A stretch of 64,000 nt of DNA from Eledone cirrhosa (Eukaryota), in NCBI GenBank assembly GCA_964016885.1, contig OZ024743.1:327236001-327300000 (forward strand), written 5' to 3'. The position numbers and the translations under genes were made by a program. Under the pieces are notes generated by a model. It saw only the letters and a program-made list of their open reading frames with translations. It was not told the DNA's origin and ran no database searches. Within the stretch, counting starts at the first letter, position 1. The number at the start of each line of letters is the position of its first letter. Shown here one piece after another: positions 1 through 64,000 of the stretch.

Positions 1-3000
1 TATTAATTATATTTGATAGTGTTGGTGCTACAAAATATGCACCCAAAGCACCTTATACAGTGTTAGTGACAGTGCCACAAAAAAAAAAAAATAATAATGC
101 ACCCAGTACACTCTGTAAAATTGTAGTTGGAGTGCTATGAAAAAATAAAAACACCTAGTGGTTGGTATTAGGAAGGGCATCCAACTATAGAAACCATGCC
201 AATTATGGAATGTATGAGCATGAGAGGTTACTCTGACTCGCCCGAGCCATTCCAGCATGGAGAGTGGACTTAAAGTGATAATGATATATAGAGAAAATTT
301 AACTTTATTATGTTAAGGTATAAATTCTCAGTTTAATATTTATTTTAAATCATTACTCATTTGAGAATGAGTGCATACATAACATCTACTATTTGTAGTT
401 ATTCTCGGTTCTAGGTTATCATGTTGGGTAGATATGTTAGAGATGGAGAACACCTTAATATTTACATCATTGGAATCTAATTTTATATTTTAGTTGCTTT
501 ATTTAATTTATCTCTGGGATTTTTTACTATTACTTTTATTAGATTTATTTTAAAATAATTTCATTTTCTTCTGGTTATTAATAGCTATATTGTAAGCTAA
601 ATTATGTGTTGTGGAGTATAAAATTTTAGCTGCATTTTTATTAACAGTACCTGTGTACAGGTGGGAAATATGTTGGATGATATAAAAAAAATAACTTAGC
701 TATATTAGACAATACTTGGATTCTGTAAGCAGGATATACCAAGTATTTTTTCATCTTCTAAATTCTTTTATTAGTTGATACACAATGTTTATTAGTATCA
801 TTTAGATAATTATTGCATTTCACATTAAAATACCTAAAATTAATCTTATTACCTATTTCAGGATTTATCTTATTAATTTCTGTATCAAATTCATCAGTTC
901 AATGTTGTTTCCATTATTTAAATTAAGAAAACCAGAATTTGGTGGGCCCCACTTTCTAAAATTCCCTTTACATGAAAGGTTTGCTTTAGATGAAATCTCT
1001 CCACTTTGACTTTAGGAATTTGATTCAGAATTATTGTAATTTGCCTATGTTCTCTAACTTTCAAGTATGGGGTCCTGAATTTGTTTATTGCCACAGGTAT
1101 ATATGTTATTTTATCATTATAGCTTGGCCTGGCTAATGCCTTGTTATAATACTCAGCATTCTAGTTAAATATCTCTTGATTTGTTGAAACTTTAGAAATT
1201 CTATTTAACCCCCACCCCAACTATCATACTTATATCAAAACACAAGAATTTAAAACTTTTTTTATTTTTCAGTCCTACATGCCAAGTAATCACCTCATCG
1301 GTGTTTCCCCACAAACTAAGCCTGGCCTTCTCCTTTACAAGTGGCATTTATTTATCTAATATTTGATCATATATTCATCCCATATCTGGTGTAGAATGGC
1401 TAATGTGTCTAATGCATAGATTATTATTTAAGCCTGATTCATGATCCTTTAAGTTAAAATCTAGTAATTTGTCAGTAGTCTATATGGCTCAGTAAATTTG
1501 TTTAAGTAAAACTATGATCATATTTTCTCTCTTGATATTATTTCAATTAGTAGTATTAGTTATTTTTATAATTACTTTTCAATCCCTTATATTTAAATTT
1601 CTCATATGATTCTGAATCTTCTACATATATGTTCTGTGTTTTATCGGCTTTTATATGTAATCCTTTTTGTTTCCTTAGCTTATCCAGTTCATCCTATAAT
1701 CTGCTTTTTTTTATATGCCTCAGCCTTTTTGAATTTAATATTTTTAATCATTTAAATTAAGTCTTCTACACATTTTTCAAGCAAAGGGTTGTGGAATGTA
1801 TACATGTATATATATAATTTGGAGATTTTTTTTGGAAGCTGCTACAATGCAGGTGGGTTGTAAATATTAAAGCAAACAAAATTATGTGAAGAAAAAGAGA
1901 GGTAAATGTTGGGGGGAGAAGAGAAAGAAAAAGAAAAATGGGAGAAGAAAAAAAGGAAAAGAACCAAAGATATCGTTACTTTGGAAATGTTTATTAGTCC
2001 CTATATTTTGGATGTACCATCCATTATCAATTGTCCATTGTACGAAAGCCAACTCAATTATTTTCCTTTATCGGTGGGATTGACTAATCATCCGACACAC
2101 TTTTTAAACCTTATATTTAATTGAAACCAAAGACATTCAGTGTTTGATTTAGATATTTTGAATGCGTTGGATAATTTACATGATCTATAGTTTATTTACA
2201 TTGCTAACAGAGAAAATGGATGTTAAATTATAATGATGATGATGATTAACAAACAAAAACACTGCATTAGGGCTATGATTATTTAGTGTGGTTAGAAGTA
2301 ATAGAAAAGACAAGATTTCTTTCTTCCTTAATTTTCAATGCATTTCTTTAATGAAATTATTAAAAGGCTTTCATGTAGCAGAATCAAAAATGTATTTACA
2401 TGGAAGAGGCACTGCAATAGTGCATTAAAAAATATAAGTGGGTGGATATTTATAAGAAATAAACTCTATTTTAACATAAATCCAAAGTGCCTTGTTTTGG
2501 GGGGCAAATTCCTCTAATATCTTTTGTACTTTTTGCCATTCTAAATTGACACAAATCTGTTTTTTGATAGAAATGCAAGCTAGTGGAAACAATCGTTATT
2601 GAGATTTTATGCATCTTAAGAATGATTTAATTCTGTCCAAAGTAGAGAAACGTCTTTTGTTTGTAACCAAAGTTGCAAGGGTTGGTCAAGAAAGTTGAGA
2701 TAATCAAACAGTTTCAGACATAATATACCAGAAACCCAGTTTATGAATTAACTAAAAAATTGCATGCTTCACCTAGACTTTTTAAGTCATTGTCATTTCA
2801 CACATACCTAACCTTATTTACCAAAGATTTGTAATCAAACATATTAGGGAATTTACATGGTAAAACATCTATATGCTGCACAGGGAATATATGTACAGAT
2901 ACTTCAAATGTCTTCACATCAAGTAATGCAAAATACAAACATTCTTTGAGGAATCTTTTAAATTATTAATTCTGCCAATAATTTGGAAGAATTGGAAAGG

Positions 3001-3487
3001 GGTTAGCTACATTGGACAAATAAAAACATACATGGTTGTCCAAAACTTTTTACCAGGGCTTTCCAAATTATTCACTTGCAGCTTTTTAATCAGAAAATAT
3101 ATTTTGCTACCGGTCACTAATTGTTATAAAAAATCTTAGATTTTAAGAATTCATGTTATAATCTGTTCATTTCAAAAGGCTGAAGTACAGTTCATATAAA
3201 TTTGTTTATTTAACATTATAATTATTTCTACTTTTGACACAAGGCCATTTTTTAACATTATAATGAGCACCAAAATGTATTAAAGCCAACCATTTTTAGT
3301 AATGAAGTTATAAACAAAACTATATTCTTTTATTCCTTGGAAAATAGGGAATTAAAACAATACCAGATGATAAATTTATTCTTAATATTTTGAGTTGAAA
3401 TTTGTTAGTCCAAGTCAAATTATTAACAGGAGGAAGGGAAGTTCACTTCACCATACATACAATTCTACATACACACAGATAAACACA

Positions 3488-4703
3488 TACAGGGGTAGTA
3501 CATAGGCTGACTATGAAGGAGTGAAGCTAGAGTTGTGAAATCTTGCACGCATTAATTTCAACTTTTCTTATTAATAACTGCATTGTTTTGTTTTGTTTTT
3601 CGGGTAAACTGGCATCTGGCAGTTCAAAGAAGGCTTCAAAAGTAACAAGTAGTAACATCTCTTGAAAATTGACAAAATGTGGCATTGTGGTGTTATCAAG
3701 TACCTACAGAAAAAAGGGTTTAGCCCCCAAGTATATTCATGCTGACATGGTTGCTACATTAGAGAATGGTTGCTACATTAGAGCTTTATCAACAGTGCTA
3801 AAGTAGGCAGCTGAATTTAGGAGGGGAAGGGAGAGTCTTGAAGATAACCCAAGGTCTGGATGTCCTACAACTGCCACAACCAAGGAAAACATTGACTATA
3901 TTCACCACATGGTGATGAATGACAGGCAATTGACTATAAATCAAATAGCCAATGCTATTAGCATATCCTGTAGAAAGTTGACAATATTCTACACAAAGAA
4001 CATGGCATGTCTAAGGTTTCAGCTTGGTGGGTGTAATGTCTTTCGACACCTGATCAAAAGGGCACCAGGCTGATTACATCATGGGAATCTAACATTGTTT
4101 GAGGCAGATCCAGCTGGTTTCCTTGAATGTTTCCTCACCCAGGATGAGTGTTGGCCTCATCACTTTGAGCCAGAGACAAAGAGACAATCCATGTAGTGGA
4201 AACACCCCTCATCAGCTCCAAAAAAGGCTGAGGTTGTTTCATTTGCAGGAAAGGTGTTGGCCTCAGTTTTGGGGGATGCAAAAGGTTTTGTGTTTATTGA
4301 CTATCTACAAAAGGGTCACACCATCAATGGAGAGTACTATTTCAACTTGCTGAGGCAGTTACGAAAGGCTATAAAGACCAAATGTCCAGGAAAACTAATG
4401 AAAGGGGTTTTGTTTCATCAGGACAATGCTGGTTGATCACCCTCCTTATTCTCCTGATTTGGCCCCATCTGACTATCATCTGTTCCCCAACATGAAAAAG
4501 CACTTAGCTGGGAACCAGTATCACAGTGATGATGACATCATATCTGCTGTTGATGACTTTTTTACCAACAGCATGAAAGATTCTTCAACAATGAAAGAAG
4601 TGTGTGAACTGCAAGGGGGACTATGTTAAAAAATAAACCTCATTTGGTCACATTCTATGAGAGTATCTTGGTCAGCCTATGAACTTTTCAGCTGACCGTT
4701 GTA
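3488..4703 (+). mobile_element. Decayed mariner (Tc1/mariner) DNA transposon
   Basis: Frameshifted transposase fragments with mariner motifs (GHTINGEYY, FHQDNA, HPPYSPDLAPSDYHLFP). Degenerate TIRs (CATAGGCTGAC near 3501, GTCAGCCTATG at 4671) and TA at both ends. Confidence 0.9.
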
Positions 4704-6316
4704 ATACACGCACCACATACAGAAACACAAATGCATACATGTAGATAAACAGATAATATACACACACACCATGTGCACACAACACAAAAATAAATACACT
4801 ATATACACATCACAGCAATGTAACGGTCTTAGCGGTAAAAGATCCAAATCATGCACAACTGTCCTAAATTACACATTTTAACTCTCAGCAAGTTTTGATT
4901 ATGCTGTTTGTTATTTTACCTTTCACTGTACTGATTCTTTGTAGCTCGACCTCAATAGATTAAATTCTGTTGAGATGACATTGTAAAGATGAAACAAAGC
5001 TTAATTCTCTTGAAGGATAATGTATTAAAACCATTGAGGATTATTTTATTCTTTAATAGTTGGAATGAAAATATATCAGCCCCAGTCATGCTTTAGGGTT
5101 ACAGCATATACAACAAATGAAGAATAACCAGCAATTCTTTTCTGAGACGTTCTAATCACATGCCCATAGAATTGGAGCTGTGATCTCTCAATTCGGAGAA
5201 GTAGCAGTTCTGCCTGGATTGACTCTTTGATCTCCGAGCTACACTATCAAGTAACGTTACTCCGAAATCCATTCGGAGGAATACATTTTTGTTGCTTGTA
5301 TTTGCAATTGTATTCTTTTGGTCATTACTCAAGTGTCATGTCCATAGGAAAGGGTTGGCATATATACCTAATTTAAGATAGTGAGTTTAGCTTTTACACC
5401 TACCTAACCTTACAGATGAGCTGAGGTAGACCCCAAGCAAGATAGTTGGATAACATCCATGAGCTCAGCTGGTCTTGCTTGGGGATCCAGTTAGATCAAT
5501 TGGAGATGGTTACTTCTGACAGGACCCACTGGAATAAGTGGGCGAAGTTTATGGCATCTAGCCATAGAAAACTTGCCAAACAAAGGTCCGTTAACACTAG
5601 TCCCTAGTGCCAGTGGGTGGAGTGCACCTGGTGTAACTGTAGTGTGTGGGGAATGTATGTATGTGAGATGTGGACCCCAGCCAATCTGAGAGGTAAGTAG
5701 CTCTGGTTAAATAATGACTTGGTCAGTGACGACTCATCCAAACCTTGCTAATATGGAAAACAGATGTTTAATGATATATATATCATCATCATCATCATTT
5801 TACGTCCGCTCTTCCCTGCTTGCATATATATATATTTATTCACATTTACATTATTCATTTTCTATTTTTCTCTCTTTTAATTATAACCCCACCTAAGTTA
5901 TATTCCCAGCTTTATATTTAGTACAGGTTATCCCCTCTGCACTGATATAATTTAGTCAGTGAAATTTGTTATGTCTGAACACTTTTATTTAATTACTGTT
6001 ATATGCTTCCATAATTTTTTAACGGTTTTGAAAACATTTTAAAAGTATTTTTTTTTCACAACTTCACTTATGTGCCTTTTAATTCCCATTGATATACATC
6101 TAGCTCTATATTTACTGTATGTTATTTTTTTCTAATGATAGTGAAATATCTATAGTTACTGAACATAAATATCACGTCATATTAATTACGATTTTAGGCT
6201 TTCATAATTTTAACGTTTTGCCTATTATTTTAAACGTTGTTATTTACAACTTCGCATACGAAGTCACAACATTCCTTCCACTTAAAATATGTAAGGTAAG
6301 TTTTTTAAATTCAATT

Positions 6317-6392
6317 GGACTCTGATGAGCTATGCTTCCAAGAACGAACTTTATTTGATAGCTGGTTAGTCTCGTGAAACTGTCATAAGTCT
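6317..6392 (+). ncRNA. Degenerate type I hammerhead ribozyme motif (Penelope-like pLTR remnant)
   Basis: GGACT-CTGATGA-GC...GT-GAAAC-TGTC-ATA-AGTCT. Stem I GGACT/AGTCT and internal stem AGCTAT/ATAGCT. The triplet ATA where GTA is expected fits CpG decay. Confidence 0.55.
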
Positions 6393-6789
6393 ATCAAATG
6401 TTTTAACAATAATCCTTGTCTCAATATTCGTTTTATATATATATATATACACACACGCATATACGCCGAGGTTAACTTTGCCTTACATCCTTACGGGGGT
6501 CGATAAAATAAAGTACCAGTAATACACTGGATAATTGCTGGCCTTGTGCCAAAAGTAGAAACAATTATCTTATTTCTTAAATTCTGCCGTGCTGTTCGTA
6601 CGTAAGTCAAGCTATTCACTGTCTTTGAACGAATCGCCAGATAAGCAATTCTCCTTTTTTCTTGTATATTTTCCTCATTCAATTCATAACTAATAACTTT
6701 CCTCTCCCTCCTTTGTTTCTCTAGTTTGCAAACTTTCTTCCCCCTTTAACTTTCTATAATAACTTGATTGTTCTTCTAGATTACGAACA

Positions 6790-8930
6790 TGGGGTGCTCT
6801 GCTCGGCTCTCACCATATTCCATCCGCCCACCCCTTTCGCTAGGATAATTTCTTCATGTCACCCCCTCCCTCATATGACAATAGCGGCTCACTGTGCTGA
6901 CCGTAACTATGCTGAGGAGAGCCAATAATAGTCCCATATGATGCGGGAGTGTAGCCCAACTAGGTGTCAGCGCGAATAAAATTATGACTGCTTGATGCAA
7001 ACGAGGGTCTAGGAGAGCAGTTACTCTGAACTACACAGGGCAGACGTGGGCTTTGTAAGCTATGGAGAAAGAAGCCCGTCTATAAGGGCACTTACTCTGA
7101 TTAAAATATGACTGTACAGGCAGGAAAGCAGCCACTCAATAAAAATTGATATAGGGTGGAGGGAACCCTGGAGTCCAGTAAGACAACCTCTCTAGTGCTG
7201 GTGGCACAAAGAATGCACCCTCTATGCTGTAAAGTGTTTGGTGATAGGAAAGTCATCCAGTCAAAAAATCCCTGCCAAAACTATGAAAATGCAACATATA
7301 AGACTCACATTAATTGTATATACAAGACTAAGACTATCATGGTAGTGAAGTGGCTAGAGTAGCCATGTGTGAGAACCCCTCAAATACCATCAAGTAGTCT
7401 CACATCCTTTTCCCCTTTCAGATACAAAGCACCTAATCACTGACAGGTAACACATCCTAGGGCTGCCACATTCAATGTGGGCAGCCAGAAAGGTAGACCA
7501 AGAGAAATTGTGGGGTTGCTTTAGAGGAGACAAGTGAATGTACACTGTACAAGAGGTGAGATGAAGTGGTGCCTCAGCAAGACTACTCACTGGCAAGCAA
7601 CATAGTTACAAGCTTTTCTGGGTAGGAAATGATGGGATAGGAGGAGGTAGGCATCCAACTAGCTGAGAAGTGGATAGATAAGGTAATAGAGGTAGTTTGA
7701 GTAAGTGACAGAATTATCAAACTCAGAATGGTTGTAGGCAATAGAATTACAACAATAATCTCTACATATACACCACAAGCAGATTCGAGTAAAGAAATGA
7801 GCAACTCTTATAGAGTTATTAGTGACATCAGAATAAGTACAAGACTCACAGGAAAATATGGAGAAGGATAATTTGGAAGTTAAAGGATCTTTCTATTAAA
7901 TATAGGTTTAGAAAAGCTCTACAGGATGCATATGTGAGAGGGAAGATGAGTTAGATACAGAGGACAATTGTTAGACATAGAGGACAATTAGAAATTCTTT
8001 CATGACAAACTATTGCAAACTACTGATGAGACTTGCAGCAGGAGCAAAGCACCAGGCAGACAGTTATCAAAATTAACAGTTATAATGTTAAAGAAGCAAT
8101 CAAGGAGATGAAGAATGGCAAAGCTGCTGGATTGTCAGAGATAGTTGCTGAAATGTTAAAAGCATTGGGAGAAGTAGGAGTTGAATTAGTCACCGGTATA
8201 GTCAATCAGGTAATACAGGATGGTGTCTTACCCAATGACTGGTGCAGCAGCATAATCGTTAATTGTTTCAAGGGAAAAGGTAATGCTCTAGAAAGGAGCA
8301 ACTACAGAGGCAAAAAACTAACAGACCAAGTTATGAAAATGATGGAAAGAGTTCTAGCATATCTAATTAGGGAAAGAGTCAAATTAGACGAAATGCAGCT
8401 CGGTTTTGTGCCAGGGAGTACTACTACAGATGCCCTCTTCCTAGTGAAACAACTACAAGAGAAGGTATAGGTAGGAGTGCATCAGGGTCCTCAGCCCACT
8501 TCTGTTCATTATAGTTTTCCAGGCTATAACAAAGGAGTTTAAAACTGGCTGTCCATGGGAACTTCTTTGTGCTGATGACCTGGTTCTTATAGTTGAATCC
8601 ATGAAAGATCTAGAGAATAAGTTCCAATTGTGGAAACAGAATTTAGAATCAAAAGAGAGTAAACTTAGCTAAAACTAAAGTGTTAGTAAGTAGGATAGAA
8701 ACTGCCCTGATCCCATCAACGAGGTAGCCCTGTTCCATGTGCAAAAAAGGAGTAGGCAGAAATCTATACAATGTACACAATGCAAATCTTGAGTACAGAT
8801 GAGGTGTAGTGGGATAGCAGGTAGACTAATAGGAAAGGAAGACTTTGTATATAATAGATCTACAGGGGTAATTGATAGTAAGAAGGTCAGAGATATAAAC
8901 CTTTTCCAATCCCATGAAGGATCCCATAGT
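6790..8930 (+). mobile_element. Decayed RTE-clade LINE (5' UTR-like segment, endonuclease and RT fragments)
   Basis: ORF 8033-8470 (MKNGKAAG, KGKGNALERSNYRG, LGFVPG..TTDALF) is homologous to the RT ORFs at 52062-53156 and 56599-57372. Many stops elsewhere. Confidence 0.8.
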
Positions 8931-9441
8931 TGGTAATTGATGATCGATTGCTTAGATCGATTTTAAATTTTGGTCCTTCGAATCATGAAATAATGCTATA
9001 AGGAATTATAATTTTTTCCATCTAAACTACATATTCTTCCTTGATATATGTGCTTTGTATACATGCAAGATACTGTGTGTTCTCATAAGATATATGGTCC
9101 TGTTTCTCTCTATATATATATCTAAATATATCTATTAATTTGAATTATTGATGCTCTGGACAAATGTCCTTAAAACTTTTCTATTGAGATGCACAAATAT
9201 CAGACATAATTGATATGTTTTGATACCTTAAATTTGTATATATATATATAATATTAAAGATACTATTTATAGTTATGTATATACTATACTATAGACAACT
9301 ATAAACAGGGAAGGTCAGTAATTAATTACTACCTTATTACCAGTAAGATAAATAGCTCAATGTAAGAACATCAGTTGTTTTACAGAGCAGTTATATTTTT
9401 TGAATACACAAGAATCAAAGTTATGTTTAAAACATTTAATC

Positions 9442-9486
9442 GCTGACAATTATTTCTTCCAAACCTAGACTTGGAGTTTTCTGAGC
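9442..9486 (-). ncRNA. Decayed hammerhead-like motif
   Basis: Minus strand GCT-CAGAAAA-CTCCAAG..TTTGGAA-GAAAT-AATT-GTC-AGC. The stems and palindromic loop III are retained but the CUGANGA core is mutated. Confidence 0.4.
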
Positions 9487-9692
9487 ATTATATATACATT
9501 CAATGTATATATATATACATTCAATGTATATATATATATATATATAAGGGTTAAAATACTGGAGCGTGTTGGAGTTAAACACCCTCTTCATATTATAGAA
9601 ATGACAGTAAAAGGTATAGCTCAATGTAGTTAAACAGAGCCGAAAAATTAAGAAAGTAAAACAAAGAAGCCTTCAATACATCAAAAGTCTTT

Positions 9693-9737
9693 ATTAGCCG
9701 ACAATGTTTCGTCCTATTAAGGACTCATCAGGGCAAT
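9693..9737 (-). ncRNA. Minimal type I hammerhead ribozyme (mirror copy)
   Basis: Exact reverse complement of 9896-9940. Confidence 0.8.
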
Positions 9738-9895
9738 TAAAACAACAAGAAGTAATATCGGCAGATACAAGCCGGAAGCTCCGAAGAATATGGAGTGTAC
9801 ATACACTAAAGTATTGCAATACTTTAGTGTATGTACACTCCATATTCTTCGGAGCTTCCGGCTTGTATCTGCCGATATTACTTCTTGTTGTTTTA

Positions 9896-9940
9896 ATTGC
9901 CCTGATGAGTCCTTAATAGGACGAAACATTGTCGGCTAAT
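9896..9940 (+). ncRNA. Minimal type I hammerhead ribozyme
   Basis: GCC-CTGATGA-GTCC-TTAATA-GGAC-GAAAC-ATT-GTC-GGC: intact core, 4-bp stem II, GUC triplet, stem I GCC/GGC. AATAAA follows at 9938-9943. Confidence 0.8.
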
Positions 9941-10202
9941 AAAGACTTTTGATGTATTGAAGGCTTCTTTGTTTTACTTTCTTAATATATATATATATAT
10001 TAATTTAGAATAAATCATTTTCAAATACGAAAACAGATAAAGGTAGGTGAAGTTATTACAGCTCAAAATATGAGATTTATTATAATAAACTACTCAGAAG
10101 GCTATATACAAGATTTACTTGTATGAACTCCTTGTTTCAATTGTTTAAATACACTCATAGAGCAAATATAACATTGAAAATATGACCAAATTATATCATA
10201 TT

Positions 10203-10296
10203 TTAATCAACACATGTTTCTTCCATTCCATAGGACATACAATTAAATATTAGTTAATTAATTATATGAACCAATGATTGGGTTCGTCAGAATTAA
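10203..10296 (-). ncRNA. Hammerhead motif with extended, imperfect stem II
   Basis: Minus strand TTAATT-CTGACGA-...-GAAAC-ATGT-GTT-GATTAA. 6-bp stem I, palindromic ACATGT, internal hairpin CATATAATTAA/TTAATTGTATG. The base of stem II is mispaired. Confidence 0.5.
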
Positions 10297-10380
10297 TTTT
10301 TTAAAATGCAAGAATCATTACCTCTTCAATTCATTTTGTATATGAGTTTACATTACTGGTAAAACGATTTTTACCAGTAA

Positions 10381-11512
<1,132 letters not shown>

Positions 11513-11595
11513 CATAAATACAGAAGGTTAGTTATCAGTCACTGGTATACAGAAAATCTCAATGAAAGATAGCTAAAATTATCAATTTAGAGAAT

Positions 11596-12020
11596 TATAT
11601 ACATACAGAATAATCTTACAAAGTTAACATGAGGTAAATTCCTAGTAAAGCAACCTAAAATAAGATCATTTCACCATTAATCTCGCCGTTACTATGGTTT
11701 CAACTCAGAAGACAGCATTAGCCATTTTAATACAGACAATACTGAAGAAATTCAGTTTCATCAGAGGGCTTCTTTGAAAGTATAAAATAATATTCACCTG
11801 TTAGTTAATGGAATAAGTCCATTGCCAATCCAGCATGGAGTAAAATTTCAAACATGCGTAAACCAACCAACCAAATAAATATTTGTCCATCACAGACACT
11901 ATCTTATCAGTTGAAAACACGGTAAGGGCAAGATTAATGGTAAAGTGATCTTCTTTTAGATTGCTTTTCCAGGAACCTACCCATTGTTAACTTAGTAAAA
12001 GTTATTCTATCTGTATATAT
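11596..12020. repeat. Diverged inverted repeat (Penelope-like pLTR pair)
   Basis: Arm ~11596-11715 (AGAATAATCTTACAAAGTTAACA...GATCATTTCACCATTAATCT) is the imperfect reverse complement of ~11895-12020 (AGATTAATGGTAAAGTGATC...TGTTAACTTAGTAAAAGTTATTCT). Confidence 0.75.
11685..11769 (-). ncRNA. Type I hammerhead motif with long stem II insertion
   Basis: Minus strand GCCCT-CTGATGA-AACT...AGTT-GAAAC-CATA-GTA-ACGGC. Intact core, GUA triplet, stem I 4/5 paired. The opposite arm retains the perfectly matching AGGGC. Confidence 0.65.
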
Positions 12021-12087
12021 ATATATATATACACATACACTGATGTTTAGAAAAGCCCCTTGTTTTTGGATATTACATTATTAGTAT

Positions 12088-12277
12088 TCAAATAGAAATT
12101 TGAAGAATACCAAAATAAGATGTATCCCATGTTTGTGTAAAGTTTATATAAGAGTTCCTTGGTATTTTCCTAATTCCAATTTGATCGTTTATTTCGAAAT
12201 AATCTACAACAGAATGTGACAGGCTATCCACAGCATTTTTGGCATTTCTTGATGAAGTCAAGTGGATAAGATTCCCT
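12088..12277 (-). CDS. TNF-superfamily ligand, terminal coding exon
   Basis: Acceptor TTTTCTTTCCAG, phase 2. Reads (R)GNLIHLTSSRNAKNAVDSLSHSVVDYFEINDQIGIRKIPRNSYINFTQTWDTSYFGILQISI*. SYFGILQI matches the terminal TNF strand (T/S-Y/F-FG). Confidence 0.8.
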
Positions 12278-12960
12278 CTGGAAAGAAAACCAAAACATTA
12301 AAGAATTTCTGGAGTATATTAAACTATTTATACTTTTTGAAAAAATAGGTATTTGTTTACCATAACCTTGAGTCAATGCAAGCCTTGTAAGTGAAATTGG
12401 TTAGACAGAAACTGTTTGGAAGTTCATTGGATGGACTGTTTTGTAATTCAAAGGGCCAGCCTTGTTATACACTCAGTCATGTTGAATCTCCCTGATAATT
12501 ATTCTAAGAGTACAGATGCATGTAGAATGCTAAGTCACTTTGATGTTAATTCCATGAACAGGTTGTTCCATTGACTGAACAACTAGAACATTCATTGTTG
12601 AAACTGACAAAGATCCATTCCATTTTAATTAGGATATCAATAAAATAAAATATCATTTGTTTTTCATCAATTCATTTAAAGTTTTAATTACTTAATTCTA
12701 ATTAAGTATGCAACTATTTAAATCTTTTGAAAATCATCAAGAATTTGGTGGGATTTAGTAAAATAACTAAATTTCTTATTATTAAGCTGATATTAAGAAC
12801 ATAACGTAATATTCTTACATAGAATTATGACCGAATTTGTTTTACATAAATAGAAACACTTTAAAACAAACAGTTTTATATCATAGGAGCATGGCCAGTT
12901 TGGTAATAAAAGAGGCAATGAAAATTATGTGTTTGAAATAGAATCAGGAATAAACTTTAC

Positions 12961-13059
12961 CTGTTTTCCTGTGTAACAAAACTGGACATCAGAGAATTTC
13001 TGGTTCCCGAACGTTTGATGAGGACTGTTTCATAACCATAGCTTAACAAATTACCATCT
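12961..13059 (-). CDS. TNF-superfamily ligand, internal exon
   Basis: 99 nt, phase 2 to 2, acceptor TTTTTTTAATGAAG, donor AG|GTAAAG. Reads DGNLLSYGYETVLIKRSGTRNSLMSSFVTQEN, in frame with both neighbours. Confidence 0.72.
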
Positions 13060-14230
13060 CTTCATTAAAAAAATCACCAAAAATTACAACTTTCAAAATA
13101 TAAGATATAAATCATTTTAAGACTTTGTTCTTGCAAATATTTTAATATTTTAATAGGCCATAATTGTCATCCCACCACTTACTGCTCCACTTACTACACA
13201 TGGCATACTTTCTATCCCTACCACGGAGAAAGGGGGACTCTTTAATTGAGTCAATGATCAATACCATCCCTAGTGCTGAGGCCATGATTAAATGCACCCC
13301 GTAAAGTAGTTGGTATTAAGAAGGCCTTCAAGCTGTAGAAACCATGCCAAAGGGTTGAAAGGACTCTTCTGTCATGATATAGCAACTTCTCTAGTGTTGG
13401 TACTAGGAAGGACATCCAGCTGTAGAAATCATGCCAAACAAAGGGTCAAGAGGACTCTTCAGTTGTGTCAAGTGCACAGCAGCCTCTCTAGTATTGGTCA
13501 CATGATAGAACACACCCTGCATGACCTGCAAAGTGGTTGGTGATAGAAAGGGTTTTCAACCACAGAAAACGTTGTGAGGTCTGTTTAGTCATGTCAGAAA
13601 TGTGACTACCTTCCTAGTGCTGATGCCACAACAATGCACTTTGTGCACTCCTGTAGAGAGAAAGGGGCACAAGAACATATGTAAATAAAGTGTGGCCCAC
13701 AGCCCATCTGAAAGGTCAGTAACTCTGATTAAGACTTGTTCTGTGATGACCTGTCCAACCCTTCTCAAAAGAGAAAAGGGATGTTAAATAATGATGGTGA
13801 TGAATATAACTGAGAGTTTCACTTACACAAAATTTCAGGGCTGTCTGCCATTTGTTTTTAAAATCAGAATGTGTTCTTTAGATAATGATTGCGCTCATCA
13901 TTAAGGGTGTAATTAATTAAAATTTGCTGGCTTACTACATTGACTGTTATGTTTTATGCAATAGGTGTCCCAGTGTATTCTACCCCCCCCCCCTCACACA
14001 CACACACATACACTCATCATTCTTCTCTGTAAACAATGTAAATGAAATTTCCCTCTTAGTTGGAGAAAGAAAATAAAAGCCTAGCTGTATTTTTTTATAA
14101 CACAAAATGTCTGCATAAATAGAATGCATTTATATTTAAAAAAAGACAAGAAATGGGAGAAGACATGGCCACTCAATCACACTTCACTACAAAGGCACTG
14201 TAGTTTCCCTGTCATAATGTTTTAGGCATG

Positions 14231-17200
14231 CCACTACTACAGTAGTATGAAGTCACCAACAAACTCCTGCTCCACAGATAGACTGTCTTTTCTCTCTGTC
14301 TTTCTAACCACTACTACATAGGCATGAAGTCACTCAACAACACACTCCTCCTGCGTCACAGACTGTTTCTTCTCTCTGTTTTTCTAACCACTACTACATA
14401 GGCATGAAGTCACTCAACAACACACTCCTCCTGCGCCACAGACTGTTTCTTCTCTCTGTCTTTCTAACCACTACTACAGTGACATGAAGTCACCAACACA
14501 CTCCTCCTGCGCCACAGACTGTTTCTTCTCTCTGTCTTTCTAACCACTACTACAGTGACATGAAGTCACTCAACAACACACTCCTCCTGCGCCACAGACT
14601 GTTTCTTCTCTCTGTTTTTCTAACCACTACTACAGTGACATGAAGTCACCAACACACTCCTCCTGCGCCACAGACTGTTTCTTCTCTCTGTTTTTCTAAC
14701 CACTACTACATAGGCATGAAGTCACTCAACAACACACTCCTCCTGCGCCACAGACTGTTTCTTCTCTCTGTCTTTCTAACCACTACTACATAGGCATGAA
14801 GTCACTCAACAACACACTCCTCCTGTGCCACAGACTGTTTCTTCTCTCTGTCTTTCTAACCACTACTACATAGGCATGAAGTCACTCAACAACACACTCC
14901 TCCTGCTCCACAGACTGTTTCTTCTCTCTGTTTTTCTAACCACTACTACATAGGCATGAAGTCACTCAACAACACACTCCTCCTGTGCCACAGACTGTTT
15001 CTTCTCTCTGTCTTTCTAACCACTACTACATAGGCATGAAGTCACTCAACAACACACTCCTCCTGCGCCACACACTGTTTCTTCTCTCTGTCTTTCTAAC
15101 CACTACTACAGTGACATGAAGTCACCAACACACTCCTCCTGTGCCACAGACTGTTTCTTCTCTCTGTTTTTCTAACCACTACTACATAGGCATGAAGTCA
15201 CTCAACAACACACTCCTCCTGCTCCACAGACTGTTTCTTCTCTCTGTTTTTCTAACCACTACTACATAGGCATGAAGTCACTCAACAACACACTCCTCCT
15301 GTGCCACAGACTGTTTCTTCTCTCTGTTTTTCTAACCACTACTACATAGGCATGAAGTCACTCAACAACACACTCCTCCTGCTCCACAGACTGTTTCTTC
15401 TCTCTGTTTTTCTAACCACTACTACATAGGCATGAAGTCACTCAACAACACACTCCTCCTGCTCCACAGACTGTTTCTTCTCTCTGTTTTTCTAACCACT
15501 ACTACAGTGACATGAAGTCACCAACACACTCCTCCTGTGCCACAGACTGTTTCTTCTCTCTGTTTTTCTAACCACTACTACAGTGACATGAAGTCACCAA
15601 CACACTCCTCCTGTGCCACAGACTGTTTCTTCTCTCTGTTTTTCTAACCACTACTACATAGGCATGAAGTCACTCAACAACACACTCCTCCTGCTCCACA
15701 GACTGTTTCTTCTCTCTGTTTTTCTAACCACTACTACAGTGACATGAAGTCACCAACACACTCCTCCTGTGCCACAGACTGTTTCTTCTCTCTGTTTTTC
15801 TAACCACTACTACATAGGCATGAAGTCACTCAACAACACACTCCTCCTGCTCCACAGACTGTTTCTTCTCTCTGTTTTTCTAACCACTACTACAGTGACA
15901 TGAAGTCACCAACACACTCCTCCTGTGCCACAGACTGTTTCTTCTCTCTGTTTTTCTAACCACTACTACATAGGCATGAAGTCACTCAACAACACACTCC
16001 TCCTGCTCCACAGACTGTTTCTTCTCTCTGTTTTTCTAACCACTACTACAGTGACATGAAGTCACCAACACACTCCTCCTGTGCCACAGACTGTTTCTTC
16101 TCTCTGTTTTTCTAACCACTACTACATAGGCATGAAGTCACTCAACAACACACTCCTCCTGCTCCACAGACTGTTTCTTCTCTCTGTTTTTCTAACCACT
16201 ACTACAGTGACATGAAGTCACCAACACACTCCTCCTGTGCCACAGACTGTTTCTTCTCTCTGTTTTTCTAACCACTACTACAGTGACATGAAGTCACCAA
16301 CACACTCCTCCTGTGCCACAGACTGTTTCTTCTCTCTGTTTTTCTAACCACTACTACATAGGCATGAAGTCACTCAACAACACACTCCTCCTGCTCCACA
16401 GACTGTTTCTTCTCTCTGTTTTTCTAACCACTACTACAGTGACATGAAGTCACCAACACACTCCTCCTGTGCCACAGACTGTTTCTTCTCTCTGTTTTTC
16501 TAACCACTACTACATAGGCATGAAGTCACTCAACAACACACTCCTCCTGCTCCACAGACTGTTTCTTCTCTCTGTTTTTCTAACCACTACTACATAGGCA
16601 TGAAGTCACTCAACAACACACTCCTCCTGCGCCACAGACTGTTTCTTCTCTCTGTCTTTCTAACCACTACTACAGTGACATGAAGTCACCAACACACTCC
16701 TCCTGTGCCACAGACTGTTTCTTCTCTCTGTTTTTCTAACCACTACTACAGTGACATGAAGTCACCAACACACTCCTCCTGTGCCACAGACTGTTTCTTC
16801 TCTCTGTTTTTCTAACCACTACTACATAGGCATGAAGTCACTCAACAACACACTCCTCCTGCTCCACAGACTGTTTCTTCTCTCTGTTTTTCTAACCACT
16901 ACTACATAGGCATGAAGTCACTCAACAACACACTCCTCCTGCTCCACAGACTGTTTCTTCTCTCTGTTTTTCTAACCACTACTACATAGGCATGAAGTCA
17001 CTCAACAACACACTCCTCCTGCGCCACAGACTGTTTCTTCTCTCTGTTTTTCTAACCACTACTACAGTGACATGAAGTCACCAACACACTCCTCCTGCGC
17101 CACAGACTGTTTCTTCTCTCTGTTTTTCTAACCACTACTACAGTGACATGAAGTCACTCAACAACACACTCCTCCTGCTCCACAGACTGTTTCTTCTCTC

Positions 17201-20200
17201 TGTTTTTTTAACCACTACTACATAGGCATGAAGTCACTCAACAACACACTCCTCCTGCGCCACAGACTGTTTCTTCTCTCTGTTTTTTTAACCACTACTA
17301 CATAGGCATGAAGTCACTCAACAACACACTCCTCCTGCGCCACAGACTGTTTCTTCTCTCTGTTTTTCTAACCACTACTACAGTGACATGAAGTCACCAA
17401 CACACTCCTCCTGCGCCACAGACTGTTTCTTCTCTCTGTTTTTCTAACCACTACTACATAGGCATGAAGTCACTCAACAACACACTCCTCCTGCGCCACA
17501 GACTGTTTCTTCTCTCTGTTTTTCTAACCACTACTACATAGGCATGAAGTCACTCAACAACACACTCCTCCTGCGCCACAGACTGTTTCTTCTCTCTGTT
17601 TTTCTAACCACTACTACAGTGACATGAAGTCACCAACACACTCCTCCTGCGCCACAGACTGTTTCTTCTCTCTGTTTTTCTAACCACTACTACATAGGCA
17701 TGAAGTCACTCAACAACACACTCCTCCTGCGCCACAGACTGTTTCTTCTCTCTGTTTTTCTAACCACTACTACATAGGCATGAAGTCACTCAACAACACA
17801 CTCCTCCTGCGCCACAGACTGTTTCTTCTCTCTGTTTTTCTAACCACTACTACAGTGACATGAAGTCACCAACACACTCCTCCTGCGCCACAGACTGTTT
17901 CTTCTCTCTGTTTTTCTAACCACTACTACATAGGCATGAAGTCACTCAACAACACACTTCTCCTGCGCCACAGACTGTTTCTTCTCTCTGTCTTTCTAAC
18001 CACTACTACATAGGCATGAAGTCACTCAACAACACACTCCTCCTGCGCCACAGACTGTTTCTTCTCTCTGTCTTTCTAACCACTACTACAGTGACATGAA
18101 GTCACCAACACACTCCTCCTGCGCCACAGACTGTTTCTTCTCTCTGTCTTTCTAACCACTACTACAGTGACATGAAGTCACCAACACACTCCTCCTGTGC
18201 CACAGACTGTTTCTTCTCTCTGTCTTTCTAACCACTACTACATAGGCATGAAGTCACTCAACAACACACTCCTCCTGCGCCACACACTGTTTCTTCTCTC
18301 TGTCTTTCTAACCACTACTACAGTGACATGAAGTCACCAACACACTCCTCCTGCGCCACAGACTGTTTCTTCTCTCTGTCTTTCTAACCACTACTACAGT
18401 GACATGAAGTCACCAACACACTCCTCCTGCGCCACTGACTGTTTCTTCTCTCTGTTTTTTTAACCACTACTACATAGGCATGAAGTCACTCAACAACACA
18501 CTTCTCCTGCGCCACAGACTGTTTCTTCTCTCTGTCTTTCTAACCACTACTACATAGGCATGAAGTCACTCAACAACACACTCCTCCTGCGCCACAGACT
18601 GTTTCTTCTCTCTGTCTTTCTAACCACTACTACAGTGACATGAAGTCACCAACACACTCCTCCTGCGCCACTGACTGTTTCTTCTCTCTGTTTTTTTAAC
18701 CACTACTACATAGGCATGAAGTCACTCAACAACACACTCCTCCTGCGCCACAGACTGTTTCTTCTCTCTGTCTTTTTAACCACTACTACATAGGCATGAA
18801 GTCACTCAACAACACACTCCTCCTGCGCCACAGACTGTTTCTTCTCTCTGTTTTTCTAACCACTACTACATAGGCATGAAGTCACTCAACAACACACTCC
18901 TCCTGCGCCACAGACTGTTTCTTCACTCTGTCTTTCTAACCACTACTACAGTGACATGAAGTCACCAACACACTCCTCCTGCGCCACAGACTGTTTCTTC
19001 TCTCTGTCTTTCTAACCACTACTACATAGGCATGAAGTCACTCAACAACACACTCCTCCTGCGCCACAGATTGTTTCTTCACTCTGTCTTTCTAACCACT
19101 ACTACAGTGACATGAAGTCACCAACACACTCCTCCTGCGCCACAGACTGTTTCTTCTCTCTGTCTTTCTAACCACTACTACAGTGACATGAAGTCACTCA
19201 ACAACACACTCCTCCTGCGCCACAGACTGTTTCTTCTCTCTGTCTTTCTAACCACTACTACATAGGCATGAAGTCACTCAACAACACACTCCTCCTGCGC
19301 CACAGACTGTTTCTTCACTCTGTCTTTCTAACCACTACTACAGTGACATGAAGTCACCAACACACTCCTCCTGCGCCACAGACTGTTTCTTCTCTCTGTC
19401 TTTCTAACCACTACTACATAGGCATGAAGTCACTCAACAACACACTCCTCCTGCGCCACAGACTGTTTCTTCTCTCTGTTTTTTTAACCACTACTACAGT
19501 GACATGAAGTCACCAACACACTCCTCCTGCGCCACAGACTGTTTCTTCTCTCTGTTTTTTTAACCACTACTACAGTGACATGAAGTCACCAACACACTCA
19601 TCCTGCGCCACAGACTGTTTCTTCTCTCTGTTTTTCTAACCACTACTACAGTGACATGAAGTCACCAACACACTCCTCCTGTGCCACAGACTGTTTCTTC
19701 TCTCTGTTTTTCTAACCACTACTACAGTGACATGAAGTCACCAACACACTCCTGCGCCACAGACTGTTTCTTCTCTCTGTTTTTCTAACCACTACTACAT
19801 AGGCATGAAGTCACTCAACAACACACTCCTCCTGCGCCACAGACTGTTTCTTCTCTCTGTCTTTCTAACCACTACTACAGTGACATGAAGTCACTCAACA
19901 ACACACTCCTCCTGCGCCACAGACTGTTTCTTCTCTCTGTCTTTCTAACCACTACTACATAGGCATGAAGTCACTCAACAACACACTCCTCCTGCGCCAC
20001 AGACTGTTTCTTCTCTCTGTCTTTCTAACCACTACTACAGTGACATGAAGTCACTCAACAACACACTCCTCCTGCGCCACAGACTGTCTCTTCTCTCTGT
20101 CTTTCTAACCACTACTACAGTGACATGAAGTCACCAACACACTCCTCCTGCGCCACAGACTGTTTCTTCTCTCTGTTTTTCTAACCACTACTACAGTGAC

Positions 20201-21190
20201 ATGAAGTCACCAACACACTCCTCCTGCGCCACAGACTGTTTCTTCTCTCTGTCTTTCTAACCACTACTACAGTGACATGAAGTCACCAACACACTCCTCC
20301 TGCGCCACACACTGTTTCTTCTCTCTGTTTTTCTAACCACTACTACAGTGACATGAAGTCACCAACACACTCCTCCTGCGCCACAGACTGTTTCTTCTCT
20401 CTGTTTTTCTAACCACTACTACATAGGCATGAAGTCACTCAACAACACACTCCTCCTGCGCCACAGACTGTTTCTTCTCTCTGTCTTTCTAACCACTACT
20501 ACATAGGCATGAAGTCACTCAACAACACACTCCTCCTGCGCCACAGACTGTTTCTTCTCTCTGTTTTTCTAACCACTACTACAGTGACATGAAGTCACCA
20601 ACACACTCCTCCTGCGCCACAGACTGTTTCTTCTCTCTGTCTTTCTAACCACTACTACATAGGCATGAAGTCACTCAACAACACACTCCTCCTGCGCCAC
20701 AGACTGTTTCTTCTCTCTGTTTTTCTAACCACTACTACAGTGACATGAAGTCACCAACACACTCCTGCGCCACAGACTGTTTCTTCTCTCTGTCTTTCTA
20801 ACCACTACTACATAGGCATGAAGTCACTCAACAACACACTCCTCCTGCTCCACAGACTGTTTCTTCTCTCTGTCTTTCTAACCACTACTACATAGGCATG
20901 AAGTCACTCAACAACACACTCCTCCTGCGCCACAGACTGTTTCTTCTCTCTGTCTTTCTAACCACTACTACATAGGCATGAAGTCACTCAACAACACACT
21001 CCTCCTGCGCCACAGACTGTTTCTTCTCTCTGTCTTTCTAACCACTACTACAGTGACATGAAGTCACTCAACAACACACTCCTCCTGCGCCACAGACTGT
21101 TTCTTCTCTCTGTCTTTCTAACCACTACTACAGTGACATGAAGTCACCAACACACTCCTCCTGCGCCACAGATGGACTGTCTTATCTCTG
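14231..21190. repeat. Satellite array of 80-bp and 76-bp monomers (roughly 85-90 copies)
   Basis: 80-mer CTACTACATAGGCATGAAGTCACTCAACAACACACTCCTCCTGCGCCACAGACTGTTTCTTCTCTCTGTTTTTCTAACCA interspersed with a 76-mer variant (CAGTGACATGAAGTCACCAACAC). Confidence 0.98.
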
Positions 21191-21480
21191 TCTTTTCTTC
21201 CACCACTATAGTAGCCTCTACTCCTCAGAACTAATAGATCTTGTGTCATCTGTACTTGTGTGCAACCAATTCACTTTATTCTCTTTCTCCTATCCCCCAC
21301 ATTATTTTCCCACCAGGACCCAATCTAACTACTATGCTCAGTCTTTCCGTCCTAGAACAATGAAATTCTCTCCATGTCCATATTTTTCCTCAAGCTATCA
21401 AATTGCATATTTTTAAACAAGAACATTAACTACATCAGTCTAACTGGTTGCAGAGGTCCTGCAATGGGCATTGACAAAAC
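21138..21480 (+). mobile_element. 3' end remnant of a CR1/L2/Jockey-group LINE ORF2
   Basis: LCLFFHHYSSLYSSELIDLV...RTQSNYYAQSFRPRT resembles the LINE C-terminal motif SLxLFYRYYxGxCSSEL...SFFPRT. Confidence 0.65.
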
Positions 21481-22040
21481 CCATTCCTTCAGACCAAACC
21501 AATGTGTGTTTGTGTGTGTCCATATTGTTGTCACTATCTGTAAAATGGCATCTCTTTACAATGTTTGACATTTTATACTCAAAATTTAAATTTCTAAAAT
21601 TTCATTCAAAATATTTCCACATTGAATTATTTAGATCTTGTTTACATCTTCTTCAGCTGCATTTATAATACTCCAATTGGTGCTGATCCCACAATAAAAA
21701 GCACCCAGTGCACCCTGTAAGGTGGCAGTACTGGTGTCTTTATAAAAAGCACTCAATCCACCCTGTAATGTGGTTGGATTGGTGCCACAATGAAAAGCAC
21801 CCAGTCCACCCAAAAAGTTGGTAGTGCTGATGCCATGATAAAATACTCCCAGTATATACTGAAAGTGGTTGGCATTAGGAAGAGCATCTAAAATAGAATG
21901 TATGAGCAAAATGTAGTCATCTGACTGGTCAAGCCTCAGAATATGACAACCTGCCTAACATATCAAGCATGGAAAATAGATGTTAAACAGTGGTGGTGAT
22001 GACGATATATATAAATTCATTTTCTCAACATAACAATTAC

Positions 22041-22173
22041 CTTCTTTGACCTCTAACTGTGATCTGTGTGAAAACCATGAAATAGCCAGATGTATTCAAC
22101 GTAACCGTTCCGTTTAGGTTGTATATTATTTTACTTCCAATACCAATAGATTCTGGGTCCCATTGAAAGAACT
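22041..22173 (-). CDS. TNF-superfamily ligand, internal exon
   Basis: Acceptor TTTTTTTTTCAG, donor AAG|GTAATT, 133 nt, phase 1 to 2. Reads FFQWDPESIGIGSKIIYNLNGTVTLNTSGYFMVFTQITVRGQR, with the QW and NG.h.h..SGYF.VFTQI motifs (cf. GLYYVYSQV). Confidence 0.82.
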
Positions 22174-22882
22174 CTGAAAAAAAAATCAGAAAAAGAAACA
22201 GTTTATATGACAGTGATAAATTAGATGATATAAGGCTTTGAAATTGAAGCTTTTTTTTTTTTAAAGAATAGTATCCTTTATCATGAATAATAGATGTATA
22301 AAACAGATTTTTATTTCATTTCATCAAGAGAAAAACATGGAAGAAGACATACACATTTAATTACATGCCACAATACAGTGTGCTGGAGTTTCCCCTCTAA
22401 TAATTTCTGAGGCAAGTTACAATACTCTATTGCTGCAGGTGATAGCAAGTCTAAGACACTAGAACAACTAAGCACCCTCACCTGTGGCATTACCTGATAT
22501 GCCGGTAAGATGAGCCATCAACTTTGTTGTCAGCAGCCCAGCTCCCACAAACATCTCAAAATAGTTTGCCAATTATTATGGTAATTTTAGAATTTTATTC
22601 CATTCAGCTACAGATGTGGTATCCCTCACCTACACTGTAACATCTAGTATGTTGGAAAGAGCTCTTTTTAACGTAGGTGCAAGGCCATATTTATGATGGA
22701 AGATGTAGTACCAGTGGTATTTATTTTATCAATCTTAGAAGAGTAAAAAACAAAGTTGATTCTGGCAGGATACAACTGATAAATATAACATTTTTGAATT
22801 TGAGGAAATATTTATGTATACTTCAGAGTTGTATTTATCTAGCAAGTGACTTGATCTAAGACTGTGTATTGAAACTAAAATA

Positions 22883-23036
22883 ATTACTGTGTGGTAGAGT
22901 CATTTTAGCCATTTAAAAACACACAAAAACTATTAACTTTACATTTATTTATCATTTATTTCTTGATGACACTAGGAAATAAATGATAAACAGTTTTTAT
23001 GTTTTTAAATGACTAAATTGATTCTTCCACAGTAAG
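22883..23036. repeat. Nested imperfect inverted repeat (hairpin)
   Basis: Outer arms TTACTGTG..TTTAGCCATTTAAAAACA / TGTTTTTAAATGACTAAA..CACAGTAA. Inner arms TTTATCATTTATTTC / GAAATAAATGATAAA. Confidence 0.7.
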
Positions 23037-23149
23037 TATTTACATAAATTTGTTCATAAATAGTTAAAAAACAAATGGATTTATTCACATAATATTTTAG
23101 GTTTTCTAAAATGAAAAGATGTTCATTATATAAGTTATGAGGTTATGAA

Positions 23150-23350
23150 TAATGAAATTATTGTTTCCAGTGCTCAGGTGCATTAAAACTCATCAAATGT
23201 GCATGTATAGTACATAGAATAATGTACAAATGTCAGGAAAATGAACATTGTATGAGTCATGATATACACGTGTGCATGTGTATGGAGGGGGAATATCAGG
23301 TGTAGTGTTGGCGAATTTCAGGAAGCATGGACGTTTTAAAGAATGCAGTT
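23150..23350 (-). mobile_element. CR1-like LINE 3' end fragment
   Basis: Homologous to 42160-42360, the 3' end of the long CR1-like element. Confidence 0.75.
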
Positions 23351-25389
23351 ATATATGGAATGACTGCAAAAAATTGATAATTAATTGATATTGCTTTCTT
23401 AGTTGGAGAAAAATAAACCAAGTTGTAATTGTTAGTAATCCTCAAAAAGAAGAGATAATTTTAAGAAATTAAAATTAGTTTCACAAAAATAATGTACATG
23501 ATAAAAAGAAAATATGATCTTTGTTTTCAAACAAGAGGACAGCTACATATGTTTCAGTGTTATTGCACCTCAGCAGCATAATATAGTCTACCCAAGCCTG
23601 TTTTGATCAGGTGAATTACAAAGGCATAATAGCATAATTAAAAATATATAAACTGAGCTAAGGAAAATAAATGACGTTGGTGAATGGCAGGAATTGAGTA
23701 CTGAAATATGTGTGCAAAAACATTCCCATCATTATCATCTGTTTTAACATCTGTTTTCCCTGCTAGTAAGGGATGGAGGGGTTGTCACAGATTAAGTCAG
23801 TATTCAATCGAAGTTAGTGATCCCTCAGACAGGCTGGGCACCTGTATCTCATATATGCATTTTATCATGGCACCAGCACTACGTTGATTGAAATTTCTCT
23901 TTATGCCATGATTAAGTTCATTATACTTGAACATGTCTGAAATTATCCCTAGGCCTGCAAACAAAGATTGGATTTTCTACAATGCATGCACATTACTGCA
24001 TATACTCGTATATAAATTGAGAAATATGTGACAAAAAAAAATTGATGTTAAAATGGGTTGGGTGGGCTTTATTTGAAGTCAATATTTTGCTGATTTTCAC
24101 CAACTTCAAAATTCTACGTAAATGAGGTGCTAAAATATTTTTGCTTTGGAGCTGAATATTACAATGGTTTCACTTTCGATGTGAAATTCATTCTCCTGCT
24201 GTTTTTGGTATGTTTTGAATGAATATGGCTTTCAAAACGATTGGAAATTTGTAAAATTTATTATGAAATGGAGTTGTGAAACAAAAATTATACTCTAAAT
24301 GACACTTAAGTTGTTTTAAATATCAAAATATTAAAACTTCATATATAATGTGTTGATTACATGCCTGGACTTATAAACAGGGTTTGAATTTTTGCCTATT
24401 TCTCAGACATAATATAAGGGGTCAGCTTATAATTGGATTGGTTAATATTCAATTCTATATGGTAATTTTGTGAAATTAATTCCGAATTTCATGAAATTAT
24501 ATCCCTTTTTCTTTGCAAGTCACTAAAAACTACAGTGTAATTATTTTCTTTTACCAACTAAGAGAGAAATTTCAATTAAATGAGAAAAACTGAGTACAAG
24601 ATGTAGTGTACGAGATTGAAAATTGTTCTGGTATGGGCATGTGATACATATGAGGGTGGCAGCTGTATAAAGAAGTGCAGGACACTGAAAGTGGATGGAA
24701 CTTGTGGAAGAGAGAGACCAAGGAAGTTATGAAACAAAGTGTTAAAGACCACCTCAAGAAGCTAAACGTCACAACAGAGGTGATTGATCATACATGATAC
24801 AAGAGAAAATCCACCCTCCCATGCAAGCGTAGCAAAATGGTAGTTAGAAGCTGGAAAGTATGGGTCTCCTGTCGAAGTACCCATCTGCCTTCTCTCATTT
24901 CCACCCTCATACTCACTGCATGTGAGCTAAGAATGGCATTACATCTGTCAAACAATATCCACCTTCTGACTTTTCTCTACCTACTGTCCTATTCATTACA
25001 CAATGTTGTCCACACAACGTTTAGTGTTGTTAGTCCTGTCTATATTCATATTCACTACCCCATCCAACTCATTAGTCTACTCCTTCCTCAGCTATGTACA
25101 AGCATCAGATATGTGTTTGTATGCCCTTCTCTATACTACCTCTCTCCAAAGCCACTTCTTATTTATATATACCACTATCTCCCATGACCCATCACTTGCT
25201 CTCTCCTCCTTTCATCCATTCTTGACTCTCTTCTATTATCACATCCTACACTGCCTCTCCCATTCCTCCTTTCTCTACTGCCTTCTTATTCCAATTCACT
25301 GTTTTCCCAACTCCCAGCCACCCTCTAGGTCATGTTGTCTTGATTAAACAGAGACAGCATAAGATAGAGAGAATTCTTTAGTTCTGTGA

Positions 25390-25920
25390 ATCCCAAGGCA
25401 AAATCATTAGTGGCACGAAAAAATGCATCCAACCTCAATGGATGAGGTACTAATAGCAATAAGTAAACAAAATCTTGGTAAGGCTCCTGGTAATGATGGA
25501 ATCTATACTGAAGTTTTATTATGCTGTGGTGACATCATATCACACAGAACCCCCATGAGCTTATTTGAGGATTGGAAGGATGCAATTATGCTTTCCCTTT
25601 ATAAAGGAAAGTTTTTCAGAATAAAATGTGACAACCATAAAGGTATTGCTCTACTATCAGCTGTTGGCAATGTTCTAGCAAGTTTTCTTCTGATCTACCT
25701 AAATAATTCCATTGTGGTTGGTGTCCTTCTGGAATCTCAGTGTAGCTTCTCTTCTTGCAGAAAAACAATGGGTATGATTTTTACAGCAAGACATCTGCAG
25801 AAATGCTATGGTCAGAACAAAGATTTTGTTTTCATTGATCTAAAGATTTTGATACTGTAAATTAGATATCTTTATGGAAAATACTTTGTATCGATAATTT
25901 ATTTCACAATGAAATGGAAG
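25390..25920 (+). mobile_element. RTE-like LINE RT fragment
   Basis: ORF 25423-25860: GKAPGNDGI, DWKDA..LYKGK, CDNHKGIALLS, FVFIDL. Confidence 0.8.
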
Positions 25921-27699
25921 CACGAAGGAACCAATTCCTGTTTCCCTAAACCTACTAACTCAGTTGCATGCTGCTCTTCCACAAAGTGTTGAATTTCTTC
26001 TGTTACAATTTCTTACCTTCCTTTGTTATTTTGGTGGGATATCCCCATATTTTATTTTTGTTCCAGCTCTGCACTTATCATCTACATGTTCAGGATAGTC
26101 TTTACTTCCTTCAATGCTTTTCTCACTCTCTCCATTTTCTTCTTATCTCCACACTAAGCTGGGCTGAATGAACAATGGGACCCTCCGAATCTCATAACTT
26201 CATGTAGCTGTGAACTTTTCCTACTTTAAATTCATCCATCATGTTAAAGACAAAACTTGGCAGTAGTGCTATAAAGCCATTTTCCTGGAAAACTGTCATT
26301 ACATCCCTTAATTTTTCTCCATTCTTGGCAAGGGTATTTCATAAACTTGGAGGGACCACAGGAGCTTTGACAAAAGCCATCTTGATAGCACCCAGCTTTA
26401 AACTTTCTTGCTAAACCAGTCCTTGTTTTAGCTTGGTCTTTATTTCAACACTCCTCTTGGTATCATTTAGGCTCTCTGTAGATATCACCAAGACACTTGA
26501 CCCCTGATTGATGGAATCATTGCCCTGCCAATCACAAGAGTGTATGTGCACGCACTTTTTTATTATCCTACCCCCACCATAAAACAGCTTTATAGTCTGA
26601 TATATATATCACTTTGTCTGTTTTCTGTGTTGGCCATGTTGTCACAGTTCAAGACTTGACTGGATGGGTGTGACTCATACATTGTTTTTGGCTTGATTTC
26701 CTATGGCAGGATGCCTTTCCTAATGCCAATCACTCATCATACTCTTTCTTGATGGTCCTGTGAGTACACATGAGAAACTCCAGAGTAACAAAACTCAAAC
26801 TTTATGTTATGGTATTGAGTACTCATTCTCACGACTGTTAATACTAAGCAGATATAATTGTTGTTTGTAAAGGACACGTATACACACATACTGACACCTG
26901 TAAAAATGTATTTGTCTTTTCATTTATTGGTGCGTCTCAGCGTGGACCGTGCGTAGTGGTTAAAAGGAGCTAAGGTATTTCCAACAGCTTTTGGAAAGGC
27001 ATGAATTTCACAACACTCATCACAATGATGCTGAAACATCTAGCAATTTGACTTTATTTTATCGAGGTGGCCTCATTTGAATATAATACTGATTCAATAT
27101 TTAAAAAAATAAATACTGGCTGATTTCGTTGAAATTCCATATTTTAATAATAAACTAAGTAAAATAAGGAAATACAAAGTAGTTTAGATGATAAAGTTCT
27201 TTATTGATAAGGCAGTAATACATATTTCGATGACAACAGTATCGAAATACTACTTTGTATTCCCTTATTCTAAAAATACTCCGTCACTCCTATGTCGAAA
27301 ATGCACGTTGAGTTCTCGAATTGAATTACATCAATATTTTACCGTATAAACTACTAAGTATTAAACATTAATATAACGTTTTAAATGTTGAAACGTTATA
27401 TAATTTTTCCTTACATAGCAAATTACAATAAGCCTAAACTAGCCAAAATCACACCACACAAAATACAATTATAGTTAAATGAAATTAAAACCACAACAGA
27501 AATCCCTTCGTACCAGAGTCACTTCAACGGAGGTTTTAGAGCACACAGTATTAGTGGCATGATACAATATATATACCCCTGTGATATGCTGCCAATTGTC
27601 GCATTTGGCGGTGAACTGATGGTCTTTTTTTGTTTTTGTGAGGTTCCTAACAATGGTTGTGTTTGTTATATACGTTTATATGTGTTTATCAACGACATT

Positions 27700-27872
27700 A
27701 GCGATGAATTGGCAGTATCGGTAGAGGGTAGGGCATGCTTTCCAGCATAGTTACGTCCCTTTACGATCTGAGGTTAACTTTGCCTTTCATCCTTACGGGG
27801 TCGATAAAAATAAAGTACCAGTAATGTACTGCGTATTTACTGGCCTTGTGCCAAAAAGTAGAAACAATTATA
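27700..27872 (+). mobile_element. tRNA-derived SINE
   Basis: A-box-like TGGCAGTATCGG and body GAGGTTAACTTTGCCTTTCATCCTTACGGGGTCGATAAAA shared with copies at ~6465, 37600-38185 and 63150. Confidence 0.8.
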
Positions 27873-28834
27873 TTTGTCATGTTGTTCTGAAAGAATTGTG
27901 AGCAATTTGTAATGTTATTTGTGTCTATACATATATATATATATATATATGAAAAATATAATCTACTTTATATATATACTGGTTTCAGTCATCCGGCTGA
28001 AACTAGTAAAATACTTTACAAAATCGTCCACCACCCCACCCTATAACTATCTATTACAGTAAATAACATCCTGTTTTGCTTTAAAAAAAGGCGCTCATTG
28101 CTTGCTTGTTGTTACTGCTGATTTTTTTCTAAAATAATACCGTTGGTCGTTGTTGCCGTAATAATTAAATATGATAGGAAACGTGGACAATATCTATTGC
28201 CAACAGAAATGAAAGTTTAGACGACAATAAACATTTCACTTTCATCAATAACAACTACAACGGCCACAGAGGCTTACGTGATCGTTCGATCTGCTAGAAA
28301 TAGCAGTCAAATCTTTCAATCAAATCGTATCCCAATCTTTAAAAATCCCAGAAGTATCCATTGAATAATGTCTGAGATAAACTATGCTAGGAAAAAATTG
28401 GAGGGTAATGGCTAGAATACCTTTAACTCTTAACGTCTTGTACCTATCACATTTGAAATTAAAATGTTTACTTTAATACAGCAAATTTTCACAATACTAT
28501 AAACATTTGAATTAACAAATGCATTTTTAAATATTTCTGCTAATTAATTACAGGATGTTAAGAGTTGAATTGATTTAGAATTAACATACATATTTTTAGA
28601 TATATTCTTCTTAATGATTACATGATGTTATGAGTTTATAGACTCGGGGCTAAACAACAACGATAATGTTGACGATGATGATCATGTAGACTACATATTT
28701 AAAAAAATTACGATGAAGATGCTAATTATCATAATAATCCAGGCTTTTACAAACATGATTTGATTTCTATTAATAAATAAAACCACAGTAATTTATGCGT
28801 GTTAAATAATTGTCTATTAGCTCGGTCTTTTAAC

Positions 28835-29195
28835 CATCTGGGTTGTCTAGAAGTGACGGCAAAAGACCTGACGGTCTTACCCTGTGCCCCTGGTCGAGAG
28901 GCAGGTGCCTTGTCTGGGACGTTACTGTTAGTGACTCTTTTGCTTCTTCCCACATCCTAGATGCTGCGGTTAGGGCGAGAACCACAGCTTCCGCAGCCGA
29001 GCGAAGCAAGGGCCTCAAATACAGTGAGTGATCTGTCGGCCAACTACATTTTCCAACCTGTGGCTTTCGAGACGTTTGGGGGAGTCGCCTAATAGAGATA
29101 ACTGGCGAATCTCGCGAGGGCGCTTGGATGTTCCAGCGCATTAGCCTGGCCATCACCCGAGGTAACGCTGTAAGTGTGCTGGCTTGCCTCAAAAA
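28835..29195 (+). mobile_element. CRE-like non-LTR retrotransposon fragment (restriction-like endonuclease domain)
   Basis: GLSRSDGKRPDGLTLCPWSRGRCLVWDVTVSDSFASSH followed by frameshifted F..VAFETFG and WMFQRISLAITRGNA. Confidence 0.75.
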
Positions 29196-29285
29196 TCATG
29201 AGAGAGGTTGCCCAGTACTCCTCGCGACGCTGTTGTCTTTTGCTCTGGTGTTGGCTCCGTTGTTCATCCTGTCCTTTATAATTTC

Positions 29286-29606
29286 GGCAAAACAACGCTA
29301 TTAGCTGTCAGTCGAAAGCAGCCGATGAAAGCAAAACATCGTTTTTTTCCGTATTACTACCACGCGTAAGTGGATTTTTTTTTTTTTCTAATTAACTTAA
29401 ATTTGTTTTCTAATTTGGCCCTTTTAAGGGCCACCTATATTTTCATTTAAGTAACTCCACTTACATCGATATGCTTTAATAAAAAAAATAAAAAACGCGT
29501 GAAAACTCCACTTACGCGTGGTGGTAGTAATACGGAAATAAACGATGACGAATGACGTCACCTTCGCCTGCTTTCACGACTGACAGCTAAATAGCGTTGT
29601 AGTGCC
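29286..29606. mobile_element. Foldback MITE with 8-bp TSD (possibly Merlin/hAT type)
   Basis: ~95-110-bp imperfect TIRs starting GGCA(A/C)(A/T)ACAACGCTA. The identical 8-mer ATAATTTC flanks both ends (29278-29285, 29607-29614). Confidence 0.85.
29417..29435 (+). promoter_or_regulatory. Orphan histone 3' stem-loop consensus
   Basis: GGCCCT-TTTA-AGGGCC-ACC, one base different from the H1 stem-loop at 34235. No histone ORF upstream. Confidence 0.55.
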
Positions 29607-29847
29607 ATAATTTCTTTAATATTGCAACATTAAAGGAATATATCCTTCTGAAAGAACCGCGAGCATTTATAATGTTATTTAAGCATTTGTAGTGTTATTC
29701 ATGTATATATTTAAATTATAAGCTAAAAAATCATTAAAGGTAAATTCAAGTGCCCCCTGGTTTTGGTGCGTGCTTTAGTGTTATCCCCCTCTCTTTCCTT
29801 AAAATATAAACTGTGTTAATTTGTATACGTTCTATTGAAATTAGCTT

Positions 29848-32674
29848 CTTCTCGGGTCCCAAATAATAGGTGGGTGGTAGGGTGGAAAAATCGGTAATTT
29901 TTCTAGGTTGTGCCCCTTGATTTCTTTTAAAAACCAGAATTAGGCATTTAGTTTACACATTGAGACTCCAACCCTTCCTATTTATTTTATAACGTATGGG
30001 ATTTCTTGTAATGTATTTTTTTTGTTATGTATAATGGTTTTTTTTAATGTCTACAGAAAATGAATTATAACAGGAATGCTACCACTTAAAATAAAATTTC
30101 GCCGGAGATAGATTAGCAAAATTTAATAAGCAGGGTTGTTGTAATAAGGGCGGCGAGAGTGGGAAAATATTATTTTTTAAAGTTTTTCCTATCATTGTTT
30201 ATTGGAAATTTTCTATAGGGAAAAGAAGGAAAAAAAAAAAACACAGTTAAAATGATTGTCTCTATAGAATTTTATGGTAATTTAAAGTTAGTAATTTTGC
30301 AGTTCTTTTGCACAAAAAATTAATTAACAAAAATCCACAAAATATGTTTACAAATCATCAAAAATGAATAGGCCATAAAATATCAAAGCCAGTAAACCAG
30401 AGACTGAACTGGCACTTTTCTGAAAGATAATTTATTGAATTTTACTCTACTGAGTATAGTTTTCTAAACAAGTCTAACAAAAATCAGACAACTTTTAGAA
30501 ATGTAATAATTCATTGTAATGAAATTATTCAATTTTTGCTCCAAGAACATCTTCAGAAAACAAAATCTTCTCAAATTTCACATCATTCCACACTATAGAG
30601 TTAATACTTTCTGGAACCCCCTGGCTATGGTGGACTTTTGAGCAAAAATTCAGTTAAAAGAACTTAAAAGTTGAAGTTTTATGATGACTTTAATGTTCTC
30701 TGTTGGAGCTTGAAACATCAGTTCCCCATGAAAATAATGCATACTTTTGTGTAAAGCTGCGCTCGATGGTACCTAATACAATGATACTCAAATAGGCTGA
30801 AATGTTTAATATAGTTATTTAGAGACATTTTATTTTCCCAGTGCCCAATCCAGGGTTGTCAGATGCTTTAGGCACTGTCATTTAAAATAGTCACCATATG
30901 ATAAGGACTTGATGTTAAGCAATAATTGACATTTAGAAATAATATAGAGGTTTTGCAGTAACCAATACTTATGTAGGAGAACTTAGAAAAGATTATACAT
31001 TTTGAAACTGAATGCATGTAACAGTACAGGCTTTTAAACTAAGAGGAAATTTTCTAGTGCTCCACAAGTTAAATACTCAATATACTCATACTCAATGTAT
31101 ATATAAAATACATGGAAGCAATTTTGCTTTCCTCTTGCATTGAAAGTGAAACATTCTTATGTTTGAGTGACAGGGCTGTGTCTATTTCTCCTAAATGAAG
31201 CAGCCAGGGCAAGGTCTTTTTGATGAAATTTCTGGATGAGATATTATAAGCATCCTTTGGAAGATGTCAAGAATGTTGTCTTTTACTGCAAGCTAGCGAG
31301 ATCTTGCAGTTGACCTACTCTGAAATGACCTAATGTGTTTGATCAAACTTTTTTCATTCCATTTCAGAATTGACTGTCCACCATCCATTCAAAAAATACC
31401 CAGCTCTGAGCACACATTTGATGAAATGGTGGAATTATAACCACCCACAAGGAGCCCCTCTCATCAATATATGAGTTTTTAAGTGTAACATTAAATCTAT
31501 CCCAAGTGCCTTCAATCTGTCAGAACTTACCTTTAATGTTGTCAGAGACAAGAATATTTCACAATTGTCTTTCTCTTCCTGCTTCAAAATGTGAGAACAT
31601 ATATTTTTGCAGTTTTTTTTACTGAAAATTTGGTCAGTCAATGGCCCATATTGGTGTTCCCACCCATCCCACTGGGTGAGTCCATTAGCATTCCAGTGGT
31701 TGACTTAATATGGTCAATGCACTGTTGCTTGGCATGCTGAATAAACTGCAATAGATGTCAAGCTTCACCTCAAGTGATACAAAATCTTTTGAACAAAATC
31801 CTAGTTTCCTTTGAAGGACTGAGAAACAATGCAAATCTGTTTATATAACACTAACCATTCCTGAGAAACAATGCAAATCTGATTTCATGACACTAACCAT
31901 TCCTTTTATTGCTGGAATTATCTTGTCAGCAATCAATTTTTCCCAGGCTTCCTTACAGGAATTATAATCCTTCATTATATGGTGTCCATCAGATATTAAT
32001 GAAGTATCATTTGCCTCAGCTTGTGTTGGTGGCATGGCATAAATGACAGAATTGTCACCTTGAAGAAGAGATATCATCTTGTCATGAATCATTAAACACT
32101 ATTTTGCAAATGACATTCACATTTGTCATTTACAGTGACACATGAACCAAAACTTTCCCTGATAACTTTCAAAGAAGGCTCAAATTCTACAGACAGCATA
32201 TCTTGAACTTCTACAGCTCGTGCCAACGAAACTGGATGAGCAAATGCAGTGCTGTTTGGACCAGGGTAATTCTAATGGGCAATAACACGGCAATATAAAT
32301 GAGGCTTTTTCTGTTAGGTCCAGAGTGCCATAGAGAGACACTTCTTTTCTAAGCATGCCAAATTCATCCCTATGATAAAATTTACAAATCTAATACATTT
32401 ATTTTTCCTCCAAACAGAAATCACGGCAATTAAACAAATTTTGCAGCAAATGCCAGAAAAAACAATCAAGATATATCTTTCAAATTAGGTGCTTTCTTTG
32501 AATAGTTTTATTTCCAATAAGCTATAAACGACTTCTCTGCATCAATTTTTTGCGGAGATATGAAATTATTCCCAAATTTGGCATTCTGGGCGCACTGTGT
32601 GTGTGTGTGTGGGGGGGGGGGGGATCTGAAAAATTAATAAGCGGGAGGGGACGATTATTCGAGACCCGAGAGTA
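29848..32674. mobile_element. Decayed TIR DNA transposon, unclassified
   Basis: Ends TCTCGGGTCCCAAATAAT (29850) and ATTATTCGAGACCCGAGAGTA (to 32674) are inverted. Interrupted minus-strand ORF remnants at 31435-32092. Confidence 0.55.
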
Positions 32675-33536
32675 TAGAGGCTTTTTCTTATATTTCTTAC
32701 AACGTGAATTTATACTCCAAGATAAACTTATGTTTTAAATAGCTTTTCTTTCATATTTCCGTCATTGAATAACTTCTTTTTGTAAATTATAGTTGACATA
32801 ATAAGTTTATGTATAACAGATAATAAAATAAAAATTTAAGGTCTGTTTTTTGAAAAAAAAAAAAAAAAAAAAAAAAATTATCTGTCTTCAATTGTCCGTA
32901 AAGGACAACGGCCCTGGTGGTCAATAAAAAAAAATCATTATTTCAGTATTAGCAAAAAAAATTAATTACCAACCGAAGTAAAATATTCTATGCTTCGAAT
33001 ACATATATACTAAGAAAACACCCTATAAATAAAAATCCATCGTTTTTTTAATGAAAATGTAAGTCTTTTGTATTCAATTCAAACGAAACCATATCTGTTG
33101 GTGTATGTCAGGTATATGTGCGTCCCACCACAAATCCGGATCGATTTATATAGAGTTATTATTGATAAAACTACTCAAATCAAATTAATTACTAAAGAAC
33201 AAAGAATGAATTTATATATCGTTTCGCAAAATTTTATAGAGAATGAAAAAATAAATGATAAAAATGAATTTTTCAGATGGGTCGTAGTAATCTGATTACC
33301 AACATGTCAAAGAAAAATCGAATAAAAATAGTAACAACAAAGTTTGTCAATAATTAAAGTAGATTTTTATAAAGTAACATTAATGTAGAATAGATATATA
33401 AAAAAAAAAATATTTGTTTTGTCTGTCATCAATAAAAAGAAAGCTATTTACTAAGCAGTCTAAGCACATTCATATATCTTTCTTAAAATACCCGCTGTTT
33501 ATTTGAACTTGTCTACTACTACGTCCGTACAATTAT

Positions 33537-33544
33537 TATAAATA
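33537..33544 (+). promoter_or_regulatory. TATA box of histone H1 gene
   Basis: TATAAATA about 60 bp upstream of the ATG. Confidence 0.7.
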
Positions 33545-33604
33545 GAACGTCAGCCGTCGCTGTGTACTAGTATTTGTTACCAAATCACTAAATTGAAATC
33601 AACC

Positions 33605-34210
33605 ATGCCTGAAACTGAAGTTGCTGCTGCTGCTGAACCCGCGGCCGATCCGCCAGCCGCCCCAGCCAAGGCTAAGAAAGCCGCAAAACCGAAACCTAGA
33701 GGTGAAAATCATCCTAAATACAAGCAAATGATATCTGAAGCTATAACTGCTCTCCGTGAAAGAAATGGTAGTTCTCGCCAGGCCATAACCAAATATATTA
33801 AAGCCAACTATAATCTCTTAGGTGGAGAAAAAATCATTCGCCACAATGTGAAGCAATCATTGAAAGTGAGTGTTGCTGCTAACCATGTTGTACAGACAAA
33901 AGGTACTGGAGCATCAGGATCTTTCAAACTCGTCACTGCCAAGAAAGCTAAGAAGCCGAAGGCCAAGGTAGCCACCAAGACAAAGACGCCTGCTAAAGCA
34001 AAGAAATCCGTCAAGAAATCGCCAGCAAAAGCCAAGAAATCGCCAGCAAAAGCCAAGAAATCGCCAGCAAAACCCAAGAAATCGCCAGCAAAACCCAAGA
34101 AATCTCCAGCAAAGCCGAAGAAAGCAGCTGCTAAAAAACCTAAGCCGAAGAAATCACCCGTGAAGAAGACTGCTAAAAAAACAACCAAACCAAAGAAGGG
34201 TAGAAAGTAA
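33605..34210 (+). CDS. H1: Linker histone H1 (201 aa, intronless)
   Basis: ACCATG start, winged-helix globular domain (HPKY..MI..AI.AL.ERNGSSRQAI.KYI...QTKGTGASGSFKL) and Lys/Ala/Pro-rich tail with KKSPAK repeats. Confidence 0.97.
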   Translation: MPETEVAAAAEPAADPPAAPAKAKKAAKPKPRGENHPKYKQMISEAITALRERNGSSRQAITKYIKANYNLLGGEKIIRHNVKQSLKVSVAANHVVQTKGTGASGSFKLVTAKKAKKPKAKVATKTKTPAKAKKSVKKSPAKAKKSPAKAKKSPAKPKKSPAKPKKSPAKPKKAAAKKPKPKKSPVKKTAKKTTKPKKGRK

Positions 34211-34230
34211 ATTAATTACTTTTTTGTTTG

Positions 34231-34254
34231 AAACGGCCCTTTTCAGGGCCAACA
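34231..34254 (+). promoter_or_regulatory. Histone mRNA 3' stem-loop (SLBP site)
   Basis: AAAC-GGCCCT-TTTC-AGGGCC-AACA. The stem begins 25 nt after the stop codon. Confidence 0.95.
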
Positions 34255-36472
34255 AAAATTTGGGAGTCTCTTGTCGATTACGATTGATATAGTACTGTCT
34301 ATAGTCGAGGTACGTAGATCGCTTCGATTGTAATCTTGCTAATTCTATTTCGTTTGCTGACATACATTACACGTTAGCGCCTTTTCAAATTAGGAAATAA
34401 CGTTTTAAAAGAATAGCCACAATCGATTCTTATTCAGTAATTGTCATTCTGCATACATTTTGGTGTATTTTTTCCGTTTTCAGGTGCCCCTTCTAGACGT
34501 ATGAAATTTATAACTCTTTCAAAATATTTCCGCTTCTCCAAACTATCATCACCTCGCCGGCGAATTTTCTGCTTTCGAAAGGTAATGTTTGTTTCAAGAG
34601 ACATGGAAAAACTTTTCAATTTGTCTACATGACTACTATAAAAAATGTTTTCTTATTTCCCGATTTGTCCTAATTTCTGTTTTAAACTGTTAGTCGGTTG
34701 AGAGAACTCGCAAGGCGGCAAAAAGTGGGTTACATTTTAAACTTTGGCGCTTTTTCATTAGGCTATGGATTTAAAGTAGGCATAACCGTTTCATTACATT
34801 TCTAATAACTTTCTTAATGAAATTACGGAAAGTTTTTTTAATGAATGAGCATTGGAAAACATTTTGAGGAACTTAAATAGTTATGGAACTTAAATAGTTA
34901 TGGAATTTTTAAAAAAGATGAATGTGAGCATTCAAAAACATTGTAGAACCGATGATTGTTTATTAAATTGTAGGCTAAACATATATTTTCAGTAGTGTAA
35001 ATTGAGTTTTTTCGCAGTCCCGTAAAAGATCTGGATAGATAAATATTCGTTATCGAGGTATGAAATCTTTATCGTATCCTTTTTGATATACCAATGCGCC
35101 TTCCACCGCCCTTAGTTTGCCGATATTAAACCTTTTACGGTGTTTATTTATTTGAAACTCTTCCTTCATAATTTTATGTAAATTTTAAACTTCCAAATTC
35201 TCGATTAAGAAATCGCGGGCAGTTTTTCTACGCTCTAATAAATTTTATTCCGTACGCGCCTTTTCTGTATCTCGAGCTAACGAACGAATTAAGTGGAATC
35301 CTGATACTAGCTTCATTTTTGTATTGCGAGCTATTTCATAGGTCTGGATTCACAGTTAGTCCTACGGCAGTGTAATATTACACTATGGGCTGCTATTTCT
35401 ACCATATGCAGAGATAGTTGTCACCTCCGCCTCATTTCTACTGGTTTCAGCCATTAGAATGTGACCCTGCTGGAACGGATTTTAGTCTCCAGAATGCTCA
35501 GCCATTAGACGTTAATTTCATTGTCGAAAAGCCTTTCTTTATATTATGGGTATAGATTGAACTTGAGGAAAAATATCAAAGGGGAACAACTTTAGGTTTG
35601 TGGAACAATTATCTTTTTAAAAACTAAAAGCAGTCTTGATAAATCGTTCATTGCCGGCACGTATATTGTCTTAAAATGGAACAACCATTACCATTTTTTT
35701 TTTGGAACTTCTCCCATAAAAGTGGAAACATTTCTGGTGCATTTGAAAATCATCTATGAAAGTTTTAATCACAGGAAATTACATATTTAATTGAGTGAGA
35801 CGATGTATCAGCTGCGTTCTAGACAAGACTGCAAAAGCATTGCTGCGGAGAACAGCTAGTGACAGCCGCTGTCTCGGTCATTCCACATCGGAGCTACTAG
35901 TGAGATGCACTCCCGTTTCGGCGGCAACCATCATGAAAAGGAAGCAGTCTGCCAAATCTTGGTACTTGGTTTACCCATTAAATATGTTAATTGCTCCGAA
36001 TTGTGGACCATATAATTTACTTATAACGTTATGTATAAACATCAATTCAATACGTGGAATGGACATTCGACGATGAGTTCCAGTTTAATGAAATTAGCGT
36101 GTAAGTGGCCGAGCATTCCATATATACGTGAGCTCTTAACGTAATTCTGTATCAACGTTTAACCTAATAATTGAAGCTAGCTTAACTATTTGGCCATTAC
36201 AGGAAAGAACGAATAGCGATAATGTGCGTGTATGTATATATATGATATACTTGTTTTTATTGGCAGCATAACCTTCCGAAAATATAACTATATATTGTGA
36301 GGGCCCGGGAGTCGGGTTAGATGATTGAATTCGCAATCGCGAGATTGTGAGTTCGATTCCCGGACCAGGTGATGCGTTATGGACGAGACACTTTATTTCA
36401 CGTTGCGACCGATAGTATTAGCAATTGAAAGACCAATGGAAACATTGTTTCCTCGGTCCGATTTGACGAAAG

Positions 36473-36505
<33 letters not shown>

Positions 36506-37590
36506 CACATATAGATACCTAGCTTCACTTTGGTAAACAGGGAAGTTCAGTAGAAGAGAAAACTACTATTGCATGCGTGGTATGAGAAAAAGAAAATAAT
36601 TTCGAAAATCTTTCCAGGTTTTTCGTGCATAGTATATGAAGATTTCTAGGTGTTCCTACTCGTGAACAACCTACATATTATTCTTGGTTAAAAAACCGAT
36701 TCTCTCATTTGAGACTAACCATGAGCTTTATGGTCATAGCAAAACCGGCTCTAACAGGGAACCGTTAGAGAATTTGAACGGCAGCTCGGTAGAGGATAAA
36801 TGCTTTTTCTCCTTGTTGGAGATGGTTCATAATTCGCCTGATTATTAGCGTGTGCCATTGCATAGACGTTGCAGGATGGAAGTTTTAATCTTTTTATATT
36901 ATATATAGATATAATTATGTATGAAATTCGAATCCACGGAGATGCTGGCCTCGAAACTCTAGTATCGTTGACAACGCAGAGATTCCCTGGTTGTCTTCCC
37001 ACACCTGCTAGAAATAGCAGTCGGTTTAGTTAGCATACACGGAATGATTTTTGTTTTGTTATAAAATGAGTATCAAGAAACTTTTCTGGGTACACCCTTA
37101 TTGGTGTACTAACTTCGATTGTCAGTTTTCGTTTTTGCGTGATGTGCGAAGACACCAACCTACAAACATCTTTCTTTTATCAGACTGGCTGGCGCTCTGC
37201 TAGTTATACCTGCCCCCACCACTCCCACTGCAAAGATACCACTCACCTCCCGTGTCACATTGTCCTTCCGACTCTCTCTGAATGACTAACACTTTAATTG
37301 TATCTCTCTCCTTTTTCCCCTCCTCTGTTTTTCTGTCTCTCTCGGTAGATGTGTGTGTAGTTCCCTAATCTTTCTCTAAATCTCTCTTTCTATGTGTAAT
37401 ATATTGAAGGGAGATACGGAAACTAAAACTGTTGTCATATAGGAGAGTGAAGAGAGTAAAGCAGTTAAATTATAGAGAGGGGAATGATCTTACATACATT
37501 TTAAGTATAGATGTGTGTGACTTGTTTTGATATCCGGCAATTGGTGAAATCAAGTGTGAAAGTATTTGTTTGTGTGGGATACATACATTA

Positions 37591-38185
37591 TTATATTTAT
37601 CAGGTGTTGGTGGTTTGGCAGTATCGGTAGAGGGTTGGACAACATGCTTTGTAACACAGAGTTACGCCCCTTTCTGATCTGAGTTCAAATCCTGCCGAGG
37701 TTAACTTTGCCTTTCATCCTTACGGGGTCGATAAAATAAAGTACCAGTAATGCACTGGGTATTTGATGGCCTTGTGCCAAAAGTAGAAACAATTATTATA
37801 TTTATCAGGTGGTGGATTGGCAGTATTGGTAGAGGGTCGGACGCCATGCTTTGACGCATAGAGTTACGCCCCTTTCTGATCTGAGTTCAAATCCTGCCGA
37901 GGTTAACTTTGCCTTTCATCCTTACGGGGTCGATAAAATAAAGTACCAGTAATGCACTGGGTAATTGATGGCCTTGTGCCAAAAGTAGAAACAATTATAT
38001 TTATCAGGTGGTGTATTGGTAGAGGGTCGGACGCATAGAGTTACGGCCCTTGTCATTCTGAGTTCAAATCCCACCGAGGTTAACTTTGCCTTTCATCCTT
38101 ACGGGGGCGATAAAATAAAGTACCAGTAATGTACTGGGTATTTGCTGGCCTTGTGCCAAACGTAGAAACAATTATATTTATCAGG
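37591..38185 (+). mobile_element. Three head-to-tail tRNA-derived SINE copies
   Basis: ~180-205-bp units, each with B-box GAGTTCAAATCC and the same body, joined by TTATATTTATCAGG. Confidence 0.88.
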
Positions 38186-39014
38186 GTTGCCTTTTGATGT
38201 ATGTATTACCTGCTGTCATATAGAGAGTGAAGAGAAACAGAGTAAAGTAGTTAAATTGTAGAGAGGGTGAATGATCTATTATAGAGAGAGGGAAGAGTGA
38301 CAGATATATATATGAAAAACCCCATTTGCTCACCATACAGAGAGATGGAGACGATGACTGGGAGTTTGGTTCTTCCACGTTCGAACCATATCCTTGTGGT
38401 TGTGTTGATCATTCTTTGATGATCTGTTATATGTGGTCATTGTTGCCTCTCCTTGGTTCCCCACTCCACAAATATGTATTTGTTTAGCTTGTTAAAAGAC
38501 CTGTTAGTGTTTCAATGACATTAAAATACTTTTAATACTAAATTGCCTTTTATTTTAAAGTGTTTATATTTATCTAAACACAATGTTATGTAAGAAGCTT
38601 AGTTATATTCCAAACACCATCTTAATGAGAGTTTTTTTTACTGAATTCCTTCAAATTTTCAAAATTTGAAAATCAGGTTGTCTTAGAAATATAGTAATAA
38701 AAAGGGTTAAAAGGGATGGAAGGACTTCTACCTCTGTTTTGGTCCATTTTTTTTAATCTCTCCGATATCAAATTGAACATTATCCTTTTTAAAGTGGAAA
38801 CATGATGTTCTGATTGTGACAAAAGTAAACCAAACAAAACTTGAATACATTTTTACAATATATGTTTTCAAATATGATATGGACTAAATGAATATTAAAA
38901 TGGTGATAAATATATTTTGAACTTGTTTACTCATATATAGGAGAGTCATGAAAGTGAAGACAATTATGTACAAAAATTTCCAATAGACAAACCACATTTT
39001 GTGGGAAGGATATA

Positions 39015-39354
39015 TACAGTGTACCCCCGGCATTCACAGAATTTTCTTTGGAACCTAACTAATAATTGTTCATGGAAATCACTGCATATTCACGTAATTG
39101 TAAATAGCTTCCGTGATTTTTTTAATGGATTTTTTCGTGGCAATATATATTTTTTAATGCTAGATTATTAATAACAATATACCATATAGGATGCCCGCCC
39201 CATTACATAAGACGCTCCCTCTTTTTTTATAACATTTTACGTTATATTTTGATGTTCATAGGCATTTTATGGACCACATCCAATAATTGCAGATTTTCAC
39301 TCTTCATGGGTGCTTAAGGAACATAACCCCTGCAAATACTGTGGGACAACTGTA
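39015..39354. mobile_element. pogo/Tigger-like MITE
   Basis: TA-CAGTGTACCCCCGGCATTCACAG ... CTGCAAATACTGTGGGACAACTG-TA: imperfect TIRs with TA TSD. Confidence 0.6.
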
Positions 39355-39950
39355 TATAGCTGTCACTTGCAATCGAAAATGACTGTATTATACACAAACA
39401 TATATGTTTCACTCTACCAAATTTCCCTCTATGTATTGGTAAACCTTAAGTTCATTCCATGACATTTACAGCTAAGGTAAACTCATTGAGAAGGTTTGTG
39501 GTTGAGGCCTGTGACAGTGGAGACTTCCAGTTTTCTTGGCTGGACCACATCCCTACTCACTGCTATCGGAGTGGAGTTGGCTACCCACAAGTGTGAACCC
39601 TGCAAGGTGGAGTAGCTGTTCCAGCACATCTCCTTTGCCATCCTCTGGGGGGGGGGGGGGGGGGCAATGTTTTCTCTATCCTGTCTGCTGGAACCATGAG
39701 GCAGACTGACCCTTAAGTTTCATTTATGGTGGTGGCATGTGGAATAGATTTACTTGCATTTTATTATACTGTGTTCTTTCAAATTGTTTCATAAATACTT
39801 TACTTCATTCACACACTGTTGAGTAAAGTGTCAATGACATTCCCTTTTGGCTTAGCTTATGGTACTCTGAGCAAAGGAAAGCTATGGAAAGTGGAGTCCA
39901 TTATAGTAGTTAGAGAAACAAAGTAAGTGCATTGACAAAGAAACATTTAC

Positions 39951-40011
39951 CATTGTTCTGTTGCTGTTTTGTTCCATGCATGTATATGATGTCCTTGTTA
40001 TTTACAATTCG
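39951..40011 (-). CDS. TNF-superfamily ligand, exon encoding strand A
   Basis: Acceptor TTTGTTTCATTTTCTCCAG, donor G|GTAAAT, 61 nt, phase 0 to 1. Reads RIVNNKDIIYMHGTKQQQNN(E) and joins the 22173 exon in frame. IIYMHG sits at the AHLTG position. Confidence 0.65.
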
Positions 40012-40624
40012 CTGGAGAAAATGAAACAAAGAATATATGTAATTGCTTGATTATATTATTGCTATAGGGTATATCTTCATTAGTATTTTTAGTGAATTTC
40101 AACAATTATAAGACTTATAGCCTGAGAGTGTCTGCAAAGGTCACTGGCATTGTGCACTCCACCCCTCTAGATGTAACCTCTAGAAACTGAACTTCATAAA
40201 GGAGTTGACAAAGAATCAAGCTGACTAATGATATGCCATAATATAAAAGACCTGTCTATCAGTACAAGCACTGTAACACAAAAATTTAAAATAAATGGAG
40301 ACTATAGTGTTTAGCAATCAAAATCAGAAACAATCAGGGTTGGAGAAGACTTCCCAGTTTGGCCTAGCAGGTAACAACCTCTCTAATATTGGTACCACAA
40401 TAAAATGCACCCAGTTTACTCTGTAAAGTGCTAGTGCTGGTGTCACAAAAAGAACATCTGGCACACTGTAATGAGGTTGTTAGGAAGGGTGTCTAGCCAT
40501 TGGAAATTGCTAAATATGGAATATAATGAGCATGATTGGTTGTTCAAACTCATCTGGTCTTGGATTGTGACAACCTGTCCAACCCTTGTCAGCATGGAAA
40601 AGGGACGTAAAGTGATGAATAGAG

Positions 40625-41078
40625 ATTTGGTAAAACACTTCCCCTAATTTCAGTACAAAATAATTTTTTTCCTTTTTATTTTTGGCATGTGCTATTAATT
40701 AAAATTACATCCTAATATGCTGCAAATGACTTTTCCTTTGTTTTTTTTTTTCATGTGCTACCAACTAATCTTACATTCAAACATGCTGCAAAGGACTTTT
40801 TCCCTGAAAAACGGAGGGAGTTAGGGGCTAAAAAAACTCCTGGAGGGGACAGGTCCTCCTTCCCCCTCTGTTTTCTAGGTAAAAAAGTCCTTTGTGTGAT
40901 AATAGGAGGTAAGATTAGTTGTTAGCACACACAAAAAATGGTAAAGAAAACTAGGTGAAAAAGTCCTTTGCAACAAATTAGGAAGTAAGTTTAATTGATG
41001 GTACGATAAAAAAAGAAAGGAAAAAATTTATTTCCCACTGAAATAGATAGGGGTGTTTTTCTATAAATTTACCAAAGA
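40625..41078. mobile_element. Diverged foldback MITE
   Basis: Long imperfect inverted arms (TTTGGTAAA...CAAAGGACTTTTT / AAAAAGTCCTTTG...TTTACCAAAG) with internal subrepeats. Confidence 0.7.
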
Positions 41079-41097
41079 TTTTACTTCATATAATTAC

Positions 41098-41210
41098 CTT
41101 TTGATGCATTAAGCTGGACTTGTGACTGTACCACTCATTCACATCAAACCCAGTTTTCTTTTCCGGTGTAGTGGTGAGAGAATAAGTTGAAACAGGTGTT
41201 TTATGAACAC
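41098..41210 (-). CDS. Tentative upstream (stalk) exon of the TNF-like gene
   Basis: Strong phase-0 donor AAG|GTAATT and open frame VHKTPVSTYSLTTTPEKKTGFDVNEWYSHKSSLMHQK. The acceptor is weak and uncertain. Confidence 0.35.
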
Positions 41211-42159
41211 TTCATTCATATCCAGAGTATTTATAGCTACAAGCTGTCCTATCTCATTATAACTATTTGCAGCAAGTATTTGTACACTCAGTATAAAATA
41301 GATGGAGTTATTTACTGCAAGGAGCCTTACAAAGCTAATTAGAAATGCTTATTTGGTGAGAGAAAAAAAAAGAAACAATATTAGTTCATTGATTATTTCG
41401 TCTAGTATGAGAGAGACCTTTAGACATGTTTTAGTCTATGACCTCATCAGTGACATAGACTTCACTGTACTTGCTGCAGTAGTGATATAAGAGAATTACT
41501 AAGTAAATGTACAATAGTAGTAGAGAAATAGATTCAACTCTTAACATCTAATATCTAAAATCAGGTTTGTTAATTCAAATGTTTATAGTATCTTTACTAG
41601 ATAATAGGCTATTGTGAAAACTTGTAGTATTAAAGACTTTAACTTGTGTGGTGTTTAGAGTGCTGTTTTGTACTTTTCAAGAATGTCTCGTTAAAGAGGC
41701 TTCATGTTGTACAGGATGTTAAAAGTTAGTTATTGTAGAGTCTAACGCATGCCAACATTGAAAATAGACATAAAACTCTGATGATGACAATAGTTTCTCT
41801 GTGTAAATTATTCTCTATGTATAATATAGCTGAATTAATTTTTAAAAATCTGATGAAACAATATATTTATTGACTTTAGAGATAAAGTCACCCATCCCCC
41901 TATATTGCTTTCAATTTAAATATGTAAATTTCATAGTAACATGTTGTCACACTAACACCTCCTTCCTATAGTATAACTATAGAGCAAGGAATAGTGATTA
42001 GAGTGTTCTGCTCAGAATTGTAACGAGGTGAGTTTGATTCCCAGTAGCGTGTTGTGTCATAAAAATAATAATTGTTTCTACTTTTTGGCACAAGGCCAGC
42101 AATTACCCAGTACATTACTGGTACTTTATTTTATCGACCATAAAATAATAATAATAATA

Positions 42160-45100
42160 ATGAAATTATTGTGTAAAGTGTTCAGGTGCACTATAACTCG
42201 TCAAAGGTGTATGTATAGTACATAGAATAATATACAAATGTCGGGGAAGTGAATAGTGTATGAGTCATGATATACATGTGTGCGTGTGTATGGAGGGGGA
42301 ATATTAGGTGTTGTATTGGCGAATCTCAGGAAGCATGGAGGTTTTAAAGGATGTAGTGTCTCGACAGCTAACAACTGATACAGGTAGTTTGTTCCATGCT
42401 TCAGCAACTCTGAGCGTGAAAAAATGTTTCCAAAAGTCATGGGAGCTGTGCTGTTTTCTGACTTTGTGGGCATGCTCACGTGTGTTAGACACATGGAAAT
42501 CAAAAAGGTACTCAGGGTTGTTGGTGGCAAGATGGTTAATAACTTTGTGGGTAAGTAACCAAGTCAGTTGCCAGACGTCGGAGCTTCAATGTATCCATGC
42601 CCAGAGAAGGAAGGCGTTCAGAGTATGGTAGATGCTTGATGGAGGGTATTCGCTTGGTTGCACGTCTCTGAACCTTTTCCAGGCGGTGAATGTTCTGAGT
42701 AAGATAGGGGTTCCAGACTGGTGATGTGGCCGCACCATATACAGCTTTAAATAGATAGCTGGAGAGCGGCTTTATTTCAAGGTACAGCTTGATGTCATCT
42801 CCATATTTCAGTACTGTGATATTCTTTAAGTTGGCATCTATGTCATTAATATATGCCACAAACAAAATGGGGCCAAGAACAGATCTCTGTGGTACACCAG
42901 ATGACATCTCATATGGTGAGGAATGCTGTCCTAGAACCATGACTACTTCTCTTCGACTGAGAATGAAGGACTTCAACCAGTTAAAAAGATCATCCTTCAC
43001 ACCCATTGCAGAGAGATTTGCCATAAGTCTTTTGTGTGGCTCAGAATTGAAAGCTTTAGCAAAGTCAAGGTAAACAACATCCACCCATGAGCCGCTATCA
43101 GTGATCTGGGTGATATCTTCGAGAAACTCGATAAGTTGATCACAGCACCTGGAGTTAGGGATAAATCCAAATTGCAAGGGCCGGATAAGACTGTGAGAGT
43201 TCCAGAAGTTCCAAAGCGTTTCTCTGACACAGGATTCCATCAGTTTGGCAATACAGCTAGTGAGACTGACTGGACGATAGTTCATAGGTGATGTGCGGTC
43301 ACCCTTTTTGAACAGAGGAATGGACTGGCAGTTTTCCACTGTTCTGGAGTAGCACCGTTTTCAGACAGAATTGGAAGAAGCGTGATAGCTGGTGGTACCC
43401 ACCACGTTTGAGAAGCAGGTACGTAACACCATCAAGACTAGGAGAGGCATGGTTGCGTTTATTTTTAAGGTGATGTCGCAGCATTGCAGGTGTTAATTCC
43501 ATAGTTGTAATAGAATCCAATGTCAGAGGTGGTGGAGATGGTACACTCTGGTCTTCAATAGTGAAAATGCCTGCATAGCATTCAGCGATGAGCTTTGCGC
43601 ATTCCTTGGAGTCGTCTTTAACCTGGCTTGTGTGGGGATTGCGAAGTGGACCAAATGGAGAGTGAGGCCTCTGCTTTGAGTAAACATACTTCCAGAACAC
43701 CTTACTGTTAGGGCTGGGTGCTATGCACTGCTCAAATTGAAGCACTGCCTTTTTTGTCACCTGTTTGAGATGGTTGGAGGATTTATTTCGCTTCTTCCTA
43801 TTGATATCTGATTTATGCAGTTTGTACTCACGTTCAGTATTACAATGTTCTTTTCTGGCAAGACGGACTGCTGCAGTCTCCCAAATTGCACTTTTGGGAT
43901 GTTTTTTCTGCTTACGTGGTACCGATGCTGCACATACTGTCCATAATGAGCTCAGGATGTTCTGGAGTACAGTGTTGACATTTCCAGAGTCGTAGAACTC
44001 AAGCCAGTTTGGATGTTGCAATCCGGTGCAGTAACAGTTCCAGTCAAAGTGAGCAGTTTGGAGATGGTTGTGGTTTTTGTTACTGCCCATGAGGGATAGA
44101 TTGGCAATGATCAGAGTCACCTAAAGGTTCCTTAGTAGTAACACTAATAACCGTTTCAGGAGTAGTGGTGAAGAGCAGGTCCAAAGTGTTGTCACCTCTT
44201 GTTGGGGAGGTGGCTACTTGGGACCAGTTCGAGTTCAGCACTAGCTCAAGGAAGTCATTTGCACTTGGCGGCCAACGAAAGGTTTCCCTGTCAATCTCAA
44301 GGTGATTGAAGTCCCCTGCAATAAAAACATAAGTGGCTGTTTTCCTGGCAGCAACTCTGAGGATATCACAAAGTTGAGTGTCCTGATGGTAATTTGGGGG
44401 ACAGTAAATGACTCCAAGTAGCAGTGTTGACAGTCATACATATATCGCAGAAAAAAACTTCCTGCTGTGATTGGTTCAAATCAACACAAGGAATTGCCGA
44501 CAAATTTGACCGAACATAGACCATTACACCACCACCACAACGATTAATGCGGTCTTTACGAAACAAGTTGTAGCCAGTTATGCTGAAAACCCCATCACAG
44601 AGTAAGGGATGTGCCCAAGTTTCCGTGACTGTAATGAAGTCAGGGATGATACTTTTGACGTAGGAGTCAAAAAGATGAATCTTATTGCATAGACTACGTG
44701 CATTCAAGGACAACAATTTGTACCTTGATTCCAGTATATGATTATGTGCAGGGGATGGCAGGTTGTTCTGATTTAGTTGCCCAGAGTTTTTTCAGTTTTT
44801 TTATTGTCAGTTGTTGTGGGTACAGTGTTTTCAGACCAGCTGGTATCTCTTTTCCATGTTTCACCAGCCTTAATAAACTTCCATATCTGCCCATCATCAC
44901 GTAGGCTGAAGCTTTCATGTTCTGTTCAGCTGCGGTTTAAGGAAGCTGCAGCACGCAGCTTTGGGCGGACATCAGGTGGAAGGCCAGAGCGTGTTCGGAC
45001 TTTCACGCCTAGCTTTATCAGAGGCTACAAGGTATGAACGTGCCTCAGTTGAGTTCGAAAAAGACAGTCTAATTAGCCTGGGTTTCGGACCTGGTCGGCC

Positions 45101-46000
45101 AAGGCGTAGAGCCCCCTTCGGGGGGGGGGGGGGGGAGCACAGCCCAAGTCTTTGGATGAACTGGCAGCAAATGCCTTAAGATCAACTATGTTTTCTGGTA
45201 CATGAATGGCAATCACTTCGTGGTTTACAGATTCAGTGGCATTCTGAATGCGTCTAGATTTGGCAAGAGGTACGCGGAGATTTTTTAACAAGGCACTCCG
45301 GTAAGATCCCTCATTGTGAGGTTCTACACGAACGCTCGACTTTGTTCCCGCTATTTCTCGACTTAAAGCGGAAATCATTTCCTCAAACTCCGTATTGACG
45401 GTCGATTTTTGTTGTTGTTGTTCTTCTTCTTCAACAGGCATGATAGGGGAAGACACAGTCGTCGGTTGTTGTTGTTGAAAAGTAACGGGGGAGGATGGCA
45501 TGGGTTGCTGTTGTTGATGAAGTCCTTCAACAGGGATAGTAGCAGAAACAACGGTCGTTGGTTTTTTGGTTTTTGCTGTTGTTCAGGAACAATGGTAGAA
45601 GACACGATCTTCGGTTTTTGTTGTTGTTGTTCAGCAGCAATGGTAGAGGCAGACATACGCGCCAGGCACTGAAAGGACCAATTTGTTAGCTGGACCATTT
45701 TCCAGAGCCCATCCATCATAGAAGTATGGTGTCTCTTTTTCTGACTCGGGATCTTTCGAAAGTTTATGGCACATTGAAGGCAAACAGAAACACAACATTT
45801 GCCACATTCGACCCATCGATTTCGGAAGGAGTTCTCTGGTTCTGTACATAGATAACAGACGTGATTTTCTGGGCAATGTTCTATTTTGGAACATCGCCCA
45901 GTTTTGTTGCACACTTCATCCATTGCTATCCACAGCTATTTTGTCCTGTCTGTCCATCCGTACAGTAGAACAAGATGTAAATGTAAACAAATAAATATGC
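42160..46000 (-). mobile_element. Near full-length, frameshifted CR1-like LINE (PHD-finger ORF1, APE-RT ORF2)
   Basis: ORF1 CYLC..WVECGKCCVSVCLQC, endonuclease LNARSLCNK/TETW/GGGV, RT YLDFAKAF, SGVPQRSVLGP, YGDD, and C-terminal HFFTLRVAEAWNKLP. Confidence 0.9.
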
Positions 46001-46124
46001 TGCGTAAGTTTAGCACATTTGTTAACGAGATAAATGTTTGTTTATGTTTTGTTTTTGTATTTCTGTTTCTCTATGTATTGTGTGTGTGTATGCAAAATGA
46101 TCTGCACACGAATATATAAATATA

Positions 46125-46822
46125 GGTAATTTACTATTTTACTTTCCCAAACTCAAATAAACATTATCGCTAGTTATGTCTGGAGGTCGAAAGTGAAACT
46201 GTTAAGCGGTGAACCACAAGTAAAATTACTGACTAGGGTTTAGGGTTAGGTTATTTATTGAAAAAGAGAGAGAAACATTATTAGATACAAAAAGAGACAT
46301 AGAATTAAAAGTGATATTTTCGATGAAAAAATTTAGTTTCATCCACTTCCACCGTCATTGGTTCTCCATCGTCATTAATCCCACCTATTAGTTGGGGGGT
46401 TTTGCTCAACCCACATCTCACATGCCTCGCGACAAAAATTACACCAATCTACTGCAATACCATGTTTTGCCATCAGATATATCACCTCTATTAATTAGGA
46501 AGCATTCAACATTACAGGCGTCACAAATCAAAGTATTGCGTAAAAGCCGTCTACGTGCACACCACTGTATACAGTTACATCTCTTGCAAGTTTGGTTATA
46601 TTATATTTCTCAGCCAAAATTTGAGTGCTATTCATTACTTCATCTGGTGGAACAATATATTTTGGCGCAGTAGCAGGTCGACCTCCAGGTCAGAAGTGAA
46701 AGTAATTTTCAAAAGTGAAACTTTTAAGCTTAATTCACCGCTTAACAGTTTCACTTTCGACCTCCAGACATAACTAGCGATAATGTTTATTTGAGTTTGT
46801 GAACGTAAAATAATAAATTACC
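46125..46822. mobile_element. Non-autonomous DNA element with ~90-bp TIRs
   Basis: GGTAATTT...CTCAAATAAACATTATCGCTAGTTATGTCTGGAGGTCGAAAGTGAAACTGTTAAGCGGTGAA is inverted at 46734-46822. Internal TAGGGTTTAGGGTTAGG. Confidence 0.85.
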
Positions 46823-47958
46823 ATTATATATATATAATTAAAAGGTGTATGTGGGTTAGAAGCGAAGTCAGTGTTCAGAAAGATTTTACAAATGTACGTA
46901 AGATTGGCCGGTATAGTGTCTCACACGAAATAGTGTGGTTTCTTTTCACTTGCGTGTATATGTGTATGCGGTATGTATCTATATAAATCTGTGTGTATAT
47001 TGTTGTTTATAGATTTTGTGAAGTACTTACTGCGATCCCTAAGGGATGTAGTGATTTATTTTTTCCCCTTTCATGTCCACACGTGGTTTGTCGGCGAAAA
47101 TCAAATCAAATATACTTCGTTAAAATAATTTTATGTTGAAGATGGTACTAGTAATCAGGGAACAGTCAAAGTATTTGTAATAATTGTTTATACTTTTGGC
47201 ACAAGGCCAGCAATTACCCAGTACATTACTGTAATAATGAATATTGCAATCCATCTGACGTGTTAAAAGAGCTGTTTTTGAGCAAGAGACTTTATTTCAT
47301 GTGGCTCCAGTTCACTCACCTATAATTGAAAGGGCCAGACTTGTCACACTGTGTTAAAGGTGTACATATCCAAAGAATGCTCATCTATATACATGTTAAT
47401 TTCATGAACAGGCTGTTTGGTTGTTCAAACAACTGAAACACTTGCAGTTGGAATTAACAGAGGTTCAACACAGAGCAAGGAGATATTGTCATGCATTAAT
47501 TTAAAAATAGATGATAGGGTGCAGCCAAAATACCGCCTCACCCTAGGCATAGAGAGAGCCCGTTCCCGTGGCCCAAGAGTCCTTGCTTTCTCCCTCCTTT
47601 TCTTCTCATTTATGGCATTTATAGTCCTTTCCCATCCAGCCAGATCTGCCCTTCTTTACCCCACTCCTCTCTTTTCATTACTTAATTTTGTTTTTATCTT
47701 TTTTTTTTATATTTCCATAATTGTATAACTTCTTTTGGCTCTTTTTATAAAATATAGCTGACATAATAAAAGTTATCCATTTATGTGAGAATTTATTATA
47801 TCTACTATGTCATTTTGACATTTCCATTGCTAACCGCTCTAACACATTTTTTCTTTGCAATGATAAAATAATTTGAAAACTTGAAAACGACTTAGAAAAA
47901 ATTTAAATCAAAATCAAAGAGAGGAAATTGAAACGTTATCCACTGAAGGTTCCTTAAA

Positions 47959-47994
47959 CCCTGACGAAGGGACTTTTAGGTCCCGAAATATTGG
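47959..47994 (+). ncRNA. Minimal hammerhead-like motif
   Basis: CC-CTGACGA-A-GGGAC-TTTTAG-GTCCC-GAAAT-ATT-GG: 5-bp stem II and palindromic AATATT stem III, but stem I is only 2 bp. Confidence 0.5.
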
Positions 47995-48119
47995 ACAGAT
48001 AAAAGAACAACAACAAAACAAAACAAAGATTACCAGGTAACTTTTACTTCTCGTTACCTCATCTTACAGTCCATTTTGCATTGTTTAACCTTCTATCTCT
48101 TTCAACGTTATATATTATA

Positions 48120-49385
48120 TACAATGGAAGCACGGCCTAGAATCAAAAGGCCTTAAAATTAACCTGGCTAAGACTAAAGTTCTAGTTTGTAAGAAAGAAA
48201 ATAAGGCGGCGGTCCCCTCCAGAAAGTGGCCATGCGCAGAGTGTAGGAAAGGCGTAGGTAGAAATTCCATTTTGTGTCCCAAATGCAAAGTTTGGGTGCA
48301 TAAAAGATGTAGTGGGATCACAGGTAAGCTAACTAAGAACATAGATTTTACATGTGGCCGGTGTTCTGGGGCAATAAGTAGCAGCAAGTGCCCACAAAAT
48401 ACTAGCTCTTTCAACTGCGCAGAGGGTTCTATAGAAATAGTGGACAGCTTCCGTTACCTGGGTGACAAAATCAGCAGTGGGGGAGGGTGCTCTGAAAGTA
48501 CAGTAGCTAGAGTCAGAACTGGGTGGAAAAAGTTCAGAGAGCTTATACCACTATTAGCCGCTAAAGGGTTCTCCCTAAAAATGAAAGGCAGGTTGTACGA
48601 TGCCTGCATACGAACAGCAATGTTGCATGGCAGTGAGACCTGGGCATTGTGTGCAGAGGATATATGCAGACTAGAGAGAAATGAAGCTTGCATGCTCCGC
48701 TGGATGTGTAATAGTAATATACGTGAACGACAAAGCATAAACGAACTAAGGAAAAAATTAGAAATAAGAGGGATCAGATGTTGTTTACTAGAGAGAAGGC
48801 TACGTTGGTATGGTCACGTGATGCGCATGAAGGACGATAGCTGTATAACAAAGTGCAGGGCAATAAAGATAGACGGTAGCCACGGAATAGGCAGACCCAG
48901 AAAAACCTGAGACGAGCTGATAAACTCCGACCTCACACACTTACACCTCACCAAGACAATGTCACTGGACCGAGACCTTTGGCGGTACTCAGTAATAGAG
49001 AAGACCCGCCTTACCTAAATACAAAGTAAAACCTACTACAGCCAGTAGGCATCTCTAACAAAATACACCCCCCCCCCATCCACACCGCCCCCTTCTATGT
49101 AAAGTTATGTTAGTGCCACACCATCCAGGCCGAAACAAATGAGATCGTGTAGGTGTCACGACAAAAAAACACACAGTCCACGCTGTAATGTGGCCGTGTA
49201 GGCAACACGGTAAAAACCTCCCAGACCCACACTGTAAATGTGGTTGGTGTTAGGAAGGGCATCCAACTGTAGAAAACCTGCCAGACAGTCCTATGCGAGC
49301 AAGACAATCACTCTTGCTTCAAGTGGGAAAACCCCCGTCCAAACCCATGCAAGCGTGGAACACGGACGTTAAACGTTGATGATGA
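48120..49385 (+). mobile_element. 5'-truncated RTE LINE, 3' part
   Basis: PHD-like Cys motif, FRYLGD, LHGSETW, RLRWYGHV, GRPRKT. The 3' UTR ends GGACGTTAAACGTTGATGATGA. Confidence 0.9.
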
Positions 49386-51002
49386 ATGCTTCAAGCAAAC
49401 TATAATATTTTATTAGAAAAAGGAAAAAGAAAAAAAAATTCTAAATATGTCATTATTCTGTAGAACTGACTATATCCCCATACAGTAAACTTTTATCATC
49501 CAAAATATGAAGAAAGTGTCATATTTCATGAACAACCTGTAATGATTTGGCAGAAAATATCTAAAAAATAGGCTTGTTAATTCAAATGTTTATAGCATCT
49601 TTACTAGTGGATAGATTATTGTGAAAATTAGCAGTAAACTAGTTTAATTTTTAATCTGATGTAGTTTTGTTCTTTTTCAAAAGTATCTTGGTAATGCAGT
49701 ACAGGACTTTAAGAGTTAATTTCCATATGTCCAATTCTATTATGACACCCATTAAAGTAATCAAAAGCATACATCCTTCTTACAGTGGATGGTTACCTCA
49801 ATACAATGGACCTGACAAAGAAATTCTATGATTTTAATTTCAATTTATTGAACTACCATAGAGATGTGACTTTGCAACAAAGAAAGAGTTACAACTTAAA
49901 ATGTTGCTGTTGAAGTGTACTGACTCAAAAATACTGTATATACTCGACCTCTATTTTATGTCTGAGAAATAGGTAAAAATCGAAACCCCATTTAGAAGCC
50001 AAGGCAGGTAATCACATTGTTTAGATGGTGCGGTTTTGAAGTTCTAATGAGTGGAGAATATATTTATGAAATTTTAATATTTTGATATTTAAAGCTTCTA
50101 AGTGCCGTTTACAATATAGTTTTTGTTTCACAACTCCATTATGTAATGATTTTTTACCAAAATGTCAACTATTTTGAAGACCGTATTCATTCAAAATATA
50201 TAATAAACAATAGGAAATACGAATTTCACGCAAAAGTGAAACCAGTTATATTCATCTCCAAAACATATTTTAGCACCTCATTTATGTAGAATTTTGAAGT
50301 TGATGAAAATTGGCAAAATATTGATATCGAATATAGTCCACCCATCCCATTTTACCATCAATATTTTGTCACATATTTCTTGGCTGAGTGAAGTAGTATT
50401 CTAAAAGCAACTTTGTTTTGGTGAGTAAATTTGGTCTACAATTTTTTCACCAGTGTCATCATCGTGTCGATCCTATTCTTAACTATTTTGTAACCACATT
50501 TCAAATTAAATACAGTGCCTAAGTGTATCAATATGCACTTTAAAATGACCTGGGGGCTTGGTAATAAAAGGGTTAATATAAAAAAGTTAATCTAAAGAGG
50601 GAGTAGAACCCATTACTTTTTCAGGCTTTCCCAAAGTGATAACTATCAGCTTGAACATCTTCTGGGAGGGAACTGGAAATATGATCTAAATGTTTATGAA
50701 AGAGGGAATGGCACCAAAGAAGCCAAGTAAATCCTAACGGTATTATTGAAATTATTGCATGATTGGTTGTGGATGCAGCATGGGCAAATGATTAAGGAGT
50801 TAGCTTCATAATCATGAGTTCCTAAGTTTGATCCCATTGCATGGCACTCTGAATCTCCCTGAGAATTATGTTAAGGACACACATGCCTGTAGAATGGGTT
50901 TTGTTAAATCAAGTAATTTTCGGACCAGGTGAAACTTTTTTACTACTAAAAATCGAACAGTATTGTTAAGCAGGTTAACTAGAATATATATATATATATG
51001 GG

Positions 51003-52200
51003 ACATACATACATACATACATACATGGTGGCTGCCAACTCGTTTTCGAGTACGGCCACTACTTTATATCCATGTAGGAGAAACCCTACCGATGCGCTGA
51101 ACGAGTGTGGCTTTTTAATCCAGCCAGCGACTTGAAAACTCTGGTACAAACACTACACTTGTGACAATTACTGACACATAGTGCTGGGCCCATGGTACCA
51201 TGTGACGACAAGTGCAGAGAGATATCCAGATATAAAGCAATGCCTGTGCCGTGAAGCTTTTGTAGTGAGCAAAGGCACTGCACAAAACCAGTCCCACTCT
51301 CTTAACCAAGATGATATTTACCAAAAAGAAGAACAAGTCAACATCATGGCCATCCAAAATCACTGGGAGAGATGACCCCTTAGCCTTTGTTAAGGCAGAA
51401 TTCTAGGAGAAGGAAAACTCTGATATAACACCTGCAACCCTGATGGTATCCAATGATGTTGACATACATACATACATACATACATGGTGGCTACCAACTC
51501 GTTTTCGAGTACGGCCACTACTTTATATCCATGTAGGAGAACCCCTACCGATGCGCTGAATGAGTATGACTTTTTAGTCCAGCCAGCGACTTGAAAACTC
51601 TGGTACAAACACTACACTTGTGACAATTATTAACACATAGTGCTGGGCCCATGGTACCATGTGACGACAAGTGCAGAGAGATCTCCAGATATAAAGCAAT
51701 GCCTGTGCCGTGAAGCTTTTATAGTGAGCAAAGGCACTGCACAAAGCCAGTCCCACTCTCTTAACCAAGATGATATTTACCAAAAAGAAGAACAAGTCAA
51801 CATCATTGGATACCATCAGGGTTGCAGGTGTTATATCAGAGTTTTCCTTCTAGAATTCTGCCTTGACAAAGGCTAAGGGGTCATCTCTTCCGGTGATTTT
51901 GGATGGCCATTGACTCTTAAGAGCTCCTTTGCCCTTTGACAGGTTTTGTTTTTAGTCCTGCAGGATGTCCAAAGTCACCCTCCTCACCAAGAAACCTTGG
52001 TGGGGTTGCCAGTTTAGTCGCCAACGACCCGACCATGAGACAGGTTGTACTGGGATACATGTTACCAGTAGCACCAACTGGTGACCTGACCGCGCGCCAT
52101 CCAGCCTGACGGGAACGGGTCGCGACGACGGATCAAAGGGGAAGTGCGTCCGATGCCGGCAGCCCGCGAATTGTAACGCCTGCGAGGCGGTCGACCAGAG
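51003..52200 (-). mobile_element. Bipartite non-autonomous RTE derivative plus a 5'-inverted second copy
   Basis: 51003-51345 and 51463-51805 are direct repeats ending in a C2H2 motif (CSVCTRVFKSLAGLKSH) and an (ATGT)n tail. 51346-51462 is the reverse complement of 51796-51910. Confidence 0.7.
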
Positions 52201-52202
52201 CA

Positions 52203-54290
52203 ATGGTGGACCCCAACCTGTACGGTAAATTCCTCGCTATACTCATTGCTAATCCTAGCTTTGCTGACTGCTCCCCTATACATGGCTTGTACCGCTTTCA
52301 CAAGCCATTCATCTCCTCCTAGTTTTCTAAGAGCCCACCAGATTACAGCACGTGGAACTCTGTCAAAGGCTTTCTCAAGGTCGACAAATGCCAAGTAGAG
52401 TGGCTTACTTTTAGCTAGGTACTTTTCCTGTAACTGCCTCACAAGGAAGAGGGCATCAGTGGTGCCTCTTCCTGGTACAAACCCAAATTGCATCTCGTCT
52501 AGTTTCACCCGGTCCCTAATCAACTGTGCTATAACTCTTTCTGTTACTTTCATGACCTGGTCCATCAGCTTTATTCCTCTATAGTTTCCTCTATCTAGTG
52601 CATCACCTTTACCTTTGTAGCAGTTGACAATGATGCTACTGCACCAATCTTTTGGTATGACACCTTCTAGTATTACCTGGTTAACAATACGTGTGGTTAT
52701 AGTGTGACCTACAGACCCAGATGCCTTCAGCATCTCGGCAGCTATACCCGATGGACCGGTTGCCTTCCCCATCTTCATATCTTTGATTGCCTTACTTACT
52801 ACGTTGCTGCTGACTTGTACTGCTGGCCCCTCTATAGGGTCTACTTGGGGTAGGGTCTCTTCTTCCCATGCATCTTTCTTCTCAGCACTTGTGAGGGCAA
52901 GCTCACCTTTATCATTCCGGATACACTTCTCTCCAATGACATCACAACTATCTCTGACACACTGCCTCGCAATCTTGAATACCTCCTGTTTCTGGTCCTC
53001 ACGTTGCAAAACATGCTTGAATTTTCTATCCTCTGCTTCCCTCTTAGCTAAGTATACTTGTCGCCTAGCTTCCCTCTTGGTCTCTATGTAATGTACCCTG
53101 CTCCCCCCCGTTCTTCCATTCTTTCCATGCCTGTCTCTTGGCCTTAACTGCTTCATCTACCTTATTGTTCCACCACTAAGTCACTCTACTCCTGCTTGAG
53201 GTCTTACTCCAGCCACAGACCTCATCCGTCGCCTCTAGTAAATTATTTTTTAGGAACTCCCAGTTCTCTTCTACATTAAATGTCTCTATCTGTTCTTCTT
53301 TACTGTCGTAGGCGTTGAGTAAAATATCTTTAAATCTGTTACTGGTTGAGGGGACTTTCAGCTTCCAGATCTTTCTTCACCAGGTTGGCCTCTGTTTCCA
53401 GGTTCGTCTAGTTCTGACCGTGAGGTCGCTGACAACTAACCTATGTTGGGATGTACATTCCTCACTAGGGAAGGCTTTTGTGTTTACGACCGTCCATCTG
53501 TCACGTCCTCTGATGAGGATAAAATCTATCTGACTGGAGTGCTCCCCTGATCTATAGGTGATCAGGTGGTTGTCGGGTTTTTTAAAGTTTGTGTTACATA
53601 TCGACATGTCATTGGCGTCGTATATATACATATACATACATCATCATCATCATCATCATTTTATGTCCGCTTTTCCCTGCTTGCAAGGGTGGGACGGGTT
53701 TTATTCAGCACAACATCTCTCCACTTGTCACGGTCCTTCGTCATCTCCACCGTGAGCTTCAGCGATCTGATGTCTGTTCTCACCACCTCCGCCCATGTTT
53801 TTCATGGTCTACCTCTACCACGTCTTCCTTCAACTGGCATTTCCTTGCACTTCTTCATCCATCGGTCATCCTCCATGCGCATCACATGCCCATACCCCTG
53901 CAGTCTCCTCTCTCGCACACTACATTCTATCCCTCTCAGACACAGTTTCTCTCTCAACACATTCATGCTGGGTCGTTCACGCACATTGACATTGCACATC
54001 CAACGGAGCATGCTTGCCTCATTTCTCTCCAGCCGTTGCATATCCTCTGTAGTTGCTGCCCATGTCTCACTACCATGCAGCATCGCGCTCCTCACACAGG
54101 CATCATATAACCGGCCTTTCGTACGCAGGGAGAAACCCTTCTTCTTCAGCAGAGGAAACAGCTCCCTAAACTTCTTCCAACCCGTCCTTATTCTAGCTAC
54201 TATGGCCTCGGAACAGCCCCCTCCCATGCTAATCTGATCTCCTAGGTACCGGAAACTATCATCCACTTCTATAGCACCAGCCTGCATTTG
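52203..54290 (-). mobile_element. RTE LINE fragments (EN tail-RT and a 3' piece)
   Basis: QIDFILIR, YLAFVDLEKAFDRVPR, QVGVH (where the 51003-52200 element interrupts), and FRYLGD/LHGSETW in 53802-54290. Confidence 0.88.
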
Positions 54291-54384
54291 AAAAATGTGT
54301 CTATCAATGCGACATATATATATATATATATATATGATGATCATGATGATATATATATATATATACATACATATATATATATAT

Positions 54385-54429
<45 letters not shown>

Positions 54430-54735
54430 CGATGGAATACTGTTGGCTTCTTGCTACAATGTTTTCTATACCTTTCATTTATATATATATATATATGTAT
54501 ATATCATCATCATCATCATCATCATTTTACGTCCGCTTTTCCCTGCTTGCAAGGGTGGGACGGGAACTGATTCTGGCTTGATTTCTACAGCTGGATGCCC
54601 TTCCTAACACCAACTTCATTTACTGCTGGGTGCTTTTTTGCCGTGGCACCCCACGACCACTTTGCATCTCATTTCTACAGCTGAGTAAACTGGAGCAAAG
54701 TGAAATAAAGTGTCTTGCTCAAGGAAACAACACAT

Positions 54736-54829
<94 letters not shown>

Positions 54830-54898
54830 CAATTATTTATTAATTCTATCGTGTATACATACATACATATATGGAAACTATATTTATAAAACCATATT

Positions 54899-54963
54899 TA
54901 TTTTATTATATATATTTCAAGGGCGACCAAGCCAATCTTGGTGCGCTTTCATCAGATAAAATA
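54899..54963 (-). ncRNA. Type I hammerhead ribozyme (mirror copy)
   Basis: Reverse complement of 55100-55164. Confidence 0.75.
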
Positions 54964-55099
54964 CAAAATTTGTTTTATAAATAACGACATACTCATGGGA
55001 ATCAACCTTAACGGTCGGAAATCCGCTGACTATCCACCAAATTTCTGACCATTAAGGTTGATTTCCATGGGTATGTCGTTATTTATAAAACAAATTTTG

Positions 55100-55164
55100 T
55101 ATTTTATCTGATGAAAGCGCACCAAGATTGGCTTGGTCGCCCTTGAAATATATATAATAAAATA
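55100..55164 (+). ncRNA. Type I hammerhead ribozyme
   Basis: TATTTTAT-CTGATGA-AAG..ACCAAG-ATTGG-CTTGGT..CTT-GAAAT-ATAT-ATA-ATAAAATA: 8-bp stem I, long stem II, palindromic stem III, AUA triplet. Confidence 0.75.
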
Positions 55165-55324
55165 AATATGGTTTTATAAATATAGTTTCCATTTATTAAT
55201 ATCTTGGAATATCTACTCCAGTAAACTGTTGAGTGCTCTATATCAGTTATAAACATTTATGTTTGTCGGAATTCCAACAAATTAAATATAACTTCTACAT
55301 ATATATATATATATATATATATAT

Positions 55325-57450
55325 CATCATCATCATCATCATCAACGTTTAACGTCCGTGTTCCACGCTTGCATGGGTTTGGACGGGGGTAGTCCCACTT
55401 GAGGCAAGAGTGATTGTCTTGCTCGCATAGGACTGTCTGGCAGGTTTTCTACAGTTGGATGCCCTTCCTAACACCAACCACATTTACAGTGTGGGTCTGG
55501 GAGGTTTTTACCGTGTTGCCTACACGGCCACATTACAGCGTGGACTGTGTGTTTTTTTGTCGTGACACCTACACGATCTCATTTGTTTCGGCCTCGATGG
55601 CGCAGCACCAACATAACTTTACATAGAACGGGGTGGTGTGGATGAGGTGGGGGTGGTGGTGGTGGGACGGGGTGTATTTTGTTAGAGATGCCTACTGGCT
55701 GGAGTAGGTTTTACTATATATTTAGGTAAGCGGGTCTTCTCTGTTACTGAGTACTGCCAAAGGTCTCGGTCCAGTGACATTGTCTTGGAGAGGTGTAAGT
55801 GTGTGATGTCGGAGTTTATCAGCTCGTCCCAGGTTTTTCTAGGTCTGCCTATTCCGTGACTACCGTCTATCTTTATTGCCCTGCACTTTGTTATACAGCT
55901 ATCGACTTTCATGCGCATCACGTGTCCATACCAACGTAGCCTTCTCTCGAGTAAACAACATCTGATCCCTCTTATCTCTAATTTTTTCCTTAGTTCGTTT
56001 ATGCTTTGCCGTTCACGTATATTACTGTTACACATCCAGCGGAGCATGCAAGCTTCGTTCCTCTCTAGTCTGCGTATATCCTCTGCACACAATACCCAGG
56101 TCTCACTGCCATGCAACATTGCTGTTCGTATGCAGGCATCGTACAACCTGCCTTTCATTTTTAGGGAGAACCCTTTAGCAGCTAATAGTGGTATAAGCTC
56201 TCTGAACTTTTTCCAACCAGTTCTGACTCTAGCTACAGTACTTTCAGAGCACCCTCCCCCACTGCTGATTTTATCGCCCAGGTAACGGAAGCTGTCCACT
56301 ATTTCTATAGAACCCTCTGCGCAATTGAAAGAGCTAGTATTTTGTGGGCACTTGCTGCTACTTATTGCATCAGAACACCGGCCACATGTAAAATCTATGT
56401 TCTTAGTTAGCTTACCTGTGATCCCACTACATCTTTTATGCACCCATACTTTGCATTTAGGACATAAAATGGAGTTTCTACCTACGCCTTTCCTACACAC
56501 CGAGCACGACCATTTCCCAGAAGGGACCGCCGCCTTGTTTTCTTTCCTACAAACTAGTACTTTGGTCTTAGCCAGGTTAATTTTAAGTCCTTTTGACTCT
56601 AGGCCGTTTGGAATTTCTTCTCTAGCTCGGCCATTGATTCCGCTATGAGTGTCAGGTCGTCTGCGTATAGGAGTTCCCATGGGCAGCCTGTCTTGAACTC
56701 CTCTGTTATAGCCTGAAGGGCAATAATAAATAGTAGGGGGCTGAGAACAGAGCCCTGATGGACGCCAACTTTTACGCTAAACTCTTCACTATATTCGTTG
56801 TTAATTCTAACCTTGCTGACTGTTTCTTTATACATGGCTTGTATAGCCCTCACAAGCCATTCGTCAACGCCTAGTTTTCTAAGAGCCCACCAGATAATGG
56901 AGCGGGGGACTCTGTCGAAGGCTTTCTCCAAGTCGACAAAAGCTAAGTAGAGGGGTTTACCTTTAGCTAGGTACTTCTCCTGTAGTTGTCGTACTATGAA
57001 AAGAGCGTCTGTGGTACTTTTGCCTGACACAAACCCGAACTGCATTTCATCTAGGTCAATTCTCTCTCTGATTAGTTGCGCTATTACTTTTTCTGTGACC
57101 TTCATGACCTGGTCGATTAATTTAATGCCTCTATAGTTACTCCTATCTAGGGCGTCTCCTTTACCCTTATAACAGTTAACGATGATGCTGCTATGCCAGT
57201 CCTTCGGAACAACCCCATTCTGTACGACTTGGTTAACTATGCGGGTGACAATGGTGTGTCCCACCGTGCCAGATGCCTTCAGCATCTCAGCAACTATTTC
57301 CGAAGGCCCAGCCGCCTTACCCGTCTTCATATCCTTGATTGCCTTACTTATTATACTCCCCTCGACTAACACTGCTGGTCACTCTATTGGGTCGATATGG
57401 GGGAGACTGTCTTTCTCCCATTTATTCTCCTCATTTAGTAGCCTTTCATA
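55325..57450 (-). mobile_element. 5'-truncated RTE LINE (RT to 3' end)
   Basis: ORF 56599-57372 (GVHQGSVLSP, YADD) plus 55682-56680. Highly similar to 48120-49385. Confidence 0.92.
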
Positions 57451-57503
<53 letters not shown>

Positions 57504-57974
57504 CATACATACATACATATCATCATCATCATTTTACGTCCACTTTTCCCTGCTTGCAAGGGTGGGACGGGAACTGATTCTGGCTTGATTTCTACAGCTG
57601 GATGCCCTAATATATATATATATTATCTAGAGACACAACTAAATATCTGTAGTAAAGTCTTGACATTGATAAAATAATATGTAGTTCAACACCTTAATAT
57701 TACAGCTATAATCCTACTTTCTATAAAATTTATTGTGGGAAAAATAATGACTTACTTTGATATAGTGTCGTATTTCTGACCGGGTCCCTGTAATAAGAAT
57801 AAAATATTTAAAATTTGAAATAAAAACAAATATAACAATAACAATGATATAGTCTAATAAAATAAGATTTCACGGGACATGACTGATGTACCAGTGCTGC
57901 TTTGAATCTAAGACTTTTCTTAGATAGCAGTACTAAGTTAAAATCATCTCATGCACCAAACCAGAAAAGGAAAG

Positions 57975-58052
<78 letters not shown>

Positions 58053-58059
58053 ATATATG

Positions 58060-59900
58060 ATGGCTGCAAACTCTGCTAAGAGTAGTAGAATCGCTGTCAG
58101 ATTCAGATATGTGACACTGGGATATGGTTTTTCAAGCCTGCTAGAGACTTGCACTCCTTCATACATTGATGACAACTATGGATCTCCCTGGCCTCAGGTC
58201 TTGTATCAGGTTTCTTGTCAACCTTCACAATACTGTGGAGATCATAGTTCACTGGTTTTCTCTGAACATGGCTGCGACTGTGGCCCCTGAGACCAGACTT
58301 GCTCAAGCAAATCTTTCCGCACTCAGGGAACACTAATTCAATGGAGACACCGATCATTTTGAGTGATACACCAGGACATTACTTACGCACATCCCATTTG
58401 ATTTTCTCGTGCTCTATGCATCTGTCCTCAAAATTATGGACCCTCATCATTCACCATTCCATGCCAAGTTTCTCTTTCAAGAGCTTCTATCTCCCAGTCA
58501 GCCACCAACAAACCAGTTTTTTTCAACGAGTCCTCTACACAATCTTTGAATTGGAGCTTTGGTTTGTGAAGTGGTCTCTTACCTTTACAAAGCTCGCTAT
58601 ATAAAAGTTGTTTCGGGATTTGATCATCCTCCATTCTGCAGAGGTGTCCATCACAAACGTTGTTGGTGGATGATACTTTCAATGCTCCGACACTCACTTC
58701 TCTCAAGGACCTCAACATTACTCACATGCGTCTGCCACTTGATACCAAGCATCTTTCTGAGACACTGCTGGTGAAATCATTCCAGTCTTTTGATATGCCG
58801 TTTGTAGGCAACCCATGTCTCACACGCATACAGCAATGCTGTCAGTACACATGCAGTATACACTTTCACCTTGGTCTTCATTGTGATATCTCACTTGCAT
58901 CAAAGATGGTTGCTGCGCCTTCCAAATGACGCACTTGCTTTGCTAACATGCAGACCAACCTCTGCATCCAGAGAGCAGGTCACACTCAGAGTACTCCCCA
59001 AATGCACAAATCTCAGCAACCTTCAGCTTTTGAACGTATACATATATGGAGGGTTCATTGAAAACTTTATCCAGAGCAGGTTGGTCCATGACGACAGTCT
59101 TCTTCAGACTGATTGTCAGTCCCAAAGCACTGCACGCATTTGAAAAAGAATCCATAAGGTGTTGCATGTCACTCTGGGAATGTGCAAAGAGATCACACTC
59201 ATCTGCATACAGAAATTCTCTGATCAAGGTACTCAGTATCTTAGTGAGACGCCTGAGGTTGAACAGCTTGCCGGAAGTGTGATATTTTAGATAGATACTG
59301 TGTTGATAACCCTTGAAAGCCATGAATACCATTGCAAAATACAAGGCAAACAAAGTTGGTGCAGGTATATCACCTTGCTTGACACCATTTTCAATGGAGA
59401 TTGGATCAGACAGTTTTCCTCCGATGTTTACCCATGCCTGCATGTCATCGTGGAAGAGCTTGAGTATGTTCACAAACTTTTCAGGACAGCACAATCTCTC
59501 CAAAATAACCCACAAAGCTTTCTGATTTACGGTGTCAAATGCCTTGGCCAGATCAACAAAAACTTGGTATAAAGACCATGCGCTGCTCAATGCATTTCTC
59601 TTGAAGTTGTTTGGCCGAGAAGACCATGTCAACAGTGCCTCTGCCATTACTAAAGCCACATTGGGACTCAGGAAGCGCCTCAACAGCAATGTGCTGTATC
59701 AATCTGTCCAACATCATCCTGCACAAGATCTTGCCAGCCACAGATTGCAGTGAATTACCTCTGTAGTTGTCACAGTCATCTTTGGCTCCCTTTCCTTTGT
59801 AAAGTACCACATCAGTCCTGTGGTACATCTTCATTCCTAACATTCACAAAGAGATCAGTGAGACGGTTTAAGAAGTTATCACCAGCACACTTGAAGATCT
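58060..59900 (-). mobile_element. Decayed RTE (BovB-like) LINE with C-terminal C2H2 fingers
   Basis: FVDLAKAFDTV, NGVKQG, YADECDL, IPKQLLYSEL, CGKICLSKSGLRGH. Confidence 0.85.
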
Positions 59901-60199
59901 CAGCACTCAGTCCATCCATAAAAAATGCAGAGAAACACTAGTGGCTGGAATCTGTTGAAGAGGCAGATCCAGGAAGACTTGGGACGTGGACTGGGCGCTT
60001 TTTGTTTTGACACCAACATGACCATTTTACAGTGTGGACTGGGTATGTTTTGTTGTGGCACCAAAACAACCACTTTACGGTGGGGATTGGAGAGATAGAT
60101 CTTGGGTGAGGTAGTTACCTGGTGAAGAGCGGAGTGTTAGAAACGGGGAAGGTAGGAGAAAGTGGGACATACTAAATGTATATTTCAACCTGTGGGATG

Positions 60200-61210
60200 G
60201 CAGGTATTCTATATTAATACATTAACACCAGAGATCTCAATCTTGTGTCATTGTACCAACGTAATCTCCTCCCCTGCACACTGCATCTGGTCCCTCTTAA
60301 GCCCAATTTCGCTCTCCGTTCATATGCTGTGCTGTTCATGTATATTACTATTACACATTCATTGAAGCATCCAAGCTTCATTTCTTTCCAATCTTCACAG
60401 GCCCTCTGCACACAGCGCCCAAGTCTCATTACTATGTAACATTGCTATTCCTATACACGCATCATACAATCTGCCTTTCATTTTGAGGTAAAAAAAACTC
60501 TTGTAACTAGTAGCAGTAGTAGCTCCCTGAACTTTTCCCATTCCATTCTCACTCTAGCTACTGTACTTTACGAACACCCACCTCCACTGCTAATTTGGTT
60601 ACCCAGGTATCAGAAGCTGCCAACTGCTTCTACAGAACATTCCAAGAATTTGATAGCACTTGTTTGTTGCTTATTGCTCCTGTGTAATAGCCACATGTAA
60701 AACCTACATTCTTAGCTAACCTACCTGAGATCTCACTACATCTCTTGTGTACCCATAGTTTGCATTTGAGACAGATGATGGAATTTCTACCTACGCCTTT
60801 CCTACCCAGAGGAGATCCGGACCTTGTTTTCACTTCTTAGTCTTTGTCCTGTTGACTTTAAGACTCTTTGATTCTTGGCTATGCTTCCAGATTTGGAATT
60901 TCTTCTCAAATTTTGCCATAGATTCAGCTATAAGGGTTAGATCATCTGTATACAGATGGCACAGGGGACTGTCAAAAGCTTTCTCCAGATCAACGAATGC
61001 CAAGTAAATAGCTTACTTTTAGCGATGTACTTCTGTATTTGCATCACAAAGAAGAGGGTATCAGTGGTACTTTTACTTGGTACCAATCCGAACTGCATCT
61101 CATCTAGGTTAACTTGGTCCTTAATCAGCTGTGCTATAACTCTTTCTGTGCCCTTCATGACTTGGTCCATCAACTTGATACCTCTACAGGTTTCTCTATC
61201 AAGTGCATTT
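60200..61210 (-). mobile_element. Old RTE LINE fragments
   Basis: MDQVMK..ERVIAQLI..LDEMQFG and CKLWVHKRCS homologous to the other RTE copies. Confidence 0.8.
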
Positions 61211-63149
61211 GTAGTAGTTGCCTAAGATAGTTACTATTGAATTGTTGAAGATTTATGATTAGAGTGAAAACTTAGGAAGGATTTCTAAATGACTGTTTTT
61301 TAGGGTAAGAAGAATTGAGCAAACGTTGGTGGTGGCGGCTGTGTGTGTGTGTGTGTGTGTGCACGCACGTGATTGTATACTGGTATTTTGAGTTGTGTCC
61401 CCTTAGGTAAAAAAAAAGTTAACCATCTAGTTGTTTGAAAAAATAAGTACTGAGGTTGAAAATGGTACCCGTTATGAACGCAGTCCAATGAGTGAAACCA
61501 GACATAATTATATATATTTACACAGACGCAAACACACATATTTATAAGTGTCAATGCTCTGTTGCCCATCAGGATTCACATGCAGTGATTATTTTATGTG
61601 TTAAACTTCCATCAGTTCTGATGGCGAGTATTTTAGTTGTTTGATCAATGAAATAGGCTGTTCATAAAATTAGCTTTTAAGTGGTTGAGCATTCCACAAG
61701 CACGTGTACCTTTATGTATTTCCCAGGAAGATTTATTGCGACAGTGTGTGTGAGACAAAGCTGGCTTTTAAAATTACAAGTATGGTTCATCTGATGGGCT
61801 TCCATTTATCTAATTTCACTCACAAAGAGCACATGCCCAAGATGATACGCAGTGGCTTCAAACTCCGGATCTAATAATTGTAAAGTAAACTTCTTAATCA
61901 TTCACCCATGCTGCGTCCACAAGCAGTGCATTACATCTACAACCTAACGAGCATTTACATATTTTCTGATTAGTAATATTCAGCTGAAAATGAGTACCAG
62001 CAATAGCTGGGGGATAACCCTGCGATGGATTGGAGTCCTGTCTAGAAGGGGCGGGGAGTCTTGTACTCTCAGTCACTCCATGCCATGGAAACTGGGATAA
62101 GTCTGCCTCCGGGCTTGAGGCAGACTTGAATTTTAACTTTTTAAGGCTATGTTAGAAGACACCTAGCCAAAGTGCAACTTGAAACAATGTAGTTGCAAGG
62201 TGAACTTCTTACCTGAAGAGCACCCAGTCGTAAACAACTACTCTAACAAAAAAACTAAGGTAAATTTGTTGTATAAATTTACCAAAACTACATGTTAGTG
62301 TAGAATATAATAACGAATTTAAAGTAGGAAAAAACAAAACAACACATACATGAGCCTCCCCTCTTGGCCCGTCGGACACTAATTCGGTGTGCCTGAAAAG
62401 AAAAGAACAAAAATAAAGCATAATTACAGTATTTGTAATTTTAAATGAGAATATTTTATTTCACTGTGATACCTTACCAGTTCAAAGTGAGATTAAGGAT
62501 CTCAAACTGAGATAAATACAAAAGATTTATTTAACAGAAATTATAACACAAAAACACTATAACATTATTTATGCGTTCTTTACAGACCTGCCAACCTCTA
62601 AAAACCCAAACGGAGTACCATGAAAAAAAGTGCCCCAAAACGGGGAAGAAATGAGGCAAAATTTACATAATGAAAGCTATATCCATTTTCACAAGAGAAG
62701 ACATCTCTCACCCACCCCAAAGTGGGTGGGAGATCTCCCTGTCCAACAGAGAGAGTTATAGGAAGAATGAGGAGTCAAATAATTACTTATACCTTTTAAT
62801 AACTATAAGTTGAAATATCTAAGGACTTTGTTATTACAAACAATTATAAGAAAATACCTTAGTCGATGTGTTGTTTCAAACACCATTTTTCTTTTGCCGT
62901 TCAACCACTAGCCAATATGTAACGACAACAACATAATTACGGCCTGGCCAGCACCTCAGCCAGTCGACCGTACCTTCTTAATTTGTTTATTACTTTGTTT
63001 GGCATGCCAGCTCAACCTTTGTAATCGGCTTGTAAATAAATTATGTTAAAACATTGTAAAGTCTTGTGATGCTATTACCACAGCCATAGCCTTTAAATGT
63101 GAAATGGAAAGATCCTTTCCAGAGTTATTATCACACAGCAACAGAACCT

Positions 63150-63335
63150 GTGAATTGGCAGCATCGGTAAAGCGTCAGACACCATGCTGTACAGCATAGA
63201 GTCATGTCCCTTTACGTTGAGTTCAAATCCCGCCAAGGTTAACTTTGATTTTTATCCTTAATGGGTCTATAAAATGAAGTACCAGTAATGCTCTGGAATA
63301 ATTGCTGGCCTTGTGCCAAAATAGAAACAATTATT
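63150..63335 (+). mobile_element. tRNA-derived SINE
   Basis: TGGCAGCATCGG A-box, GAGTTCAAATCC B-box and the same body as 37600-38185. Confidence 0.8.
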
Positions 63336-64000
63336 ATTATTATTGTCGTTGATACTATTATTACATGGCATAATATTATTTTTTTGCTAAATTGGTGACT
63401 ATTAAATAACTGCTATATTGGTGACCCCTGTTGATACAAATATTATCATTATCATAACTCTGCTAAAAGTGTATTACTCGATGCTCAATGTACCAACAAA
63501 TGAATGTTGTTATAAAATAAACATTGTTAACATCACAATTCTGGCATTATTCTTTCTATCATTCATCCATAAAAGAATACATTTATCCACTACAAATGGT
63601 GACCGCCGACGTGATTCAAACCCAGTCTTCTCACATTTACCCACTATAAATGGTGACCCCGAGTTAAAACAACACATCCTTCTCGCTACAGAGTTGACAG
63701 ATCTGTGTTTTTCTTGGCCAAACAGTGAAGCTAAACAATTATCTTTCGAAAAATGATTGATGGATTACATTACATCTACCGTTTTTCGGCAATGATTCTT
63801 GTTTTCTTGCATGTATGTAGTCTAAATTTATTGTTTGCAATCGTCAAATTAATATATTTGAATTGACTAATGTCCTTGTAGTTCAATCTACAATCATAAT
63901 GTGTGAGCTGACTGTAAACAACACATCTTTGTTCCACGTACACTCGATGGTGCTTGTAAAGTATTACAACAATCACTTTAGAAAATAAGCACTTTTGTCA

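Follow-up and report, generated by a model that had tools for sequence, protein, structure and literature searches.

The 64,000-nt stretch of DNA analysed here (the window) carries on its minus strand four small exons that are spread over 28 kb (12088-40011) and whose joined product reads as a TNF-family signalling domain. As laid out in the preliminary description, the exons, of 61, 133, 99 and 190 nt, are separated by GT-AG introns and join in frame into 160 aa with no internal stop; we reproduced all coordinates, introns and the translation, and found the remaining two frames of the joined exons riddled with stops. The first exon seen (exon 1, 39951-40011, with AG/GT flanks) encodes the end of a stalk and the first strand of the TNF homology domain. 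It is followed by a phase 1 intron of 17,777 nt (22174-39950) that contains repeats as well as a histone H1 gene nested in antisense orientation; a weak Toxin_trans Pfam row for the histone (E 0.028) was dismissed as noise. Exon 2 (22041-22173) encodes the conserved Trp and a G-Y-F-x-V-F-T-Q strand, and the phase 2 intron behind it (13060-22040, 8,981 nt) consists mostly of a 6.9-kb satellite (14231-21172). The middle strands of the domain lie in exon 3 (12961-13059), which is joined across a short phase 2 intron (12278-12960, 683 nt) to exon 4 (12088-12277, including the TGA), the last coding exon, with the last strands and a terminal YFG. A QENRGN motif runs across this last junction and is identical in two Octopus proteins, XP_029633980.1 and XP_014789043.1. 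Downstream, a putative 3' UTR region (11596-12087) holds an ATTAAA at 11731 and is overlapped by an inverted repeat (12019-11899 / 11715-11596).

Splice sites were scored with a rough matrix of approximate frequencies taken from general knowledge. On this scale the three donors lie at percentiles 95.8, 99.2 and 99.3 among 4084 minus-strand GT sites, and three of the four acceptors reach at least percentile 99.9 among 4425 AG sites, with the acceptor of exon 3 weaker (86.6). The gene had been called hidden, which is true only in the sense in which it is true of any multi-exon animal gene: with exons of only 20-62 codons, absence from the track of open reading frames is expected.

The joined product matches XP_029633980.1 of Octopus sinensis (LOC115209654; blastp, 82/153 identical, 54%, E 4e-53, 3 gap positions) and is 49% identical to XP_014789043.1 of O. 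bimaculoides (LOC106882773). Both are labelled ‘uncharacterized’ in NCBI; the UniRef name of the latter (UniRef100_A0A0L8FKF9) is ‘TNF family profile domain-containing protein’. Single exons also reach the O. sinensis protein: exon 2 by tblastn at E 1e-12, exon 3 by tblastn at E 7e-8 (21/33 residues identical), and exon 4 by phmmer in a search of 1.84 billion proteins (E 2e-6). The top phmmer match of exon 4, a 24-repeat HYR-like protein, was rejected, its score being a sum of weak repeats. When a profile built from the two Octopus proteins only was searched against 3406 six-frame peptides of the window, the peptides of exons 2, 4, 3 and 1 took ranks 1-4, on one strand and collinear, with E values of 8e-14, 1.5e-13, 1e-8 and 2.2, the last nearly tied with the rank-5 peptide (E 2.3). 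Judged from sequence similarity, the four-exon chain is thus more than chance.

The two Octopus domains are identical to each other at 132 of 160 positions, which would make the window gene a paralogue missing from the protein collection or else the orthologue in a cephalopod further removed from these two. A third relative, the O. vulgaris model CAI9719519.1, carries a fused Usp domain, has neither the anchor nor the last strand, and is probably a fused gene model. Searches with XP_029633980.1 and with an alignment (A3), which went through 456 and 1846 candidates, returned these three proteins and nothing from outside Octopus. TNFs of bivalves or gastropods were likewise missing from the results of the sequence searches, and a word-based homolog search with exon 4 gave none among 6 candidates. 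No paper in the searched literature cites any of the six accessions of the relatives.

The O. sinensis protein is 270 aa long, with the TNF domain starting at about residue 117. Both it and the O. bimaculoides protein have a type II topology, with a hydrophobic segment at residues 23-41 that keeps the spacing of 50-100 residues from the domain expected of a TNF-ligand anchor. Both also have a furin-type site, RFRR at 93-96, which precedes the domain by about 20 residues, and no collagen repeat. A Pfam comparison had been proposed for the domain, and it gave the TNF family (PF00229) as the sole family match of exon 4 and of both relatives, though no score reached the curated cut-off (23 bits): exon 4 alone matched positions 76-127 (E 0.017, 15.5 bits), XP_029633980.1 positions 3-127 of 127 (E 1.9e-4, 21.8 bits), and XP_014789043.1 scored 17.1 bits (E 0.0055). 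Exons 1-3 scanned singly had no family match. These scans covered single exons and relatives, and the joined product is tied to PF00229 through its identity to the O. sinensis protein. Signature motifs of TNF ligands occur as variants, a GLY-type G-Y-F-M-V-F-T-Q in exon 2 and an FFG-type Y-F-G in exon 4, motif types named in the methods of 10.1101/2024.07.27.603686.

A prediction of the trimer had also been suggested. ESMFold2 gave three copies of XP_029633980.1 residues 112-270 a score of 0.84, the best of 3 controls reaching 0.02, and the trimer runs of this domain had at least 76% contact agreement and a pLDDT of at least 75. In calibration, the mark applied was reached by 21/30 solved pairs and 0/23 single chains, and for eukaryotes by 17/29 (animals 7/16) and 0/30 single chains, with only 1/7 among those without an older solved relative. 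A homotrimer is thus predicted for the domain of the Octopus relative, but because TNF trimers have already been solved, the pass may reflect memory of them. The predicted three-fold trimer packs through the first, middle and last strands, and at 28 of its 39 interface positions the window protein has the identical or a similar residue; the interface is no better conserved than the rest (17/39 vs 65/112 identical, p 0.14). ESMFold2 folded the relative at a pLDDT of 76. The two AlphaFold2 models of XP_029633980.1 are of low confidence (pLDDT 37 and 31), and a Foldseek search with the former found nothing at E ≤0.001, with TNF ligands making up 20 of the 34 matches listed (E 4-10).

We consider it highly probable that the four exons form the 3' portion of an animal TNF-superfamily ligand gene, whose product would be a type II, furin-cut, trimeric protein that signals through TNF receptors. 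Its 5' exons are likely to be situated outside the window. By analogy with the relatives, the complete product is likely to sit in the membrane in type II orientation through an N-terminal anchor like that at residues 23-41, and a furin-type cut is likely at a site like their RFRR; the trimeric ligand would then act as a cytokine, either anchored in the membrane or released. Going by family knowledge only, the trimer would signal through a TNF-receptor-family protein with TRAF-dependent JNK/NF-kB output, and might act in innate immunity, in cell death or in development.

It is unlikely, by comparison, that the protein has the TNF fold without being a released agonist and acts instead as a membrane-bound, decoy, or developmental/structural protein unlinked to classical TNF-receptor signalling. 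The divergence of the domain, whose relatives score below the Pfam cut-off, would fit such a role, as would the confinement of the recovered relatives to Octopus among the candidates searched and the fact that the gene's own stalk and furin site are not seen within the window. However, both intact Octopus relatives keep the anchor and RFRR, and the 3:3 ligand-receptor mode is reported, on the basis of predicted structures, to be conserved across invertebrates (preprint 10.1101/2024.07.27.603686).

The preliminary description had also drawn attention to the absence of cysteine and to several N-x-S/T sequons. The 160-aa product indeed has no Cys, so an E-F disulfide cannot form; the domains of XP_029633980.1 and XP_014789043.1 likewise have none, however, and the lack is, as far as these sequences go, common to the clade and not peculiar to the window gene. 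Without cysteine, the fold would hold without an E-F or CD-EF disulfide. Our search of the literature on cysteine-free TNF ligands found nothing that settles how rare they are. Three sequons were found, at residues 41, 47 and 143, the first kept in both Octopus relatives and the third in O. sinensis only. None of the three falls within the predicted trimer interface; they would be glycosylated, on the surface of the trimer.

Within the superfamily, the members with an E-F disulfide combine furin-type release with a domain split over several exons. They and the arthropod Eiger have the TNF fold that is probable for the window protein, which lacks their E-F disulfide. As for the likeness to BAFF, APRIL and EDA that had been seen in the exon structure, three introns interrupt the domain here, and the disulfide defining that group is absent. 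A search of the literature on TNF exon structure found nothing with which to compare intron positions. The conventional group (TNF, FasL, CD40L, TRAIL, lymphotoxin) is also without the E-F disulfide, and the window protein differs from it in having neither a CD-EF disulfide nor a TRAIL-type cysteine. Lymphotoxin-alpha also lacks a disulfide, a point on which we found no relevant paper. Conservation of the E-F disulfide in Eiger, BAFF, APRIL, TWEAK and EDA is described in PMC6684607 and 10.1101/444554; PMC4199593, PMC11762692, PMC11869874 and PMC6001812 serve as background only.

On a more speculative reading, which we hold to be quite improbable, the gene would belong to a cephalopod-specific TNF branch that descends from a multi-exon, furin-released ancestor of the Eiger/EDA type, has shed the E-F disulfide, and has been missed by surveys through scoring below the Pfam cut-off; its product would be a released developmental signal (EDA-like skin/arm patterning) and not an immune cytokine.

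That the domain is instead the globular head of a C1q-type protein, which shares the clan and fold, is very improbable. In the ESM Atlas, the clusters closest to exon 4 by itself are C1q-like or unnamed (0.91-0.93), with C1q in 12-31% of their members, and the first TNF cluster comes at rank 16. The sole PDB match of this exon is adiponectin, a weak one, with an E of 0.0073 made up from three repeats of 5.3 bits. The whole domain of XP_029633980.1 (112-270), on the other hand, has TNF clusters as its top three (0.91, 0.90, 0.89; 196-200 shared features), a FasL-named cluster being third, and the first C1q cluster only at rank 13. FasL is also the sole PDB sequence match of that protein, again weak (E 0.46); the PDB match of exon 2 (E 7.3) was rejected as chance, and alignment A3 had no match among PDB sequences. 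Neither exon 4 nor either Octopus relative matches the C1q family (PF00386), whereas all three match PF00229, and the relatives have a type II topology without a collagen repeat. The TNF-superfamily reading of the preliminary description is supported by PF00229 in exon 4 and the relatives, by the topology and furin-type site of the relative, and by the Atlas clusters; having no Cys, such a ligand is not a member of the EF-disulfide (BAFF/APRIL/EDA) group.

Evidence from sequencing reads comes from two runs of one study, X1 and X4, the library type of X4 not being on record. In X4, positions 538-670 of contig 9 (1053 nt, depth 82) correspond exactly to exon 2 (22041-22173) with 0 differences, and the contig continues elsewhere on both sides in non-intronic sequence. 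The other X4 pieces listed have a depth of 2-4, except one in a repeat, and X1 covers 21969-22613 unbroken. Reads across the exon junctions had been named as a check on the gene. The contig matches both ends of exon 2 exactly, but none of the three exon joints is among the 15 joints listed (of 960), in a comparison that was crowded by repeats and that included only the first intron. For 11600-13300, an RNA lookup listed no run. As a side observation, on which no claim here rests, the share of words of this region found in X4 is 0.34, which would fit the 0.36 expected for a spliced mRNA ending at about 11710.

A transmembrane exon had been reported as not found, and none was recovered by us in the window either: the 24 kb upstream of exon 1 within the window (40012-64000) yielded no membrane or furin exon, and splice-scored candidates there, 62392-62213 among them, were rejected because they do not resemble the N-terminal part of the relatives. 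We give very little credence to the view that this marks a truncated or dead copy, with real exons and a lost 5' half, even though the upstream stretch, in which no coding exon was found, is full of LINE fragments. All four exons read through in one open frame, at a divergence of 46% from the relative, the splice sites are intact, and the X4 contig could hold the missing codons in the 322 or 476 nt, depending on how the record is read, upstream of exon 1. Since the introns reach 9-18 kb, further exons beyond 24 kb are plausible.

It is highly improbable that the chain is partly a chance join, with exon 1, 17.8 kb off, wrong or using another donor: exon 1 alone is not significant (E 2.2-4.8; 8/20 residues identical to XP_029633980.1), an alternative in-phase donor at 39945 slightly outscores 39951 against that protein (42 vs 36), and the exon 1/exon 2 joint is absent among the X4/X1 joints listed, yet among 5197 open AG..GT candidate exons that lie upstream of exon 2 and end in the required phase, compared with residues 112-132 of XP_029633980.1, the six highest-scoring ones (34-42 points) come from the exon-1 locus, with no other place scoring above 28, the exon-1 acceptor stands at the 99.9th percentile, and donor 39951 gives a gap-free alignment at the junction.

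As a TNF-superfamily ligand, the window gene would be an ordinary additional member of a family whose genes are common in molluscs, Octopus TNF ligands having already been reported. Known molluscan ligands include six TNFSF paralogues in O. vulgaris, 23 in Crassostrea gigas and PmTNF of the pearl oyster, which have a C-terminal TNF homology domain, as it does, and a type II anchor, as its Octopus relatives do, with a length of about 250-270 aa and low mutual identity. The picture of the family, in which molluscs have many TNF ligands, is thus unchanged. Cytokine signalling in cephalopods has been little studied, and the correct exon structure of a divergent TNF ligand is now available. In addition, an invertebrate TNF domain that is naturally free of disulfides offers a useful data point for the question of whether the E-F disulfide goes back to the ancestor and can be dispensed with.

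On the minus strand, four exons (40011–39951, 22173–22041, 13059–12961 and 12277–12088), with AG and GT flanking each, lie where the preliminary description had placed them and, as it proposed, splice into one open frame of 160 residues followed by TGA. The introns measure 17,777, 8,981 and 683 nt and are in phases 1, 2 and 2. By a rough matrix, six of the seven splice sites fall above the 95th percentile of all same-strand GT or AG sites, and the exon-3 acceptor is weaker (percentile 86.6 of same-strand AG sites). The joined product contains no cysteine and three N-x-S/T sequons, also in agreement with that description. Over the 24 kb upstream, tblastn, a profile search and a scan for splice sites all failed to detect an N-terminal exon. 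The top-scoring splice-site pair of the window (62213–62392, minus strand, 180 nt) lacks similarity to the relatives described below and could represent an untranslated or unrelated exon.

On its own, exon 4 matches the Pfam TNF family in its C-terminal portion (PF00229, E 0.017), and exons 1–3 taken singly had no family match in the Pfam scan. A search of 1.84 billion proteins with exon 4 returned two matches, one being Octopus sinensis XP_029633980.1 (E 2e-6), labelled “uncharacterized”; the other, a repeat protein, was rejected as an artefact. A search with the O. sinensis protein brought in O. bimaculoides XP_014789043.1, which UniRef names “TNF family profile domain-containing protein,” and O. 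vulgaris CAI9719519.1. No further relatives beyond these three, all from Octopus, were found among 456 and 1846 candidates, which makes a cephalopod source probable; the searched literature held no paper citing their accessions. In the O. vulgaris model, which has neither anchor nor last strand, a Usp domain (PF00582) is attached to a TNF stalk and domain, and the model is probably an annotation fusion of adjacent genes; no Usp sequence occurs within the 64-kb window.

The joined product is identical to the O. sinensis protein at 82 of 153 positions with three gap positions (8/20, 26/45, 21/33, and 29/62 for exons 1–4, respectively). With a profile built from the O. sinensis and O. bimaculoides proteins only, the four exon peptides take ranks 1–4 among 3406 and are collinear. 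On its own, exon 1 scores weakly in this profile (E 2.2, with E 2.3 for the rank-5 peptide); its locus nevertheless holds the top six among 5197 candidate exons. The domains of the two Octopus proteins are identical to each other at 132 of 160 positions; judged by sequence comparison, the window gene would therefore be either an orthologue in a cephalopod that is more distantly related or a paralogue absent from the lists.

Both of these relatives have a hydrophobic segment at 23–41 and RFRR at 93, followed by the domain. They match PF00229 below its cut-off of 23 bits, the O. sinensis protein at 21.8 bits (family positions 3–127) and the O. bimaculoides protein at 17.1 bits. Among ESM Atlas clusters, the O. 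sinensis domain is nearest to TNF clusters (0.91, 0.90, 0.89). Exon 4 alone is nearer to C1q-like or unnamed clusters and weakly matches adiponectin, as one would expect from half of a shared fold, although this likeness counts against a TNF assignment. Based on the PF00229 match of exon 4, the identity to the O. sinensis protein and the TNF clusters, we consider the TNF-superfamily reading of the preliminary description to be right, and the gene, which is real and probably expressed, to encode a TNF-superfamily ligand and belong to a small Octopus-related clade.

TNF ligands of invertebrates are already well known: one survey reports 290 TNFSF homologues in 148 proteomes, with up to 27 in a single mollusc and six in O. 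vulgaris, all in one cluster (10.1101/2024.07.27.603686). Crassostrea gigas is credited with 23 TNF ligands (as cited by PMC12843592), and a pearl-oyster TNF of 249 aa is described with anchor and domain (PMC12367993). The E-F disulfide is shown to be present in Eiger, BAFF, APRIL, TWEAK, and EDA and absent from TRAIL and TNF (PMC6684607), and an account that defines three TNF-ligand subgroups places an intramolecular disulfide in most TNF ligands (10.1101/444554). Thus, a cysteine-free domain is a minority state, which sets the window protein apart from the EF-disulfide subgroup and rules out that subgroup only, not the TNF superfamily. Because the O. sinensis and O. bimaculoides domains likewise lack cysteine, this state is a clade trait.

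AlphaFold2 models of the O. sinensis protein were both of low confidence, with pLDDT 37 (two sequences) and 31 (domain alone), and Foldseek found no significant match with the first of them. ESMFold2 with three copies of its residues 112–270 gave 0.84 in all three runs vs. 0.02 for the best control, with at least 76% of contacts in common and pLDDT of at least 75. The trimer prediction envisaged in the preliminary description was made, with this outcome, on the domain of the relative. In calibration, the mark was reached by 21/30 solved pairs and 0/23 single chains; for eukaryotes the counts were 17/29 (animals 7/16), only 1/7 for those without an older solved relative, and 0/30 for single chains. 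The trimer pass may reflect memory of solved TNF trimers. The window protein is identical or similar at 28 of 39 predicted interface positions, where identity (17/39) is not above the rest (65/112), and none of the three sequons falls within the predicted interface.

Of four sequencing runs listed, X1 and X4, both from one study, were aligned over 21950–41940; for 11600–13300 no RNA run was listed, which is neutral as evidence. An X4 contig (1053 nt, depth 82) covers exactly 22041–22173 with zero differences; its match is confined to record positions 538–670, and it therefore runs on at both sides in non-intronic sequence. X1 covers 21969–22613 unbroken. Flanks of 537 and 383 nt in the X4 contig are long enough for exon 1 together with a further 322 or 476 nt upstream, and by arithmetic also for exons 3–4 and some UTR, in either reading direction. 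For the junctions that had been proposed, this spliced-looking contig, from a run whose library type is not on record, marks both borders of exon 2; the partners joined do not appear among the rows listed.

Animal DNA of high AT content makes up the window. In it lie TA microsatellites, pieces of LINE reverse transcriptase and of a mariner-type transposase, and a satellite (14231–21172; 6.9 kb, about 89 copies of 78–80-bp units, 93% matches) that fills most of the second intron. Nested antisense inside the 17.8-kb intron is an intact, intronless histone H1 gene (33605–34210, plus strand; 201 aa, PF00538 E 3e-27). Its 3′ stem-loop, from 34232, is of the replication-dependent type, and core histone ORFs were not noticed in the vicinity. 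The arms of a foldback or MITE-like element (29292–29600), which has high depth in X1 and whose other copies skip 29374–29519, also enclose a histone 3′ stem-loop (RF00032, 29412–29456, 34 bits), but no histone ORF lies next to it. Both arms of a perfect 340-bp palindrome (9647–9986) match the type I hammerhead ribozyme (RF00163, 31.7 bits vs. a gathering score of 34, E 2.8e-5), and the palindrome presumably resembles the inverted terminal repeats of Penelope-like elements; a second, near-perfect palindrome (330 bp, 94%) lies at 54867–55196.

Just past the stop codon, an inverted repeat (11596–12019; arms about 120 nt, 97/120 columns complementary) forms a long hairpin when folded as the mRNA strand (z −12.5 vs. 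−8.8 for the other strand). Its arm mismatches favor G-U over A-C by 11 to 2 on the mRNA strand (p 0.02, uncorrected), a bias absent from five other inverted repeats. The repeat may represent either an ancient foldback element or a retained RNA structure; since ATTAAA at 11731 precedes the second arm, the full hairpin might be missing from a short mRNA.

Gene structure and homology are the observed part of the mechanism that we propose. Given the anchor of its relatives, the product would most likely be made as a type II membrane protein and glycosylated, trimerize via its TNF domain, as predicted for the O. sinensis relative, and be released by cleavage at a furin-type site such as the relatives suggest. 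By analogy with the family, the ligand would then most likely cluster a cysteine-rich-domain receptor, with receptor output most likely passing via TRAFs to JNK or NF-kB.
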